The translations under genes were made by a program, and so were the position numbers. Shown here piece after piece: positions 1 to 64,000 of a stretch of DNA of 64,000 nt. The notes beneath the pieces were generated by a model. It saw only the letters and a list, made by a program, of their open reading frames with translations. It did not search any database and was not told the DNA's origin. The stretch is taken from positions 128,001-192,000 of IMG/VR virus record IMGVR_UViG_3300015615_000629; one strand, written 5' to 3'. Origin of the DNA: a virus. Taxonomy: Duplodnaviria; Heunggongvirae; Uroviricota; Caudoviricetes. Positions within the stretch are counted from its first letter, which is position 1. Each line of letters begins with the position of its first letter.

Positions 1-1616
1 GCTTTGTGTATAAAGTCGATTGCTGGCTGTAGGATTGTGCCACCTCTTCCCTTAACCTTTGCCCCAGCCCCCAATAGGACTTCTGGTACGATATATCCGC
101 CATCGTAATAGGTTGCATCGCAATAAACCATTCTAATTCGTTGAACATTACGAGAAATGCTATAATTCGCTATAGTGCCAAGGCATTCGGCAATCTGATG
201 CCGATCCATTGACATAGAAGTATCGAAAACAATTCCAAAGGTTCTTTCTTTCTCATATTGAGACGCTACACGGGCAGGACGGGGAATATCTGGCGTAGCA
301 AAACTTCTCCTACTTAATCGGGCATAGGTTCTACGCTTGGCAAGTGGCTGAAAATGTCCATCAAACCATTCTGCAAGTTTAACGTTCCAAGGCATAGGTG
401 GCCTTGATAAGGCTTTAATCTCTTCTTCAAGACCAGCAGGAATAAAACCACGACCTTCAGACTCGTGCAAATGATATCCATCAATTAAAGCATTTCTAAA
501 AAATTCATCCAAATCCATGCCTTCTGGAGTCTGCCACCAGTCACGGTCGTCTAGCATATCTCCAAGATGTCCGCGTAACGTCAACATTCTCTTGTATCTT
601 GAATCTCCAATAATCTTATCGTAAATTTCCTCGGCAGAAAGCCCATCAAAAGCCCTATCATAACAACCACCACGGATAAAAGTGCCCACTTTCATATCAA
701 CCAGCCAAGCATTAATCAGGAAATCACAAGCAATATTCCAAACATAAGGGTCTCTGCCTTCACGGCGAGCAATATGTCTTAGAGCCACATGAAGTAATTC
801 GTGTGCCATTAAGAACTTACGTTCTTCCATTGTTAGTGGATAATTAGGATTTACATAAATTTCCTTTAGTTCGGCACTAACGGCACCAGTGGTGATTTGT
901 AATCTTCGGCAAATATCTCTATCTTCAACAATTTTAAAAGCGGCGGCCAGAATGGCTAAAAGTGGAAAGTTATTCTCAAACCATTCTAGGGCCTCTATGT
1001 TGGCACTTTTGATTGGAGTTTTATCCCCGAAGCCAGCAATACGGCCGCCAGCGATTGAAATAGATTGACTAACAGCAGCCGATATTCCTTGGGCGAAGAT
1101 TTCCGACCATTTGTATTTTCTGCCAAGCCATTTAATATTTTTAACAAATCTAAAATCTACATGTTTATAGCTGGTTGTCAGATTCGTGCAAATATCAGGA
1201 ATGCCATGATTGGCGAAATGTTCATATAATTGTTCTTCATTTCCCCTTGGGATCAATTCAGCATTTACCCGCATTTGGGCAGGAGGCGTTCCTAAATCAA
1301 TATCATTTAGGAATCTAGCGATAACGCAATGGCAGGCAGCAGCCCAGGCATCAGGAATTGCTTTTTCTTTAAAATGCTCAAAGCAGAGGTGAAGGACACA
1401 ATGGCCGAAAACGTAGAGCCATTCATTTGGCTCAAGACGTTTGTTCATATCAACATAAATAACATCGTTGCTCGCAGGTTCAGCAATTCCGCCACTTAAA
1501 TCCATATCCTCGAAACGAACATAGTTCATAAAATAAAACAAAAAAGGTTCCGAAGACGCCTTTTGGATGGCATCTTGAAACCTTTTTTTAGCAATATCAC
1601 TAACTTTTCTTTTCAT
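1..1616 (-). CDS. DUF2201-type metallopeptidase/VWA protein (3' end runs off window; not in ORF track)
   Basis: Manual translation from ATG at 1616 (MKRKVSDIAKK...) stays open to the window edge. Contains HELLH (HExxH) and a MIDAS-like DTSMS...GRGGT. Lies next to a MoxR-like ATPase. Confidence 0.85.
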   Translation of the reverse strand, partial: MKRKVSDIAKKRFQDAIQKASSEPFLFYFMNYVRFEDMDLSGGIAEPASNDVIYVDMNKRLEPNEWLYVFGHCVLHLCFEHFKEKAIPDAWAAACHCVIARFLNDIDLGTPPAQMRVNAELIPRGNEEQLYEHFANHGIPDICTNLTTSYKHVDFRFVKNIKWLGRKYKWSEIFAQGISAAVSQSISIAGGRIAGFGDKTPIKSANIEALEWFENNFPLLAILAAAFKIVEDRDICRRLQITTGAVSAELKEIYVNPNYPLTMEERKFLMAHELLHVALRHIARREGRDPYVWNIACDFLINAWLVDMKVGTFIRGGCYDRAFDGLSAEEIYDKIIGDSRYKRMLTLRGHLGDMLDDRDWWQTPEGMDLDEFFRNALIDGYHLHESEGRGFIPAGLEEEIKALSRPPMPWNVKLAEWFDGHFQPLAKRRTYARLSRRSFATPDIPRPARVASQYEKERTFGIVFDTSMSMDRHQIAECLGTIANYSISRNVQRIRMVYCDATYYDGGYIVPEVLLGAGAKVKGRGGTILQPAIDFIHK

Positions 1617-2664
1617 TTTTCTTTTTTCCCAATCTTGGCATATCCCGAAATATTTCGGTCAAAAACCAAGTCGGCAACAGTCTCTCGTGTTTGTTTGATA
1701 CAAAAATCTGTGCCAATTCAAAATTCGTATCAACTAATTGTCTAAGCAGACGTTTTGAATTATGAGCAAACTCTTTTTGTTCGGTATTGAGTCTAGAGCC
1801 ATCGGCTGGGAGATCGTGAATAACTCTTTCTCTAAAAGCATCGACAAGCCAATGTAAGACATCCAATTCAGCAGGTTCACTTGGCCAACGGCGTTCGCCA
1901 GCAATCAAATCACGCAACATTTTTTCTGGATCGTGGAATTTGCCAAAAGCCGAGAAGCCTTTGGCGTGAATCGCACTTAAATTCGCACTGGCAATAACCG
2001 AAATGTACTCTGGAGTGATGATTTTTCTAGCCTTAAGACAATCACTGACCATATGCCAACTACGTGGCGTAGAATAAGGTTCTTCGGTAGCAGGTGGTTC
2101 AGAATGCAGATGAGATGGTTTTGATTTAATATAATCAAATACAAGTCTGTGGATGCTGTTTGTTCCTGCCCAATCGAGCCATTCTTTAGGGCTAACTTTC
2201 AACCCAATATGAACCATTCGGTTAATAAGGGCAGAACCCATTGGCTTGACCAAAGCGGTATCAGAAGCCCTATTACCAGCCCCGATTACAATAGAACCGG
2301 CCGGCATTCTATATTCACCAACTCGGCGGTCGTGAATTAGGCTATAAAAAGACTTTTGAACATCGAATTCACTAGCATTAAGTTCGTCCAAGAAGAGACA
2401 ATAAGGATTGTCTCGGGCGATCATGCTAGGAGGATAGAATTTGGTATATTTATCATCAATTTTGGGGCAGCCGATAAGGTCTTCGGCGGCAATTTGGCTA
2501 CCCAAAAGGGTAACGCATTCCATGCCAACGCTTTTAGCAAAAAGTTCTACTAAAGCGGATTTGCCGATTCCTGGCGGACCCCAAATGAAAACCGGACGTA
2601 CAGGGGCTACGTCCAGTAATATCTCCATTAGTTCGCTTGGCGGTACTGCTTTTATGTTACGCAC
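1600..2664 (-). CDS. MoxR-like AAA+ ATPase
   Basis: Walker A GPPGIGKS, Walker B LFLDELN, GAGNR, TPRSW; the usual partner of DUF2201/VWA proteins. Confidence 0.9.
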   Translation of the reverse strand: MRNIKAVPPSELMEILLDVAPVRPVFIWGPPGIGKSALVELFAKSVGMECVTLLGSQIAAEDLIGCPKIDDKYTKFYPPSMIARDNPYCLFLDELNASEFDVQKSFYSLIHDRRVGEYRMPAGSIVIGAGNRASDTALVKPMGSALINRMVHIGLKVSPKEWLDWAGTNSIHRLVFDYIKSKPSHLHSEPPATEEPYSTPRSWHMVSDCLKARKIITPEYISVIASANLSAIHAKGFSAFGKFHDPEKMLRDLIAGERRWPSEPAELDVLHWLVDAFRERVIHDLPADGSRLNTEQKEFAHNSKRLLRQLVDTNFELAQIFVSNKHERLLPTWFLTEIFRDMPRLGKKKNEKKS

Positions 2665-3319
2665 TGAACATCTTTTCTAATTCGTTTGCTTCGTCTTGGC
2701 TTTCGAAAAACCTAAAGAAAAGAACCAAATATTCTTGCATTTGGCAAGCAATAAAGAACTGTTTCACTTCCTTAACAGCACTTGGGCTTTGATTCTCCAT
2801 AATGTCAGAAGACACAACCTTATAGCCTGTAGTGCCTTCCATTATCGGAGTCATGCCTTCCATCTTGGCAGTATTCTCGTCGCCCCGATGTAGACTTAAC
2901 ATAGTTAAAGCCTCATCGCTCAGAGAAAGTCGTTTAATCAATTCTTGTGAGAAGTCAGCAAAGAGAAGGCTCATTGCTTTATTTCGATTAATGATTTCAG
3001 TAAAATACTTAGTGTGACGCTCCCGGCCGCCGTGTTTCTCTTGTTGGGCGGATTCGAGAACAGATGAAATAGTATCTGTCGATACAATTGGAGCTTCGCC
3101 CTCTAAAAGGACCGCATAAATACGAATACAATAATCCAAGTATAGGTTTACGAAACTCATTTGGATGTCAAGGCTTTGTAGAAAGAAATTAGAAGTTTCA
3201 TGCATGAAAGCAAGAACTTTTTCATTATCTTTCATAAGAGCCTCTAGGGAATATTTGACATCTGAAGCGTTTAACTTGAGAATCTTTGTCACAGAATCAA
3301 TTGTTACCTGCGGAAACAT
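2657..3319 (-). CDS. hypothetical protein
   Basis: 220-aa ORF packed against both neighbours. Confidence 0.6.
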   Translation of the reverse strand: MFPQVTIDSVTKILKLNASDVKYSLEALMKDNEKVLAFMHETSNFFLQSLDIQMSFVNLYLDYCIRIYAVLLEGEAPIVSTDTISSVLESAQQEKHGGRERHTKYFTEIINRNKAMSLLFADFSQELIKRLSLSDEALTMLSLHRGDENTAKMEGMTPIMEGTTGYKVVSSDIMENQSPSAVKEVKQFFIACQMQEYLVLFFRFFESQDEANELEKMFSA

Positions 3320-3320
3320 C

Positions 3321-3623
3321 CTATTCCTTCTGGTTAGATTGCCATTTTTTAAGTTTTCGCTTCAAAATCTTCGGCAACGACTCTAAATCGCCGCCGCAGC
3401 CGACATACAAAGCCAACGACATAATCAACAAATCAACCGCCTCAGACAAGGCTGGTTCGTCTAAGGTTTTATGTTTGTTGCCATAAACCTTTTCTTCTAC
3501 CTTAATCGCTCTGCCAAGTTCTCCAAACTCTTCGCCAGCACTTAAGTATAATTCCGCTATGGATTTATACTTAAGGTCTTTTTTGGTAAGTTCTTGTATT
3601 TTCTTAAGAAGTTTCTTATTCAT
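3321..3623 (-). CDS. MazG-like NTP pyrophosphohydrolase
   Basis: EEFGEL...EAVD acidic motif in a small helical protein. Confidence 0.7.
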   Translation of the reverse strand: MNKKLLKKIQELTKKDLKYKSIAELYLSAGEEFGELGRAIKVEEKVYGNKHKTLDEPALSEAVDLLIMSLALYVGCGGDLESLPKILKRKLKKWQSNQKE

Positions 3624-3637
3624 TGTCTAAATAAGAC

Positions 3638-3841
3638 ATGGCGTTAAAGAGTTTTGAACAATGGTTACAGGAACGTGGAATTAGGACTGCGTTGGGCATC
3701 TATCCGCCCGCTTATGGCGTTGGTCAATACCCAAGTCTTTATTTTATGCCAATTTCTGCTTCTGCTGGATTTTCTTTGACAGCGATTCACCACAAAGAAG
3801 ACAAGCCAAAAAAGAAGAAAAAGAAGAAATCTAAAGAGTAG
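3638..3841 (+). CDS. small basic protein, putative head-packaged
   Basis: TAAATA 4 nt before ATG; N-terminus KSFEQWLQE; poly-Lys tail. Confidence 0.6.
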   Translation: MALKSFEQWLQERGIRTALGIYPPAYGVGQYPSLYFMPISASAGFSLTAIHHKEDKPKKKKKKKSKE

Positions 3842-4083
3842 TATATTTCAGTTTTTGGCTTTTGTCAACTAGGCGGATTACCCCTTTTACTTCTTCCACA
3901 CGAACGTTAAAGAAGGATTCATAAGGCTTTGTGGCTCTTTGAACCGCTGTGGCTTGGTTGGGAGCCTTTAGGATAATGAGATGTTCGTCTTTTGAGATGT
4001 TCAATCTGACGACAAATAGTTTTTCCTTGATGACCACGATTTGGGTTTTGGTTGGAAACAATTTGGATAATATTTTCAGCATA

Positions 4084-4551
4084 TCAGTTCCAATACAACT
4101 CAAAAGGGTCTAATCGGCACGAAAACGGACTAATAGGTAACTGGCCGCATTTTAGTTTGTTAAAACTTTTCGGATTAAGGCTATGAAACTTTGAGTTCCA
4201 AAAAAAGTTTATTGTTTCTAATGCAGTTGTCTCGTAACTGCCATCGTCTGCCATTTTGAATGGAAAACTAAATCCCAGACAAACATATCCATGATTGGAA
4301 ATTTGTGGAAGATCGATAGTTCGCCAAAACAACCAGGGTTTTACAAAAACTTTTAAAGCGAACGGATAAGGGCCGGTATCTCGTTGACCAAATTTTACCA
4401 CAAATAATGTTTTTGGCCATTTTACATAAAAAGACTCTATTTCTCTGCCAGTCCAAGCCAATACAGTCCTATATTGAGCAGGCATTACCAATGATGCAAC
4501 AATCGATCTATGTGGATAACAACCTACTTGTTTAATTTTGACAGTAGCCAT
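4084..4551 (-). CDS. prokaryotic E2-like protein (paralog 1)
   Basis: PAQYRTV, YVKWPKTLF, LPQISNHGYVCLG, FFWNSKF; same motif series as 15079-15852. Confidence 0.7.
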   Translation of the reverse strand: MATVKIKQVGCYPHRSIVASLVMPAQYRTVLAWTGREIESFYVKWPKTLFVVKFGQRDTGPYPFALKVFVKPWLFWRTIDLPQISNHGYVCLGFSFPFKMADDGSYETTALETINFFWNSKFHSLNPKSFNKLKCGQLPISPFSCRLDPFELYWN

Positions 4552-4954
4552 CAGGGTTGATTTTTGATTCTATGCATCCAAAAAAAGAATGAAGAAATAC
4601 AAAAAGTTAGGGAAACAATGCTTAAAACAACCACCACATATTCAGGTGTCGGAAATATGTTGAAAATTCTTAGACTAGCGATCACAAGCACAACAATGTT
4701 AACCAGCAGACAAAGTCCAAATAATATTTCTTCGATTTTAGGCATTGTCTTCGCAAACCTTTTTGGCTAATTTTAAGGTTGGGAGCCTATCTTTTAGAAT
4801 AAACCATGCTGGTCTGGTTCTGCCACGGTTGATAAGGGTTCTATAAAACATCTTAACCGGTTTGTTGTTCATTTTGTCAATCTCCATAATGCGGAATTGA
4901 CCATTCGTACTCTCAAGTATTCTAAAGCCATCTGGAGTAAAATTCCAGTTACTT

Positions 4955-5290
4955 TCACCTATTTTCTTTGCTCGAAAGACCAGTGCCACGGATTTCCCTT
5001 ATCTTTTCTAGAAGGTCGTCAATCTCTTGTTCAATTTCAGGTGGTGCTTTAAACCTTCCTACCAATGCTAAATCTTGGGCTCTATCATAATCGCCAGCCT
5101 CAAACGCAAGGGAGGCAGCACTTCTAAAAAGAACGGATCTAGTTGGCTGTTCTTCGGTCTGTTTGGCGGCTTCATGTTCTAATTCCGACGCCGCCATAAA
5201 CAAATTGATTTTCAAATAAAGATTAAACTTACATCTGTCTGCTATTTCAGCAACGGCCATTGCATCAAGATGAAGTTGAAGTATGTTCAT
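4955..5290 (-). CDS. helical (TPR-like) hypothetical protein
   Basis: Ala-rich helical ORF (PTRSVLFRSAASLA) in operon. Confidence 0.5.
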   Translation of the reverse strand: MNILQLHLDAMAVAEIADRCKFNLYLKINLFMAASELEHEAAKQTEEQPTRSVLFRSAASLAFEAGDYDRAQDLALVGRFKAPPEIEQEIDDLLEKIREIRGTGLSSKENR

Positions 5291-5645
5291 TTATCTTTTC
5301 CTCCCAAACTTTGTCTTCAGGAGAAACTTTGTTTGTCTCTTTCAACCAACAGCCTGAAAAACCATCGTGGCTTACCAATTTAAACCCCATTTTTGGCAAA
5401 CCATTACCTAATTGTTCGCAAGCATTTTCGATATAAATGGACAAGTTATATTTCTCAATACGCTTAATTAACTCTTTAAATAACCCTTGTCCTGTTTTTA
5501 ATGCTTCCACCGACGCTATTTGAATGCAATTAATCTTCTTTTCGCCAATGTAGATTCTACCCTTTCGGACATAGAGAGTGGAGAATCCAGGCTCATTTAA
5601 GTGGTGATTGCGAAAACCAGATTCCATGAATTCGTCGAAAGTCAT
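5265..5645 (-). CDS. GNAT-like acetyltransferase
   Basis: IASVEA..TGQGLF and KMGF motifs; start moved to ATG 5645, 6 nt below TGTGCTATAAT. Confidence 0.55.
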   Translation of the reverse strand: MTFDEFMESGFRNHHLNEPGFSTLYVRKGRIYIGEKKINCIQIASVEALKTGQGLFKELIKRIEKYNLSIYIENACEQLGNGLPKMGFKLVSHDGFSGCWLKETNKVSPEDKVWEEKINEHTSTSS

Positions 5646-5651
5646 GGACGT

Positions 5652-5662
5652 ATTATAGCACA
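5652..5662 (-). promoter_or_regulatory. extended -10 promoter TGTGCTATAAT (leaderless)
   Basis: Same motif recurs at 8469, 13343, 22598, 47683 and 54430. Confidence 0.65.
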
Positions 5663-5694
5663 GATGGCCGAAAAATCCTACTTGCCACAAGTGC

Positions 5695-6096
5695 TTAGTA
5701 CAATTGAAGATGGCCAGTTACTGGATCGATTTTACTGGCTTCGTGTGGCCCGATTGCCAAACAAGTATGGGTTGGTTCGCCAAACTCGGTCAACCCGCTA
5801 TCTTTGATAAGATGCACCTCTAAACCGGCCTTTTTGGCGTTCCGATAAACCTCAAGCAAGTCCTCCTCGGTCTGAACTTGCACACAGACTTTCTTGAAAT
5901 TACCTTCACACCATGCTATTTGTTCCGGAGTAAGGTTAATTGTGTGGGACTTGCCCTTCTTTGCTAGATTTCTAGTCAGAAAGGACATAGCCGCATGACA
6001 ACTTTGGGCAATTTCTTTACCTTTCCTCATTCCAATATTATCGCCCTTGGAATTTGTAAACTTACGTCTAACGACAATTACTTGCTTGATGTCCAT
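5695..6096 (-). CDS. pth2: peptidyl-tRNA hydrolase, Pth2 family
   Basis: KQVIVVR, KGKEIAQSCHAA, DSGLTEF, TCLAIGP, IDPVTGHL. Confidence 0.9.
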   Translation of the reverse strand: MDIKQVIVVRRKFTNSKGDNIGMRKGKEIAQSCHAAMSFLTRNLAKKGKSHTINLTPEQIAWCEGNFKKVCVQVQTEEDLLEVYRNAKKAGLEVHLIKDSGLTEFGEPTHTCLAIGPHEASKIDPVTGHLQLY

Positions 6097-6428
6097 TAGG
6101 ATTCTTCAAGGCTACGCTGGCAAGCGATACATCTTGCAGCATGGGGTAGGGCTTGCAACCGAGTAACGGAAATCGGTTTTTCACAATCTTCGCAAATGCC
6201 ATAAGTTCCATTATCAATGCGTTCTAAGGCATCAATAATCTTCTTTAATTCTTCCCGTTCTACCTCATCGAGCATGGAATCAATATCATCTTGCTCTTCC
6301 AGCGAGGCAGAATCAGCATAATCTTCACCGTCTTTATTGCGGCCTCGAAGGCTATTTGATTTATTTGCAAGAACCTGTAAAAGGTCTGATTTTCGCTCAA
6401 GGAGTGATTTTTTAATTTCTTTATGCAT
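6096..6428 (-). CDS. DksA/TraR C4 zinc-finger protein
   Basis: DYADSA coiled-coil tip; ALERIDNGTYGICEDC...RLQALPHAARCIAC. Confidence 0.9.
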   Translation of the reverse strand: MHKEIKKSLLERKSDLLQVLANKSNSLRGRNKDGEDYADSASLEEQDDIDSMLDEVEREELKKIIDALERIDNGTYGICEDCEKPISVTRLQALPHAARCIACQRSLEES

Positions 6429-8468
6429 TTTTATTTTTCTCAGGAAAAAGCCAAGATAGTAAAACTAATGAACCAGCGAAGGAAAAGCCAATTCCGGCAC
6501 CAATCCAGGGATGAGCCGGCCACATCACGGAACACATATAGGACCAACCCACTACCAGAAAAATATCCCAAAACAAAGCTTTCATTTTTTATCCTTAAAG
6601 TCAATTATATCATTTATTTTCTGGATTTCAAGTTCTTATTGTAAATTTGTAAAGGAATTTCAGGCTCTAGGACAAGGTGGCCATTATCCCAATCAAAGCC
6701 AACGCTCACATTGGTCAAATTAATGCCGTGTCGCATGCCGCCAAAGGCCCTGACTCTTAATTTGGAGTTACCTTCGGGGTCTATCTGTTTTGCTTTTTCG
6801 ATAAATTCGTTTAGTGTCATGTGTAATTTCTCCAGTTTTTACGTCGATAATAGTCGTAGAACATGGGCTAAAACAACTTAACAATATGGAAAATATGGTT
6901 TTAAGATAAATTTTCATTTGAAAACATATCCGGATGTAGTTCTAAGGCAGAAATAACTTCATTCAACGGAAGAATCTTTCTCTCAACTAACAATTCAACT
7001 ATGTTTGACATTTTCCTGCTAATGTCTTCTATCAAAGAAAGAGCTTCTGTCCCATCGTCAGAATAACCTCGATAAGCTCCCTGTAAGGTTTCATAAACAA
7101 GATGTTTAAGTTCTATTTCATTAGTCTCTAAAGACTTACAGCATAGTGGAACTTTGTAGTACGGCTCAGTCTTGAATTTGATTTTCATTTTTTCTCCAAA
7201 AGACATATACCGACATTAAAAAGAACATGATGCATATCTCGAATTGAACATATTCTTTTAATTTTTCACCGAAAACCTTAAAGCCGACTTGTAGTTGATC
7301 CGGTTGGAATATACCGACAAACAAACAAAAGGCGAAAATAAAGAGCATTAACATCGACGCCAAGGGCAACACAACTAGCAAAGTTACCGAGATATGGTGT
7401 TTTAGTAGTTCTAAAATCTTGTCTTTCATCTTGGGCCACCTTTTGGCATTGGGGGCGGAACTAAATTATATGTCACGCTCCAATAAAGTTTTGAACTCCA
7501 CACTTCCCAACGGGCGTGCTTATCATCTTCTTTCAATTTAACTACAAAGGAATAATCTGGACATTCTGCATAAGCCACAATACTTTTGTACTTTTTTTCA
7601 TATTCCGAATACTGTAATTCGTAGCACAATTTAGGGCGGGATTTAGCGAGTAACCCATCCCAATTAAGTTTAGGACTCGAAATAACAAACCATCTATCGT
7701 TTTTAAATACATATTGGTAATTTTCATCAGACGTAGCATAGGTTTCACCTTCAAAATATTTCCTATCAACCCACGTGATGGAGGTTGGGTATCGAAAATA
7801 TGCAAAGATTGCCGCCGTCGATAAAACTAAAACCATTAACAGAACTAAAAAAGATGCTTTCATCATTCAGCCCTGTTCGACAACAAGATAATAGAGCCGC
7901 CTACAGCAAAACCAAATCCTAAAATCAGCAGTATTGCAAATATAATTGTGTTATCCATAACGATGGTTGCATAGACGACAAAAAACACCGAATAACCGTA
8001 GACTGTATAACCAAATTCTCTTAATCTACGTTTTTCCTCTGTTCGGTATAAAGAATATAACCCAATAGTGGATATAAAAATACAACCTACCCCAACCAAC
8101 ACTGCGAATAGGGCCATTATAACTTCCTATTAATAACGTTTTCTAGAACTTGAGCGTGCAATTCATTCTCAACAACACGCCTTACCAGAATAATGGCATC
8201 TGATTGCCAGTTGTCTCGTTTATCAAATTCTATAAAATAAAGCCGTTTTGAATTCTCGCCAATACCAAAGCAGTATGGGCGTGAATTCACTGAAGTCGTA
8301 TGGATTGCCACCTTTTCGCGGCATTCATCCAAATAGGTAAATCTCAATACATTGCGTTGTTCAACGTATTCAGGAATATCATACGGAGAGGGCGAAATGG
8401 TAACGTTTTCGCCCTGTTTATAGGAAACGGAGACTTCAGATGCATTAACCATCGTTCGCATTCAAGCC

Positions 8469-8479
8469 ATTCTAGCACA
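8469..8479 (-). promoter_or_regulatory. extended -10 promoter TGTGCTAGAAT
   Basis: 7 nt above the ATG at 8461. Confidence 0.6.
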
Positions 8480-8489
8480 ATGTCTTGAG

Positions 8490-9032
8490 TTAGCAATTGT
8501 GGTTTTTCCAATTCTTAGGAGAGACCTTTTTAAGAGAATTGGTAGGATTTAAATATGTCTTCAAACACGCTCCGTAATCGTTTATATCTAACTTGCTTTC
8601 CTTCTTGAAGTTATTACTACGTAGATCATTATATGAATTTATAAATTCTTGTGAATAATATCCAATCCCCTCTGTTCCGTTTGGGTTCCAAAAACGTGAA
8701 TTCCAAAAGTAATCAATTATTATTTGAACATTTTCGTTTATATCCTTGTTAATTTCCCAAGATGGGAAATCTTCTCCCAAACAGACTTCTCGTTTTGCAA
8801 TTTGATTTGGTAAGGCTAATGGATATATGATTGAGTCGCATTGATGGCCTATGTATAATATATAATCCATATAAGGATAAAGAACATTTATAATAAATAT
8901 CATATCTGGCAGATATAATAAGTCTGCCGTATTATCTGTAAGTAGTATAGTCCTTCGATGAGATGGCAGTTCTACCGTAACGTATTTTGTGCGGTTCATC
9001 ATTCCTTCGCCAACAAAACAGTTGATCTTCAT
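8490..9032 (-). CDS. prokaryotic E2-like protein (paralog 2)
   Basis: PSHRRTI, LYLPDMIF, LPNQIAKREVCLG, YFWNSRF; start moved to ATG 9032 to avoid overlapping the divergent gene. Confidence 0.7.
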   Translation of the reverse strand: MKINCFVGEGMMNRTKYVTVELPSHRRTILLTDNTADLLYLPDMIFIINVLYPYMDYILYIGHQCDSIIYPLALPNQIAKREVCLGEDFPSWEINKDINENVQIIIDYFWNSRFWNPNGTEGIGYYSQEFINSYNDLRSNNFKKESKLDINDYGACLKTYLNPTNSLKKVSPKNWKNHNC

Positions 9033-9054
9033 TTTAATAACCTTAAATAAAGGT

Positions 9055-10026
9055 ATGAATGACACACAATTAATTACCGCACTTGCGGCAATCAAGCCGC
9101 TGACAAAACCGCATCATTCTGTCCATCTCTTAAACACGCCGTTGTTTGGAGCCGACAAGAAAGATATTTTATCACATTATGTGAGAATTACAAAATCTTT
9201 TCCTGTTTCGGTTGAATGGCCAAAACAAATTCAAATCGACTTAGGTGCTCCACTTTGTAAAGAGCATGGAGCGTCATTTTGCCTACATACAAATCCTTGG
9301 ATGAAAATGGAGGCAGCAGGAAAACGTGCCGACGATTGGGGAACAGAATTTGTTGCAGATATGACAAATTTTGATAAAAATCTTTCCACACTAAAAACAA
9401 ACATCAGTAAAACAAACATTCCAGTATCTACAATCTTGTTAGATTATGAATTGTGGACATTAAAAACAGATAAGGCTTCGGCAATGGACGCAAAAGCTTC
9501 TGTTATATTTTCCACAATAGCAAAATATTTTCCAGCCGCCGAAACTGTTATTTACGCTCGCGGCGGCGTCAATTACGACAACGCCAAAGGTTGGAGCAAT
9601 AATGAAGCTGGTTTCACCACCTTAAACGAACCTGGGGATTATTTTTCTCCAGACCTTTACTTCTTAACAGAAGTTTACTTAATGGAAGAAGTCTTCCGCC
9701 GTAATTTAAAAGCGGCATCTGAAAAGGGGTACAAAAAAGTTATTCCTTGGATTGCGCTAGGAGGAGCCGGAGTCAGAGACGGCATTAGTATCATTCAATG
9801 GACTACGCCACCGCACGACTATCCATTCGTAAATAGTTATAGAATGGGATTTGATATTAATTATAGTTGGGGTTGGCAATTCCCAGAAAGATTTGGCGAT
9901 TGGTCAAACGTACCTTGTGTTTGTTTCTGGCCGGCAGCGTTTGATCCAATGTGTCCAAATTGGGGCAAACATTTCTTGGCATATTGCCAAGGAGCCAATA
10001 GCGTTAAGATGTCAATTCCTGATTAA
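9055..10026 (+). CDS. hypothetical protein, probably late
   Basis: TAAATA (9044-9049) 5 nt before ATG 9055. Confidence 0.6.
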   Translation: MNDTQLITALAAIKPLTKPHHSVHLLNTPLFGADKKDILSHYVRITKSFPVSVEWPKQIQIDLGAPLCKEHGASFCLHTNPWMKMEAAGKRADDWGTEFVADMTNFDKNLSTLKTNISKTNIPVSTILLDYELWTLKTDKASAMDAKASVIFSTIAKYFPAAETVIYARGGVNYDNAKGWSNNEAGFTTLNEPGDYFSPDLYFLTEVYLMEEVFRRNLKAASEKGYKKVIPWIALGGAGVRDGISIIQWTTPPHDYPFVNSYRMGFDINYSWGWQFPERFGDWSNVPCVCFWPAAFDPMCPNWGKHFLAYCQGANSVKMSIPD

Positions 10027-10792
10027 CCAAATCAGCAAAAGAGACACGAGCACGTGCTGTGTCAACAACACGATGATTGTATAAAAATTTGACGGTCCAT
10101 TCAAGAACCTCAAAACTAGGATAGACAAGACGCATTTTATTCAGAAATGCGTCTTTATTTTTATCTGTGTCTAAAAACCAGCGGTCATTTTCCCCTCTTT
10201 CGTGTGGGGAAAGATCATATTCTTTTTCGAGAATTTTTACTTCTTCCTCGAAGGAAATTTTATCGGATTCTGGCGTGTCTGAATATCTTGTATTAAATTC
10301 ATGTACTCCAAAACGGAGTTGACAATTAAGAGACACATAATCAGCGTAATTTGCTTCGAAAGTGCTTTCTCCGAACCTTTCGTGGCAAACACCAGTTTCC
10401 GCAACCTTGATGCAAAAACCCTTTTTCAGAGCAGCCAATTTAGGCGGAATTATGTCGTTTGGACATGCCTTGGCCAAATCCGCTTCCATTTCACGAATTT
10501 TTTCATTCAAGGCCCGCATGTTTCTACAACGAGACTCTTCTTGAGCGGCCTTGTGGGTTTCAATATTAACTTGTTTACCGATTCTTTCTAGTTCATTTTC
10601 TGCTACAGATATCGCATTATAAGCCCTCTCCGTAGTTAGAGAATTCGATTTAATCAAATCAGATACAAATCGCAATGCTCCATAAATTTCAGATATGCTC
10701 TTGTTCATTACAGCGATTTTGTCGGCATTTAACTCTACCGGAGCATCAACCACATTTCGAACGCTGTATTCGATTTGAGTTGGCTTTGACAT
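10004..10792 (-). CDS. hypothetical coiled-coil protein
   Basis: 262-aa ORF in operon. Confidence 0.6.
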   Translation of the reverse strand: MSKPTQIEYSVRNVVDAPVELNADKIAVMNKSISEIYGALRFVSDLIKSNSLTTERAYNAISVAENELERIGKQVNIETHKAAQEESRCRNMRALNEKIREMEADLAKACPNDIIPPKLAALKKGFCIKVAETGVCHERFGESTFEANYADYVSLNCQLRFGVHEFNTRYSDTPESDKISFEEEVKILEKEYDLSPHERGENDRWFLDTDKNKDAFLNKMRLVYPSFEVLEWTVKFLYNHRVVDTARARVSFADLVNQELTS

Positions 10793-10793
10793 T

Positions 10794-11639
10794 TTAATCG
10801 TTTCTGCGTTTCATTTCGGTAGTTTTTTTGGCAACCAAACGAGTCCAATTTGGAAGATATTCAAATTGTTCGTATTGTTCCCCTACCGTTGTCATAGGAA
10901 TTAAATGTTTTCTAATTTTGTGCATATTCAATACAACCGTCGCAGTTTCTAACAGCATTTTCGCAAAAGTATCCCTAATTTCTGCAAAGTCGGATTTGTC
11001 TGCGAGCAATCTCGCCATATTCGTAGAAATTCCAGATCGACCGCCATCAACGAATGCCGCAATCGACTCATCGTAAGAGCCATATACCGAATCATTTAAG
11101 ATATTACTACAAAATAGTTCTACTCCCTTTTTTAATCGCTCTGAACCACCTATTTTTAGTAGAGCGTCCCAAGCCCAATCGTGGCACATCCAAGGGCATA
11201 GAATAGCAGGTTTATTTTGATTTACATAGATGCCTCGAAAGCGAGCCTCTTGACGAGATACTTTGCCTTCTTCTCGATAAGGGTCTAGTTCAATGTCCCC
11301 ACGCCAACAAGCCTCCCATAAATCCTCTGTTTTTATTTTGTTCTTAGGGGTGGTCTCAAATACTTTACGAGAATATTCCACATGGTCTTCTAGAGCCGGC
11401 AAACTGCTTTTAAGCAGCAATTCTACAACAGCCCATTCTTCATCCGAAGCATCATTTCGTTCGATATCCCCGTAATCGTTATAAGTAGATTTAACTGGTA
11501 ATGTCCAGAATTGATAACTACTACCTGCATAACAGACGAAACTATATTCGCCTGTTGGCACCAACAAACCGGCACGGACGGGGTCGCCGTGGTGCAACGG
11601 TAGTCCAGTTAGACAACAATTTGAATCAAAACATCCCAT
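10794..11639 (-). CDS. hypothetical protein
   Basis: 281-aa ORF with Cys-rich N-terminus MGCFDSNCCLTGLP. Confidence 0.6.
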   Translation of the reverse strand: MGCFDSNCCLTGLPLHHGDPVRAGLLVPTGEYSFVCYAGSSYQFWTLPVKSTYNDYGDIERNDASDEEWAVVELLLKSSLPALEDHVEYSRKVFETTPKNKIKTEDLWEACWRGDIELDPYREEGKVSRQEARFRGIYVNQNKPAILCPWMCHDWAWDALLKIGGSERLKKGVELFCSNILNDSVYGSYDESIAAFVDGGRSGISTNMARLLADKSDFAEIRDTFAKMLLETATVVLNMHKIRKHLIPMTTVGEQYEQFEYLPNWTRLVAKKTTEMKRRND

Positions 11640-11642
11640 GTT

Positions 11643-12712
11643 TTATCCAATGTGGGTGTTGCGAAATCCACGAACATGCTTCAAACTTAGACGAATCAGG
11701 ATAAAGACAATCCCAATTACGGCCAAAATGTAAGTAGAAGGTTCGGGGATGAGCATTAAAGGCATTGCGGCACTTCCACTACCATAGTGGTCGGCCCAAA
11801 GGACGTAATCGAGACCATCCACGTTGCCATCGTGGTTGAAATCTCCTTTAGACCAATTTCCAGCACCGCCAGACATGCCGAATCCATCGGCCCAAGCCAC
11901 GTAATCCAAACCATCAACGACGCCGTCCAGATTGGCGTCACCCAAATGTGTATCCAAAACTTTATTCAAGAAATTATTGGCAAGCCACGGATAGCCGTTG
12001 TTGCCAGGACCGTAAAGGTGAACATAACCAGGATTTACACCATCGTCACCATACATTGTTTGCCAATTCGGCACCTGCTGGATATCGTAATTAGTGTCGA
12101 TTAAGTTAAAGCCGTACAAATCGGCTTGCTCTCGAATCCAAGGATTGTAAACGGTATCAACCAAAGTGTTAGCTTGAGCATTAATCGGATTGTTTGGATC
12201 GGCAAGGATTGGCAAAATAGTGCTTACAAAAATCTGCGGATGATTGCCATTTGGAGAAGTTGCCGTAGAAAGGTAATCGTAAACATTAGTCATTACTGAC
12301 TGGTAAGTTGTCCACATTGAGGGATTGTTTACGGATTGATAAGCATCATTGCTACCAATCATCAGGATAACCGCATCCGGATTCACCCCAGTTACACGCG
12401 GCAAATTGTAGTATGTCCAAGGCGGCCCAAAACTGTAAACCGTACCTTCGACAGCATCGAAAGCAAAATTGTGAGAAATTGGAGAAGGAACCCAATGGCC
12501 ATCGGGTGCAAACCCGCCAGAACAGACGATGTGGCACCACCGGAAGCCATCGAATAGGCATTTCCAGTAATGCCTTGGGCGTTCATCGCTAGTTGCAGTT
12601 GAATCGGCCCATAGCCAGTGCTATTGGAATCGCCAATGCCAACAATCTTGAAATTGCCAGCGAAAGCGGGCGAAACAACAAAAAGCAAAAACAGGATTGT
12701 CAACTTCTTCAT
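11643..12712 (-). pseudogene. secreted SGNH hydrolase with dockerin-like repeats and PEP-CTERM, broken by a -1 frameshift near 12512
   Basis: Frame 1 has the signal peptide and GDSNS. The -1 frame has MIGSND, GYVH, two GD(A/F)N.DG.VDGLDY repeats and IPEPST+TM. Confidence 0.75.
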
Positions 12713-12900
12713 TTTATCCTCGTAACCATTCTAGTAGTCGGTGCATTCTTGGCCGAAACCAATCGTGCAAATGTCTACTAGGAATTCGGGCAAAAACAAA
12801 CCCAATGAAGGCACCAAGCCTACCGGCTGTTTCTTCCCAAAAGTTCTTTCTGCCATTCATGGTACAGGTTAGGGTAATTACCACAAACGCGACACGCAAT

Positions 12901-12934
12901 AAAAAAACCGCTGGGATGTCCTCCCAGCGGTTTT
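12901..12934 (-). terminator. Rho-independent terminator after the Ubl gene
   Basis: AAAACCGCTGGGA/TCCCAGCGGTTTT inverted repeat followed by a T-run on the minus strand. Confidence 0.85.
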
Positions 12935-12959
12935 CACTAACCTCTTAGCTCAGAAACCT

Positions 12960-13304
12960 TTAGGCACCCTTGGTGCCGGCCGGTTTCAAGAATTCGACCT
13001 GTTCAGTGGTCGCGTCAAGCAAGTGGTCATCAGAAACAGCAACGCCCTTGAGGTAGCATTGTGCATCTGCGGCCACGTTGAGCATACCAGCGACAGCCTT
13101 ACGAACTTCGCCGACTGTCTTGCCAGCGACGGCCATTTCGGTTTCGTTGACACCGCACATGATAGGGACCGGCTTACGCTCGGAAATCGCGGTATCGAGT
13201 TTTTCAAGAACTTCGGTAGAACTTGGGTTCTTGTTTTCCAATCCGGTTTCGCACGAACCGGAAGCTACCGTATCGGCAACTTTATTTTGCTGCTTTTGAG
13301 CCAA
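12960..13304 (-). CDS. ubiquitin-like (beta-grasp) protein
   Basis: GKTVGEVR...VEFLKPAGTKGA; GTKG end as in PRTRC protein C/Prok-Ub; GGAGG SD with TTG start; follows ThiF. Confidence 0.8.
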   Translation of the reverse strand: MAQKQQNKVADTVASGSCETGLENKNPSSTEVLEKLDTAISERKPVPIMCGVNETEMAVAGKTVGEVRKAVAGMLNVAADAQCYLKGVAVSDDHLLDATTEQVEFLKPAGTKGA

Positions 13305-13342
13305 GGTTAGTTCCTCCGTAGAGTTTAGTAACTGCTACTTAC

Positions 13343-13370
13343 AATTTAGCACACTTGAAGCGAATGTAAA
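13343..13370 (-). promoter_or_regulatory. sigma70-type promoter for the Ubl gene
   Basis: TTTACA, 16-nt spacer ending TGTGC, TAAATT. Confidence 0.6.
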
Positions 13371-13375
13371 GTAAA

Positions 13376-14068
13376 TTATCCCGCACGCTTCATTGAACGG
13401 GATTTATTTTGCACGACATCGACGTAAACCTCTTCGTAATCAGGGTTTTTGTTCGTCGCTACCGCATAAAATGCGTTTAGCATGACGGCACAGATTGCGA
13501 AGTTTGTGACAACCAATTGTGGAGCGGACTTAACCATCTCCATGCACCCCAACAACTTCAATTCGTTAGGGTGCTTATCCGTTGGAGTATTAATCTCCGG
13601 ATGGACTTCATGCAAAGCACGAGTCAGATTTTTGCCGTTTTTTCGCTGGTGAATCATCACGTTGCCATCAAGCAACTCGTTCCCGCCAGAAATCAAAGTA
13701 ACATCGTTAAGTTGATTGCAATGGTGAGAAACCAGTTTTCTCGTGGCGTGATTGTCCACGCAAAGCAAAACCACATCACCATCCTGAATTAATGTTGAAA
13801 TATTATCAACATCAACATAAACAGGATGATAGGAGATTTCTAGATTTTCGAATTCCTCCTTCAACTCTTCGGCCAGAGCTTGGGCTTTATTGCCCCAACT
13901 GGTGAATCGCTGACGAGTTTTGTTCGAAAAATCGAAATCGTCGCCATCAATCAAGCCCAAAGTAGGGGCTGTAAATTGATGGTCGGCCGAACCCCAATTC
14001 AAAAATTGGCACAGCGGGTAGACCAAGTGTGATCCAATCCCACCCGTTCCAATCATTTTAACACGCAT
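13376..14068 (-). CDS. ThiF/E1-like adenylyltransferase
   Basis: GTGGIGS, IDGD, N..RQ, NKA, CVDN, SGGN; candidate thioester Cys in LGCME..APQL..TN. Confidence 0.9.
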   Translation of the reverse strand: MRVKMIGTGGIGSHLVYPLCQFLNWGSADHQFTAPTLGLIDGDDFDFSNKTRQRFTSWGNKAQALAEELKEEFENLEISYHPVYVDVDNISTLIQDGDVVLLCVDNHATRKLVSHHCNQLNDVTLISGGNELLDGNVMIHQRKNGKNLTRALHEVHPEINTPTDKHPNELKLLGCMEMVKSAPQLVVTNFAICAVMLNAFYAVATNKNPDYEEVYVDVVQNKSRSMKRAG

Positions 14069-14103
14069 TTAAAAAATCCTTTTCTAATCCTTTTCAAGGA
14101 AAA

Positions 14104-15069
14104 TTACTTAAGTGGACCCCATTGACGATCATCATCGTCATCGTCCCACTTTTTACTGCGAGAATTTTTCGCTGCGACGAACGCTCGGCTAACCCGTGGC
14201 ATCCATTCGTCTTCAATTTTGTCTTCCAAATCCGCTTGTTCGTCGGCACTTGGAGCGTCATTCACTCGGAAGTATCGACTCCGATCCCGCCAAGAAGTGG
14301 TGAGCGACCGCCAACCAGAGCGAATTCCTTGAAAGAATCCCATTCCTTCATCTTCGTCGTCGGCTTCGTCTTCAACCTCTTCTTCGTAAATTTCTTCGGC
14401 AGAACCGCCCGTATTGACGACATTCATAACCTCTTCGGGCGGCACTTGTTTTCGATTGCCGTCGATTACAATCGAAGCGGCGGCTGAAAAGTCCGCCCTA
14501 TCAACATGACCAAGGGTAATATGCAAACCATCTTGGTCATGTTCGTCGTGGATATCGACGCCTGAATGGTAGGCAGAGAAATTACAATGTGAATGGATTG
14601 TACCGATTACGATAAATCCATTTCCTTGCAATTCTCCCAATTCTTCATCCATTTTATAATCAACCGAACCACCGGAGACGCTTTGGTTTGGACACCAAAG
14701 AACGTACTCTTTCGTTCGGCGATTATAAAGAATCATGACTTCCGCTTCGGCATGAAATTTATCCCAAACCATTTGAAAAAAGGTGTGGGCCTTATTTACC
14801 AAGGCAGCCGGAAGTATAGGCAACTTGTAGTTGTACTTGTCATCTGGGGATTCTGCCAAGAAATACAAATCATTGGTCGGAACCAAAGCATCCACAACTG
14901 TGGACATTTTTCGCACCTGAGTGCCGTTCTTTGACAGAACGTAATAATTGCCCTTTGTAGGCAAATCCTTGGCGGTGACGAATTTGCATTCGACACCATC
15001 TTGGAATTCTGCGTCGTCATCAACAAGCACGTAAACCGAATGGATGATGTCGGTCATTGAATTCTCCAA
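14104..15069 (-). CDS. JAB/MPN+ metalloprotease (PRTRC protein A-like)
   Basis: EAEV...IGTIHSHCNFSAYHSGVDIHDE matches E..HxH-x7-S-x2-D; acidic C-terminal tail. Confidence 0.85.
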   Translation of the reverse strand: MENSMTDIIHSVYVLVDDDAEFQDGVECKFVTAKDLPTKGNYYVLSKNGTQVRKMSTVVDALVPTNDLYFLAESPDDKYNYKLPILPAALVNKAHTFFQMVWDKFHAEAEVMILYNRRTKEYVLWCPNQSVSGGSVDYKMDEELGELQGNGFIVIGTIHSHCNFSAYHSGVDIHDEHDQDGLHITLGHVDRADFSAAASIVIDGNRKQVPPEEVMNVVNTGGSAEEIYEEEVEDEADDEDEGMGFFQGIRSGWRSLTTSWRDRSRYFRVNDAPSADEQADLEDKIEDEWMPRVSRAFVAAKNSRSKKWDDDDDDRQWGPLK

Positions 15070-15078
15070 AAGTAACGT

Positions 15079-15852
15079 TTAGGCAAGTGGAGACACTATA
15101 GCACGATTTTGGGCAATGTAAACTTCCGTTGGCTTGAAAAAGTTCAAATGCGACTTTTGAATACCATGATGCTCAAGACGCTGATCGGGATGGTAGTAAG
15201 ACGCATATCTAGCCAAACTAGGCCCAGTTTTGGGGTAAAAGCGAGGGTCTAAAATAAAAGATGCATCTGCTCGGGTTTCTTGTTCCCATAATTTTAGACA
15301 AACACTTGTGCTCTCGCAATTATAACAGTTATTAATATTCATACCAAAATTGAACAAAGAAGTTGTGTAATCTCCTGTAAAACGACTATTCCAAAAATCT
15401 TCTAGAATATCAATTAAACAACTACGGTGGTTAATATTCTCGACCATCGTGGGACCGAAACAAATACGCCCACTCTCAAAACGTATGTTTGGCAACCAAC
15501 CAAGGGATATCGAACCCTTATCTCTTATTGATTTGTTAGAAAACCAACAAACACCAGCAGACCGATAGTAGTGGCCAGAATGCGGCATGAACGTAATGGC
15601 CGTTCGATTGAGAGTTATGCAAAAAATAACATATGGAAATGAGAGATAATAACCACCATACGCCGTGTTAATCGTCCTGCATTTTGGTTTCAATTCAAAG
15701 AAGAATAAACAACTGGACTCACTCACTGGAATAATAAATTCGTAATCTTCGACAGACAAGTCATTACAAAAAGCAGGAAATTCAAAATCCGAAATAGAAA
15801 CTTTCAACTTCGTGCAAGATTCCCGCACCTTCTTTTCAAATTCACTCGACAT
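15079..15852 (-). CDS. prokaryotic E2-like protein (operon copy, PRTRC protein B-like)
   Basis: PKCRTI, YLSFPYVIF, LPNIRFESGRICFG (cf. E2 HPN..G.ICL), FWNSRF; directly upstream of JAB-E1-Ubl. Confidence 0.8.
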   Translation of the reverse strand: MSSEFEKKVRESCTKLKVSISDFEFPAFCNDLSVEDYEFIIPVSESSCLFFFELKPKCRTINTAYGGYYLSFPYVIFCITLNRTAITFMPHSGHYYRSAGVCWFSNKSIRDKGSISLGWLPNIRFESGRICFGPTMVENINHRSCLIDILEDFWNSRFTGDYTTSLFNFGMNINNCYNCESTSVCLKLWEQETRADASFILDPRFYPKTGPSLARYASYYHPDQRLEHHGIQKSHLNFFKPTEVYIAQNRAIVSPLA

Positions 15853-16339
15853 CTATATTAAACCTTTTCCTAATCGAGTGTATTGCTCTTTGACCACGTT
15901 GCATGGCAGCAACTCGTGAGATTCCCAGCCCATCGCCTATTTCCTGCCAGGAAAGCCCATTTAGATAATGCTGAGTTAGTATTTTTCTGTTAAGAATATC
16001 AGCATCTGTGTCGTCTGGTGATTCTGTTAAGAAATAAGATAAATCTAGGAAATCTAGTCCTGTTTCACTCCAGGTTGGTTCAAAATCTAATGATTCTGTT
16101 CGTCTTAAACGACGAGATTTTCTGCCAGAAATAATCCTATTCCGCATACAGCGAAAAGCGAATTTTGAAAAAAATGGAGTTTTGGTCTCGTCAAAAGATT
16201 TAGCCGCATCCAACAACCCATCTACAGCATCAGAATATTCCGGAGTATCTTCGACTGGACCGCTAGGAACGTAAGAACGACATATCTTACGTGCAAGCCC
16301 AAGATGTTCCGCAGCGTTAATTTTCTTTAGGGAAATCAT
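15842..16339 (-). CDS. sigma70-family sigma factor
   Basis: Region 2 (GLLDAAKSFD...FSKFAFRCMRNRI) and region 4 HTH (LSWQEIGDGLGISR). Confidence 0.8.
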   Translation of the reverse strand: MISLKKINAAEHLGLARKICRSYVPSGPVEDTPEYSDAVDGLLDAAKSFDETKTPFFSKFAFRCMRNRIISGRKSRRLRRTESLDFEPTWSETGLDFLDLSYFLTESPDDTDADILNRKILTQHYLNGLSWQEIGDGLGISRVAAMQRGQRAIHSIRKRFNIDVE

Positions 16340-16844
16340 TCGGCACAACCAAAACTTCGTATACGTCCTGTCCTATGGACAACCTGTTTGTATCAGCATC
16401 CCCTTCGATTATATCGATAAGCCGAGATAAAACTTTTTCAGAAGATATTAGATCGTTGAATTCCTTGGAGATTTTGTTACGACGAGAGAAAAACATCAAA
16501 AATCCTTACCGTAAATAACGCATTCACCTTTCCACTTTTCTGCTTTATCGTCAGATAATTGCGGAATCGGCATTAAAGATTCTAAGTCAAAGAAAAAAGC
16601 CAAGGAATTGGTACATTTTTTCCAAGTTGGCGGAAACATTCTGCCACTGTTTCTGGGATGCTTGTGTAATTTAAACTTAATCCCTAACTCCGTAAGAATC
16701 TTTTCCGCTTTGACAGTCAGAGCGGCTTTGCTAGAAGGGATTTTATTGCTAATAACCAATTCGGGCGGGTCATCGTCATCGAAACAAATATACCAATCCT
16801 CCCCATAAAGAATAGGGTTTTTGTAAAATAAACCATCAGTGGCT

Positions 16845-17075
16845 TTAACCCACGTTGGCACTAGGCTCATAAAATCCCTTTAAGTGTGCGGTGATTACGT
16901 CATCGGTGGCGTTTGTAAACAAAACACAATTACAATTATCACAAATTGCAACAGGCAAGTCGGAAATAATTAATTTCTCATGTAAAACGTAGTTTTTCAA
17001 GACGCCCTTGTTAACAGTATCTTGCTTGCAGTCGGGACACTTCCAAGGAAATGGTCTATCCGACATAATTGGCAT
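16845..17075 (-). CDS. YgiT/MqsA-type zinc-finger protein
   Basis: PFPWKCPDC...LPVAICDNC. Confidence 0.7.
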   Translation of the reverse strand: MPIMSDRPFPWKCPDCKQDTVNKGVLKNYVLHEKLIISDLPVAICDNCNCVLFTNATDDVITAHLKGFYEPSANVG

Positions 17076-18021
17076 CCTTTAAAGTCTCATATGCCGCTCG
17101 TGCGATACTCGGCGGCAAAGCATGAACAATATCCCTCGGAAAGAACAAAATCCAGCCAACTTCCCGTTGTAAATTTTTTATATATTCCTTCCCCAATTTT
17201 AGCTCAATAATTTTGTTTTGTAAAACTTTACATTCCTCAAACGAATTAAACGGATTCCATTCTGGAGGATTAAGAATACTGCTATATGGGTCTGGCCTCC
17301 AACCTATTATATTGATACGCAACCATGCCAAAACTTTAGCGTCATATTCTCTGGATCGTCGAACACTAATATAATGTAAGGCTAGCAACGCCCAAGCTGT
17401 CGCCGAAGCCATTAAAACAAGAAGCCACGCAATCGTGCTCATTTTCTAGCCCATACTTGTATCGTGCAGACAAAAATCAACAAACAACAAAATAAATCTG
17501 CCCAACACTCAGCAAGGCTTTGAGGCCATGCGTTCCATCCGAAATAACTATTTTCCATTACAAAGAAAATTGCAGCCAGGAAGAACAACATTATCCAACC
17601 GTAGGCAAAAAGGCAGAATCTGGTGAAGCCACAGAGATAATAACAGACTTTCCAGGTGCCGCAGGATCAGAAGTTATCTGATCTCTAATCTGTTTGCAGA
17701 AACCAGCAAATTCATCAGGCGTATACCGCATTGTCCTCTTTTCTCCCGAAGAATCCGCGTTGATATAAGTATTGGTAAAGAAATACCCATTATGGAAAAA
17801 TACTTTGTGATCCAAGGACGCCATCGTAATTCCCTGTACGTGACTGCCCTCCATTTTTGTCAAATTAATGAAAAGAGGAAATTCGTTCTTGGGAACCCTT
17901 AAAGCCCAATCGGTATCAAAAACAAACCACAACTCGCCATTCGGGCAACGCCCAATCTTCCACATCCTAATATCCTATCGTAAAAAAGACGCAAATCAAG
18001 TTAAAAACGCAACTCCAAACA

Positions 18022-20037
18022 CTACAACAACTTACGAAGACCATCTATGTCGAGTATTTTAACGTTCAACTCCCTTGCCTTGTCGCTCTTAGAACCAGAA
18101 CCAGGGCCAGCAACAAGGTAATTAACCTTTCTACCAACCGAACCCACACAGACGCCACCAAGGGATTCTACCATAGATTCCCAATGTCGTTTACCATCAT
18201 CGAAACCACCACTAAAACAAAAAGTCAAACCAGACAATTTGCCTTTCGGAGTTTGTTTCGGCTCAAGATACTGTAACAGGTTTTCAATACGATTTTTGTT
18301 TCTTTTCAGATAGGCACAAAAGACTTCGGCGGTTTTCTGCCCAACACCATCAATCTTTACATAATCTTCGACGGATGCCAAGAAAATTGCGTCTAGATTC
18401 TCAAATTCAGAAACAATCGCTTTGGCTGTTGAGTCCCCAATACCTTTAATGCCAAGAGAGGCAAGAATCTGCCAGAGCGGCAATTCAATCTTATGTTTTC
18501 TTCGGGAAGCGATTTCTTTTTGAAGATCAGAATCTTCCATTTTATCAGGAGATTCTATCAAATAAATCCCTGCCAAAGACAGCAAGGCAATTCGCTTAGA
18601 CAAACCGCTGCGGACACAATCCTTAACATCCAACTTATAGAAATCAGCAAATTCTTTAACAACCCCGCCATCAAGCAAAGATTGAAGCCGAGAAGTGCCA
18701 ACCCCTAATACGCCCATTTTCTTCAAGAAGTATTCAAGTAAACCTACGCTTCTGGCTTCGCAAAAATCATTTTCACATAAAAGTTCCGACATTTCGCCAT
18801 TTGTGGAAATCTGAGTTTTTTCGCCACAAGAAGGGCAATGACTTGGCGGAACCGTTTTCTTTTTATCACCAACAACTTCAATAACTTTTGGAATAATTTT
18901 ACCAGACTTAATTATCTTAATCTTGGTTCCAACACCAATCTTGTTACGAAGCAAAAAGCCAAGGTTGTGCATAGTGGCACGACTTACCTTAGTGCCTGCA
19001 AGGGGTGTTGGGGCAAAGTTTGCGACAGGAACAATTTTACCTGTGCGACCAACTTGCCAAGAGATAGAAGCAACAACAACTATGGCACATTCCTCGGCAA
19101 ATTTCCAAGCAATTTTACCTTTCGGATTGCCTGTAACTGGGTCGCCGTGCCGGCCAAGTTGTTCCTGATCTTCAAAATTATCAACACTTACTACAACGCC
19201 ATCGACTTCATAATCAAGATTTGGAACATTTTTCTCCATTGTTTCCAAATCGTCGAACTTGAGCCGCCTTACCTGAACAAATTGAACGCCAAGTTTTTGA
19301 TTGCACCACTTGGCACGTTCAATTTCAGTCTTATAAGGAGGACTTTTTAAGCCATCAATAGCGTAGGCAATAAAGGTAAGGCGTTGGTCTTCTACGTTTT
19401 TTGGGTCATTAAATTGACGGATACCGCCAGCGGCATGATTTCTTGGGTTGGCCCGTTCATCTTCGCCGGCTGCAATTAGTTCCTGTTGAACTATTTCAAA
19501 ATCAGACAATTTACAGATTAATTCGCCCGAAATAGAACAAGTTAAAGGCAAATTAAGAGTTTGAGGAACACCCGTTACATATTTCACTTGTTCGGTTACA
19601 TCTTCGCCAAACCTACTCTTACGCGGTCTTAGCCCAGCCTTATCAAGTTTACCATCTACGTAATAGAGTCTTAAGGCCACGCCATCCAGTTTATATGCTT
19701 GAACAAATTGAACATCGGGGATTTCGTTTTTACAGTCCACCAACCATTTATCTAGAATATCTTTTTTCTTATTTGGGTCTTCGTGGTTAGCCTTCTCGAT
19801 AGAGGTAAAGGCGGGATGGTGCTCGAACTTTCTGCCTTTTTCCTTGGCGGTTGAAGCCGTATTGAACTTGAAAATCTTAGAATTAGGATGGAGAGTACGT
19901 AGTTCAAACCTGAACATATCGTACTGGCCATTTGTAACAATGGCACCTGTATCGGGATGGATACAGGGGAGACCCTGATCGTAAAGGGTGTCCAGATGTT
20001 CAATTACACGTTCTAGTTCGTCAATTCGTGGGTTCAT
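18022..20037 (-). CDS. ligA: NAD-dependent DNA ligase
   Basis: KLDG, NPRN.AAG, DGVV, AWKF, VGRTG, RATMHN, C4 zinc finger, HhH motifs, C-terminal BRCT. Confidence 0.95.
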   Translation of the reverse strand: MNPRIDELERVIEHLDTLYDQGLPCIHPDTGAIVTNGQYDMFRFELRTLHPNSKIFKFNTASTAKEKGRKFEHHPAFTSIEKANHEDPNKKKDILDKWLVDCKNEIPDVQFVQAYKLDGVALRLYYVDGKLDKAGLRPRKSRFGEDVTEQVKYVTGVPQTLNLPLTCSISGELICKLSDFEIVQQELIAAGEDERANPRNHAAGGIRQFNDPKNVEDQRLTFIAYAIDGLKSPPYKTEIERAKWCNQKLGVQFVQVRRLKFDDLETMEKNVPNLDYEVDGVVVSVDNFEDQEQLGRHGDPVTGNPKGKIAWKFAEECAIVVVASISWQVGRTGKIVPVANFAPTPLAGTKVSRATMHNLGFLLRNKIGVGTKIKIIKSGKIIPKVIEVVGDKKKTVPPSHCPSCGEKTQISTNGEMSELLCENDFCEARSVGLLEYFLKKMGVLGVGTSRLQSLLDGGVVKEFADFYKLDVKDCVRSGLSKRIALLSLAGIYLIESPDKMEDSDLQKEIASRRKHKIELPLWQILASLGIKGIGDSTAKAIVSEFENLDAIFLASVEDYVKIDGVGQKTAEVFCAYLKRNKNRIENLLQYLEPKQTPKGKLSGLTFCFSGGFDDGKRHWESMVESLGGVCVGSVGRKVNYLVAGPGSGSKSDKARELNVKILDIDGLRKLL

Positions 20038-20054
20038 GCCAGTTACGGTACAGG

Positions 20055-20633
20055 TTAGGTTGGGTAAATCAACACTCTCTTAGCAATTGCTGACTCGTTC
20101 CAAATACACCCGCTGGACAAATCCCATCCGTTATACCAGTAGAACAATTCGTCTGCCTTACGGTTAAATCTTATGTCGATCCCATCATAATCCTTAGAAA
20201 CCTCAAACCAATCAATCAAGAATGGATGTTTAAACCGTTTATAGTCGCCACGCTGGAACGATTTTAAATATGACAATTCATTGGGTTTTATATCGCTGCA
20301 TAAAACCCCATAACGTTCGGTAAATTGTATAAACTCTTTTTGACTTCGCGGCCTAAAAACATTGCCTTGTATCTTTATTTTAAAGATACACTTGTATTCT
20401 TCAAGGCGTTTGCGGCCCCATTTGGAACCAGCAAGATAGTCGGCCCAAACGCCTCCCCATGAATACCACACGCCAAATGGTTTAATATCAATCTGTTGAT
20501 ATGTGTCAAAACGCAAATCCACATGTTTGGAAAAATGCAGTTTTTGCCTAATTGAAATGTGTCTTACGGAAACAAGATCGTTCATTGGGCTTTGCGAAAC
20601 AAGAAAAATCCCAAAACCATCCCGCCAATGCAT
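20055..20633 (-). CDS. hypothetical phage protein
   Basis: KPFGVWYS...IDWFEVSKDYDGI...WYNGWD.SSGCIWN. Confidence 0.55.
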   Translation of the reverse strand: MHWRDGFGIFLVSQSPMNDLVSVRHISIRQKLHFSKHVDLRFDTYQQIDIKPFGVWYSWGGVWADYLAGSKWGRKRLEEYKCIFKIKIQGNVFRPRSQKEFIQFTERYGVLCSDIKPNELSYLKSFQRGDYKRFKHPFLIDWFEVSKDYDGIDIRFNRKADELFYWYNGWDLSSGCIWNESAIAKRVLIYPT

Positions 20634-20754
20634 CCTATCGCAGCAAATGGCCAGCCGTCAATTCCCATCACGCGAGCAAGACCTAAAAAAGAAAATCCAC
20701 CTAATATTCCAGCCATATGAACACGGGATACAATTAAGCACCATTCCATAAAAG

Positions 20755-21282
20755 TCATTTATTCACCCATTTTCTGGGTCTAATCTGCTGCGAATCGGGT
20801 GGAATTCTAAAAACCTCGATGCAAGCAATTAATTCCTTTACATCTTTTGTTCTTTGCCACTTTGTTACATCATAACCACCAAACGCACTACTCCAAAAGT
20901 ATGAGATGGCATTTTCTATTAATGGTTTCAAATAACGTTCATTCCGTCCGTGACGAGGATAAAATCTTGTCATGCATATATTGCCGTGCGGAATCTCGGA
21001 CGATCCATGAACCGCTTTTGAGTTGTCGCCCTTCATAAAACCAAAACTAAGGCCATGAAAATGAAATCCATCTGGATTTCGATAAGCATCTATTTTAAAA
21101 CAAGTTCTAGGAAATAGAAGGTACTTACTAAGAGTATTAGTGCCGTCATCATCGGCGAATCTTACTGTGCGATATCGACTAGGAAATGTTATAAAAACCT
21201 CTACACCAAGATCGACGTTTCGGTCGTGATAACGTCGATAGACTTCTGTGTATCTTTCAAAGATTTTCATCGTCTTGCCCAT
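20755..21282 (-). CDS. prokaryotic E2-like protein (paralog 4)
   Basis: PSRYRTV, YLLFPRTCF, HGNICM, YFWSSAF; tandem duplicate of the next gene. Confidence 0.65.
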   Translation of the reverse strand: MGKTMKIFERYTEVYRRYHDRNVDLGVEVFITFPSRYRTVRFADDDGTNTLSKYLLFPRTCFKIDAYRNPDGFHFHGLSFGFMKGDNSKAVHGSSEIPHGNICMTRFYPRHGRNERYLKPLIENAISYFWSSAFGGYDVTKWQRTKDVKELIACIEVFRIPPDSQQIRPRKWVNK

Positions 21283-21815
21283 TTTCTTGGAAAAATTTGT
21301 TTTGAATCGGGAGGAATTCTACCAATTATAGATGCGGCCCGCCCTTCGACAGTACAGAAGTAGTCATTAACATCCTCAATTTTTTTCCACAAACCGATGT
21401 AATGAGAAACAAAAAACGAACTATTCCAAAAATAATTGACTACATCCGATACAAGTGTGTCGGCGTAACGAATGGATGGAAGCCTCAAATAATTTTCCAT
21501 ACAAACAGAACCATCCCATCCAATATTTGGCAGATACCTGTGATAATAGATGATTTTTGAATTCTCATTCTTAAGGATTCCAAACTTTAAAGATTTGAAT
21601 TTAAAACCGGTTGACGTTCGAAAAACATCGATACCAAAACAGGTTGCCGGAAACAACAAATATTCATTGGTAACTCGATGACGATAATCACCCTCAAATC
21701 TAATAGTTCGATATCTGCTAGGTTCTGTAACTACAATCGTAGCAGCCAGATCAGCATCTTTTGAAAGATGCCGCTTAACTTCCCTAAGTAATCTCTTTTT
21801 CGAGAAAATTTTCAC
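21267..21815 (-). CDS. prokaryotic E2-like protein (paralog 5)
   Basis: PSRYRTI, YLLFPATCF, LPNIGWDGSVCM, YFWNSSF. Confidence 0.72.
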   Translation of the reverse strand: MKIFSKKRLLREVKRHLSKDADLAATIVVTEPSRYRTIRFEGDYRHRVTNEYLLFPATCFGIDVFRTSTGFKFKSLKFGILKNENSKIIYYHRYLPNIGWDGSVCMENYLRLPSIRYADTLVSDVVNYFWNSSFFVSHYIGLWKKIEDVNDYFCTVEGRAASIIGRIPPDSKQIFPRKWARR

Positions 21816-21817
21816 AA

Positions 21818-22591
21818 TTACTCTCCGACATGGTGATCAATAGACATTCCAGCCTTCTTTTTCATTCTCGGCAGAATATCTCTCTTAAAGTTAAATGGCC
21901 GATATTCTCCCAAAATCTTGTTGGCATTGTCCACACCAACATCAATTGAACGCCGACTAGGAAAAAGTTTATCCAACATTGGTTCGGCTGTAGAGTGGCT
22001 GTGTCCGTAAGCTGCTATCGCACCGCGATGCATTTTATTCCAAATCGCTGGTGCGTAATGTTGCACTATAAGTAGGTCGTTGCCTACATATATCTCGTCA
22101 TAATCCTTAGCAGTTACAAACAGATTATGAATGCTCTTTTTGTCGTGATTGCCCCAAACAATATGAACGTTACGACAAATTATGCGATTACGATATTCAG
22201 AAGCACGCTCATAATAACTATGACGCACGCCATAACAGAAATCGCCAATTATTCTCAAATCTGCATCGATAGGGACAGTTTCATTTATCCTATCGATAAG
22301 ATGTGCATCCATGCGGTCTGTAGATTCCTTACAAGGCCGAAAGAATAGCCTTGCTAGTTCTTCTTTAAGTCGTCGATATTCGCTTGGAGATATAGTCAAA
22401 ACCGGCCGAGGATCACCTACATTGTCACGTTCGTAGGCTTTTACAAGCGGTTCGATAGCATCAATATCGTCAAGCCGTTTTTGCTCATCGGGATTGAGAA
22501 AGGGCCGATGGCAATATTTCAAAATGTTTGAATGGCCAACGTGCAAATCAGCTGTCAGAAATAGTTCTTCAGGGTCTATGTTGTTTTTCAT
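21818..22591 (-). CDS. calcineurin-like metallophosphoesterase
   Basis: DLHVGH, GD, GNHD, H, GHSH motifs. Confidence 0.9.
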   Translation of the reverse strand: MKNNIDPEELFLTADLHVGHSNILKYCHRPFLNPDEQKRLDDIDAIEPLVKAYERDNVGDPRPVLTISPSEYRRLKEELARLFFRPCKESTDRMDAHLIDRINETVPIDADLRIIGDFCYGVRHSYYERASEYRNRIICRNVHIVWGNHDKKSIHNLFVTAKDYDEIYVGNDLLIVQHYAPAIWNKMHRGAIAAYGHSHSTAEPMLDKLFPSRRSIDVGVDNANKILGEYRPFNFKRDILPRMKKKAGMSIDHHVGE

Positions 22592-22597
22592 CCATGC

Positions 22598-22608
22598 ATT
22601 CTAGCACA
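22598..22608 (-). promoter_or_regulatory. extended -10 promoter TGTGCTAGAAT
   Basis: 6 nt above ATG 22591. Confidence 0.6.
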
Positions 22609-22621
22609 GATAATTTAACCG

Positions 22622-22936
22622 TCAATCAAGCAGCAATCCAATGTTTTCCCTCAAGACCGACTCAGTTTGTAACCCCTTGACAATCTTAGAGATAGCACCA
22701 TTCTTGAAAAAGTAGATTGCTGGAATGGCATCAATGTTATAGGTGGAAGCCAAATCGTAATTTTCATCTACGTTAACCTTACCTATTTTTACTTTTCCAG
22801 AAAATTCTTTTTCTAGTTTTTCAATCAAGGGAGTCATGGCGTTACAAGGGCGGCACCAAGGAGCCCAAAAATCTACCACAACCGGTATTTGTGACTTAAT
22901 AACCTCTTGCTCAAAATTACTTGAAGTAAAGTTCAT
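22622..22936 (-). CDS. trxA: thioredoxin
   Basis: VDFWAPWCRPC; IP cis-Pro motif. Confidence 0.95.
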   Translation of the reverse strand: MNFTSSNFEQEVIKSQIPVVVDFWAPWCRPCNAMTPLIEKLEKEFSGKVKIGKVNVDENYDLASTYNIDAIPAIYFFKNGAISKIVKGLQTESVLRENIGLLLD

Positions 22937-23433
22937 GCTTTAAACCGAGCCTTTCCTTTAAAATGCATAAATTCGAAAACATAAGCCTGATTATCATTAT
23001 CTGAATCATAATGATCTGTTAGTATCTGAACAGCCCTAAAACCCAAATCTTTAAAAAATAAATGGGCTTGAAGGTTGTAATCCACGATTATAGCCTGCAA
23101 CAATCCATTATTGGCTTTTGTAAAAACCGCTTTTTTTAATTGTTCCACCATTTGGGTGGCGACCTTTTTTCGACGATATTCCTCTTTAACGGCAATATTG
23201 ATGATTTCATAATAATCCGGCCCGTCACGAGTAATATACATATAACCAACAATTTCCTCTTCTTCCGTCTCAGCTACAAAGGCTAATACATCTTCATCTT
23301 TTATAAATTTAGATATTTCCGCCAATGTCCACGGTGTTGGGAAACTTTCCGATTCAATTTTTGAAATTTGTTTGCAATGCTTTTGGCATGCTCGTCGAAT
23401 AGAGATCATACCAATATTTAGTTCTGTTAACAT
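22933..23433 (-). CDS. RimI-like GNAT acetyltransferase
   Basis: IESESFPTPW, NIAVKEEYRRK, N.QAHLFF..LGF. Confidence 0.8.
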   Translation of the reverse strand: MLTELNIGMISIRRACQKHCKQISKIESESFPTPWTLAEISKFIKDEDVLAFVAETEEEEIVGYMYITRDGPDYYEIINIAVKEEYRRKKVATQMVEQLKKAVFTKANNGLLQAIIVDYNLQAHLFFKDLGFRAVQILTDHYDSDNDNQAYVFEFMHFKGKARFKA

Positions 23434-24177
23434 GATGATTTTTGAGCAACTAAATCACATAACCAGTAACAATAATTCTCCGTCAGAGGTAGAACTTTAT
23501 TGTGCCAAGAGTTAAATAACCGCTCATCCTTTCCTAAAAACAAATTAATCCTTCCAAGACGCTCTTTATGTGAAATTGAAGCGTCCAACGAAGCCAAAAG
23601 ATTCTTATCTTTATCGAATTTACAGATTTGATCGTCAAAACAGTAGCAAAACGTCTCCCAAGCAAACAATTTAACCTCTTCCTTGGAAGATATTAAAGAC
23701 TTGGAATTCGCCTCGTTTGCCCAATTTAACAGAAATGATTCATAATTGTCCCACTCAATCCACATTTCCTTGCCAATAGTTTGAAAAAGCGAATTTCTAG
23801 AAGGAGATAAGAATTTGATAATATAAATGTTAGAATCCCAGCCAATTGACATAATTAGCCTGGAAATCTTGTCGTCTATCTCATCTTTGAAGAAAAGATA
23901 CCCAGATTCGACATGATGCACGAAAGGCAGATTAATTTTGTTTCTTTTTAGATATTCTTCACACAAAAGCATTCAATCTACCTTAAACCTGGAAGATAAG
24001 AAGATATCTGGATCGTGTTCCCAGACATAACGCTCTTCGTTCCATATAATTGGAAATTCCGTAGGTACTTCCAACAGAAGAGTATAGAGATGAGCGGCAT
24101 TTTCAGCCCTTTCCACGGTTCTGTGGAACAATAAAGGGTGAATGTCTGGAAATTGTTCTTTAATTGAGTTAATTATT

Positions 24178-24468
24178 TCAGGACTTATCATGCATTTTTC
24201 GTCGCATTTCTAGGAATCTATTGAGTTTATATCTGCTATAAACATAGCAGAAAATAACACCACCTAAAACGCCCATTATTATCCCAGATGGAGAAAATGG
24301 GTTGCCATGTCCAATCAAGAAATTTACAAATCCACCAATATAAGAACCAACAATTCCAATACCAATCGTTTGCAAAAATCCTACCGGCACTTCTGGCTTA
24401 TTGTACAACATCCTAGAAATAAAACCAACTATAAATCCATAAATTGCCCAACCAAGTAAAAATAACAT
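24178..24468 (-). CDS. GlsB/YeaQ/YmgE (transglycosylase-associated) membrane protein
   Basis: G.IVGFISR...TIGIGIVGSYIGG three-TM pattern. Confidence 0.8.
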   Translation of the reverse strand: MLFLLGWAIYGFIVGFISRMLYNKPEVPVGFLQTIGIGIVGSYIGGFVNFLIGHGNPFSPSGIIMGVLGGVIFCYVYSRYKLNRFLEMRRKMHDKS

Positions 24469-24470
24469 TT

Positions 24471-25361
24471 TTATCTCCTTTTTGCTTTTACCGTCAAATA
24501 GTCATCCGGTGTAATCCTATTGAAAATATCTTGCGATAGGGCTTCCATATAGCGTTTTACCTTAGAAATAAACTCCCTATGTCCGCTATATCCATAAACC
24601 TTTACTAAAGCCTTTTCGTTCGCTCCAGAAAGCAAGAATTTTACAAAATTGTCCTGCCCTAGTTCCTTTCTCAATAACAAACAGACCATTGCTGCCTCTT
24701 TGTCAAAAGAATTTCTATCATCGTTACTAAGTTTTACCCATTCTTCCGGAGTCGTTTCAAACAGTTTTTTAGTGTCAAAAAAAGTGGTCTTAAAACTTCT
24801 TGAATTCATCACCGACTTGATCTGCTCAGGCGTACCATTCAAAAGCCCCATTCCACGATGCACCCAATGTCCTAAATTAACTCCAGATTGTTCTTCCAAT
24901 TCCTTCATACACACTAAAGTCAAGGGAATTGGAATAGTGTTATTTGGGGAATCATCTAATACCAACCACAATTTACTGCGTATAATCTTGCCATTGGCAT
25001 CACAAGTTACTTCTCCATGAGATGAATTGATCTTAAATATTTTCTCAAGAAGTTCCCTGTTAGGAACACAACAAACAATACATTCAGAACCAAAATCTAC
25101 GTTCGGCAATCCCCAACGATCAAGTAACCACTTTTTCATTGGTTCTATATTATTAGCCAAATAAGCAGATTGTTTATAATCAATGCTGCAAACAACAAAG
25201 TTCTTAGTTTTCCAAGTATGCCATTCCAAATCTTCCAATTCTGGGTCGATTTTAGGAGCTTCTCCATAAGGAAATGGCAAATCCCTTGTAAAACGTCGCT
25301 GCTGACCGATAGCAGGAGAACACAAGGCTAAAAACATCAGAATACTAAGAAAGAGTCTCAT
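24471..25361 (-). CDS. exported hypothetical protein
   Basis: N-terminal signal peptide; 296 aa. Confidence 0.55.
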   Translation of the reverse strand: MRLFLSILMFLALCSPAIGQQRRFTRDLPFPYGEAPKIDPELEDLEWHTWKTKNFVVCSIDYKQSAYLANNIEPMKKWLLDRWGLPNVDFGSECIVCCVPNRELLEKIFKINSSHGEVTCDANGKIIRSKLWLVLDDSPNNTIPIPLTLVCMKELEEQSGVNLGHWVHRGMGLLNGTPEQIKSVMNSRSFKTTFFDTKKLFETTPEEWVKLSNDDRNSFDKEAAMVCLLLRKELGQDNFVKFLLSGANEKALVKVYGYSGHREFISKVKRYMEALSQDIFNRITPDDYLTVKAKRR

Positions 25362-25614
25362 ACTTGTATTTATATATGATCCTTAGATAATCCTTCATTT
25401 CGCCCTCGACTCTAGAACGAGCAAAAGTAGAAAATAAGATATTTTTATCTATTTTGTATCTAATTGAAGCCTTGACAAGCCCCATATAAGCCGCAGATTT
25501 TAATTCATCAAAGCTTATACGTTTACTGGCTTTTCTAAAATATTTGGCGGCCAAGCTATTTGCAAACGGCATATAGTTGACAACAAGTTCGTTTCGTTCT
25601 TCTAAAGTTAACAT
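25345..25614 (-). CDS. truncated FliA/WhiG-like sigma factor (region 2 only)
   Basis: RNELVVNYMP, DELKSAAYMGLVKA, FSTFARSRVEGEMKDYLR; ends before regions 3 and 4. Confidence 0.7.
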   Translation of the reverse strand: MLTLEERNELVVNYMPFANSLAAKYFRKASKRISFDELKSAAYMGLVKASIRYKIDKNILFSTFARSRVEGEMKDYLRIIYKYKYETLS

Positions 25615-25622
25615 AAAGTTCT

Positions 25623-26880
25623 CATGAAATTACTCAACCATAAAGGCCGAATTTCCGATCCAACCAGTAGCTTTCTATGAAGAAAGTCTAACACCAGGAC
25701 AATCGGCTATCCCCGTAATTCCTACGGTTCTATTTTGCTCATTTAATCCTTGTCTCAATATGTTTTTAGCAGCATTTAGATCCCGCCCCAAATGCTTGTT
25801 ACACCTTGGACAAGTCCATTCTCGATCATTTAATGTTAAACTATCATTTATATAACAACACTCATTACAAGTCTTTGAGGATGGAAACCAGCGACAAATT
25901 TGTATAAATTCCCGTCCATACCAACGTGATTTATACTCAATTTGTCGTATTAACTCATATAATGAGCAATCTTGAATGGCTTTTGACAACTTACGATTCT
26001 TCATCATTCCACTTATGTTCAAATCTTCCATAATGATAACTTGGTTTTCGCTAACGATTTTATGGCTAATTTGGTGTAAATGGTTATTTCTAATGTTGGC
26101 GATCTTGTTGTCTAGTTTGGCTAATCTTATTCGTGCTTTTTCTCTACCTTTTGAACCTTTTATAGTTCTTGAAAGGGCTTTGGCTCGAATTCGTCGGGTT
26201 TTTTCAAGTGTTCGATATGGTTTGATATTCTTGTATATTGTTCCATCTGAGCAGATGGCTAAGTCTTTGACTCCTAAATCAATTCCAACGGTTTTGTCAG
26301 TTTTAGGAAGTTGTTCAATAGTTCGTTTAACACAGACACTTACAAAATATTGCCCAGCTTTGTTTTTTATTACGGTCACGTTTCTTATTTCGCCTTCTAT
26401 TTGTCGATGAAGATTTATCCTTATTCCTTCTTTAAATTTAATGATGTGTAGATTGTCATTTTCAATTCTTATGTTTTGTGGAACTCGGAACGATTGTTTT
26501 GCATGACGTTTTTTGAATTTGGGAAAACCACTAAGTTTCTTATAGAATCTGTTGAATGCTCCATCTAGGTGCTTGAGGGCGTATTGAAGGCTTTGGGCAT
26601 TGACCTCATTTAACCACTTAAAGTCTCTCTTAGTTTCAGTAAGGACTTTGTTATCATCGAAATAATTCAAAGATTTCTTGTCTAAATCTTTTTCTTTTGC
26701 TTCAAGGTAAAACTTTGTTCGGTTGTCAAGGAAATGATTATAGCACCAACGGACGCAACCAAAATGTTTAGACAATTTGATTTCTTGTTCTTTTGTTGGA
26801 TAAAGTCTGAATTTATACGTGTAATCTGTTGGCTTCATTAATATCTATACTGATAATCACTACAGTATATATGGCGATTT
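25623..26880 (-). mobile_element. tnpB-only IS200/IS605-type element (ends approximate)
   Basis: TnpB with no tnpA; upstream hairpin TATACTG/CAGTATA (26846-26869); downstream omegaRNA-like region ending near ...GTAATTTCA. Confidence 0.6.
25675..26838 (-). CDS. tnpB: TnpB RNA-guided nuclease
   Basis: YKFRLYPT HTH; RuvC GIDLG, MEDL and RDLNAA all intact; zinc ribbon. Confidence 0.95.
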   Translation of the reverse strand: MKPTDYTYKFRLYPTKEQEIKLSKHFGCVRWCYNHFLDNRTKFYLEAKEKDLDKKSLNYFDDNKVLTETKRDFKWLNEVNAQSLQYALKHLDGAFNRFYKKLSGFPKFKKRHAKQSFRVPQNIRIENDNLHIIKFKEGIRINLHRQIEGEIRNVTVIKNKAGQYFVSVCVKRTIEQLPKTDKTVGIDLGVKDLAICSDGTIYKNIKPYRTLEKTRRIRAKALSRTIKGSKGREKARIRLAKLDNKIANIRNNHLHQISHKIVSENQVIIMEDLNISGMMKNRKLSKAIQDCSLYELIRQIEYKSRWYGREFIQICRWFPSSKTCNECCYINDSLTLNDREWTCPRCNKHLGRDLNAAKNILRQGLNEQNRTVGITGIADCPGVRLSS

Positions 26881-27102
26881 AATTTATTTTTGAAGAAACT
26901 ATTTAAACGGCTTGCGTCCACATTCATGGTTAAACTCTGGTGTTTGGTACATCAATCAAGCCACTGTCTGGGTTGGCAGGAGGTGGCGGTGGAACGGGTG
27001 CTTTATTCTGTTCGATAAGAATAGAAACCCCACGCACCAGAGCCATGCCAATAAACAGCAACCCAAGTAATATTATAAGGTTAAGTATACAAATTGTAAG
27101 TA

Positions 27103-28245
27103 TCATGCGTTCACAGCCGAAGTTATGTCTACAAGGTTGAAACCATCTGTGTTATTTAATTCAGTTATGTTGAATTCTAAATTTGGATTTTTTACCCAAT
27201 AACTACTTTTAAATAATCCTAATTTATCTGTCAAGACGTATAACCTCGGATTGGACGGACTCGTAATTGTTTTCGTAATGGTATTTATCCTAACGTTAAA
27301 TTTTAATCTGGTAGTTGGTAAACAGGTTACATCTTGAGGTATGACAAACAAAATCCTTGAATCTAGACTCTTGGAGGACGCAATTTTACTGACGTAGACT
27401 GATAATTTCCAAGCACTAGTAGAGAGTAATTCCCCTGAAACTTCGTCGGTACAACCCCATTCAAAAAGAACAGACCAACGCTCTCCACCACCACTGAAAT
27501 TATAATTCCTAATCCAAGAGCCCCTATTTGAATTATATTCTAAAGAAACCTTTCCAGGTATAGAATTACCAGTTCTTCTTAAGAAATCACCTAAAGGATT
27601 AGAAATACTTAAATTGTGTCTTAGATTTATCTGTAATCCGATACCGTTACAACCACACTCCGTATTAACCAAACCATCTGATATGGATAATGTATCTGAG
27701 AACACTTCCGTATCGTCCGGAAAGCCTGTGCCGCCAAAAATAAATCCGCCACTACCCGTATAACTAAACGAAGAACTTGGTTCTGTAATGAGGTTTAAAC
27801 AATCAGCAACTTGTTCTAAGTCTTGTTCTTCAAATACGTTACAACCATAATCCACACCAGGAGTTTGATAAACTGGAACGCTGTGTTTTTTAATAGATTG
27901 TATCGGCCATTTAAGTGGAGAGTTGCTATTATTTAACTTTTCGCAAAGGTCAGACAAGCCTCTTGCCGCAATAACCTGAATAAATGTGGGATTCGCAACT
28001 TCGCACAGGTCATCGGAAGGATCGAGCCCTGTATTTTCGCATGTTGGGTTTATACATTCGCCTTGAACTTGGTAGTAAAATAGTTCGGATTCAGTATTCC
28101 AGGTAATATCTAAGGACTCTTCTGTAAAGCCTGCAAAAGAGAAGCCTCCAGAGCCAGTATAGCTAAAGCTACTTGCTTCTGCAGTCGCAGCGACATAAGG
28201 TGGCTCGAAAGTAGAATAAATTAAATGGAATATACTAGGTAACAT
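27103..28245 (-). CDS. hypothetical, probably virion-associated protein
   Basis: Duplicated SSFSYTGSGGF motif; Ser/Thr/Cys rich. Confidence 0.5.
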   Translation of the reverse strand: MLPSIFHLIYSTFEPPYVAATAEASSFSYTGSGGFSFAGFTEESLDITWNTESELFYYQVQGECINPTCENTGLDPSDDLCEVANPTFIQVIAARGLSDLCEKLNNSNSPLKWPIQSIKKHSVPVYQTPGVDYGCNVFEEQDLEQVADCLNLITEPSSSFSYTGSGGFIFGGTGFPDDTEVFSDTLSISDGLVNTECGCNGIGLQINLRHNLSISNPLGDFLRRTGNSIPGKVSLEYNSNRGSWIRNYNFSGGGERWSVLFEWGCTDEVSGELLSTSAWKLSVYVSKIASSKSLDSRILFVIPQDVTCLPTTRLKFNVRINTITKTITSPSNPRLYVLTDKLGLFKSSYWVKNPNLEFNITELNNTDGFNLVDITSAVNA

Positions 28246-28880
28246 TACAAAACCTTACAAATTTCAGCAACCAACGGATGGCGTACAATAGCCTCTTCCG
28301 TAAAGGTTATTGTGCCTATACCTATTATATTACTTAACTTTTCAACAACGTGTCTCAAGCCGCTATTACTAATATCAGATTGATTAGGGTCCGCTGTAAT
28401 TATCATTTTACTTCCCGTTCCCATTCTGGTTAAGAACAGCTTTAATTGCATTGTTGTGCAATTTTGGGCTTCGTCCAAAATACAGACAGAATCTTCTAAA
28501 GACCTACCTCTTAAATAGGCCAATGGGGCAATTTCTATTGCATTATTGATAAAATCTCTTTGCGGTCCTTTTTCGCCAACCACTTTCCTAATACAATCGA
28601 AAAAAGGAAGCATATAAGGATGTACTTTTTCATGGAAATCTCCAGGTAAAAAGCCCAAACTTTCTCCTGCTTCTACAATGGGTCTTGTTAAAATAATTCT
28701 CTTTTTCTGCTTCTTGAGAACTTCGTTAATAGCAAATGCAGTGGCTAGATGTGTCTTGCCAGTACCTGGAGAACCTAGCATGATTATTATATCATGTTGC
28801 TGAAACAGGCTGTAGGCGAGACGTTGAGAAGGATGTAAAAACTCGATATGAAACTTATTTGTTGTCTTTTTTGGCTCCAT
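28245..28880 (-). CDS. phoH: PhoH-family ATPase
   Basis: GSPGTGKT, LTRP.VEAGESLGFLPGD, RGRSL, DEAQN, VRHPLV. Confidence 0.95.
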   Translation of the reverse strand: MEPKKTTNKFHIEFLHPSQRLAYSLFQQHDIIIMLGSPGTGKTHLATAFAINEVLKKQKKRIILTRPIVEAGESLGFLPGDFHEKVHPYMLPFFDCIRKVVGEKGPQRDFINNAIEIAPLAYLRGRSLEDSVCILDEAQNCTTMQLKLFLTRMGTGSKMIITADPNQSDISNSGLRHVVEKLSNIIGIGTITFTEEAIVRHPLVAEICKVL

Positions 28881-29304
28881 TATTTAACCTGTTAATGAAT
28901 TTATCCCATTCCTTATTGTAAAAACTCAAATTTTTATGCTTGCAAAAATGATTTGCAAACGAATGACAAAATAATTCTTCGTCATTTTCTTTAATTTTTG
29001 AATCTTTAGCAATTTCAGACCATTCTTGTCGTAAGTCTTTATCTACTAAATACTTCCATACAAGATGTCCTATTTCATGTAATAGGGTAAATTCTTTAGA
29101 ATGAAACCAAGGGGCAGCAATGGTAATTGACTTCTTTTTCTCGTCAATTACGCCTACGTGTTGGTTATCTTTGTGAAGAGTATGGCCGTCTTGAAAATTG
29201 AATTTATACCCAACAAGTAGTTTTTGATACCGTTTAGGTAATTTCTTGACAGTGCCAACGATATCGGCATCATCGGATTCTAAAAGAAAATCCCTGAATT
29301 CCAT
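28855..29304 (-). CDS. zincin-like metallopeptidase with CTS-like N-terminus
   Basis: LLHEIGH...EELFC; MEFRDFLLE; TAAATA 4 nt upstream. Confidence 0.65.
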   Translation of the reverse strand: MEFRDFLLESDDADIVGTVKKLPKRYQKLLVGYKFNFQDGHTLHKDNQHVGVIDEKKKSITIAAPWFHSKEFTLLHEIGHLVWKYLVDKDLRQEWSEIAKDSKIKENDEELFCHSFANHFCKHKNLSFYNKEWDKFINRLNNGAKKDNK

Positions 29305-29319
29305 GCCTTATTTATGGAC

Positions 29320-30072
29320 TTAAGACACAGAAACCGATTCTATTTGACGTAATAATTTAGGGATAGTTAAACTGGCTTCTTCGCACATTATTTCATATTC
29401 GTTAAAATCTACATTAAATGCTTTATAATGATGCACCAATCCATTGGTTTTTTCAGGATGTGCGAAGCCTTGAGGAGAAAATCCTGCTCTTTGGGCTTTT
29501 CTAGTCATAATAAACGCATGTCCCGCCATTGGGAGTTCTTCCGGCCAAGGAGCAATTTTATCCCAACATTGTCTAGACATCATCATGCACCATTCTTCAA
29601 CGAAATTGACACGTTGATTCCCAATCTCATAAGTGTGAAATTGGAAACCAACTATTCCGGCATTCTGGTGTGCTAGAACATTGATTAAATTATCCAACCA
29701 ACCAGGATATAAAACAGATACGTCAGCATGCATGAAAACAAGATATTTAGAACGTTTATCGGCAGCCGCAGCCCCTCGATTGGCAGCCGCAGACCAATAA
29801 AGATTCTTCTCGTTTCTCACAATCTTTATAGACTCGTCCTCGATTTCATCGAGAAAGTCTTGTGTTTCTTTGCCAGAATTGTTATCAACAATTATAACTT
29901 CATAATTATTGTTAAAACTAGTTACTGCAATCGATTGAATACAAAGATTGAGGTAATGCGGCGAATCCTTATGAACAACAATTATAGAAATCTGTTCGTC
30001 TGAACCGTCGTGTAAGTTAATTGTCATTTCTGGACGTTCCCCGTCCAATGGGTTATAGGCACTTTTATTCAT
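29320..30072 (-). CDS. glycosyltransferase family 2
   Basis: ISIIVV, EVIIVDNNS, N.YWSAAANRG, FMHAD. Confidence 0.85.
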   Translation of the reverse strand: MNKSAYNPLDGERPEMTINLHDGSDEQISIIVVHKDSPHYLNLCIQSIAVTSFNNNYEVIIVDNNSGKETQDFLDEIEDESIKIVRNEKNLYWSAAANRGAAAADKRSKYLVFMHADVSVLYPGWLDNLINVLAHQNAGIVGFQFHTYEIGNQRVNFVEEWCMMMSRQCWDKIAPWPEELPMAGHAFIMTRKAQRAGFSPQGFAHPEKTNGLVHHYKAFNVDFNEYEIMCEEASLTIPKLLRQIESVSVS

Positions 30073-30297
30073 CTTCTATTTCCAATTCAAATATTCCAAT
30101 TTCCATCATGCATTCTGCCTCGCCAGAAGGCGTGGAAATCTTAAAAATCTTAGGCTTTCCATCAAAAGAAATAAGTTCAGATTTCTTTTTGGAAAGATAC
30201 AAAGCCCCTTGGGCTTCATCTTTAAAGGCTTTTTCGGCACGAATGAAACAATATTCTCCGTCAATCTGTCTGCTCACGGAAATTACAGCCCACAGTT

Positions 30298-30810
30298 TCA
30301 TCCTGTACTCCCAAAGCCGCCTGAGCCACGGGTGGTGGCTCCTAAACTAACTGTTTCGAGCCAATCAAACTTGCTGACTGGTTCAATGTACATTTGGGCG
30401 ATACGGTCGCCACGTTTTATCAGAGCTAATTCATGTCCAATATTTGCTAAAATAACACAAATTTTACCACGATAATCACTATCAATTATCCCAGGAGCAT
30501 TCGCCACAATTATACCCTTTGAAGCCAAACCGCTCCTAGAAACAATGCACGCCTTGTATCCAGGCGGCAATTCCATCGAAAAACCACAATCAAACTTGAA
30601 AATCCCACGATGAGGAATACGAATATCATCTGAATTTGATACTAAGTCCACACACGCAGAACCTTCTGTGTGGTATTGCGGAATATAACTTGGATTGTCC
30701 GCAACGATTTTCACACCGACATTTTCAATCGTCGGTTTAAAAAACTTCTTAGCCGGCGATTCCTTCAAAACTACTCTAGCACTACCCTTTTTAGCTGTCT
30801 TTTTCTTCAT
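30298..30810 (-). CDS. dut: trimeric dUTPase
   Basis: SRSGLA, GIIDSDYRG, GDRIAQ, RGSGGFGSTG. Confidence 0.95.
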   Translation of the reverse strand: MKKKTAKKGSARVVLKESPAKKFFKPTIENVGVKIVADNPSYIPQYHTEGSACVDLVSNSDDIRIPHRGIFKFDCGFSMELPPGYKACIVSRSGLASKGIIVANAPGIIDSDYRGKICVILANIGHELALIKRGDRIAQMYIEPVSKFDWLETVSLGATTRGSGGFGSTG

Positions 30811-31317
30811 TTTTAGATTCCTTATTTTTGTTAATTTTAGCAATTCTAGAATTTAAAGTCTTCTTAAAAAACCTATATGAATTCTCAGGATATTGAGAAA
30901 CATCCTTTACGAGGGTCTTTTTTACATAGTCAGATAATTCTAATGATTCAATCCAAGTAATCATCTCTTTGAGTGTAATCGGCTTGACCAAAGGCATAGA
31001 AGGCGTTGGATTGACCCTTATATTAAGTTTAGTTAGATCACTCATGGTTTATGGATTGTTTCCCAAATTCGTTCTTTTTAAGCATTATATCTTGAATTAA
31101 ATCGGCTGGAACTGAATTTGATGGTTTTCTTTTGTCTTGTAATTGTTTAATTACTTTAAGGGCTAATTCCTTGGCAATCGGTTCCCCCGATAATCTATAA
31201 AAGTCACCGGAAGCAAAATTAGCAAAAAGAACCTCTGAATTTTCATTTTCCGATACTAATACAGGAAATAGATAATCTACCTTCATGGAATATAACAGTT
31301 GCTTTCTAAATAATAAA

Positions 31318-31698
31318 GTGGAATCTTTCAGAAAATTTATAGAACAAAATACAGTAGGAACGCATAATGACTATGCTTCTGGTTCCTACTTACCGAGCGA
31401 CTTTACCGGAAGCGAAGTCCCAATTAAGTATGACGGAAGACCAGGGTTTTTACCAAGCGTAGACCTTCAACTTCCATCTACTAACAAAACAGCCATGATT
31501 CGATTCATAGACATGAAACGCAATCCTATATCTATCTTTTTAACAGATGGAACAAGACTTTATCTTACAATTCATCAATTTAAAAGGATTAAAGGCACAG
31601 AACCAGCGGTTGGCAAAACATTATCTGTAACATTCCAGAGAAGCCCCGAAGACCATTCCGAACAACCTTCTCAAATAGCATCAATTACTTGTTACTAA
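31318..31698 (+). CDS. hypothetical late protein with CTS-like N-terminus
   Basis: TAAATA (31307-31312) 5 nt before GTG; ESFRKFIEQ. Confidence 0.55.
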   Translation: MESFRKFIEQNTVGTHNDYASGSYLPSDFTGSEVPIKYDGRPGFLPSVDLQLPSTNKTAMIRFIDMKRNPISIFLTDGTRLYLTIHQFKRIKGTEPAVGKTLSVTFQRSPEDHSEQPSQIASITCY

Positions 31699-31918
31699 TC
31701 TTCTATCGGTCTGTGTTTTTCGTTTCTAAAGGTATTTGGGTCAATTTTATCGGGATCGAAACTAGGACCGTAAGGGCCTGGAGTATATTCTTTATGAAGT
31801 TTTTCAATAACTTTATCAGCGATTTTGTCGGTTATCTTGCCACCGCCTAAAAACAAAACGGCAACAACAGCGATAATACCAACTACCCACCACATCTTTT
31901 TATCGTCTAAATCAAACA

Positions 31919-32947
31919 TTAGTTTTCCTCAGTTTCAAAATACTCGCTCTTATATTTATCCTCCAATTTATTTAACTTTTTCAAAATTTTAGAATATTGA
32001 GGAGTTATATCTTTTGGCATTTCTAGCCCCAATGAAACAATCATATCCCCTTTGGCACCGTTCAAAACACTATATATCCCAGCATTTGGTATCCGGAATC
32101 TAGTAGTAGGCTTAGTATTTGGTGGAATTTTCACCACATAACTATCTTTTATGCCTTTTACCTCGAACTTATGTCCAAACACCAATTGAGTATAAGTCAC
32201 AGGAACAGTAACTAAGATATTGTTGTGTTCTCGACGGAAGAATTCATGCGGTTTAGGCAAAATAGTAACAATTAATGAGCCGTTGCCTCTTCGTCCTGGT
32301 TCTCCCATATTGGGAACTCTTATTTGCATTCCTGGCTCTAAACCAGCAGGTATGTTTATTGTTATTTTTTCCTTGTGAGAGGGACTAATTCCCAAACCGA
32401 GACAATCATCGCATTTTTGCTTGACTTTTTTGCCTTTTCCGGAGCAATCTTCACAAGTTTTCATTTCAATTCCACCTGAAATTGAATGGATTTTTGCTCC
32501 TTGACCACCGCAAACAAAACATGTTTCTAAATGCAATGCACCACTTCCGTGACATTTTTTACAAGGGACAGTAACATCTACTTCGACTTCTTTCGAGCAT
32601 CCTTCTACAACATCCATGAAATCCACTTCTAAATGGATTATTTTATTCCTACCTTGCCCTTGACCGAAGAAATCGGTAAAGAAATTAGAAAAATCAGCAG
32701 GTCTGGGTTGATGTTGGCGATTTGGACGGGGTCGTGAATGGGTTGCCCCACTATCATAAAGCCTTCTTTTATGCGGATCTCCTAGAGTTTCAAAGGCTTC
32801 GGCAACTTCTTTGAACTTTTTAATTGCCGTTTCATCATCCGGATTTCTGTCCGGATGATATTTAAGGGCTGCCTCCCGATAAGCTTTTGCAATTTCTTCC
32901 TGGGAGGCAGCCCTTGTTACTCCAAGAGATGCATAAAAATCTGGCAT
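31919..32947 (-). CDS. dnaJ: DnaJ chaperone
   Basis: J-domain with HPD, four CxxCxGxG repeats, C-terminal domain. Confidence 0.95.
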
Positions 32948-33247
32948 TTATTCTTCGACTTCGTCCAAAATTCCCTTTATAACATGCGGCTCAATTAATT
33001 GGTATTCGTGTTCATCACCCAAACTAGGAACAGGGGTAAAATTACCAGTAACTAATACCCTATCACCAACCTTATAACCATTCTTTTCACAATCGACCAT
33101 CGGCCCAACGGAAACAATATAGCCTTGCGGTGCCCCCAAATTAACATTTTCCGACAAATGCAACTTAGTTCCAGCAATTTCTGCAGAAGTCAACCTTCTA
33201 ATTAGAACCTGATGTCCAGCGGGACGGCAACTTGTAACTTTTTTCAT
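32948..33247 (-). CDS. groES: GroES-like co-chaperonin
   Basis: RP.GHQVLIR...G.IVSVGP...KVGDRVL. Confidence 0.8.
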   Translation of the reverse strand: MKKVTSCRPAGHQVLIRRLTSAEIAGTKLHLSENVNLGAPQGYIVSVGPMVDCEKNGYKVGDRVLVTGNFTPVPSLGDEHEYQLIEPHVIKGILDEVEE

Positions 33248-33279
33248 AAAAATTTCTCCTTTGAACCTAAAATAGTAAT

Positions 33280-35820
33280 CTATTGGAGAAATTCTGCTTT
33301 TAATTTCGGATTATTACAAATAGCTGGAGCGGGGACATATGCTCCTTTTACATATTTCCAAGTAACTCTAGTTTTAATTTGCTCTCTGGCGGTCGTTATT
33401 TCAGAGCATTCATAGCCAGGAACCGCTTCATCCAACCCCTGGTAGACAAGACTAGTTACTGTAGTATTTTCGTTAAATGAGAAATTAACATTGCCGCCAC
33501 CATCGGCAGTAGAGCCATCGGCAACAATCAAAGAACCACCTCCCGCATTGCAATTCTTGACGTTTACACGGTTCATAAACGCAGAACCGAATACCTTAAG
33601 CGTCCAAGTGCTAGCAGCCCTTAAATCAAGCAAGTTTGTAGGACTTACACCATTAAATAGCAAATTACCCAAAACAGTAAATCTAGAACCGGCCAGACCA
33701 GTTAAATTGACGCTAGAGCCTGCTGTAATGGTGAAATTATTTGTTGTGTAAGTTTTAGAACTGAAGTTGGCTATTCCAGTTGAAATGTTTATATTATTAC
33801 ATTTAAAGCCCTGAGAAAACACAATATTAGTTCCTGCTACTAGTATGTCCTCAACGGTGTTACCAAGTAAATTAACGGTTTGGGTAGTGGTTCCATTAAA
33901 CATTAACAAGCCGCTACCTCTTTCCCACAACATCTTATCCGTAGTAACCTCTGTCATGGACAGGTTTTTCTTCAAAATAAGATTATTGGAATTAGTCCTT
34001 CCTGTAAACGTTTTTCCGGAAACAGTCTGGTTAAATGTAACATTTCCTAAAAATGTCATATTGACAAAGAAATCTACGGTTTCATTATCTGAACTTTGAT
34101 TAAAAACGAAATCATTAGCAAATGATAAAGTTTGCTCTAAACTAGTAATAATAACATTTCCATACGTAGTAATAGTCCCTGTATGAGACCAGCGACCATT
34201 GTTAACAATACTTGCCCCGTCCAAAAAAGTTAATTCGCCAGTGCCGGAAATAACGACACCTGAATCGATGCTAAAAAGTGCTTCTTCATGGATTAAATTT
34301 CCATCAATAGCCAAATCGCCATCAATATGTAACGAGACTATTCTTGCTCCCGCTGCTCCAATGCTGTAATCTGAACCAGCCAAAAGAATTGATTCTGGCA
34401 AAGCAACTGTTAAATCTGATTCTATAGAACCAGAACCACTAAATTCTAAAACTCCATTTTGTGGGAAGGATAAAGTGGAAGTTCCAGAGGAATCCCAACT
34501 TCCACCTATTGCAATATCTGGAGTATCAATGGCAATATCATCGCTTCCGGAAATAAGCACATCGCCATTAATTGTAAATTCATTTTCTGCAAATAAATCA
34601 ACGGTTCCACCACTTATCGTAAAATCTTCTACTGTGAGTTGATGTCCGGAAATGTTTACAGTTGCTCCTGCAGCATCTATCTCCAGATTGCCCATCGCTA
34701 CAACAGGGACTAAAGTAACGGTTTGAGTAGCCGAAGAAGGTGGAGCAAATATATTTGTTGAATTTGTTCCTTTTTGCCATGTAAAAGAACCGGCGTTATT
34801 CGTCATTGTAACGTCTGCTTCAAACGTTAATGTAGAATTAGTTCCATTTGTATAAGTAAACGTTCCAGTGCTTCCGCTAGCCCCCGTATACAATCCGGAA
34901 AAAAAAGAAACCGTATTTGTGAAAACATAAGTTCCTGCCTGGAATGAAAAATTCATAGCATTAGCACTAGCACCAGTACGGCCAAACTTTAAAATACAAT
35001 CATAAGTTCCTGGCCCAAAAGTTTGACCGCCGTCGGTAACTGCCAGAGTAATGTCAGCATCAATAGACCCATTATTTGTAATACTACCATTTTGCGATAA
35101 CAAGAATAGTGGCGGCCCATTAGAGCCATTGTCGTTAGCAAAGGTTATAGAAGAACCAGTATTCAAAGTAACATTTGTAAAAAATATCAACGGCGTTCCA
35201 GAAAGATTGCTAAAAGCAATAGATTTATCCGCAGCTACCGTCATTCTAAAAGGCCACATAACACTACGATTTACATAACCATCGCCTTGAATATTAAGGA
35301 AATGAACGTTATAGCCGCCAGGATTCTCTAACTGAAGCACTCTCGTTCCTGCTCCTGTGCCATTACAATTTAATGTCCAGTTTGTATTTACTGTCGCAGA
35401 CGCAACCGCAGTCGTAGTGCAGGAACCATACAAATCAATTACACACGTGCCAGCAATAAAGGTGGCCGCACCTGTCTGGAAAAGGATGTCACCGCCATCA
35501 GCAGAACCAATAGTGTGGTTCCCAGAGCCCAAATTAAGAGTTCCAGCACCTTGGAAATTAAGAGTTGTGCCGGAATTGTTCGTAAGAGTAAGATTATATG
35601 TAGAAGTATTGAATGTGCCGGTATAACCGGTATTCAGAAGCAACTTAGAACATGTTACATCAGCAGTTAAAGTGCAATTTCCAGTGCCACCCCCATTAAA
35701 GGTAGCATCATCACCAGTGGTTGCGGCAGTTGTATCGTTCGAGCCACCACTGGTGGTTGACCATCTGGTGTTATCGTTAAAATTGCCCGCTCCACTACCA
35801 ATCCAATATTTTGTAGCCAT
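33280..35820 (-). CDS. beta-helical adhesin / tail-fibre-like protein
   Basis: YWIGSGAGNFND.TRWSTTSGG start; G/T/N/S-rich; TAGATA 6 nt upstream. Confidence 0.6.
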   Translation of the reverse strand: MATKYWIGSGAGNFNDNTRWSTTSGGSNDTTAATTGDDATFNGGGTGNCTLTADVTCSKLLLNTGYTGTFNTSTYNLTLTNNSGTTLNFQGAGTLNLGSGNHTIGSADGGDILFQTGAATFIAGTCVIDLYGSCTTTAVASATVNTNWTLNCNGTGAGTRVLQLENPGGYNVHFLNIQGDGYVNRSVMWPFRMTVAADKSIAFSNLSGTPLIFFTNVTLNTGSSITFANDNGSNGPPLFLLSQNGSITNNGSIDADITLAVTDGGQTFGPGTYDCILKFGRTGASANAMNFSFQAGTYVFTNTVSFFSGLYTGASGSTGTFTYTNGTNSTLTFEADVTMTNNAGSFTWQKGTNSTNIFAPPSSATQTVTLVPVVAMGNLEIDAAGATVNISGHQLTVEDFTISGGTVDLFAENEFTINGDVLISGSDDIAIDTPDIAIGGSWDSSGTSTLSFPQNGVLEFSGSGSIESDLTVALPESILLAGSDYSIGAAGARIVSLHIDGDLAIDGNLIHEEALFSIDSGVVISGTGELTFLDGASIVNNGRWSHTGTITTYGNVIITSLEQTLSFANDFVFNQSSDNETVDFFVNMTFLGNVTFNQTVSGKTFTGRTNSNNLILKKNLSMTEVTTDKMLWERGSGLLMFNGTTTQTVNLLGNTVEDILVAGTNIVFSQGFKCNNINISTGIANFSSKTYTTNNFTITAGSSVNLTGLAGSRFTVLGNLLFNGVSPTNLLDLRAASTWTLKVFGSAFMNRVNVKNCNAGGGSLIVADGSTADGGGNVNFSFNENTTVTSLVYQGLDEAVPGYECSEITTAREQIKTRVTWKYVKGAYVPAPAICNNPKLKAEFLQ

Positions 35821-35837
35821 GAAAGGTATCTAGTATT

Positions 35838-36344
35838 TTAACCTTCCAAATTAGGCTCCACAACGCAAGTAATGTTTCTACCTTCCATTCTAGGACTAGG
35901 CTTGGACTTAATAAGGTCGGAAACCTTGTCCAAGAAACCATTTACAACAGTAAACCCAAGATGAGAATGTGATAATTGACTCTTCTTATTAAAGAAAAGC
36001 CTAATTTTCACTTTATTGCCAGACTCTAAGAACTTTCTGGCTTGGTTTATCTTGGTTTCAAGATCGTGTTCGGCAATATTAGGTTTTAAGCTAACTTCTT
36101 TGAGAACAGGAGTTTTTCTTTTGTTTTTACGATCTTTAACCTGTTGTTCATACTTGAATTTTCCATAATCCATAATACGACAAACAGGTGGCTTGCTATC
36201 TGGCGCTACTTCCACCAGATCCAATTCCTTCTCATAAGCCATTTTTCTGGCTTGATTCGTAGGAATTATACCTAAATTATTGTCGCCATCAATTAATCTA
36301 ACTGCGGGAACCCGTATCTGATCGTTGATCCTGCTTCTCATCAT
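35838..36344 (-). CDS. infC: translation initiation factor IF3
   Basis: RINDQIR, LDLVEVAP..KPPVCRIMDYGKFKYE, FLESGNKVK. Confidence 0.95.
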   Translation of the reverse strand: MMRSRINDQIRVPAVRLIDGDNNLGIIPTNQARKMAYEKELDLVEVAPDSKPPVCRIMDYGKFKYEQQVKDRKNKRKTPVLKEVSLKPNIAEHDLETKINQARKFLESGNKVKIRLFFNKKSQLSHSHLGFTVVNGFLDKVSDLIKSKPSPRMEGRNITCVVEPNLEG

Positions 36345-37966
36345 AATTTTTTCGATAATGCCTTAGTCATTCTATCTAATCCTACTGAAATATCGTCCGC
36401 ATCTAAAATCGCATTTATAAGCGTAAGTCCTTTATTGACAAGACCATACGACAATGCAGATTCAAGTTCATCTTCTGTTTCCACTTTAAATCCTTTGCCA
36501 CCAACTACTTCGACAAGTTTTTCATAGTTCCACTCAGCAACATCGTTAAAAGGTCCATCTAATAGAAACCGTTCTGTGGTGAAGCCGTGGTTGTTTAGAA
36601 CTATAACTATAGCATTTTGTTTTCTTTTGACAATAGTAGAAAGTTCATTACAAGACATTTGAAAAGCCCCATCCCCAACTAAAACAATAGGACGTACATT
36701 TGGAGCCGCTGTAGCGAAGCCAAGAGCCCCAGGAATAGCAAAGCCCATCGATGTATAGAAAGCAGGGCTTAAAAAGCCATTATTTCTCTTAATTACCAAA
36801 TCGATTGCCCCGAACAAAGAATCACCAATGTCGGCAATAATGGCAGTATTTTCGTCAAGAATAGAATTTATTTTTTCAAAAAGCCTTGCAACCTTCAATT
36901 TCTGACCTGCTAAAGCGGAAAATGCACTGACATCCATCTTGTTAAGAGCAGCAAATGGCTTTTTATCAAAATTGGATTTAAACAAAGATTTTGTAAAATC
37001 TAAAAACGTAACATTTGAGAAAGCATGGTTTTTTACTTTTAATTCTTCAACTGTAGAAATTACGGTTTGGCGTTTTTCAAATTTGACTGGCATGAATCCG
37101 AAATTCATATCAGTAATCATAACTCCCAGCATCAGCAAACAATCAGAAGATTCGACAATTTCTCTGACGGATTGTTTGCTTGCCTTGCCCGCATAAACGC
37201 CCAGGAACAAAGGATGAGATTCATCTACAACCGATTTGCTAAGTAATGTCGTGGCAATTGGAATGTTTAATTTTTCAGCAAATTTAGTTACTTCATTACC
37301 CAATCCGTAACGAGCCAACTGCACACCTGCCAAAATGACAGGATTTTTAGCAGAATTAATCCAAGAGATAGTTTCTTCAAGAGCTTCGTTTAGATTTTCT
37401 GGATCGCTAACGGGAGGTCTTGGTGTTCCTTGGCGGTAAACATCATAATCAAGTGGCTTTTCGGCCACATCACGTGGTAATTCGATATAAATTGGTTGCT
37501 TATGGTGTTTAAGTGCCTCAAAAACCCTATCGATTTCATATCCAGCCGTGGATGGATTGTCCAGAACAGTGCTAGCACATGTAATATTTTCAAATATTTG
37601 TTTTTGGCATTCAAAACTTCTAACCATATGGTGCAGCAAAACTCCATCTCCGCGTTCTTTTAACCCTGGAGAACCAGAGATTAGAACAACAGGGGAACGT
37701 TCGGCATAAGCACAAGCAATTGAATTGGCAAGTTTTAAAGCACCCACATTGTAGGTAACGCACACGCAACCAACACCCTTGACACGAGCATAAGCATCGG
37801 CAGCAAAACCAGCATGGGATTCGTCGGTTGTGTTAATTAATTCTATTTTTGGGAAATCAGACAGTTTTTTGTAAAATGAAAGAATATAATCTCCTGGCAG
37901 TCCAAACACATGTTGGATTCCAGAATTATGCAACCGTTCAATTAAAAAGTCGGCTACAGATGGCAT
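36341..37966 (-). CDS. TPP-dependent alpha-keto-acid (pyruvate/indolepyruvate) decarboxylase
   Basis: VFGLPGDY, GFAADAYAR, LHH, GDGAFQMS...LNNHGFTTER. Confidence 0.9.
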   Translation of the reverse strand: MPSVADFLIERLHNSGIQHVFGLPGDYILSFYKKLSDFPKIELINTTDESHAGFAADAYARVKGVGCVCVTYNVGALKLANSIACAYAERSPVVLISGSPGLKERGDGVLLHHMVRSFECQKQIFENITCASTVLDNPSTAGYEIDRVFEALKHHKQPIYIELPRDVAEKPLDYDVYRQGTPRPPVSDPENLNEALEETISWINSAKNPVILAGVQLARYGLGNEVTKFAEKLNIPIATTLLSKSVVDESHPLFLGVYAGKASKQSVREIVESSDCLLMLGVMITDMNFGFMPVKFEKRQTVISTVEELKVKNHAFSNVTFLDFTKSLFKSNFDKKPFAALNKMDVSAFSALAGQKLKVARLFEKINSILDENTAIIADIGDSLFGAIDLVIKRNNGFLSPAFYTSMGFAIPGALGFATAAPNVRPIVLVGDGAFQMSCNELSTIVKRKQNAIVIVLNNHGFTTERFLLDGPFNDVAEWNYEKLVEVVGGKGFKVETEDELESALSYGLVNKGLTLINAILDADDISVGLDRMTKALSKKL

Positions 37967-37977
37967 TCAAACTCCTT

Positions 37978-38769
37978 TTAGGTGGTTGTTGGAGAATCAA
38001 CAATTTTGATTAAAAATCCACTTCCTTCGGATGGAAAACGTCGAACCCATTCAACTCCATCACCCAAATCACAGCCAAAATCACTAGGACTAAGATCTGC
38101 CGAAGTAAAACTTGGGATTATATCTGGAAAAGATGTAAAAGCATGCTCAACTGTCATACTCAGTAATTTGAATTCTAACCAATAGCAACCAGGAAGACAA
38201 GTGTCATTAGACTGAAAAGTATAAACTAAAAAAGTTTCACTTAATTGATCGGTCAAAGTTGAACCATCTTCTTGCAGAATATCCCTCAATACGGACTGAA
38301 TCTCAGCAGTTCCATTTAATACTCTAAAAATCTTGATTACCGTCCCACGCTTCCAATCACTGGCTGTAGTGCCGCCATAAGCACGTTCTACCTTTACCAA
38401 CTTATTGGTTTCGTCGAAGGCGGTAACAAGCATCTTTTCTGGCAGACGAACTCTATCCATTACCAGAATATCGCCGACCATAATTTGCTCAAAACCAACA
38501 TTATTTGCAAGGGGAAAATACTCATCTTCCGCAGTTATGTTGCTCTTTAACTTTGCCAACGCCCACATGTTCACTTCGGCAATGAGGTTTGTGGCACTTA
38601 AATCAAGCGGTCCATCACAGTCCGACACACTAACCTTAAAATCTGGTTTGGTGTCGTGTCGTTTGATAGTAAAGTCTGGGCAGCGGTTTTGTGGGCAACC
38701 ATCCTTTGAAGGACAGTTGCTTGAAGATGTGCTTCCACAGGGAATTCCAGTTCGATTATTGCAAGCCAT
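37978..38769 (-). CDS. putative virion structural protein
   Basis: FTIKRHDT.P N-terminal beta pattern; shared TATATA motif 5 nt upstream. Confidence 0.45.
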   Translation of the reverse strand: MACNNRTGIPCGSTSSSNCPSKDGCPQNRCPDFTIKRHDTKPDFKVSVSDCDGPLDLSATNLIAEVNMWALAKLKSNITAEDEYFPLANNVGFEQIMVGDILVMDRVRLPEKMLVTAFDETNKLVKVERAYGGTTASDWKRGTVIKIFRVLNGTAEIQSVLRDILQEDGSTLTDQLSETFLVYTFQSNDTCLPGCYWLEFKLLSMTVEHAFTSFPDIIPSFTSADLSPSDFGCDLGDGVEWVRRFPSEGSGFLIKIVDSPTTT

Positions 38770-38774
38770 GAACT

Positions 38775-38780
38775 TATATA
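38775..38780. promoter_or_regulatory. palindromic TATATA shared by two divergent genes
   Basis: 5 nt from the minus-strand ATG (38769) and 6 nt from the plus-strand ATG (38787). Confidence 0.6.
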
Positions 38781-38786
38781 TTGTGT

Positions 38787-39815
38787 ATGTTTTGGCATTT
38801 AACAGAAGGCATTCTTGCTTTTAGCAAAGAAGACTTAGAAAAAGAATATAATAAGGAAAGTTATAAGGTCGCTCATATTTACATGGACGGCAAAGGCATT
38901 GTCCATTTAGGTTATTATGGAAAAGACCCAAACAACCTAGCAACTATATTTTCTAGAACTGCGGAAGTAACCCTCTGGCCGGATGAAAAGAAAATTTCCG
39001 TCAGAAGAACAAGTTTTGGCAGAATTAGTCCAAGACTAGACCAATTAATCAAAACATTGAAGTCAAACGGGATCGTAGATGATTCATGGCATTTAGACGC
39101 CAGAGGATTAGGAGGAATTGGATATTACAAGGACGGAAAATATGTTACAGAACCAGAAGAAATCAATAAATCTCCATTAAGTAAATTAAGACGCCTCGAT
39201 AAGAGTATTACCGATTTAGTCGCTTATCACGGAACGTCTGAAGAAGATTGGCAGAAGATTCAGAAATTTGGCGGCTTATCCCCTCTCTTCATGTCTTCCG
39301 GAACGACAGGAGGCTATGAAAGCAGATATAAACACGAGTACAATAAAAAAACCTTATATTTAGCCGGAACCATGCAGAAAGCATGGGATTATGCCACTAC
39401 AAGAGCCAAACAAATAAGCACTAAAAACGGGCAAAAATATGGTAGTTCGCCATGTGATTTACTGGTTAAGCCCATTGTTTTAAGAGTTAATATCCCAGAT
39501 ATTACAAAATTACGTTCAGATGATGATGCTGTAAATTCTATAATGTCTAAATGGGCAAGAAGAATTTGGGATAAATTCAGTTACGAGGAGAAAAAAGATT
39601 TAATTAAGAAGATGAGCGACGAGCGGGGTTTTGACGTAAGTTCGATGCCTGATTATATTTGGAGAGAGACGGACGCTGGCTTTGCGAAGTTGCTTTCTTT
39701 GCTTCCGAAGGACGCTTTTCAGGCTTGGTTTGCTTCTGCGAAGAGGACTGGTCAGATTGGCTATCGGGGAGTGATTCCTCTTCGTTTTCTTCAGAATCTT
39801 GATCTTTGTTCTTAA
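38787..39815 (+). CDS. ADP-ribosyltransferase-fold protein (putative)
   Basis: AYHGTS...I.KFGGLSP...LYLA...A..YA...IGYRGVIP. Confidence 0.55.
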   Translation: MFWHLTEGILAFSKEDLEKEYNKESYKVAHIYMDGKGIVHLGYYGKDPNNLATIFSRTAEVTLWPDEKKISVRRTSFGRISPRLDQLIKTLKSNGIVDDSWHLDARGLGGIGYYKDGKYVTEPEEINKSPLSKLRRLDKSITDLVAYHGTSEEDWQKIQKFGGLSPLFMSSGTTGGYESRYKHEYNKKTLYLAGTMQKAWDYATTRAKQISTKNGQKYGSSPCDLLVKPIVLRVNIPDITKLRSDDDAVNSIMSKWARRIWDKFSYEEKKDLIKKMSDERGFDVSSMPDYIWRETDAGFAKLLSLLPKDAFQAWFASAKRTGQIGYRGVIPLRFLQNLDLCS

Positions 39816-39981
39816 CGTCCTTTTCGTCGTCCTTCGGCTTTTCCTTCTTTTTCTTCTCAATGGTATCTTTGAGAATATTTAACTCTTTCTTTAGAGCGTC
39901 AGCTTCCTTGAGCCAATTATCAACAGATTTGTTGAGAGGACGCTTTTTAGATTCTAATAAATACCATTCCTTGAAGAGCAT
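39604..39981 (-). CDS. charged protein with CTS-like N-terminus
   Basis: MLFKEWYLLES; K/E/S-rich tail; 3' end overlaps the convergent gene. Confidence 0.5.
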   Translation of the reverse strand: MLFKEWYLLESKKRPLNKSVDNWLKEADALKKELNILKDTIEKKKKEKPKDDEKDVKNKDQDSEENEEESLPDSQSDQSSSQKQTKPEKRPSEAKKATSQSQRPSLSKYNQASNLRQNPARRSSS

Positions 39982-41049
39982 ATCATATATTGGCTTCTAG
40001 GTCTGAAATTTCCGTATTCAGGTCTGAAATATCGCGTTCAATGGAAGATAGTTTATCTTCGCTCCAACGAAGTGGTTTTTTCCTTAAACTTGATTTTAGA
40101 AGTTTAATTTTTGCAGTCGTTTCAGCAATCATTCCTTGGATTCTGGCGATTTCGATAAAATGGTCGTGCATTCATTAGTGGAGTTACTTTCATCTAATCT
40201 AGCACGCAATTTCCAATAAGGAATCTTTAATTTTCCTTCTTTTATGTGAACAACGGCATCAATATCGCCATTTTTCATGGCTTCCTCAAAAGATTCCTCT
40301 AGAAACAGAATCTTTTTCTTGAGGATAATTTTCCAACGACGAGACATAGCGAAGCCGGTATGTTCGCTAAATCGGGTGTAATTATGGAATTTCCAGTAGT
40401 AAGCCAGAAAGGCTCGCTGGCATTCAGAGCGAAAATATTTAAAAAACCAACGTTTGTCGCGGGGGACTTCGGAAAATTCCCCCGCGACAAACGTTATCTG
40501 ATCATCGTATTGATCGTCTGGATTTATCCAATTCTTGTACCGTGACATAATTCCAGAAAAGCAATAGTAATACCTCCAGCATAACGCTTCGGAATATTCA
40601 TTATCGAGCATTCATCGAGAATGGAGATAATGAGTTTGGTTTCCGGAGCAATAGCTTCATCAAAATCCGTTTCGACATCAATGGTGTCGTAAATTCGATT
40701 CACTGCGGTGCTGATATCTAGTTGTAGAATCTCAGCATATCGTTGCGAATGCAACATCTTTTTTGGGATTGGCCCGCCGCAATAGAATTCACGTTTATCG
40801 AAAAACTTTTCCATGCACTGCCGAGCAAAGATAAAGTCTTCCGGCGAAGATTCTTCGCAAAGATTGTCAGGAATTCCTAAAGTTTCTTGAAATTCCTCGT
40901 CTACGTCCTCGTAGAACAATTCAGCTAAATCAGGCACTTCCACAAAAATCTCCTTAAGGACTGTGGCGTCCAGTTTATTTTGCCACTCTAGCAAAATAAA
41001 TCAAAATCAACAATACATATTTGTAGAGAATTTACCTCACAGGTGGTTT

Positions 41050-41541
41050 ATGAAAAAGGTTATATTATTGTTTTGCTTTTTGGCTGTTTTTACAGGCTGT
41101 AATCCATTTAGTCCGAAAATCAACGAGAAAATCAACAATCAAGAAGGCAAAATCGACGAAATCCGAAATAATCAAAATGGCGTTATGACCGACATCATGA
41201 AATTACAACAAAAAGCCGAAGTCAACGCTAGAGACATCGAAAACATGCAGCAAGGAATTGTAAACAAGAACGAAGAAAATACGGGAATCCAAATACTAAA
41301 CGGTGATGGAGCCCTGCTGCTGGTTTTTGTAATTACATGCGTCTCGCTGTTCTTTATCTTTCACTATCGCGGCAAAGCCGTAACCAGTGAAAAAATGGCA
41401 AACTTATTAGTGCAACAAGTCGCTGAACGCAAAGATGACGAACTTGAAAACAACATTTTCTTGGCAAGCCTTCACGCAGGGGTTCAAGAAAACCTCTACA
41501 ATATGATGCTTAAAGCCAAACGAGACCAGGGTAATGGCTAA
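41050..41541 (+). CDS. lipoprotein with coiled coil and a second TM (u-spanin-like topology)
   Basis: MKKVILLFCFLAVFTG|C lipobox, heptad-like region, TM GALLLVFVITCVSLFFIF. Confidence 0.5.
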   Translation: MKKVILLFCFLAVFTGCNPFSPKINEKINNQEGKIDEIRNNQNGVMTDIMKLQQKAEVNARDIENMQQGIVNKNEENTGIQILNGDGALLLVFVITCVSLFFIFHYRGKAVTSEKMANLLVQQVAERKDDELENNIFLASLHAGVQENLYNMMLKAKRDQGNG

Positions 41542-41828
41542 CAAGAAAAAGTCAATACATCTTTTCTGATTTTTCAAAATAAGTAAACTAGGGGATGTCG
41601 TAGCCTTGCTTAATATGACGTAAAAATGGATACCCTGGGCAATTATCTCCCAACGGCACATTTGCTTTTGCCGGATCGTTGCCAGCTTTTGCTTGATCTG
41701 TCTTGAATTTCTTCACTCGTCCATCGATTTTTTGTTTCAAAACCGTTTTTTTCACACAATGATGCCCTCCGTTACCATCATGCGTGCAATAAATGCATTC
41801 AGAAGCCCCAGAGCCCAACAGACAAACA

Positions 41829-42416
41829 TCATCCAGTTGTTTTTTTGTTAGCATAATACACTTCTTCTCCTTTAGATATCAAAATATCATTGTGATGGTC
41901 GATCTCGTGTTGAGAAACGATTGCCGCATAATCCGTCTGCTTTTCTTCGATTTCTACAAACTTTGGCTCGCCATCAACTACCAATTCCAATCCCCGCACA
42001 ATCACTTCGCTAGACCTGGATACCTTGAACAATCGGCAAACGCCGTTTTCATCCCGTAATGAAAGACAACCCTCCACAGTTTCAACATTTTCACCAACTT
42101 TTTCGTATTCACAGTTTACAAAAAATCTGGTTTTTTCCAAACGGGTCAAAAACAATTTATAAGGAATTCCAACCTGGACAGCTGATAATCCAATTCCCTT
42201 TTCACGAATACATAAATCTTCCAACATTAAACAAATTTTGTAGATTTCCACAACATCAAGCGGACAATTTACTGCTTTAGGGATTTTATCGACAGGTACT
42301 ATCGCCGCTCGTAGAGCATTTGTAATCTGGTCGACGAAGCCTAAAATTCCATCTTCGGCTTCGATATCAGCAGCCGCACGAAAGACATCGTTTATCTCTG
42401 TGAGGGGTTTTGACAT
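41829..42416 (-). CDS. def: peptide deformylase
   Basis: GIGLSAVQVG, EGCLS, QHEIDH. Confidence 0.92.
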   Translation of the reverse strand: MSKPLTEINDVFRAAADIEAEDGILGFVDQITNALRAAIVPVDKIPKAVNCPLDVVEIYKICLMLEDLCIREKGIGLSAVQVGIPYKLFLTRLEKTRFFVNCEYEKVGENVETVEGCLSLRDENGVCRLFKVSRSSEVIVRGLELVVDGEPKFVEIEEKQTDYAAIVSQHEIDHHNDILISKGEEVYYANKKTTG

Positions 42417-42811
42417 TAAGACAGTCGCTTTACTATTGAATCAACTCGAACCTCAAACCACGCTTTTAAGGCTTCAGGATCGCCCTTTAAATTAGATGGC
42501 AGGTGGAGAATCACAGGTATTTCCTCCCCACCATTTACCACTAAATCAAGGTGTTTGTCAACTAGTGTACGAACCAAATCAGAAATTGATTTTCCAGTTT
42601 TTTTAGATGCAGCCTTAAGATTGTCGTGAATTCCTGATTCGACATGGAACATTACGGGCACTTCTTCTCCGTCAGTTACCACCAAATCCAAATGTTCGAC
42701 TAGTGTACGAACTAAATCAGAAACCGATTTTCCAGTTTTTTTAGATGCTACCTTAAGGTTGTCGTGAAGTTCGTCACCTAAACTAACACTCATTATTTTA
42801 AGTTTTGCCAT
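42416..42811 (-). CDS. tandem ribbon-helix-helix DNA-binding protein
   Basis: Two copies of HDNLK.ASKKTGKS.SDLVRTLV..HLDLVV. Confidence 0.7.
   Translation of the reverse strand: MAKLKIMSVSLGDELHDNLKVASKKTGKSVSDLVRTLVEHLDLVVTDGEEVPVMFHVESGIHDNLKAASKKTGKSISDLVRTLVDKHLDLVVNGGEEIPVILHLPSNLKGDPEALKAWFEVRVDSIVKRLS
42536..42768. repeat. imperfect ~90-bp direct repeat inside the RHH gene
   Basis: ACTAGTGTACGAAC...GATTTTCCAGTTTTTTTAGATGC...TTGTCGTGAA occurs twice, about 138 bp apart. Confidence 0.85.
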
Positions 42812-42822
42812 ATATTTCCTTT

Positions 42823-43077
42823 TTAACCAAAATGATCTCTAAGTTTATCTCTCATTTCGCTTTTGCGACGAACTTCGGCTTCTTTTTGTTTCCGACGACG
42901 CTTTTGCGATTTACTTTCATATACTAATGATCGCTTATAGGCAGCAATAATTCCCAATTCTTTTACACGCTTGCGGAAAAGACCACGCATATCCTCGGCG
43001 GCTTTCTTTCTCTCCCCAAAGGATGCATTTGGGTCTGTAACCCTGTTTTCAACTCTTACTCTCGCTAATTTTCCCAT
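42823..43077 (-). CDS. rpsU: ribosomal protein bS21-like
   Basis: FRKRVKELGII..YKR...YESKSQKRRRKQKEA. Confidence 0.75.
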   Translation of the reverse strand: MGKLARVRVENRVTDPNASFGERKKAAEDMRGLFRKRVKELGIIAAYKRSLVYESKSQKRRRKQKEAEVRRKSEMRDKLRDHFG

Positions 43078-43079
43078 AT

Positions 43080-44204
43080 TTAACTCTTTTTTGGTATAAA
43101 TCTAATTCCCATCTTCTTAAGTTTCCTTTCTCGAACAACCGAATAAGGAACTACTTCCAAGGATTCAGAAGAATTAGGCAAATCATAATCTTGCGAAACC
43201 ATCGATTCAACTTTAGCGGACAACAAATCAATAAAGTTAGATTTCCATAGCCCACGTGCTGAATTCTCTAATAGAGTAGAATTTGAAAAAATATAATTTT
43301 TAGGCAACCCTAAACTACACAAATCGTCAATTTCATACTCTTTCTGCCCGTTGTATCTGCCCCTTTCATCAAAAACTATATAAGGAGCCCTGGCAATAAT
43401 TGCAAGACGAGATACCTGATTAAACATGTCAACCACACAGTTGCAGCCCCGCATTGTTGCCAAAACATGCGAAATATTATTTGTATTCAAATAAATGCAG
43501 GATTCGACAAATTCCTGGGATAAATCGTAACTTAAATAATTTTTATGCAATACGGGCGTTATACCGGACTTTAGAAGGCTACCCACTACCTCAATCCAGA
43601 ATTCCTTGCTGATTCTTACCGTATCAAGCTTCCCATATCTCCAAAAATAAGCAAAAATACTCGGATAGAGAAAAACTTTGGGCTTTGATGTGGAAAACTG
43701 CCTGCTAAATTCCGGCCCAAGTACCCCTAAAGTAGGGATTGCCGGAAGATAACGCTTCACATGCATAAATTTATCCCAAAATCCCTGTTGTAAGCCATTA
43801 TTGTAAAATTGCTCAAACTCCTTAACGTCTACCACATCTTCAAAAAACTGATTAATATTCCTTAAAAAAGCAACAGCATGAGCTGAGTCGTTGGAAAAAT
43901 TATCAGATTCTAGATAAAGATTCTTTAGGAGAGCACCATCCTTCGGAGACCAATATTCATCTACAAAAGGAAATAAGTCCTCGTATCCAGGCCAAGAGCA
44001 TAATATAAAATACTTCGAACCCTTAAACATCTCCCTGTATCGCTTCAAAAGAAGCATAGACATGATAGCGGAAGAACGTACATTTCCGAAAAAAGGAAAT
44101 ATACAAATATTCGACATACTCGTAGGAATGTCTGCGTTTTTAAACCTATTACGTGCAAAACCAGCCTTTTCAGCCGCTCTATTAACAATCGAAACAATAT
44201 CCAT
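43080..44204 (-). CDS. glycosyltransferase-like hypothetical protein
   Basis: Rossmann-like pattern (YEDLFPFVDEYW) loosely resembling the neighbouring gene. Confidence 0.4.
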   Translation of the reverse strand: MDIVSIVNRAAEKAGFARNRFKNADIPTSMSNICIFPFFGNVRSSAIMSMLLLKRYREMFKGSKYFILCSWPGYEDLFPFVDEYWSPKDGALLKNLYLESDNFSNDSAHAVAFLRNINQFFEDVVDVKEFEQFYNNGLQQGFWDKFMHVKRYLPAIPTLGVLGPEFSRQFSTSKPKVFLYPSIFAYFWRYGKLDTVRISKEFWIEVVGSLLKSGITPVLHKNYLSYDLSQEFVESCIYLNTNNISHVLATMRGCNCVVDMFNQVSRLAIIARAPYIVFDERGRYNGQKEYEIDDLCSLGLPKNYIFSNSTLLENSARGLWKSNFIDLLSAKVESMVSQDYDLPNSSESLEVVPYSVVRERKLKKMGIRFIPKKS

Positions 44205-45376
44205 TAATGTTCAGTCCCAATCCTAAATGAGTTCTTATTTCTCATTTTTTCAACCATTTCAGCATTCACTAACCCAATGATATCCTCGTAATTGTCATCT
44301 TCCATCTCATTTATCGCACGCTCTACCAGATTTAAAGCCGCTTCGTTGTCATTATAAACATTCTTGTAATGCGAAACTACCAACTTACTAGGCCCAAAAC
44401 TACATAAATTACGCCTAAATCCTTCCTGACCATTTCCCCATATCTGATCCGGACTCTCAAATAACAAATACGGAACCCCCATTATCGCCGCTAACCGTGT
44501 CGATGCTGTCCAAAATTGAACAGTAAACTTTAACTGACTAATTATTGCTAAGGTTAATTCAAGATCTTTAGACTCATTCATTCTGGAAAAATCTACGATA
44601 TGGTCTACCGGACAAGGCATAGTGCTTTGTTTTTCACCCAACCAAATTGGATTATAACCCATATTCTCAAGCAATTTAATTAAATTTACGTAAAACTCAG
44701 GTTGCAGATTCCTTCCATAGAGTTTCCTGCCACGAGCGAAGATTCCTACCGGATTGGTTTTTAACAAGGCATTTGCTTGGGAAATTTTAGCCTCGCTTGG
44801 GCGTGGAATTCCACGTGCAAAATTCTTCCAATGCGGGACATCGGAGAAGATAGAATGAACTAAATCTTCACTTTTACATTTAGGACAAAATTCTTCATAT
44901 TTGTTACTTCCCCAAAAGGATTTGCAGGATTTACAGGTGTTTCCAATGGCCACTTTACCTAAATTCTCCGCAGTAACTATTTTTCCTATTTCTAAAAGAC
45001 TTTTTTCTATTCTAGTAAGGTTTATTGACCTGTGGTGAAAGGCTTTAGCGTATTCACGAAGCCATTGATGTTCTTCCGGCAATTCCCAGAATTCGTCGGC
45101 TAAATGCTTATAAAGGTAACTTCTACCGTACCAGCCGACAACAATGTTATAGTAGCCTGGGAATTGTTGAAGAACTCTTGGAATGCAATAGAGACAACCC
45201 ACCATTTCGCAGCCAAATTCATTAAAAGCCGATATAAAAAGTATCTTTTTATAGTCTTTAGGACGGGGACGACCATTGAATTTATGGACACGAAAGTTAA
45301 TTTTGTCCAAAGTTTTCTCTTTGGCAATTGGTTTACAATCACCGAAGTTACGTAAAATATAGGGGAAATACCTCAT
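44204..45376 (-). CDS. GT9/heptosyltransferase-like glycosyltransferase
   Basis: RNLQPEFY..LI, PIWLGE, LELTLAIISQ, LAAIMGVP; start moved to the ATGA overlap at 45376. Confidence 0.55.
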   Translation of the reverse strand: MRYFPYILRNFGDCKPIAKEKTLDKINFRVHKFNGRPRPKDYKKILFISAFNEFGCEMVGCLYCIPRVLQQFPGYYNIVVGWYGRSYLYKHLADEFWELPEEHQWLREYAKAFHHRSINLTRIEKSLLEIGKIVTAENLGKVAIGNTCKSCKSFWGSNKYEEFCPKCKSEDLVHSIFSDVPHWKNFARGIPRPSEAKISQANALLKTNPVGIFARGRKLYGRNLQPEFYVNLIKLLENMGYNPIWLGEKQSTMPCPVDHIVDFSRMNESKDLELTLAIISQLKFTVQFWTASTRLAAIMGVPYLLFESPDQIWGNGQEGFRRNLCSFGPSKLVVSHYKNVYNDNEAALNLVERAINEMEDDNYEDIIGLVNAEMVEKMRNKNSFRIGTEH

Positions 45377-45549
45377 TGGCCTTTTATTCTCAACATTTTG
45401 GCAGGGCGTCCGCACTTGGGACACTTAAATTTGCGCGGACCCCCACACTTGGAGCAACCTTTAGGGATCTCAATAAAGTCGGTCAAATCAATAGACCGAC
45501 CTGGAGTTGTTTTAGCCCACCCGCAAGCGGAACAACGAATTATAAACAT
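45373..45549 (-). CDS. 58-aa zinc-binding protein (not in ORF track)
   Basis: MFIIRCSACGW...GCSKCGGPRKFKCPKCG; three CxxC; ATGA coupling to the next gene. Confidence 0.7.
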   Translation of the reverse strand: MFIIRCSACGWAKTTPGRSIDLTDFIEIPKGCSKCGGPRKFKCPKCGRPAKMLRIKGQ

Positions 45550-45555
45550 GCACTA

Positions 45556-46068
45556 TTAGAGTAGTGCCGGAGAAAAGATAATTTGACTGCTTTTTGGAAA
45601 TAACAAACGTTTTGGTACAGAAGGACAAGGCATGGTAAATCGCATTTCCAATCTTTGCTTCTCGAAAGCAGAATTCAAATAAGCAGCCGAGTCTCTGTTT
45701 TGAAGATAACTGCTACAAAGAGAAAAATAGGTCTGCCAGAAACAACCCGCCAAATAAACGAACGTATCCTCATCACACCTCCAATCGTCTTTTACCAATC
45801 CGGTACAAACATTAAAACCATGTCCGAAGATATTGGTAAGCCCAGAGGGATAGATTAACCCATCATCCCCATAGAGTCCGAAATAGAAATTCAAATCACG
45901 ATCAAACATGAAAAAATGCTCAGGAACATAAACTGACTTCGGGCCAGGGGTTAAGTGTTCATATTGATCGATCCAAGTGGACTTATGATGTTTGTATTTA
46001 AATAGCAATGTCCTCTTAGCAGGAGGACATACACCAATGTATCCCAAACTATTTCGGATTATTTCCAT
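45556..46068 (-). CDS. prokaryotic E2-like protein (paralog 6)
   Basis: PPAKRTL, VYVPEHFF, LTNIFGHGFNVCTG, CFWQTYF. Confidence 0.65.
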   Translation of the reverse strand: MEIIRNSLGYIGVCPPAKRTLLFKYKHHKSTWIDQYEHLTPGPKSVYVPEHFFMFDRDLNFYFGLYGDDGLIYPSGLTNIFGHGFNVCTGLVKDDWRCDEDTFVYLAGCFWQTYFSLCSSYLQNRDSAAYLNSAFEKQRLEMRFTMPCPSVPKRLLFPKSSQIIFSPALL

Positions 46069-46552
46069 TACAGAGCCTTTCGACTTCTTCGTATGTAATT
46101 TCGTCGTAATCACAAATAGGACTTCGGCAGTTATCGAAATATTTTACAATGGTTCCATCCTGCAAGCCCCACGAAAACTTAGTATAAGCCCCTGGTAGTG
46201 AGTCAATGGTAAACGCAGTAGTCCAAAATAAACTAGCAATACCATTAAATACATGTTCCGGCGTAGTTCGAGAAACGAAACGTTTTCCGAGACAGATAGT
46301 ACCGTTGAGTGACACATAATTCGGCAGAGCTGGAAGAAAATAAGAGTCGTTTTCTTTTGCTAAAGCAACCAAATAAGCATGAAAATCCGAGCCATGCCAA
46401 GATTCAGCATAAAACCCAGGAAAGAAATGCATCTCTGGGAATTGAAGGTAGTGCGTAGACGACCCATATTTAATCGATCTTTTCGATGCTTTTTGAACGA
46501 TATGAGCCATAAGAAAGTTCAAATCGCCCATAGTGGTTTTGTAAAATCTCAT
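46049..46552 (-). CDS. prokaryotic E2-like protein (paralog 7)
   Basis: ASKRSI, YLQFPEMHF, LPNYVSLNGTICLG, LFWTTAF. Confidence 0.7.
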   Translation of the reverse strand: MRFYKTTMGDLNFLMAHIVQKASKRSIKYGSSTHYLQFPEMHFFPGFYAESWHGSDFHAYLVALAKENDSYFLPALPNYVSLNGTICLGKRFVSRTTPEHVFNGIASLFWTTAFTIDSLPGAYTKFSWGLQDGTIVKYFDNCRSPICDYDEITYEEVERLCNGNNPK

Positions 46553-47652
46553 TTTCTCATCAATCGGAAAATTCGACTAATTTCTTTTTGATTAATGGCC
46601 TTTACCAGATTATCACGTACATTTTCTTCGTCATCCGGATCAAAAGCCAACCCTTCCAAATCTATCTTATAGGCACCCGCACCAAATTTACCGCCACCCG
46701 AGCCGAATTTACCAGCAATTTGCCGACACAAATCAGGCACAGATACAGACGGATTTGACGAACGTATTGACCCCTCGATTCTTTCCCCGTCAATAATAGC
46801 AAACGTAATCGCCGTCTTAACGTCTTCCCATTGAACCATTTCCGAAGCCATATCGGCTATAACATCCCGCTGCTTCCAAGGGATTATGCCCAATCCCACA
46901 ACAGCAACGCCATCATCAACCGTGGCTTGTTTTACCGCTTCTGCCTTCATGTCAACCCACAACTTAGGGCGTTGATAGTTGATAATATGCTTTAAAGCCG
47001 AAGAATCCCTAAATTCAAACAAATCCGACCAAGCTTTGAATTCATATTCAGTAGTGTCATCAGACATTAAATGGTCTGTATCTGTCACGATACCTACCAT
47101 TAAGGCTGTAGCCACCTTTGAATCGGAATCATTATCATCTTGAAACGTCAAACCGCTTTCTTCAATCAAGGAATACATGGTTCCGCAACAAGAACCAGCC
47201 TTTATATTGAAGAACAACCCCTTAAACCCACCATTTGGCACTTCACGATGATGGTCAAAAACTACATCAAAGCTTATATTGTGCAAACCAGTGCCCGCAT
47301 TCGCCGGAACCGTATCACACAACATAAACATCTGATAATTGTCCGGACAAAGACTTTCAATTGGGTCTAGGCGAACACCTAATAGATTTACCATTGAACG
47401 ATTCTGAGGATGGCTTATTTTGCCATCATAAAAGATATCTGACTCAATACCGTAAAGACGATAAAGAAGCCAAGATAGAGAAAGAAGGCTGCCAATGGCG
47501 TCTGGGTCGGGACAGCTGTGACTGAATAACGCTACACGTTTTTCTCTGTTTTCTGGATTTTCGAATAGGGAAAAGAATTTCGCAAACTTCTTTTCCAACT
47601 TTTTAGGAGCCTCTTCTAGAGATAAGCCGCTTTCCATTTTTTTCTCAATCAC
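46549..47652 (-). CDS. DHH/DHHA1 phosphoesterase
   Basis: HSCPDPDAIGS, FDHH, GIVTDT, GSIRS, GGG. Confidence 0.9.
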   Translation of the reverse strand: MIEKKMESGLSLEEAPKKLEKKFAKFFSLFENPENREKRVALFSHSCPDPDAIGSLLSLSWLLYRLYGIESDIFYDGKISHPQNRSMVNLLGVRLDPIESLCPDNYQMFMLCDTVPANAGTGLHNISFDVVFDHHREVPNGGFKGLFFNIKAGSCCGTMYSLIEESGLTFQDDNDSDSKVATALMVGIVTDTDHLMSDDTTEYEFKAWSDLFEFRDSSALKHIINYQRPKLWVDMKAEAVKQATVDDGVAVVGLGIIPWKQRDVIADMASEMVQWEDVKTAITFAIIDGERIEGSIRSSNPSVSVPDLCRQIAGKFGSGGGKFGAGAYKIDLEGLAFDPDDEENVRDNLVKAINQKEISRIFRLMRK

Positions 47653-47682
47653 CTACAACTTAGGATTGCCCCGCAAACCACT

Positions 47683-47710
47683 ATTATAGCACATCCACAG
47701 TTTTTGTAAA
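47683..47710 (-). promoter_or_regulatory. sigma70-type promoter
   Basis: TTTACA, 16-nt spacer ending TGTGC, TATAAT; upstream of the DHH/E2/E2/Zn-finger genes. Confidence 0.7.
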
Positions 47711-48136
47711 GCGTTGTAACTCCCTGTCTGTAAATAACTTACTTCCACACCAAATTATTGTCAGTCAACCACTCAGAAAGCCGTATTTCATCGGCTTGTT
47801 TGTCAACCACGATATCGACAACCCAAATGTCGCCTATCTTTTTTCTCAGGATGGCCCGTGGATTACGCGAAGAATGAATAAGACGAACGATCTTATCTTT
47901 GGCATCGGGGGTTACATTGACTGCGAGCCGCCCATGAATCTTTTCCCCATTTTCTAATTTTATTTCAAATTCATTGGCACTGAGCACACTAATAGATTGA
48001 ACAATTTCTACTCTGGCTGGAACGATTGGTTGTCCGTCTATGGCAGATACACCTAAAAATGTACGCTTAATAACCACTCCACCCGTAATTAAGAGAAGGA
48101 TGGAGAAAGTTACTATGAACCATAGATTCCGTTTCA

Positions 48137-48682
48137 CTACTCCCTTTCGCCAACTTTGCCATGCGGAAATTCTTGCCCTAACATTGTGCTAAATTCATCA
48201 ATCTTTTCCTTCAAATCATTTAATTGCTTTTCAAATTTAGCAACGTCGTCACCCTTGGTTTCAGCAGTAAGAAGTTTACCTTGCAATTCGTGAAGTTTGA
48301 TCTTCATTTCATTTAATTCGTTCAAATCCTCATCTGTATAGGTAGCACCTGTGCCCCTTGGCTCTAGGCTATCATCGTTACCAGTTGTGTTGGGATGAAC
48401 CGGATTAGGAGAACTAGCCATAACCTTGGCTACATCTTGAACGGCAGTTTCAACAAGAATACTAGTACCATCGTCCCCTTCCAGAACTAACTCTTTTACT
48501 TTATCCCAATATTTGGAATCAATATCTTTGGGGTCGATCTTCTCTTTACGTTCAGACAGACCTCCATAAAAACTATCTGTGGTGTTTTTAGCAAAAGGAA
48601 TTTCTTCCTTCTTCTTGGGAAACAAGTGTTGATTTTCTTCCCACTTCTTCTGCCAGTTTTCTAATTCGTCTCTGTGATCCAT
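48137..48682 (-). CDS. hypothetical late protein
   Basis: TATATA 7 nt before ATG; C-terminal coiled coil. Confidence 0.55.
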   Translation of the reverse strand: MDHRDELENWQKKWEENQHLFPKKKEEIPFAKNTTDSFYGGLSERKEKIDPKDIDSKYWDKVKELVLEGDDGTSILVETAVQDVAKVMASSPNPVHPNTTGNDDSLEPRGTGATYTDEDLNELNEMKIKLHELQGKLLTAETKGDDVAKFEKQLNDLKEKIDEFSTMLGQEFPHGKVGERE

Positions 48683-49107
48683 AATAACCTATATAGCTTT
48701 TTAAATATCTGTTTTTGAGGTAAATTGGTCAATGTTAAGAAGTGATATGCTGCTCCAATGGGGACTGTTTTCAGGAATATGTTCCTTTTTTGTATAAAAA
48801 TACATCTCTCCAGTATACCGATACACCTTCTCTAATACCTCTTCTCTAGTCATTCCATCAATTAAGTCTTGACATATCTCCCGAGGAATTCGCATAGAAT
48901 CACTATGAGAAGCATGAAACAACTTTCTCATTAATTGCACAGCAGAATAAGCCTTATCCGTATTCAAAAGCAAATCTACCAAATTTGCCTTTTCATTTGA
49001 ATTAACAAACTCCGCAGTAAAGGTGAAACAAGCCATTACTTGTCCCTTTTGCGGCTTGTGCTTCCTTACATCAAAGAAATATTCATTAAAGTTTTCGTCA
49101 GTTATAT

Positions 49108-51579
49108 TCATTGCATTAAAATTAATCGATAATCTTGATTCTTAGGTGGAATCTTATGGAATCTAGGATAAGTATCAAAAGTAAAGTTGTTAAATCCACC
49201 TTCTGGGCGTCTTACACGGATTTGCAGATTATTGCCATGTTTGTAATCTTCATTCCATTCACCAAATTCTTCCTTAAATCTCTCGAAATCACTACTCCAA
49301 ACCGTCACTCTTTCCCGCCTAAAATTCTCATCCTCAACGGTTAATTGATAACAATGTCCTTTTCCACTCTTAAATTCTCTTCTCTCTGGCTTTTCAATAA
49401 CCCTTACTTGAACCGGCATAACAGAGATGTCTTCTTCTGTGTCGAATTGACCGAAACCCATGCCAGGAGTATAGTTTAAACTTGTTTCTAATGGACTGTT
49501 CCAACTAAATCCATAGTATTTAACATCCGCATAGTGCTGTTCTAATGTATACATTTCATGTAATTCAGCAAGAATTTCTCCAGTTGGAGTGAAATCACTT
49601 AAAGAAATTAAATTTTCTATATTTTCCAGTTTTTCCTTTTGGTCGGCCAACGTTTTGTGCCATCGTCTTATTAAAGCAGATAATTTCTTATCATCTGTCT
49701 CTTCTAATATAGTAAATGTTTCTTCTGTCGCGTCCGGAATAAATTCCTTTAATTTTTCTACCATGTTTTCTCTGGACTTAGCAAACGATTTCAATCTAGT
49801 CTTTATTTTCTTCTTATGGTCGCTCCAATAGGCATAATATTCCCATAATACGACTCTAGGGGCTTCTTGGAATAGGTTTAAACCAATAATTGGCTTCATA
49901 ATAGTAGCACTTGGCTCAACTCTTTCTAGGAAGTCTTCGAAATTTTCGAAGGGTTGCTTGCTGGCGATATCGGCAGCGACTTCATATCCAATACCTTTAA
50001 TATTGGATATTCCCATATAGATTTTATCGTTTTTAATTGAGAACAAAGATTCTGAAATGTTTAGGTCAACAGGATTGATATCAATCCCCATTCGTCTGGC
50101 TTCAAGACGATATTCCCTAATCTTCTCTTCTTTACTTTCACACATAAGAATCGCTGTAAAGAACTCAAGCGGATAATGTGCTTTAAGATAAAGAAGCCTC
50201 GAAGAGGTAATAGTATAGCCGACAGAATGTGCTCTATTGAACCCATAACCACTGAAGGCATCGATTTGTTCCCATAAATTCTGAATTTCTTCGAGAGAAC
50301 AACCAAGCACCTTTTGCCCGTTCTCTATGAACATCTTCTGATAGGATTTAAATATCTTCTCTTTTTTCTTGGAAATGGCCTTTCTTACGATTTCACAATC
50401 TTTTAACGGAATCTTTCCAACTACGTGAAGAATACACATTATCTGTTCTTGAAATACCATCACTGAATAGGTTTTTCCAAGAATAGGCTTCAACACAGGA
50501 TGAATAACATATTCTTCTAACCCTTTCTTTCTTCTAGTATAAGCATCGTGCATCTTCATCTTCATAGGGCCGGGACGATAAAGAGCAGTATAAGCAACTA
50601 AATCTTCAAAATTATCGACACCACCTGCTTTAACCAGATTCCTAATTCCTTCGCTGTCAAATTGAAATACACATCTTAATTCCCCATTGTTAGCCATTTC
50701 CAAGGCTTTAGGATCATTCAAATAAGTCTCATCCGACCAGTCTTTTTGTCCAGGCAAAGCACAGATTTTTTCAAGCCCATGTCTTTCTTTAACTAACTTC
50801 GATGCATAGGCAATTTGTAGCAAATTGATAATGCTTAGAACGTCAAACTTAATCAGTCCTACAGGCTGCAAATCTGTGGCGTGCAACCCTTCTACCCATG
50901 CCGAAACACGATTTCCTTCACCATCAATGATGATTGGAACAAATTCATCCAAATCCACCGAAGAAATAATTAATCCACCGGCATGCTTTCCCTTCTGTTT
51001 ATTCCTATGCAATAGTCGTTTGGCTGCGTCTGTTACCTCGGGATTGTTTACACAATATTGTCTAAACTCGTCGCTCATCTTAAGAGCTTCGTCCCAGGTC
51101 AAGACGTTTCCATCGTCGTCTTTGATACCCATTTTGGTTGAGAATTCATAGATTTCAGACTTGGGTTTGCTGAAAACCTTAGCCATATCCAATAAAGAAT
51201 TCTTAATGCCAAAAGTGGCATAATTTCCAATTAAACAAACTCGGTTCTCACCGAATTGTTCCTTGGCCCATTGTTCCCTGATATACTTTTGAACGACGGG
51301 AAGATAATCTACGTCAATATCAGGGAAGTCGCCGTAAGTGTATTCCGGCTCTTTGCTTATATCGAAATCTTCTACAATTCCCAACAACCAGGGAACAAGA
51401 AGATTATTGACATTAGAAGGGTACTTCGTACCCTGTTGGTAGAGGTCTATAAAGTAATCGTACTCGTTCTGATCATCAATATCTTGAAGTTCAAGTTCTA
51501 ATCTTTTACTATATTCTTCACCTAAAGCCTTTATTTGCAAAGACTTACGGCAAAGTTCAACTAGTTTTTCCTTCATCAT
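49108..51579 (-). CDS. dnaE: DNA polymerase III alpha, C-terminal (catalytic) half
   Basis: FPDIDVD, HAGG, KFDVL, VFQF, ALYRPGPM, FQEQ, YGFNRAH, LKAHYP, HhH and OB regions; no PHP domain. Confidence 0.92.
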   Translation of the reverse strand: MMKEKLVELCRKSLQIKALGEEYSKRLELELQDIDDQNEYDYFIDLYQQGTKYPSNVNNLLVPWLLGIVEDFDISKEPEYTYGDFPDIDVDYLPVVQKYIREQWAKEQFGENRVCLIGNYATFGIKNSLLDMAKVFSKPKSEIYEFSTKMGIKDDDGNVLTWDEALKMSDEFRQYCVNNPEVTDAAKRLLHRNKQKGKHAGGLIISSVDLDEFVPIIIDGEGNRVSAWVEGLHATDLQPVGLIKFDVLSIINLLQIAYASKLVKERHGLEKICALPGQKDWSDETYLNDPKALEMANNGELRCVFQFDSEGIRNLVKAGGVDNFEDLVAYTALYRPGPMKMKMHDAYTRRKKGLEEYVIHPVLKPILGKTYSVMVFQEQIMCILHVVGKIPLKDCEIVRKAISKKKEKIFKSYQKMFIENGQKVLGCSLEEIQNLWEQIDAFSGYGFNRAHSVGYTITSSRLLYLKAHYPLEFFTAILMCESKEEKIREYRLEARRMGIDINPVDLNISESLFSIKNDKIYMGISNIKGIGYEVAADIASKQPFENFEDFLERVEPSATIMKPIIGLNLFQEAPRVVLWEYYAYWSDHKKKIKTRLKSFAKSRENMVEKLKEFIPDATEETFTILEETDDKKLSALIRRWHKTLADQKEKLENIENLISLSDFTPTGEILAELHEMYTLEQHYADVKYYGFSWNSPLETSLNYTPGMGFGQFDTEEDISVMPVQVRVIEKPERREFKSGKGHCYQLTVEDENFRRERVTVWSSDFERFKEEFGEWNEDYKHGNNLQIRVRRPEGGFNNFTFDTYPRFHKIPPKNQDYRLILMQ

Positions 51580-52027
51580 TAAATACGGTTTTTAAATATT
51601 CTATAACAAACTTTTCGATACCAGGACAGGTAGATTCTCGATTGCCTGCCACGTTAAGGACTTTAATATTGTGGTGTGCCAACCATTTTCTTACAACATT
51701 ATGGTCGATTGGCTTATTTACGTCTATATCGATATGGGGCTTGCCAATCTTTTCGATAGCTTTGAAGGTGCAGCGTTCTCCAGGGGAGTGAAAGTTGCTC
51801 GCAAATCTTATGGTTCCGTCTGAATCGTGGACATTAGCATATGTTCTTAAATTGTAATGTGAAGATTTATGTTCAACGGCTCCGTACAGAAGAGCGTATT
51901 CCGGATGGTTTCCTGTTTCATTAAGGAAACCTTTCGGCATAGTGCCTCCTGTCTCAAAGCCCAATTCTTTGGCGGCTTTGAGTCCACCTAAATCTGCTCC
52001 TGTCTGTAATCCCGACAAGAATTTCAA
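51557..52027 (-). CDS. SLOG-family ('putative molybdenum carrier') protein
   Basis: SGLQTGADLGGL, GGTMPKG, RT.ANV.DSDGT, LNVAGNRES. Confidence 0.85.
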   Translation of the reverse strand: MKFLSGLQTGADLGGLKAAKELGFETGGTMPKGFLNETGNHPEYALLYGAVEHKSSHYNLRTYANVHDSDGTIRFASNFHSPGERCTFKAIEKIGKPHIDIDVNKPIDHNVVRKWLAHHNIKVLNVAGNRESTCPGIEKFVIEYLKTVFNDEGKTS

Positions 52028-53046
52028 TAGTCACCTCTTCTTCGCTTGGTTTTTCTTACAGATTGAAAACCAAATACCGAATCTTTATCATCCTTGGAGT
52101 CTGGCATTTCTTCGTCCATTGATTTGAGGATTTCGATGGCTTCATCGTAAGGATCGCCAAGAATACAAACCGCCGAGAAAAGTTCTTTTAGGTGAGCAAT
52201 GGACATACCATCTGTATCTTCTACCCAAACTTTAAGATTAACCTTTTTCTCAATATCTTTCTTAATGGTTTCATCTTTGACTTGGCTCATAAGATGTTTG
52301 AAATAAATCTTCCTTGATTCGTCGCCTGGGGGCGGCATTTTAAAGCGGCGATCAAAGCGAGACGGACGATTGATAATACGTTGGCCGAGTCTTTCCGGAT
52401 AGTTCGTTGTCGCCAAAAACACCGTTCTATCAATCTTCTCAACACCATCCAAGATATTCAATACTTCCGATTCAGAGTAAATTTCTAGTGTCGAATCGAT
52501 GTCCTCCATTAGGACAACCAAAGGCGTTTCTGGTTGGATTTCTCTAAAAATTCTGATTCCATCCGTGAAAAGACCTGGATCACCGAAGTTGAATACAACG
52601 CCACCACGGAGAATTACATCTGCCATGATAAGTTGAATTGTTGAACTTTTTCCGGAACCCGGAGGGCCTAATAATAGGATACCCCTCTTGTGGGGGATGT
52701 TGTATTCTTGATAAACTTTACGTAATTCCCAGAACTTTTTAATTTCAGAAATTACTTTTTCTGAATTAGTTTCTGGGAATTGAATTAAACCCTCTGTTTT
52801 AACGGGGATTTTTCGAAAAAAGAGTCCTTTGGTGTTGCTTATGTCAATAGAATAAGTAGCTGGAGGAAGAGTGTCGAATGTATTGCCAGCAGGATAAAAC
52901 CTATTTCCATCACCGCTGGTCCATTGGGACAACTTTTCATTAAACATTTCTTTTGATTTGTCGTAATACGGAGATTCCTCCCCGACAGGAAAAACTTCAT
53001 CTATTCTTCTAAAGAGTTCGGCTGGAGTACATGGTTTTTCATTCAT
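52024..53046 (-). CDS. classical-clade AAA ATPase
   Basis: RGILLLGPPGSGKS, MEDID, ATTNYPE, RPSRFDR. Confidence 0.9.
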   Translation of the reverse strand: MNEKPCTPAELFRRIDEVFPVGEESPYYDKSKEMFNEKLSQWTSGDGNRFYPAGNTFDTLPPATYSIDISNTKGLFFRKIPVKTEGLIQFPETNSEKVISEIKKFWELRKVYQEYNIPHKRGILLLGPPGSGKSSTIQLIMADVILRGGVVFNFGDPGLFTDGIRIFREIQPETPLVVLMEDIDSTLEIYSESEVLNILDGVEKIDRTVFLATTNYPERLGQRIINRPSRFDRRFKMPPPGDESRKIYFKHLMSQVKDETIKKDIEKKVNLKVWVEDTDGMSIAHLKELFSAVCILGDPYDEAIEILKSMDEEMPDSKDDKDSVFGFQSVRKTKRRRGDY

Positions 53047-53071
53047 GTCCGGATTGTAGGTAGAAATAAAT

Positions 53072-54004
53072 TTAAATACAAGACGAAATCTTGCGGTGTT
53101 TTGTCACGGCTTCACAGAATTCGTAAAGTTGTTCTTCTGAGAAAGTAAATTTTGCATAATTTGCAATACAGGAGACAAATTGAATATTGTCTTTGAGGTA
53201 TCCTCGTGAAGAGTCAATCCTGTCAACGCTGGCTTTGTCGGGAGTAAATGGTATCCATCTTTTCCCATTACAATTAGGCAACTTTAAGTTCCAACCAGTA
53301 TATGGGCAAATACCGCCTTGTTTGTCCCATTGCTTTTTTAAATCTTCTAAAGTAACAAACACAACTTTTCGTTTGTTGGAGTGCCGTTTCATTGAACCAA
53401 ACAAAATTTTAAATGGAGAATATTCATCTTTGCCATTAAAAGCAATACTATTCTCTGGTGAAATTTTTGGATTTACAACCGAATAACAAAAGTTAAATAA
53501 ATCCATCTCTGAAAAGGAGTTTTTTGCCAAATTACCAATATATGCAATAAAATGAATGTTATCTAATGCGTAATCTTTTTTGGAATCAATTCTATCAACA
53601 CTCGCCTGTTCTGGAATTTGCCCTAACGGAAATTTCATGTTTCGAGGCAATTTCAAACCCCATCCTGTGTAATGGCATATTCCATTTTGTTTTTCCCAAA
53701 TATTTTTCAAATCAGCCAGAGCAACACGGCAGTTAATACCGCGTTTATTTTTATTCATGCTTCTATAAAGCAATCTAAATGGAGAAAATTCATCAGTCGA
53801 AGAATATATTAATGAATTTTCTTTCGTCCAAGCATATGGCTTACCAACGTCTTTAATGTGCTTTATATTGATCGAACTGTTAGCAGAGCATTTTAAAGAA
53901 CAATAAACTCGTCGTCCCTTTTTGACATTTCTTTTTACCTCATTTGCCCTTCGACTAAATATTTGGCCGCATGTTTCGCATATAAGTTCAACTAATTTTC
54001 TCAT
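53072..54004 (-). CDS. free-standing double HNH-like endonuclease
   Basis: N-terminal Zn ribbon plus two repeats of Q.GIC.YTGW.LKLP...ASVDRIDS...Y..DNI.F.....N.AK. Confidence 0.8.
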   Translation of the reverse strand: MRKLVELICETCGQIFSRRANEVKRNVKKGRRVYCSLKCSANSSINIKHIKDVGKPYAWTKENSLIYSSTDEFSPFRLLYRSMNKNKRGINCRVALADLKNIWEKQNGICHYTGWGLKLPRNMKFPLGQIPEQASVDRIDSKKDYALDNIHFIAYIGNLAKNSFSEMDLFNFCYSVVNPKISPENSIAFNGKDEYSPFKILFGSMKRHSNKRKVVFVTLEDLKKQWDKQGGICPYTGWNLKLPNCNGKRWIPFTPDKASVDRIDSSRGYLKDNIQFVSCIANYAKFTFSEEQLYEFCEAVTKHRKISSCI

Positions 54005-54030
54005 ATTGGTAAACTAGTAATTTACCAATA
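54004..54030 (-). promoter_or_regulatory. hairpin covering the endonuclease translation start
   Basis: Perfect 10-bp stem TATTGGTAAA/TTTACCAATA that includes the A of the ATG. Confidence 0.55.
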
Positions 54031-54060
54031 AAAAAGCCCACGAAAATTAATTCGTGGGCT
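54029..54060 (-). terminator. terminator downstream of tmRNA
   Basis: AGCCCACGAA/TTCGTGGGCT stem followed by a T-run. Confidence 0.85.
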
Positions 54061-54063
54061 TAG

Positions 54064-54419
54064 TGGACGAGCCGAGTATGACCTCGGGTCTTATCCGAAA
54101 TGTAGAAGAATCTCATTTCACAGGTTTAGTTCGTTGTTTAATCTCGCCGAATCAACGCACAACAAACAAAGCGTTTATCCGGCCAGCAGAAACTTTATTT
54201 AAGCCCAACCGTATCCGCAATGGATTGAGCCGATCTGAGTTTGGCAAACAAATTCAAGACGCTCTCAGATAGCTTCCTAAATTTGTGCTGCTTTTAATTA
54301 AGCAGCGATTGCAAGATCATTGCCAATTAAGGCGTTTAGTCGAGTTTTAGGGAAGACCTCTCGACCAACTTCCACCTGCGATTCGGCGACACTTTCGAAT
54401 AATCGAAACGTTCTCGCCC
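54064..54419 (-). ncRNA. ssrA: tmRNA
   Basis: Acceptor stem GGGCGAG/CTCGTCC with G3.U70 and discriminator A; tag frame GNDLAIAA* at 54324-54298; 356 nt; flanked by promoter and terminator. Confidence 0.92.
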
Positions 54420-54429
54420 GTATGGTGCT

Positions 54430-54457
54430 ATCTTAGCACAATCTCATCCCTTGTCAA
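54430..54457 (-). promoter_or_regulatory. sigma70-type promoter of tmRNA
   Basis: TTGACA, 16-nt spacer ending TGTGC, TAAGAT. Confidence 0.75.
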
Positions 54458-54487
54458 GTATCTATGGAGGATTTCTGCATTTTGTAT

Positions 54488-55360
54488 CTATCTATCGAGC
54501 ATTTCTTTATGAATGGTCAAAAACTCAGGAGCAATAACGCCTTTGTAGCCAATAGATTCGATTGACAAATAGGATGTCATAAAATGTGGATAATATCCTT
54601 TTGGATGAGTTATGCCTTCTAAATCGTCCCCTACATAATTTGGATTTTGATCATTTGACAGAACATCTTCGTCTATAACTATTTTTGAATAATCTGATAA
54701 AGCCTCACCGGCCACCTTGATAATTACTGAATCGTCCTCGTATTCCCCCATCAAAAACTTGCAATTCTCTACTGCGTCGTTCTCGTTTGATGTCAAATAA
54801 ATAACTTTTTGAATTGATATTTTAGAATTGTTATAACTTCCCATTCCATCTTCTCTAGATGGTATTAATCCATCTTTTAAGATAGAGGGGAGCCGTTCTT
54901 TCAATGTGGCATGATACCATGTGTCTTCTTGAATTGTCTTTAGAACTCTAAGCCCAAAACGTTTATTGGATACACGTTTTTGTTCTTTGCCCCATGTTTG
55001 ATATTGTCCAATTATTTCTTTAACTTTACCTAAAGTTTCCGGCAACTTACCAAATATCTTCCCATTTATAAAAACGTTAAAATTATTTAATGTTCCTAGT
55101 TTAGCCAACATCTTAAGAAATGCTGTGGTATGAGGATCGTATTCTGCCTTTTCATCATTTATGATAATTTTGTTATTTTTAGAATCTAGAAAATAACCAT
55201 ATTTAGTATCAATAGCATTTACACAAACCCAACCTTCTGGTGTTGCTGAAAACGATAAAATTCCATTTGTTTTAAACGCCTCTTTAGAGAGAGGACTTAA
55301 ATATTCCGGAATTTGTCTTAAATTCTCACAAATCAGCCATTCCGAAAACTCCATAATCAT
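54488..55360 (-). CDS. ADP-ribosyltransferase-fold protein with CTS-like N-terminus (putative)
   Basis: MEFSEWLICE; WYHAT...SILKDGLIPS...IYLT...DED...IGYKGVI; TAGATA 4 nt upstream. Confidence 0.55.
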   Translation of the reverse strand: MIMEFSEWLICENLRQIPEYLSPLSKEAFKTNGILSFSATPEGWVCVNAIDTKYGYFLDSKNNKIIINDEKAEYDPHTTAFLKMLAKLGTLNNFNVFINGKIFGKLPETLGKVKEIIGQYQTWGKEQKRVSNKRFGLRVLKTIQEDTWYHATLKERLPSILKDGLIPSREDGMGSYNNSKISIQKVIYLTSNENDAVENCKFLMGEYEDDSVIIKVAGEALSDYSKIVIDEDVLSNDQNPNYVGDDLEGITHPKGYYPHFMTSYLSIESIGYKGVIAPEFLTIHKEMLDR

Positions 55361-55417
55361 TCTTTATCTATCATAACCTGCAACAAAATTAACGCTAAAT
55401 CGGCTAGATACCCTTAT

Positions 55418-55591
55418 ATGAAACGAGATACTAAAAATGCCATGTTGGGTGGTGTTTGTGCCGGGTTGGCCAAAGCAACGGAAACCGACGTACTTCTTTG
55501 GCGTATTGGTTTTGCTTTGTTAACGCTTGCCGGATTTAGCTTGGGCTTCTGGATTTACTTACTTCTCTGGATATTAACCGAAAAGGAATAA
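55418..55591 (+). CDS. PspC-domain membrane protein (not in ORF track)
   Basis: MKRDTKNAMLGGVCAGLA...DVLLWRIGF...IYLLLWIL. Confidence 0.85.
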   Translation: MKRDTKNAMLGGVCAGLAKATETDVLLWRIGFALLTLAGFSLGFWIYLLLWILTEKE

Positions 55592-55594
55592 GAA

Positions 55595-56686
55595 ATGAAA
55601 TTTGACGAATATTTGAACGCTAAGGGCAATATCGACAAGCCTAAAGTAAAAGTTGTTGCCGACTATGAAGGCCCCAAGGGCGTTGAAGATAAAGCAGCAA
55701 AGAAAAATTGCTGCAAAATGAAGAGCCTAAAAGAATATTTGGATGAAAAAGGCAAGATTACCGAACCTAAAGTCGAATTAGTGGCTGATTATAAAGGCCC
55801 AGACCCTGTTTCTCCGGAACAAGGCGGCTCAAAAACAAAGCCTTATCGTGCGACCGCAAGTAATGAATCTGCTCCAAAGGGAGAATGTGGTTTTGGAGAT
55901 AAAGGCGATAAGAATTTAATTTATGAACCAGACGTAGAAATTAAAGGTAAAAACACCGCTATTCCAGGCGGCAAAACCCTTGCCAAGGAAACACTTACAA
56001 AAACGGAACAGTTTTTAAATAAAACCAAAAATATGTCTTTGGATGAATTTACAGATTATATGTTACAAGAATGCTGTGGAGACGGGGCTACCGAAGATTT
56101 GCCGACAGTAACAGCTTATACTGCTGGTAAGTTTCATCCATTTCCGCCAGAAGCCATCAAATACATTACGGCTTTGTCCGGTAAAAATGGTGGAATTATG
56201 GAAAGTTTAGTTAATGAGATGAAGCGTCAAAAACTTGGTGGTGCTCTTGTCAAGACTTTAATGGATCATCCGGAGATTTATGATGAAATTACTAGTCTTC
56301 TAGGCGATCCGGATGGTGGTTCAAAGAGAAGTCAATCTTTGGCTCGCAGCATGAATGAGCATTACAATAAATTTCTAGATGAACAATCCGCCCTTTATGA
56401 ATCTGTTGGGCCGCCGATGGGAATGGGCATGGATGACGAAGATGAGGACGATGATGATGACGAAGAAAGCGATCATGATGGTTCTGAATTAATGGACGAA
56501 CCAGAAGATGCTGAAAACGACGACCAAGGCGAAGATGATGAGATTGAGCCATCGGATGATGAGGAACCGATGGATCACGAAGATATGCCAAAAGAGAAAA
56601 AGTTAAAGAAACGTTTTGCTCATCACAACATGATCGATGCTATGAAGGATCATGAACCAATGCGTCAATACATGAGTGGTTATTAA
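55595..56686 (+). CDS. acidic putative internal head/scaffold protein
   Basis: Duplicated N-terminal motif (KFDEYLNAKG..PKV..VADY.GP and KSLKEYLDEKG..PKV..VADY.GP); D/E-rich tail. Confidence 0.55.
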   Translation: MKFDEYLNAKGNIDKPKVKVVADYEGPKGVEDKAAKKNCCKMKSLKEYLDEKGKITEPKVELVADYKGPDPVSPEQGGSKTKPYRATASNESAPKGECGFGDKGDKNLIYEPDVEIKGKNTAIPGGKTLAKETLTKTEQFLNKTKNMSLDEFTDYMLQECCGDGATEDLPTVTAYTAGKFHPFPPEAIKYITALSGKNGGIMESLVNEMKRQKLGGALVKTLMDHPEIYDEITSLLGDPDGGSKRSQSLARSMNEHYNKFLDEQSALYESVGPPMGMGMDDEDEDDDDDEESDHDGSELMDEPEDAENDDQGEDDEIEPSDDEEPMDHEDMPKEKKLKKRFAHHNMIDAMKDHEPMRQYMSGY

Positions 56687-56997
56687 TGAAAACTTTCAAT
56701 GAGTGGTTAGAGCAAAATGGCATTCCAATTCATCCAATTTCTCAAAACAACCAACAATCTTTTGTTCTTGCTTTTAAACAAAAAGTAGGACAATATCTTC
56801 CACAAGTTAAACAAGCAGGTATAGACATACAGGCTCACGATGATCGCGGCACTTTTTCTGTTGGTATTGGACAACAAGCAAAAGAATTTAATTTTAACCA
56901 AGGATCAGAAGCCGCTATTTTTGCTTTAACTCTGTTGCAAAACCATTTAAGAGGGCAACAAGGTGGAGCATACCCTTCAGGCCAAGACCATTTTTAA
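56686..56997 (+). CDS. small protein with CTS-like N-terminus
   Basis: MKTFNEWLEQ. Confidence 0.6.
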   Translation: MKTFNEWLEQNGIPIHPISQNNQQSFVLAFKQKVGQYLPQVKQAGIDIQAHDDRGTFSVGIGQQAKEFNFNQGSEAAIFALTLLQNHLRGQQGGAYPSGQDHF

Positions 56998-57004
56998 TGT
57001 ATTT

Positions 57005-57150
57005 GCCAGCGCGACACGATATACCGCCGCTGGCGGGGCGGTTGAAAGGAGGCACTCCCGCAGGGACACCACGGGGTTTCTCAAGGCTCATGTCGTCACC
57101 TATCCCTGTTGCTCTATGGCAACTACCGACGGGATCAGCGGCTGCGCTGA
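57005..57150 (-). ncRNA. unassigned structured RNA candidate
   Basis: GC-rich intergenic island with nested stems CAGCGC/GCGCTG, GCCGCTG/CAGCGGC, ATCCC/GGGAT, GTTGC/GCAAC and CCCGTGG/CTGCGGG; G.U pairs favour the minus strand. Confidence 0.5.
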
Positions 57151-57151
57151 A

Positions 57152-57439
57152 CTACTTATGAAACTTATGCGTTTTGCCTCTAAAATGGGCTTGGTCGCCA
57201 AGCATTGTATCACCGATTATATCAGCTGCTTGGTCTAAAAGTTGGGCTGCTTTAAAAATTTGTTCGTGGTGTGCCTGGAATTCTGGGTCTAGGTTAAAAG
57301 TCGTTCTGAGATTTCTTGCCAAAGTACGAATCTGGTTTTCTGCTCCGGAAATATGGTGCGGCATCAACGGCGGGCCATCGAGTTTTTGATCGTAATTCAT
57401 TTCGTTTAGTCTCGAAGACCATTCAAAGAAATTTTTCAT
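57152..57439 (-). CDS. small protein with CTS-like N-terminus
   Basis: MKNFFEW..RLNE; TATATA 4 nt upstream. Confidence 0.6.
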   Translation of the reverse strand: MKNFFEWSSRLNEMNYDQKLDGPPLMPHHISGAENQIRTLARNLRTTFNLDPEFQAHHEQIFKAAQLLDQAADIIGDTMLGDQAHFRGKTHKFHK

Positions 57440-58309
57440 GCCTTATATATTGCTTTTCTTGTCGAATCTAACCACCAGATATTCAAGGATAGCGGCTGAA
57501 AAAGCTAAAACACCAGCAAAAGCGATAAATTCAGTTGATTTTAACACTGCGGCGATCAAACCTAAAGAAACGCTCAATAAGGCAAAAAATACGGCTACTA
57601 ACTCGATTTTATTCCACATTTTGCTTTACCATGTAATCGTTTGAATCAGAATGGTTTTTTTGGCATATTCTTCAGGAATAGGAATTTCTTCATTAGACCA
57701 TTTGACAGGTACTTCAAATGTAGATGTTTCAGTTTTAAAACCAAACCCATTTTCTGTTAATTTTTCACGTAATCGAGCTACGAGATTTTTATCGCTACTA
57801 TCTAATATTTTAGCAACTACCCTTCTGCCGGCACATTTGGCTACTTTTTCTACTTCAGCCATAAGTTTATCATAATGTTCTGTTACTTTTGCCTCGAATC
57901 GTTCAATCTCCGCAGCCTTTTCTTTTTCTGCTTGTTCTTGATATAATCTATCTCTTTCTTGTTTTTCAAGTTCAACGACTGGACGCATTTCTTCTGCTAT
58001 TTTTCTGGCTTCTTCGGCATTCATATTACAATCCATGTTCCTCGGCTTTTTCCAGAGCGTATTCTAGCACCTTTGCGAGCCCAGGCCAATCATCACACAG
58101 ACTTTTTTCATCGTCACGCATGAAAGCGTAGTAAAAATATCCTGGCTTATTAGGGACTTCTCCCTGTGGTTCGCCTTCCCAAAAGGAAGCTTCGGCAACT
58201 CTTAAGTATTTACCATTGCCGTGCAATTCAACTGTCCAGCAGGTGGCACCATAGCCATCATCAATGTCGATTTTGGCACATCGAGATTTATGCCCTGCAT
58301 TCCATTTTT

Positions 58310-58579
58310 CTAGACGTTCGATGAGATCCATTTTTTGTTTCCTCTGCTACTATTACATGGCATGCAAGACAAAGCCAAATTTTCAATATTATCCATTCCA
58401 CCTTTTGATTTAGGCAAGATATGGTCTAATGTAGCATAATCTGCCCCGATCCCATTGATAGAAAGTGGTTTGCCACAATGACAGCAATTTCGGTTTTTCG
58501 GATTATTCCATAAGATGAAACGCTTTTCGGCCATTAAACGTTGTTCTGCCCTACTAGGCATTTCTTTGTTTCCTAACAA
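58310..58579 (-). CDS. HNH endonuclease
   Basis: CCHCG...ATLDHILPKSKGG..NIENLALSCMPCNSSRG. Confidence 0.9.
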   Translation of the reverse strand: MLGNKEMPSRAEQRLMAEKRFILWNNPKNRNCCHCGKPLSINGIGADYATLDHILPKSKGGMDNIENLALSCMPCNSSRGNKKWISSNV

Positions 58580-58887
58580 TAGGGATAATGTGAATGTCCG
58601 CTTAGAAGTGGTGCTTCTCGCCCGCTACCATCTGCAAAATAACGTTCTTCTATTGTTTTAATTGGATAATCAAAAACTAAAATAGTTCCGTCTTGCTTTG
58701 TTAGTTCTGTGACCCCATAACTCCCAGGAATTAGAATTCTGGTTCTTCCCACATCCCAACCATTTTCTTTGGTTATCATTATTCCTTCAAATTGTCCATA
58801 TCTAACCCGTTCTTCTCTGCCATCTATATAAACATGTGTGCATTCTGTAGGTTGGGAAAAAGTAAATTGTTTAGCAAATTGTTCCAT
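58573..58887 (-). CDS. hypothetical protein (tandem paralog A)
   Basis: CTHVY.DGREERVRYG...TIEE.YF.DGSGREA shared with the next gene. Confidence 0.7.
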   Translation of the reverse strand: MEQFAKQFTFSQPTECTHVYIDGREERVRYGQFEGIMITKENGWDVGRTRILIPGSYGVTELTKQDGTILVFDYPIKTIEERYFADGSGREAPLLSGHSHYPYC

Positions 58888-58905
58888 AATTTATCTCATG
58901 CTGGA

Positions 58906-59181
58906 TTAATATGATCTTTTTGCTTCTCTGCCGCTACCATCGCCAAAATATTGTTCTTCTATGGTAAAAAATGGTTCATCGAAAATAACGATTGTCCCAT
59001 CTTCTTTAGTGACTTCTGAAACAATCCATCTTGGCATCCTAATTTCATTTCTATTAACTGGCCAGCCGTTTTCATGAGTAATAATTATTACTTCGGTATA
59101 ACCGTATCGCACACGTTCTTCGCGGCCATCCGGATAAACATGTGTACAAGTCGTTGGTCGCGGAAACATTAACCGTTTCAT
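58906..59181 (-). CDS. hypothetical protein (tandem paralog B)
   Basis: Paralog of 58573-58887; start at MKRLMF assumed. Confidence 0.7.
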   Translation of the reverse strand: MKRLMFPRPTTCTHVYPDGREERVRYGYTEVIIITHENGWPVNRNEIRMPRWIVSEVTKEDGTIVIFDEPFFTIEEQYFGDGSGREAKRSY

Positions 59182-59397
59182 AAATAATTCTCTATCTTGG
59201 GTTTGGGTTCCAATTGTCCCAACCGTATTCCCAAACCGCACGCCAAACCTTTAGACGATGCGGATTATCTTTTCTACTTATTCCTTGTGTTTGTGCTAAT
59301 CTTCCTTCTTGCCAAACTTTATGCCATTCTTCTTTAAATGGCCCATTGAAATAAGTCTGGACCGCAAGGGCTCCCGCAATATTTCTCGCTTGTTCAT

Positions 59398-61992
59398 TCA
59401 TGCTGGTAATACTATTTCCGGAAATCTCAATTTCATTTGTTTGCCGCCCCGAGCAGGACTAAGAAACCTTGAGAATAGCAGATCATGCTTGATTGGGTCA
59501 ACATCAGTTATTCCAAGACAATAGTTGACAAGGGAGCCCCCGCCCGAATTATGAACCAAGAACGAATTTGTCAAATAATTACTATTATTTTCCACCGATA
59601 TATCATAAACACGTTTCACTCCTTTAATTTTAGATTTTTTCCTAACGCGGACAAGCAAACCACCTTCTATATTCCTGTAAACGTTTTTTACGTGTGATTG
59701 TCGAGAAGATATTTCTTCAACATTTGGTACATCTATAACAGAGCCAACAGAACGAGTTCCGCTTCTTTTGTCGATTCTGTCATAGTGGGCATTTGAAGCA
59801 GGGATATTTAATTGCCAACACAAAAATCTAACTTGATCAGCCAACATTTTAGAACTAGTAGAAAAACCAGCACGAGTTGCACGAACTGTTCCGTCGCTAA
59901 GGCGATATCCTTTAAGAAAACATTTCTTACGCTCATCTGTATCCTTAAAAACAAAAGCCGGCACATGTTTTGTTTGTGAAGTATATTTATAGTGATGAAA
60001 AAATTCCTTAAACATTTTTTTAAGATAGAAGTTATAAGCATGAATTTGAATTAATTTCTTTTCTTTATGTTTTGTTTCTTTAAAATAAATTTCTAGTTCT
60101 TTTAGTTTTTTCCTTAAAAGAACTTTTCCAAAAATATCGGTTTCAGAATTGAAACAAAATCCAACACCATGATCGACCGTATTTAGTCCCGACCGCTTGT
60201 CTATTCTATCCGAACGCAACCACCCATCGCCGGCAAAAAGGCCCATTAAAATCATCCAATGGTCATCTAAATCAAAAAATCTATTTATTTTAGATACAAG
60301 TTTCCTGCGCTTTGTAATTGGATTAATTGTTTCATGATAACAGTAATCACTATCAAACCAAAATCTTCCTCCATCACAGTATTTGGATAAATCAATTATT
60401 CGATCCATTGGGTTTACTTCAATTTCAGGTCTGGGCACAAAAAGCCAATCGCCAACTTCAACATCGTTAGCCGCCAGCCACTGCAAATTGCCAGTTGGCT
60501 CTTTTATTATCTTTCTAGATTTCTTTGTACTCTCTGCCCATGTCTCGTAACTATCTGGCCGTATGACCTTTTCGCACAAAACAAGATGATCCTTTGTTAA
60601 AGTTATTCCTTTGTTATCTCCATAATTAACTTTTAAGTTAACTAAAGATTCATTTTCTATACTATAACAATGAGTTTTAGTAACTTCCTGAACGCTGCCA
60701 TCGTGAGTTATTACATTATCCCCAACTTGAACATCTTTGATGTATTTTGTAGTTCCATCAGACATCACGATTGGAGAATTTCCACCAAGACAACCTCTTG
60801 CCGCTCCCACGGCGTCATTTCCATCGCCCCAACCTAACAACTTTGGACATATCGCACGAGCCGAATCTGTCATCATCTGCTGTAACAAAAAGTAGGAAGC
60901 AAATCCTTTTCTGGTAATTAGGCTATATTCTTCTAGAACCCTGTCTAAGTATTCTCTCGTTCTGGGGAGTTGTCTTTCCTTAAATCCACGCATTATCTTA
61001 TCTTTAAAAACATCTCTTTCATCGGGAATCTGTGGGAGTTTGATGGTTCTATCAATTTTCACATTTGCGGCTTTTCGACATACTTCTACAGTGGTTTGTT
61101 TGGCTATATTAAACAAATCTAAATCTATTGTGTCTTGATAATCAGATAACCACTTAGCATTCAACTCTTCTTCGGATTTAAGCCAAAGATTTTGATCTTG
61201 CAGTTCGAATAAATCAGCAGTTGCGTCATCGTCTAGTTTCTGTTGAATTTCTGCTAATGTTTTTCTCGTTTGAATCATTAACATCAACCGCTGCATGTAG
61301 CTGTCTTCAGGGTTGGCGTAATGACAATCCTGAGTCAGAATTATTGGCAAACCATACCTTTGGTGTGCTTTTATGATAAAAGCATCATAGGGCTTTTGTT
61401 TGACGAAATCCAGCAGCATTATTTCCAGATAGAAATTTTCTCCAAACATTGCCATGTATTTTTCCAACATGGTAAATGCTTCGTCCTCACCTCCTCTGTC
61501 AAATGCTTGACCTATCTCGCTGTTGTAGCAGCAACTTGTGAAGATAATCCCTTCTTTATAAGCCATCAATTGCTGGTGATTGACTCTTGGGTGTCTGTAG
61601 AATCCTTTAGTCCAAGCCAAAGAACTTAATTTAACTAGATTGCTATAACCTTTCTCGTTGTAGGCTATAGCGAGAAGATGATAAGATTTTTTGAATCTCT
61701 TATATTCTTCGGCAGACATTTCTTTCGTGTAATCAGAACTCGTTTCACCTGTTTTTAATTCGGGTTGGAGGGGATTAACGTATAGTTCGATCCCAAATAT
61801 TGAAGATAATTTATGTTCTTCACAGCAACGTATCTGTTCCGGAATGGCGGCCATCATTCCGTGGTCGGTAATACACAAATACTGCTGATTTATCTTTTTG
61901 GCACGTTGGCAATACTCTTCCACCTGCCCGTAGCCGTCTAATAAAGAAAATGACGAGTGTAAATGAAGATGCTCAAAACCAACAATTTTCAT
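59398..61992 (-). CDS. dnaE: DNA polymerase III alpha, N-terminal (PHP) half with intein
   Basis: HLHLHSSFSLLDG, ITDHG, GIELY, DCHY; GAARG[intein]SGGGSLVNYCLGITDVDP..LLFSRFL; stops before PDIDVD. Confidence 0.92.
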   Translation of the reverse strand: MKIVGFEHLHLHSSFSLLDGYGQVEEYCQRAKKINQQYLCITDHGMMAAIPEQIRCCEEHKLSSIFGIELYVNPLQPELKTGETSSDYTKEMSAEEYKRFKKSYHLLAIAYNEKGYSNLVKLSSLAWTKGFYRHPRVNHQQLMAYKEGIIFTSCCYNSEIGQAFDRGGEDEAFTMLEKYMAMFGENFYLEIMLLDFVKQKPYDAFIIKAHQRYGLPIILTQDCHYANPEDSYMQRLMLMIQTRKTLAEIQQKLDDDATADLFELQDQNLWLKSEEELNAKWLSDYQDTIDLDLFNIAKQTTVEVCRKAANVKIDRTIKLPQIPDERDVFKDKIMRGFKERQLPRTREYLDRVLEEYSLITRKGFASYFLLQQMMTDSARAICPKLLGWGDGNDAVGAARGCLGGNSPIVMSDGTTKYIKDVQVGDNVITHDGSVQEVTKTHCYSIENESLVNLKVNYGDNKGITLTKDHLVLCEKVIRPDSYETWAESTKKSRKIIKEPTGNLQWLAANDVEVGDWLFVPRPEIEVNPMDRIIDLSKYCDGGRFWFDSDYCYHETINPITKRRKLVSKINRFFDLDDHWMILMGLFAGDGWLRSDRIDKRSGLNTVDHGVGFCFNSETDIFGKVLLRKKLKELEIYFKETKHKEKKLIQIHAYNFYLKKMFKEFFHHYKYTSQTKHVPAFVFKDTDERKKCFLKGYRLSDGTVRATRAGFSTSSKMLADQVRFLCWQLNIPASNAHYDRIDKRSGTRSVGSVIDVPNVEEISSRQSHVKNVYRNIEGGLLVRVRKKSKIKGVKRVYDISVENNSNYLTNSFLVHNSGGGSLVNYCLGITDVDPIKHDLLFSRFLSPARGGKQMKLRFPEIVLPA
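59548..60792 (-). mobile_element. intein with LAGLIDADG homing endonuclease (415 aa)
   Basis: Starts CLGGNSPI, ends VYDISVE...FLVHN with +1 Ser; LMGLFAGDG and FLKGYRLSDG motifs; inserted at the conserved RG|S site. Confidence 0.92.
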
Positions 61993-62142
61993 ATTTTTTA
62001 TCGCACCTCATTCCTCATAATTCATACTCTTTGCATAGGTGTCAACACAACGCCAGAGACAACGAGTTGCACAGGATAAAACAATCACAGAGAAAATAAT
62101 CAATAACATTAATTACCCTTATACTTCAAATACAGATAAAAA

Positions 62143-62652
62143 TCAACCGAGATAATTTCCCTCAATGTTTTTCATTCTTTCCAAAATATCTTCTTTGCAT
62201 TCCAGATACTTTATGCTGGAATTTGTTTTTACTTTTATAGATTCTTTTGTGCGGCCCAACAAGATACTTCTTATCATAACAAATTTAAATTGGGGCTGTT
62301 GCATATAGACACCATATGTCCAATGAGCATGGACAGTAACAGCCACCTTGCCGTAAAAATAATCTCCGAAGATAGTTACCTTATCATTTTGGCGAACCCA
62401 GCCAAATCCATGTTTGGTTGAAATATTAGCGCGAGTCCCCAAAATATTTTTGGCATCCTTTGCAAAAACATCTTCTGCAAGAACATTCTTTGTAATTTCT
62501 TCTAATTCCTTTTCAAAACCCTCAAAAGTTGGTTGCCCTTTTTCATCAAACTTGACAACCCTTAATCCTTCTGGATTTTCAGATTCTTCAAGATTAATGG
62601 TTGGAACAACTAAAGGCAGAGCCAGAGATTGAACAAATTCGCGGCGAAGCAT
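62143..62652 (-). CDS. hypothetical protein with Tat-like N-terminus
   Basis: MLRREFVQSLAL. Confidence 0.45.
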   Translation of the reverse strand: MLRREFVQSLALPLVVPTINLEESENPEGLRVVKFDEKGQPTFEGFEKELEEITKNVLAEDVFAKDAKNILGTRANISTKHGFGWVRQNDKVTIFGDYFYGKVAVTVHAHWTYGVYMQQPQFKFVMIRSILLGRTKESIKVKTNSSIKYLECKEDILERMKNIEGNYLG

Positions 62653-63018
62653 AAATTAACACCTTTTACGTTGGTTAGAATTCCACTTGAAAAGAATGAA
62701 AAACAAGCAAAGGGAAGGAATGGCAACAACAAATGTAGAGTTTAACATGGCTCGCCATCTCGCCAGTTCTTCAACAGTTGGCGTATTTCGCGTTGGCCAA
62801 TCACTTTGAACTTGAATATTGCTAACTATGTCCATAAGCATTATCCAAAGCAACATTCCTCCCACAAGTATCGTGCCTGCAACCAAAGCCCCTAGATTGC
62901 GTCTACATTTTATTCGCGGCCAACCACGCCGTTTATGGGGCGGAATTCGTGGTTTTTGTTTTATAGAAATTTGCGGTCTGGGCCAGAACGCAAATGGGTT
63001 CTCAGAGACTTCCATTTT

Positions 63019-63687
63019 TCACACTACGATAACTTTGGTGTAACAAGAAGAATCAATTAATTCTTGACCAAATCTAGTGAAAAACACATAGCGGCCTTTA
63101 TCGTCAGCTAGGCTTGGTTTTGTGAAAGGAATATAAGGCAGAAACCTAAAGCCGTCTTTTTGTCCTATTATAAAATGATCATCAGGATGGGTCGGATAGT
63201 GGAAAATATCTTTTCCGCTTACTGTACGATAGCCATATTTTATATCAATAACGTTAGGGTCTTTCAAATAACAACTATTTCCAATAATAAGATCACAGTC
63301 CTGTTTGAAAATGTACTTTTCCCATTGAGATTTAGAAATAATCACCTTGTTTGTTATGTTTCTTGATAATATCTCTGATATGTGAAGTATTACAAAAAAC
63401 TCATAGTTTATACCAAGAATCATACACGTTTCGAACAAAGCCATAGAATCTTGAATGGCATTCAAATCATACAAACCCGGCAGCCATCCAGGTTTTGCAT
63501 ATCTTGTTTTTCCAAAACGTGCATAAAAATGATTTTCAATAGGTTGGATTTGGCAAAGTTTGGACAACGTATTGAATCTAATATGTTTGGCGACTACATC
63601 GACCATCATTTCATTTACATTTGGAAATTTACTTCCACAGGTTCTCAGTATTTCCGCTTTTTGATTTTCGATTAGAATCTTACGCAT
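63019..63687 (-). CDS. degenerate T4 gp23/gp24 (capsid)-like protein
   Basis: LCQIQPI (cf. ICGVQPM) and GFRFLPYIPF...FFTRFG (cf. GIYYAPYVPL...FKTRYG). Confidence 0.5.
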   Translation of the reverse strand: MRKILIENQKAEILRTCGSKFPNVNEMMVDVVAKHIRFNTLSKLCQIQPIENHFYARFGKTRYAKPGWLPGLYDLNAIQDSMALFETCMILGINYEFFVILHISEILSRNITNKVIISKSQWEKYIFKQDCDLIIGNSCYLKDPNVIDIKYGYRTVSGKDIFHYPTHPDDHFIIGQKDGFRFLPYIPFTKPSLADDKGRYVFFTRFGQELIDSSCYTKVIVV

Positions 63688-64000
63688 TGTTTTAGCATAC
63701 CAAATGAAGCCAAATTGTCAATTACTCAGATTCACTTTTCACAGGCTGCTTCTGGCTGTTTTTCCATTCTTCGAATTCAGCGTTGGCCTTGTCAGCCAAA
63801 ACATCTAATTCTTTGATTTCGTGAGTGAATCTATCGTAAGTCCTTTTAAGTTCTTCCTTTAATTGCTTCTTTTGAGCAAAGATTTCAGCAATCCTAGAAG
63901 AAAAATCAATAAATTCTTGGGTAAGTAGAAAATTATTATCAGACATATCAACCTCCTTATTAATATAGTCTATTTTTAAGGATTTTACACCATCAAGCGG

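Follow-up and report, generated by a model that had tools for sequence, protein, structure and literature searches.

The complete 572-kb genome of this phage carries a family of 69 E2-like genes that takes up 6% of its DNA, with one copy (15079) in an operon and 68 stand-alone copies, and an Arg and a Cys are conserved without exception (69/69). A sequence-only reading of the window, by which we mean the whole 64-kb stretch of DNA analysed here, had described seven E2-like paralogs; all seven proved to be real paralogs, but the count understated the genome-wide family by far. Because the predicted catalytic Cys is intact in every copy, we suggest that the virus tags many targets via multiplied E2s instead of E3 ligases, and we slightly favour, on sequence grounds, the reading that one E1 and one ubiquitin-like protein (Ubl) charge an E2 panel that would pick its substrates without an E3.

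The E2 family in the window and across the genome

All seven ORFs are present on the minus strand, and the ordered signature R[TS]h, PxxxF, L[PT][NQ], [VI]C and FWx[ST]xF was found in 7/7, with the LPN element missing in 20755 alone and the Cys at the predicted E2 catalytic position in each, as had been described. Two tandem pairs (20755/21267 and 45556/46049) were also confirmed. The six stand-alone genes are as follows.

4084..4551, minus strand: stand-alone E2-like paralog, 155 aa, Arg28, Cys91
8490..9032, minus strand: stand-alone E2-like paralog, likely 180 aa (likely start 9032; frame open to 9095), Arg27, Cys84
20755..21282, minus strand: stand-alone E2-like paralog, 175 aa, Arg38, Cys103, LPN lost
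21267..21815, minus strand: stand-alone E2-like paralog, 182 aa, Arg36, Cys105
45556..46068, minus strand: stand-alone E2-like paralog, likely 170 aa (likely start 46068), Arg19, Cys88
46049..46552, minus strand: stand-alone E2-like paralog, 167 aa, Arg25, Cys87

As a regular expression on the ORFs of the genome, the signature matched all seven and 20 more, and none of the reversed ORFs. Leave-one-out HMMs recovered six of the seven at E values of 5e-12 to 6e-7 (best reversed decoys, 0.05-0.4), and 45556, borderline on its own (E 0.3), reached 1.5e-21 as part of the full-family model and 0.008 with one derived from other genomes only. The 8490 ORF matched Prok-E2_D at E 0.017. In sister-phage fragments, 20755 has an ortholog at 49% and 45556 one at 54% with its order preserved, and 21267 is a tandem duplicate of 20755 (36% identity).

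The HMM scan that had been proposed for the genome and related phages returned the 69 members, and E2s in relatives as well. The 69 genes are held in 27 loci, with arrays of 6, 10 and 18 and 24 directly adjacent pairs; their mean core identity is ∼23%, and the highest between any two paralogs is 55%. When the Arg and Cys columns of the search were randomised, no Cys-less copy was found in the genome, and ascertainment bias toward Cys was thus rejected; no broken copy was found either. Moreover, both residues are present in 96/96 foreign representatives and in every copy from G001, G015, G023 and G054, and the Cys is retained in 116/116 E1-linked E2 domains; the Asn equivalent to that of HPN is present in 49/69.

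Individual paralogs persist in sister-phage fragments as 39-54% orthologs in conserved order, and E2 copies sit in variable slots where relatives hold other genes. Spread as a cassette or mobile element was rejected, since the three arrays examined showed coding repeats only, and flanking repeats and mobile-element signs were absent from them. Expansions in relatives are graded (1, 2, 7 and 14 copies). The 68 stand-alone E2s are trimmed forms that radiated within this phage lineage, and expansion occurred separately in other phages (14 and 7 copies). The E2 genes are enriched in upstream extended -10 promoters (16/69 compared with 40/612 within 1.5 kb), which is a hint of early expression only, because clustered genes make the counts non-independent.

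The operon, its E1 and the E2-like fold

One E1, one JAB and one Ubl had been claimed for the window, and this was borne out within its 64 kb. The E2, JAB, E1 and Ubl genes at 12960-15852 form a set that is conserved in relatives, and the window operon and its flanks have the following features.

15842..16348, minus strand: Sigma70-family factor overlapping the E2 start
15079..15852, minus strand: operon E2, 257 aa, Arg59, Cys131; falls in a group with E2s linked to an E1 in other genomes
14104..15069, minus strand: JAB/JAMM peptidase, HSH-x7-S-x2-D (likely ATG 15057; PRTRC protein A match weak)
13376..14068, minus strand: minimal ThiF-type E1, 230 aa, single ThiF domain
13343..13370, minus strand: sigma70-like promoter match ahead of the Ubl gene, a consensus match only
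12960..13304, minus strand: ubiquitin-like protein, 114 aa, with a TTG start preceded by GGAGG, ending in KG and one Ala
12901..12934, minus strand: terminator-like hairpin then T run 3' of the Ubl gene, seen in the sequence and missed by the element scan

The adenylation residues of the E1 are invariant and its Cys175 is present in 34/35 relatives; in relatives of the Ubl, an xGxKG end is conserved and is followed by 0 to several extra residues, and a ThiS-family lead for the Ubl stands at 0.86. The neighbours of the module in the window are the sigma factor and unrelated ORFs, and a sigma-like gene likewise precedes the module in related phages. Among GenBank phages there was no match to the operon E2, and those to JAB and E1 were distant only.

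Co-occurrence supports a dependence of the E2s on a phage-encoded E1. Among 24 relatives (huge phages) picked by an unrelated marker, E2s occurred in 4/4 with an E1 and in 0/20 (4.03 Mb) without one (Fisher p 9e-5, a value inflated by the physical linkage of E2 and E1 in operons, by fragments and by shared ancestry). Four of the 20 E1-negative records span 381-511 kb, and none of the 20 has a stand-alone E2. When sampled from the E2 side, ThiF was found in 26/29 records, including all 9 near-complete ones.

Fold searches with the models of the operon E2 and of 46049 (pLDDT 77) both gave E2/UEV (UBC) chains as the top VIA rows, with modest best matches (Z 5.9, rmsd 4.7, 144 aligned; Z 5.6, rmsd 4.5, 128 aligned), and the Atlas gave a TM of 0.66 over 140 residues to a Prok-E2_D cluster, 19% of whose members carry PF14460. 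In a profile alignment, which is read for register and not for significance (E 0.73), the LPNIxxxGxVC stretch pairs with the UBE2F active-site sequence HPNITETGEIC, so that the E2 Cys falls on the UBE2F active-site Cys in the HPN-x7-C register. An E2-like fold with Cys in catalytic register, as first described, is thus supported, with fold matches that are weak (Z 5-6). Foldseek against PDB with the same two models gave no match at E<=0.001, BFVD returned uncharacterised phage proteins only, and PHROGs and PADLOC hold no family for these E2s; TLR1 in a PDB sequence search (E 0.013) was taken as a chance motif match.

In the operon E2 model a helix lies at the N terminus, whereas the model of 46049 is an E2-like fold without helix 1 that begins with a strand, and most stand-alone E2s have only 11-39 residues ahead of the Arg. 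They also miss residues that are conserved in operon E2s, namely E53, Y74, the N/D after FWxSxF and the W-S-P-F-W tail. With these losses, E1 binding or aminolysis could have been lost as well. The predicted complex of E1 with 46049 scored 0.02, which counts neither for nor against their binding. Tail identity is 12% among the stand-alone E2s and 25% among the operon E2s, and core identity is 24% and 28%, respectively.

A proposed phage conjugation cascade and the alternatives to it

We propose that the phage operates its own ubiquitin-like conjugation cascade, in which the E2 step has been multiplied. The JAB would remove the Ala behind the terminal Gly of the Ubl, the ThiF-type E1 would adenylate the Ubl and receive it on Cys175, and the Ubl would then move to the operon E2 and as many as 68 stand-alone E2s, onto the Cys of each. 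Because the stand-alone copies keep the catalytic core but are missing the helix at the N terminus, as well as C-terminal motifs that operon E2s conserve, with divergent sequence there, each would most likely recognise a different target and ligate Ubl to it without an E3. Host defence or regulatory proteins are candidate targets, in a gene-for-gene arms race. The full form of this proposal, a 'proteome editor' in which one E1/Ubl charges ∼69 E2s, each an E3-free ligase for a different host protein, and which arose repeatedly among huge phages, is a serious candidate that we hold with slightly more doubt than belief.

It is unlikely that the stand-alone E2s are decoys or hijackers that are charged by a host 6d-like E1 and so drain its Ubl or misdirect it, with an E2 diversity that tracks that of host E1/Ubl pairs. 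Genomes of Planctomycetota, Lentisphaerae, NC10 and CPR do hold homologous Ubl-E2-JAB-E1 operons whose Ubl has the same KG end, a Ubl sink would require the Cys alone, and the stand-alone copies lack part of the conserved E2 surface. But the absence of any stand-alone E2 from the 20 E1-negative relatives weakens this reading, which the earlier one had offered as its alternative, and host operons are sparse, so that 68 decoys would be costly. G072, the only large E2-positive record without a ThiF match, is not a lone decoy, because its E2 adjoins a JAB-like gene. Draining of Bil or cGAS, also suggested before, is unsupported, the homologous host systems found being 6d-like operons.

Quite unlikely, too, is a Cys/Arg site that places Ubl on small molecules, lipids or RNA, or that captures host proteins covalently or performs thiol chemistry independent of Ubl. 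The Arg equals the Cys in invariance and is not known from classical E2s, only 49 copies retain the Asn that corresponds to that of HPN, and Atg3, which is E2-like, ligates to lipid. Against this, the operon E2s have the same Arg and Cys, the dependence on an E1 argues for Ubl use, and diversification of surfaces better suits protein targets.

The panel might also, wholly or partly, serve a second E1/Ubl, or be shared by both systems, which we consider very unlikely. The earlier claim of a single E1/Ubl fails genome-wide and is true of the window only, because a second, TROVE-linked E1/JAB/Ubl set lies beyond it at genome positions 279,882-286,565; of the proposed E1/Ubl feeding a diversified E2 panel, the expanded panel and its co-occurrence with E1 stand, but the genome has two such sets. 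The second locus has its own ThiF with Cys, JAB and Gly-ended 69-aa Ubl, the E1/Ubl pair being at genome positions 279,882 and 286,356. It encloses one family E2, ten more are clustered 3-13 kb off, and in L213, too, a TROVE gene has a stand-alone E2 nearby. However, a Phycisphaerales operon fully syntenic with this locus had no family E2 (BLAST against the ORFs of this genome), so the window operon is the likelier E2 partner; moreover, a 268-aa gene in the second locus was rejected as a family member since it gave no match to the family, and the nearest operon-linked family members adjoin a window-type E1.

Least probable is that tandem duplication in so large a genome yielded copies that are for the most part redundant or neutral. 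The adjacent pairs, the arrays and the variable slots would suit this, but against it stand the failure to find broken or Cys-less copies, the 55% ceiling on paralog identity, the lasting of paralogs as ordered orthologs in sister phages and the absence of flanking repeats and mobile-element signs from the three arrays.

Comparison with known systems

Bacterial Ubl conjugation is known as a defence, with one E2 per operon. If the proposed cascade is true, Ubl chemistry is used here offensively and at scale, at a cost of 6% of the phage genome for 69 Cys-intact E2s, the 6d/PRTRC-like class gains a function, and the substrates would be a list of the host proteins that huge phages must disable. 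One E1, one Ubl and 69 E2 variants would also make a natural panel to probe whether E2 surfaces encode substrate choice. No description of a phage E2 expansion was found in the literature searched, which covered few subscription papers, and the panel, if its members do act as E2s, would be the largest E2 repertoire known to us from any genome.

The window operon resembles the 6d/PRTRC (Prok-E2_D) class, with Ubl, JAB, E1 and E2 as separate adjacent genes and an E2 that has the Cys and lacks the classical His. Matches are weak and all under curated cut-offs: PF14460 in 14/69 (best E 8e-5), TIGR03737 in 4/69 (best E 0.018), TIGR03735 at 3e-9 and TIGR03736 at 8e-12, and the best score to Prok-E2_D/PRTRC protein B was 21.4 bits (cut-off, 25). 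The 6d E2 has an absolutely conserved downstream His, which we take to lie at the site after FWxxxF, whereas here it is not conserved: 18/69 have a His in the 7 residues that follow FWxxxF, and operon orthologs have Asn at the site in 77%. No match to Prok_Ub, PRTRC F or PRTRC ParB passed the cut-off, nor did any lie near the operon. The phage differs further from this class, which was described as the PRTRC cassette (Iyer, Burroughs and Aravind 2006, PMC1779556; Pfam Prok-E2_D PF14460, TIGR03735-03737), in having 69 E2s instead of one, in a lytic-type huge phage. No experimental work on the class was found in the literature searched.

Bil (BilABCD) is alike in its Ubl-E2-JAB-E1 make-up without an E3 and in the single Ala that caps the Ubl Gly, and target choice there, in the absence of an E3, has been proposed to rest with the E2 (bioRxiv 10.1101/2023.09.26.559546). 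However, Bil is a bacterial anti-phage defence with one E2 of a separate family (CEHH) and an IAD-AAD-CYS E1, whereas the present system is phage-borne, with a 230-aa single-domain E1 and a different E2 signature, and its E2s had no PADLOC match. Bub (6E) likewise has diverged E1, E2 and Ubl, and BubB is among the fold matches (Z 4.5-5.0), but Bub uses Tyr and Ser oxyesters (E1 Tyr, E2 Ser; bioRxiv 10.1101/2024.11.21.623953), whereas Cys is retained here in both. Compared with the Cap2/E2 of type II CBASS, E1 and E2 are separate genes here, a CD-NTase is not among the module neighbours, and PADLOC E1-E2 models match the N-terminal half of the E1 only.

Bacillus phage G, with ∼35 zinc-ribbon genes in a lineage-specific expansion (PMC7824862), is also a jumbo phage that holds a small-protein family in dozens of copies; a term search of that paper found mention of neither JAB nor a phage Ubl cascade. 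The present family has ∼2x the copies and is a putative enzyme of a conjugation cascade.

The eukaryotic E1-E2-E3 pyramid shares with this phage its few E1s and many E2s (∼35-40 E2s in human). Eukaryotes diversify chiefly E3s, whereas in this phage diversification appears to fall on the E2 layer, so that the panel, if the cascade is true, is an inverted form of the E3 pyramid. The resemblance to eukaryotes is convergent, from a different E2 family.

Scale and conservation of the E2-like family

The ordered signature by which a sequence-only reading had linked seven E2-like ORFs is present in all seven, with the LPN element absent from 20755 alone. Pairwise similarity among them is weak, except between 20755 and 21267 (36%), and 4 of 7 give weak Prok-E2_D matches. 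A leave-one-out profile check nevertheless supported their kinship, recovering 6 of 7 with scores far better than those of reversed decoys; as a regular expression, the signature matched 27 ORFs of the genome and no reversed ORF. The window covers positions 128,001–192,000 of a single source record, which is 572,167 bp long, carries direct terminal repeats and is rated complete; the source is a huge phage. Iterated over this whole genome, a profile built from the family converged on 69 members, not 7, with a clean boundary (worst member E 2e-11, next ORF 0.6). The members are 132–257 aa long and occupy 35 kb in total (6.1% of the genome), with core identity averaging 23% (maximum 55%), and the second-largest paralog family of the genome has 6 members. 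Their loci number 27 and include arrays of 18, 10 and 6 genes; 24 pairs are directly adjacent. No flanking repeats were found in the three arrays examined. The largest array is:

G000 544,636-554,650 (L005:8137-18151): 18 E2 paralogs in 10 kb of the phage genome, immediately after a glutamyl-tRNA-synthetase-like gene

The junction of this gene with the array is also present in a sister-phage fragment (L211). Three tRNA-like 70-nt repeats lie within the 10-gene cluster (L006:12674-13046; G000 about 295,670-296,050).

All 69 members share an invariant Arg and an invariant Cys, so that the Cys reported for the seven window ORFs is kept genome-wide. Because a search with the Arg/Cys columns randomised returned the same 69 and nothing else, this invariance is not a selection artefact. 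Moreover, an independent model built solely from E1-linked E2s of other genomes recovered 52 of the 69 at E<1e-3 and 63 at E<0.1, and ranked the operon E2, 15079, top.

Fold and partner proteins

In fold searches with AlphaFold models of 15079 (pLDDT 64) and 46049 (pLDDT 77), almost every top-ranked match was a UBC, UEV or BubB chain, with modest Z-scores of 5–6, and an Atlas cluster containing Prok-E2_D was matched at TM 0.66. The Cys falls in register with the E2 catalytic position, as had been claimed: profile LPNIxxxGxVC aligns with UBE2F HPNITETGEIC, Cys on Cys, an agreement in register only, with an E-value that is not significant. The genes next to 15079 encode a JAB peptidase, a ThiF-type E1 and a Ubl of 114 aa with KG plus Ala at its end. 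The E1 keeps its adenylation residues, with Cys175 in 34 of 35 relatives, and the Ubl family keeps an xGxKG end, with or without extensions. This conservation points to the E1 and Ubl steps of a cascade, and the Ubl end is as expected for probable JAB processing. The Ubl gene (window 12960-13304) has its own promoter match, a GGAGG site and a terminator-like hairpin, and its GC content is apparently well above the 39% of the genome, which suggests high expression with host-like codons.

Proposed use of the E2 panel

We propose that one E1/Ubl pair would charge the whole panel and that each E2 would select its own substrate, presumably a host protein, without an E3, a reading that on balance we think probable. 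E3-free target choice by E2 is stated in the literature for Bil operons and was proposed for BilB (bioRxiv 10.1101/2023.09.26.559546). Promoter enrichment hints that the E2 genes may be expressed early.

Alternatively, the orphans could be decoys of homologous host systems. The module occurs widely (E1 loci: 200 viral, 72 bacterial), nearly always with E2 upstream of E1 and often in a fused protein of about 850 aa; in a large related-phage group (L020-L097) a single E2 domain sits within an 820–890 aa protein ~3 kb upstream of E1. In L149 and L153 the module follows a reverse-transcriptase-like gene. When 1.84 billion representatives were searched with the profile, 2,486 matches resulted, and Arg and Cys were kept in 96 of 96 foreign matches inspected. 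E2 copies usually number 1–2, the exceptions being phage G001 (527 kb; 14), the records G054 (7) and G023 (4), and locus L015 (5 in 20 kb). Among 24 relatives chosen by an unrelated marker gene, all 4 with E1 had E2, and none of the 20 that lack E1 (4.03 Mb) did (Fisher p 9e-5). Sampling by an E2 motif found ThiF in 26 of 29 records, and in every near-complete one (9 of 9). Both sets of figures are inflated by linkage, fragments and shared ancestry. In the largest record with E2 but without ThiF, the E2 adjoins a JAB-like gene. No stand-alone E2 was seen in any large E1-free relative among the genomes sampled, a result that speaks for partnership with the phage-encoded E1 and makes a pure decoy role unlikely.

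The 68 stand-alone copies keep R, T, P, F, C, FW..F and LPN (Asn in 75%). Of the features of operon E2s, they lose E53, Y74, the N.D that follows FWxSxF and most of W-S-P-F-W at the C-terminus. Tail identity is 12% in orphans vs 25% in operon E2s, and helix 1 is absent from the predicted structure of 46049. This pattern is consistent with a catalytic core that was kept and outer surfaces that diversified; the losses could also reflect lost activities. That the orphans perform non-protein or Ubl-independent chemistry is somewhat less likely still than decoys.

The claim of one E1, one JAB and one Ubl holds within the window and fails genome-wide, where two ThiF and two JAB genes occur, the additional set being:

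G000 279,882-286,565 (L014): second Ubl module, with ThiF (279,882), JAB (282,016), a 268-aa protein, TROVE/vWA and a 69-aa Gly-ended Ubl (286,356)

This module matches gene for gene a 62% GC Phycisphaerales operon (L260), in which no E2 of the 69-member family was found; this argues against the panel serving the second E1, which we consider improbable, and the window operon appears its likelier partner. The 268-aa protein was rejected as an E2-family member, matching neither this family nor any other family or fold; it has a conserved-looking Cys motif. Since the second locus shares its synteny with a Phycisphaerales operon and window-operon homologs occur in Planctomycetota, our best guess for the host is Planctomycetota. 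In the Planctomycetaceae operons L159, L162 and L164, Ubl genes number one to three and are accompanied by JAB, E1, a divergent E2 and a second ThiF-like gene. The window also encodes an indolepyruvate-decarboxylase-like TPP enzyme (36341-37966) adjoining IF-3, 60–69% identical across a huge-phage clade with contigs up to 693 kb and a useful clade marker. It also holds a secreted SGNH-hydrolase-like gene (11643-12712) that carries dockerin-type repeats and ends in a PEP-CTERM-like tail, apparently split into two overlapping frames (12392-12712 and 11643-12404).

An E2 tree built on 110 columns, with limited resolution, places 15079 in a starred group with E1-linked E2s. Because 2 label changes suffice for the orphans (shuffled mean 32) and they lie apart from those of G001, the two expansions are, on this tree, separate, lineage-specific radiations. 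Sister-phage fragments carry orthologs of 20755 (49%), 46049 (39%) and 45556 (54%), the latter two in conserved order downstream of a third E2. In another relative, unrelated genes fill the slot that these two occupy between DHH and glycosyltransferase genes; therefore 46049 and 45556 are accessory genes in variable slots. Neutral amplification of E2 copies is the least likely explanation.

Comparison with known systems

The 69-copy, fully Cys-intact E2 expansion is real and new relative to the literature searched, in which no phage-borne E2 expansion was found; the nearest precedent in scale is the about 35 zinc-ribbon genes of phage G (PMC7824862). Among bacterial Ubl systems, none of Bil, Bub and CBASS Cap2 fits as the identity of the window system; BilA has the same single-Ala cap as the window Ubl. 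In how it works, the window operon resembles the 6d/PRTRC class (Iyer et al. 2006; PMC1779556), but falls short of its profile cut-offs and lacks the downstream His, PRTRC F, ParB and Prok_Ub partners, and hence, judged by these sequence marks, is a divergent relative of that class rather than a member.

Follow-up and report, generated by a model that had tools for sequence, protein, structure and literature searches.

Ubiquitin-like (Ubl) conjugation in prokaryotes has so far been studied either as an anti-phage weapon, as in CBASS Cap2 and Bil, or as an unexplained cassette of mobile elements, as in PRTRC and Bub. The Bil system (BilABCD, with types I and II) is a bacterially encoded defence against phages and comprises a Ubl, an E2, a JAB peptidase and an E1 without any E3, the Ubl being conjugated to phage tail proteins (PMC11601596, PMC10557695); in type II Bil, the JAB trims a one-residue Ala tail of the Ubl (Chambers et al., PMC10557695). 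Its E1, BilD, has two domains (IAD and AAD) into which a CYS domain is inserted. In type II CBASS, Cap2 is an E1-E2 fusion that conjugates the CD-NTase without a Ubl, while in Bub (6E/DUF6527) the E1 and E2 lack a catalytic Cys and form Tyr/Ser oxyesters, the peptidase being a DUF6527 serine protease. The PRTRC (ParB-related, ThiF-related) cassette (NCBIfam TIGR03734-03741), found on plasmids or ICEs, is inferred from its gene content to correspond to class '6d' among the operons of Iyer, Burroughs and Aravind 2006 (PMC1779556), for whose E2s a downstream His has been described.

Here, I describe a phage operon which, with a rough probability of 0.7, encodes a ubiquitin-like conjugation cascade of its own, a function that is inferred in the absence of experimental data. 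The stretch analysed (hereafter the window) spans 64,000 nucleotides, positions 128,001 to 192,000 of the IMG/VR record IMGVR_UViG_3300015615_000629, whose 572,167 bp carry direct terminal repeats, with a CheckV completeness of 100%, a 141-bp overlap between the genome ends, 40 tRNAs and a large terminase (TerL; phrog_2 match, 4.6e-42). The contig, whose viral nature an earlier note on the window had left to be confirmed, is a genuine complete tailed phage. An alternative genetic code, raised by the presence of suppressor tRNAs, was discarded, all genes discussed being open under table 11.

The module is made of four adjacent minus-strand genes (15852..12960) in the order E2-like, JAB, E1 and Ubl. 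They are tightly packed, with a strong ribosome-binding site ahead of the Ubl gene (GGAGG, 13313..13317, minus strand, 8 nt before the TTG start, read directly) and a strong intrinsic terminator closing the operon (12901..12935, minus strand; stem CCGCUGGG / CCCAGCGG, then U7). The terminator has a fold energy of -24.9 kcal/mol (z-score -5.8), equalled by none of 200 shuffles; a promoter and terminator consensus scan did no better than on shuffles and missed it. The earlier note had claimed four co-oriented adjacent ORFs at 12960-15852, each with quoted motifs: the ORFs were found exactly there, and every motif is present. Since each named residue is invariant or nearly so across dozens of homologues, the motifs are, as judged from the alignments, not due to chance.

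The E1 gene (13376..14068, minus strand) encodes a minimal, single-domain ThiF-type protein of 230 aa, assigned by profile to the ThiF/MoeB/E1 adenylating enzymes (PF00899; 66.6 bits, 2.4e-18, over the 28.1-bit cut-off). Against PRTRC_ThiF it is matched over its full length (residues 2-227 of 230; 45 bits, E 7.9e-12), under the TIGR03736 cut-off of 144.75 bits, and its best solved relatives are Uba4 and MoeB. It displays the motifs G-x-G-G-x-G (7-12), D-G-D..E.S-N..R-Q (41-53) and V-D-N-H..R (104-110). The candidate thioester Cys noticed at the outset is Cys175, present in 73 of 73 aligned homologues; its assignment to the crossover loop is an inference, based on its location behind an H-P-E-I motif.

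The JAB/MPN+ (JAMM) peptidase (14104..15069, minus strand) is 321 aa long, or 317 aa should translation begin at the ATG at 15057, and combines an N-terminal PRTRC_A-like domain with an acidic C-terminal tail. The HSH-x7-S-x2-D string first read in it is part of an intact zinc site of the type E...H-x-H-x7-S-x2-D: the upstream Glu108, then H159-S-H161, seven residues, S169, two residues and D172, with E108, H159, S160, H161, S169 and D172 all invariant across 40 aligned sequences. Family scores are low against Prok-JAB (22.4 bits, 1.2e-4; cut-off 25 bits) and against PRTRC_A (36.8 bits, E 2.8e-9, residues 32-205; TIGR03735 cut-off 101.8 bits). The JAB has 120 known homologues from the search, and many of them sit on contigs of 100-630 kb.

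The last gene (12960..13304, minus strand) encodes a 114-aa protein with 45 disordered N-terminal residues and a predicted beta-grasp core (46-106; AlphaFold pLDDT about 86-95 per 10-residue block), for which the top Foldseek rows are Caldiarchaeum ubiquitin, ISG15, MoaD and SUMO, with probability 1.0. The model bears out the beta-grasp Ubl ending in GTKG-A that had been proposed: the C-terminus reads ...P-A-G-T-K-G113 plus one Ala, K112 and G113 are invariant across 39 sequences, and family members end either in bare KG or in KG plus 1-2 residues. Such a K-G end with 0-2 extra residues is the hallmark of a C-terminally activated tag with trimmable pro-forms. By its modelled fold and its exposed or exposable C-terminal Gly, the protein qualifies as a ubiquitin-like beta-grasp modifier. 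Pfam ThiS is matched by 10 of the 39 family members and MoaD by one; the window Ubl has no match in NCBIfam, PRTRC_C included.

Of the four assignments, that of the E2-like protein (15079..15852, minus strand, 257 aa) is the weakest by sequence. Its candidate catalytic residue is Cys131 in L-P-N-I-x7-C-F-G (L120-P-N-I...S-G-R-I-C131); in the family alignment P73 and C131 are invariant and N122 nearly so. Pfam Prok-E2_D (PF14460) is matched by 40 of 66 family members at E <0.01 (best 1.1e-7), whereas the window protein reaches only 12.9 bits (E 0.095), the gathering threshold of 25 bits remaining unmet; PRTRC_B is matched by 10 of the 66, at 3.3e-5 or weaker, and not by the window protein. The family profile matched no solved E2 among PDB sequences, and word-indexed and full HMMER searches with the protein returned only itself plus two weak relatives. 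The AlphaFold model (core pLDDT >85) runs from a beta-meander through an extended P-N loop to a Cys in the catalytic position and a long helix, and the 27 top rows of its VIA-align comparison are all UBC/E2 enzymes (Z 4.5-5.7 over 120-136 residues). These matches are modest, with Z at most 5.7 and an rmsd of about 4 A. Foldseek against the PDB likewise ranks Cdc34 and other E2s first (E about 0.013); its E-values never fell under 1e-3, and weight was given instead to VIA-align and to how consistent the ranking is. The absence of a UBC fold at 15079-15852, which the earlier note had named as a refutation, is not what the model indicates: membership of the UBC/E2 fold is met, with modest Z-scores.

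In eukaryotic E2s, P-N is likewise followed by the Cys 8-9 residues on and then by a long helix, the spacing in UbcH5 being H-P-N..C. Unlike these, the family has a Leu in place of the His of H-P-N, and the model contains extra beta-strands. The family also lacks the conserved downstream His, unlike the class 6d E2s, a difference that counts against the cascade reading. No RING or HECT partner was found for the phage module.

Conservation in related phages, likewise left unsettled at first, is now apparent. Among 80 viral loci fetched from IMG/VR for the synteny comparison, JAB and E1 occur in all 80 and the Ubl in 76 by a first search, the order E2-domain, JAB, E1 and Ubl recurring in all 80, in short-form and long-form loci alike; at least 80 uncultured phage contigs share the complete kit. 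Scanning viral contigs with the E1 or the E2 as the only query gave no matches, and PHROGs holds no family for the E2, the JAB, the Ubl or the E2 paralogs described below. The long-form E2 proteins bear a C-terminal extension of roughly 600 aa, for which nothing was found in ESM Atlas, Pfam or PHROGs; 68 long-form loci also have an RNAP beta'-like gene about 2 kb further downstream, and in their Ubl an N-terminal Rho_N/SAP-like domain is present. That the long-form contigs might be misfiled bacterial DNA was considered and rejected, a large terminase being present in 4 of 5 large related records checked (3 long-form and 2 short-form). Upstream of the module, the 3' end of a sigma-70-family gene (15842..16348, minus strand, 168 aa, regions 2 and 4; Sigma70_r4 6.4e-7, Sigma70_r2 3.5e-6) overlaps the E2 start by 11 nt, and in four relatives (L002, L003, L006 and L030) a homologue is found 1-3 kb upstream of the module. 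This gene is syntenic context, with no demonstrated part in the pathway. The module sits beside ligase and sigma genes in the core synteny of a huge-phage clade, not in a variable island. A distant JAB-E1 pair occurs in the Vibrio phages D69, D181 and D148, which are possible culturable relatives.

Compared with the systems above, the module is, by its sequence affinities, a diverged phage-borne sister of PRTRC and not a member of it, since its scores lie under the curated cut-offs, PRTRC_C and PRTRC_E are absent and ParB is not adjacent; nor is it Bil, CBASS or Bub. As in PRTRC, separate genes encode a small E1 (~230-245 aa), a JAB extended by an additional N-terminal domain, an E2-like protein bearing a Cys and a small Ubl that has a C-terminal Gly, and the only curated families matched are PRTRC_ThiF and PRTRC_A, joined for family members by PRTRC_B and Prok-E2_D. 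The scores are nonetheless far under the cut-offs (45 vs 145 bits and 37 vs 102 bits). PRTRC_C and PRTRC_E gave no match in the complete genome, with a positive control in B. thetaiotaomicron; PRTRC_D went undetected, but its control was positive in no genome either. The match to the PRTRC/Prok-E2 class asserted at first therefore holds as a relationship and fails as membership, while the lack of a nearby ParB stands: the sole ParB_N match in the genome (76026-76193) is about 65 kb from the module. Finally, PRTRC is borne by plasmids or ICEs, whereas this module belongs to tailed phages, with its E2 in 69 copies.

With Bil the module has in common the set Ubl, E2, JAB and E1 without E3, a short JAB-trimmed tail after the conserved Ubl Gly and a thioester chemistry via Cys, as far as these can be predicted; it differs in its single-domain E1 and in being encoded by the phage. 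PADLOC gave no defence-system match for the E2 or the JAB (the Bil model content of PADLOC 2.0 is unconfirmed), a single weak, chance-level BrxC match for the Ubl and, for the E1, weak 'E1-E2' (Cap2 adenylation-domain) matches at 7.8e-8. Type II CBASS Cap2/Cap3 offers a ThiF-type adenylation domain, a UBC-like fold and a JAB partner; the phage module instead has separate genes and a dedicated Ubl, and no CD-NTase was seen among its neighbours. Bub resembles it in associating Ubl, E1, E2 and peptidase on mobile DNA, and departs from it in that the Cys of the phage E1 and E2 is invariant.

What is new here is a 69-member E2-like expansion in a phage genome. The module copy is accompanied by 68 further paralogs spread over the genome, about 6% of its DNA in total; 39 were counted by six-frame search and 69 after profile iteration. 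Related huge phages have 1-11 such genes. That the E2-like gene is one of 69 paralogs had been missed in the earlier note. Only the E2 is expanded, E1, JAB and Ubl being single-copy in this genome, and the 257-aa protein is the paralog cognate to the module. The signature P..R-T, F-P, (L)P-N...C-x-G, F-W persists through a divergence to about 34% identity, with a Cys in the catalytic column of 68 paralogs and an Arg in all 69. The paralogs match the cross-phage E2 domain in profile-profile comparison with a probability of 99.3% (E 1.9e-20); Prok-E2_D, matched by 9 of 50 in-genome paralogs, is the sole recurrent Pfam family among them. In the ESM Atlas, one paralog falls among viral Prok-E2_D clusters and, by structure, lies near a UQ_con cluster, weakly (TM 0.48 only), while a full HMMER search with the paralog profile found little beyond proteins of this genome's own contig. 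The paralogs stand in tandem arrays with neighbours overlapping by 4-50 nt, which argues that they are real genes. Window members, all on the minus strand, include those at 4084..4551 (155 aa; conserved Cys and F-W helix), 8490..9095 (201 aa; L-P-N...V-C-L-G), 20755..21282 (175 aa), 21267..21815 (182 aa; L-P-N-I...V-C-M), 45556..46113 (185 aa; recruited in the second profile round) and 46049..46552 (167 aa; L-P-N...I-C-L-G). Neither an E2 multigene family in phages nor a phage-encoded cascade of this family is described in searchable open-access texts.

In the cascade that I favour, the JAB zinc peptidase would remove Ala114 after Gly113 of the Ubl precursor, and the E1, probably a homodimer like ThiF and MoeB, would adenylate Gly113 with ATP and take over the Ubl as a thioester on Cys175. 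The Ubl would then pass to Cys131 of the UBC-fold protein, placed 9 residues after the P-N motif as in eukaryotic E2s (H-P-N...C), from which, with no separate E3 involved, it would reach a target lysine, much as has been proposed for Bil; conjugates could probably be reversed by the JAB as well. All these steps are inferred from sequence and predicted folds. The earlier suggestion that the virus may carry its own protein-tagging pathway gains support from the catalytic signatures, intact in all four proteins and invariant across the homologues aligned, from the predicted folds and from synteny. Of this picture, the biochemical cascade is well supported; that the paralogs are charged in common, and which targets are tagged, is inference. 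No target, E3 or proteasome-like partner was identified, and a conserved Cys could serve another chemistry instead. As a further, tentative step, the single E1 may charge the other 68 E2-like proteins as well, each of them selecting alternative targets. In a bolder version, rated less likely than not, a single tag, E1 and deconjugase would serve about 69 diverged E2s, each a thioester carrier with its own target, a breadth comparable to that of eukaryotes. Counting against a cascade with 69 E2s, the 230-aa E1 has no UFD-like E2-docking domain.

Marking host proteins, counter-defence and action on rival phages, the roles suggested in the earlier note, are so far conjecture. The same genes admit other roles. 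The cassette might be defence cargo for superinfection exclusion, tagging structural proteins of rival phages, the paralogs covering many rivals: Bil, after all, conjugates its Ubl to phage tail proteins without an E3 (PMC11601596, PMC10557695), and to occur as diverged paralogs in large arrays is a typical trait of arms-race genes. This remains unlikely, as no PADLOC model for Bil or other defence matches E2, JAB or Ubl, the module is core and not island-borne, and its E1 is not of the BilD type. The opposite role, counter-defence, would have the JAB strip host Bil or CBASS conjugates, much as Cap3 and BilC reverse conjugates in bacterial immune pathways, while the E2-like proteins, instead of being enzymes in a pathway of the phage, would serve as decoys or as sinks that take up host E1~Ubl or Cap2 intermediates; an expansion restricted to the E2 would suit a decoy family. 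Yet decoys need neither a phage Ubl with an invariant activatable K-G nor an E1 with an invariant Cys, both kept over 80 loci, and they could lose their own Cys, which 68 of 69 paralogs retain, so that this role appears distinctly improbable.

Alternatively, the Ubl might be attached to the phage's own proteins and not to those of the host, regulating transcription or assembly. The overlapping sigma-70-family gene, syntenic in four relatives, points that way, as do the RNAP beta'-like gene and the Rho_N/SAP-like domain of those 68 long-form loci and the Ubl and JAB pair of lambdoid phages, used in tail assembly (Iyer 2006, PMC1779556). Still, the sigma/ligase synteny may reflect nothing more than gene order at the level of the clade, RNAP beta' is missing from this genome and Rho_N from its Ubl, and 69 E2 paralogs seem too many for a few self-targets; I regard the idea as unlikely. 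Least plausible of all is a sulfur carrier, the Ubl being adenylated and thiocarboxylated like ThiS, MoaD or TtuB for cofactor or tRNA thiolation and the 'E2' being unrelated. The kinship of the E1 with Uba4 and MoeB and the ThiS and MoaD matches of the Ubl family would fit it, but the E1 lacks a rhodanese domain, MoaE and ThiG are absent from the complete genome, grounds on which it was rejected, and so strict a linkage to a JAB and to a UBC-fold protein bearing a Cys, kept across 80 loci, is foreign to sulfur pathways.

To sum up, the conjugation cascade proposed here places a complete kit on the virus side, in a system compact enough for experiments, its four small proteins offering obvious Cys and Gly residues to mutate. 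Its E2 diversification resembles that of eukaryotes, whose UBC E2 families, along with the multigene families of large eukaryotic viruses, are among the closest known parallels. Such a paralog repertoire might let the phage tag many proteins of the host or of rival elements during infection, and host proteins involved in defence, transcription and proteolysis could then be re-programmed or disarmed by covalent tagging. Charging of the paralogs by the one E1, if it occurs, would amount to an independent invention of 'many E2s, one E1' and to phage machinery of a new class, for host takeover or counter-defence. Should each E2 also pick its own target, it would be the first case outside eukaryotes of E2s diversified as a strategy for specificity.

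The earlier note had placed the four genes in a large phage genome, and this is correct: the source contig, a single sequence of 572,167 bp of which the window is bases 128,001-192,000, is listed as a virus in IMG/VR with direct terminal repeats and a CheckV completeness of 100%, its ends share a 141-bp overlap, it carries 40 tRNA genes, and it encodes a large terminase (phrog_2 match at 4.6e-42), a NAD-dependent ligase and a DNA polymerase III alpha subunit. The latter (DnaE) is split in two minus-strand genes ~8 kb apart (window 49108-51579 and 59398-61992), the upstream part containing a Hint/LAGLIDADG intein. ARAGORN reports suppressor-type tRNAs with anticodons CTA and TCA (30802-30894 and 286239-286310 of the whole genome, G000), and the genes of this genome are open under the standard code.

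The four open reading frames lie exactly where they had been proposed, on the minus strand and tightly packed. They encode an E2-like protein of 257 aa (15852..15079), a JAB of 321 aa (15069..14104), an E1 of 230 aa (14068..13376) and a ubiquitin-like tag (Ubl) of 114 aa (13304..12960), the last with a TTG start and a GGAGG site 8 nt ahead of it. A strong intrinsic terminator on the same strand (12935-12901; -24.9 kcal/mol, z -5.8) follows the Ubl gene, while the start of the E2-like gene is overlapped by 11 nt by a minus-strand sigma-70-family gene (15842-16348; 168 aa, regions 2 and 4 only), whose synteny with the module extends to four related huge phages. Directly downstream of the terminator, a GDSL lipase/dockerin/PEP-CTERM gene (11643-12712, minus strand) is broken into two frames, the signal peptide and G-D-S block being encoded in 12712..12392 and the portion from the G-x-N-D block onward in 12404..11643; the halves share 13 nt and are offset by a +1 shift, and the split may reflect a frameshift, a sequencing error or decay of the gene.

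The E1 matches ThiF at 2.4e-18, exceeding the Pfam cut-off, and aligns end to end with PRTRC_ThiF (7.9e-12), its nearest solved relatives being Uba4 and MoeB. The Gly-rich loop and the D-G-D..E.S-N..R-Q and V-D-N-H..R motifs are conserved in an alignment of 73 E1 homologues from viral loci, all of which also possess Cys175 directly after the H-P-E-I motif; from its position, this residue is inferred to be the crossover-loop, thioester-forming cysteine of E1s. The JAB matches Prok-JAB (1.2e-4) and, over residues 32-205, thus taking in an extra N-terminal domain, PRTRC_A (2.8e-9). With E108, H159, S160, H161, S169 and D172 invariant in 40 aligned homologues (A1), its JAMM site is complete. Database search returned 120 JAB homologues, many of them on contigs of 100-630 kb.

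The window Ubl matches no family in any library searched; ThiS is matched by 10 and TGS by 8 of 39 members of its family. In its AlphaFold model, residues 46-106 form a confident beta-beta-alpha-beta-beta-beta core; Foldseek with this model ranks Caldiarchaeum ubiquitin, ISG15, MoaD, SUMO and ubiquitin highest (probability 1.0; ~70 residues aligned at 2-3 A). The family C-terminus reads L-E-F-(L/I)-K-P-A-G-x-K-G, with K112 and G113 invariant (Ubl alignment, A3); most members end at the invariant glycine, others one or two residues later, the window protein having a single additional alanine. Such a tail pattern is that of a tag activated at its C-terminal glycine, with pro-forms needing trimming. 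The JAB partner in type II Bil removes a single additional Ala from its Ubl (PMC10557695). A tandem di-Ubl of 319 aa with two full Ubl domains, each at ~1e-40 to the profile, occurs in one related locus (L055:8817-9776) and resembles polyubiquitin or ISG15-type precursors.

The module proves conserved in related phages. A JAB-alignment scan of IMG/VR yielded 98 relatives, and 80 loci were retained: the E1 directly follows the JAB in 80/80 of these loci, the Ubl follows the E1 in 76 on first search and in 78 after iteration, and the gene upstream of the JAB carries an E2-like domain. These relatives are taken to be phages because a large terminase is present in four of the five large related records checked. 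In the commoner, long form, a protein of ~850 aa has the E2 domain at its N-terminus, and the ~155-aa Ubl bears an N-terminal Rho_N/SAP-like domain. The short form, found in the window and its nearest relatives (loci L002-L010 and L030), comprises free-standing E2-like proteins (257-550 aa), frequently as two or three tandem copies, together with a bare Ubl (~100-135 aa). A bacterial-type RNA polymerase beta'-like gene (L012:11699-14368; 889 aa, 3e-109 to RpoC) has equivalents in 68 loci, lying ~2 kb downstream of the Ubl in the long form, and a Rad50/SbcC-like ATPase upstream is also kept. Among GenBank phages only four JAB matches were obtained, all weak, three of them in Vibrio phages D69, D181 and D148 (~187 kb), where genes annotated as hypothetical encode a distant JAB (profile E 1e-29) and, after it, an E1 (9e-10). 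In D69 (L087, OZ195729.1:171077-179586) a 263-aa ORF upstream ends in T-G-T-K-G plus five residues; these three phages may offer a culturable model.

By evidence, the E2 was the weakest of the four assignments. The window protein matches Prok-E2_D at an E-value of only 0.095, and sequence searches with it find almost no relatives. Profile iteration on the ORFs from the 80 loci defines a domain of ~195 aa, which virtually every locus carries in the gene immediately preceding the JAB. Across phages (A2, 66 sequences) P73 and C131 are invariant and N122, G133, W154, R59 and others near-invariant, the core being (L)P-N-I-x5-8-(I/V)-C-x-G with an F-W-containing helix after it; Prok-E2_D is the sole Pfam family matched (40/66 members, best 1.1e-7), and PRTRC_B is matched by 10/66. 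The AlphaFold model (core pLDDT >85) runs from a beta-meander through an extended P-N loop to the Cys and a long helix. Compared with 48,161 chains by VIA-align, its top 27 rows are all E2 enzymes (Z 4.5-5.7, 120-136 residues aligned, rmsd ~4 A), with UEV, RWD, bacterial CdnG-E2 and Cap2 ranking lower, and Foldseek independently puts Cdc34, UBE2S, Rad6 and UbcH7 on top at a weak E of ~0.013. The viral models closest to it are those of uncharacterised Caudovirales proteins (E 8e-8 to 1e-5), and a giant-virus E2 ranks fifth (weak E, 7e-3). Because the Z-scores are modest, the UBC fold of the modelled protein is supported rather than proven.

Among described systems the PRTRC cassette comes closest; from its gene content it is inferred here to be the class 6d described by Iyer et al. 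2006 (PMC1779556), in which the JAB bears an N-terminal domain, the small Ubl has a terminal Gly, and the E2 has a Cys and a downstream His but lacks the His of H-P-N. The earlier assignment to the PRTRC/Prok-E2 class thus holds as to the closest relative, but membership fails: every NCBIfam PRTRC score of the module is well under its cut-off, family search of the complete genome finds neither PRTRC_C nor PRTRC_E, the downstream His is not conserved in the phage E2 family, and ParB lies 65 kb away, its absence from the neighbourhood having been rightly noted. PRTRC_D gave no match in the genome, in a search in which the positive control gave none either. Identity with Bil is rejected since the phage E1 is single-domain and PADLOC gives no match for E2, JAB or Ubl (the presence of Bil models in PADLOC being unconfirmed), with Cap2/Cap3 of CBASS since there is no fusion and no CD-NTase was seen among the neighbouring genes, and with Bub since the cysteines of both E1 and E2 are invariant. 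Neither a cascade of this kind encoded by a phage nor a phage multigene family of E2s was found described in the searchable open literature; for Asgard viruses, a preprint reports E1-like genes only.

A Ubl and an E1 might instead serve sulfur transfer; such a sulfur-carrier system is unlikely, for the E1 has no rhodanese domain, MoaE and ThiG were not found in the source genome, and Ubl and E1 are strictly linked to the E2-like protein and the JAB. The phage Ubl-conjugation module envisaged in the earlier note is supported by sequence families, predicted folds and conserved synteny, as a variant, diverged and carried by phages, of the Ubl conjugation systems of prokaryotes; its function remains entirely inferred. 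The mechanism proposed, every step of which is deduced from sequence and predicted folds, is that the JAB would trim Ala114 of the Ubl, the E1 would adenylate Gly113 and then hold it as a thioester on Cys175, and the tag would be handed to Cys131 of the E2, which would pass it by aminolysis to a lysine of the target with no E3 involved, a route also proposed for Bil; the JAB may additionally reverse the mark. Weak hints link the targets to transcription, namely the sigma-factor gene abutting the module here and syntenic in four relatives, and the beta'-like gene and Rho_N-tagged Ubl of long-form phages. Yet no RNA polymerase beta' gene was found in the source genome, which counts against this, and the synteny with the sigma-factor gene may be mere gene order. 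Host, rival-phage and own-machinery targets are not distinguished.

The most striking and most testable feature of the source genome is its E2 expansion. The E2-domain profile recovers 56 ORFs genome-wide, a six-frame search with A2 gives 39 matches at E <=1e-3, and two more profile rounds converge at 69 paralogs of 132-257 aa (median 166) taking up ~6.2% of the genome. Seven copies are inside the window; overall they form 16 clusters, the largest with 22 genes at 537-555 kb and another with 11 at 290-305 kb, in which adjacent genes commonly overlap by 4-50 nt. The paralog profile matches the cross-phage E2 profile (probability 99.3%, E 1.9e-20), and Prok-E2_D, the sole recurrent Pfam family, is matched by 9/50 paralogs. 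In the ESM Atlas, one paralog falls among Uroviricota clusters carrying Prok-E2_D and, by structure, near a UQ_con cluster, if only weakly (TM 0.48). Outside the window, a different E1 and JAB pair (G000:279882-282501; L088:3883-6502), with small Cys-rich ORFs in between, adjoins the E2-like array at 283-305 kb; its E1 is a 212-aa ThiF-like protein (Uba4, TcdA and MoeB at ~5e-12) and its JAB, of 161 aa, has the MPN+ motif H-T-H-P-H...S..N-R-D.

The same profile searches detect one JAB, one Ubl and one cognate E1 in the genome, plus one unrelated ThiF-like gene. E2-like genes are far less numerous in related huge phages, where a complete 527-kb genome has 10-11, a 340-kb record 6-7 and the others 1-2. 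Identity to the best paralog has a median of 34% and a maximum of 52%, and the paralogs are old duplicates. The catalytic-column Cys is present in 68/69, the Arg of P..R-T in 69/69, and the Pro of F-P and the helix F-W in >90% (in-genome alignment, A4). Since the nucleophile is conserved and the remainder has diverged, the 68 extra proteins are best explained as putative alternative carriers, which would be charged by the same E1 and would select different targets.
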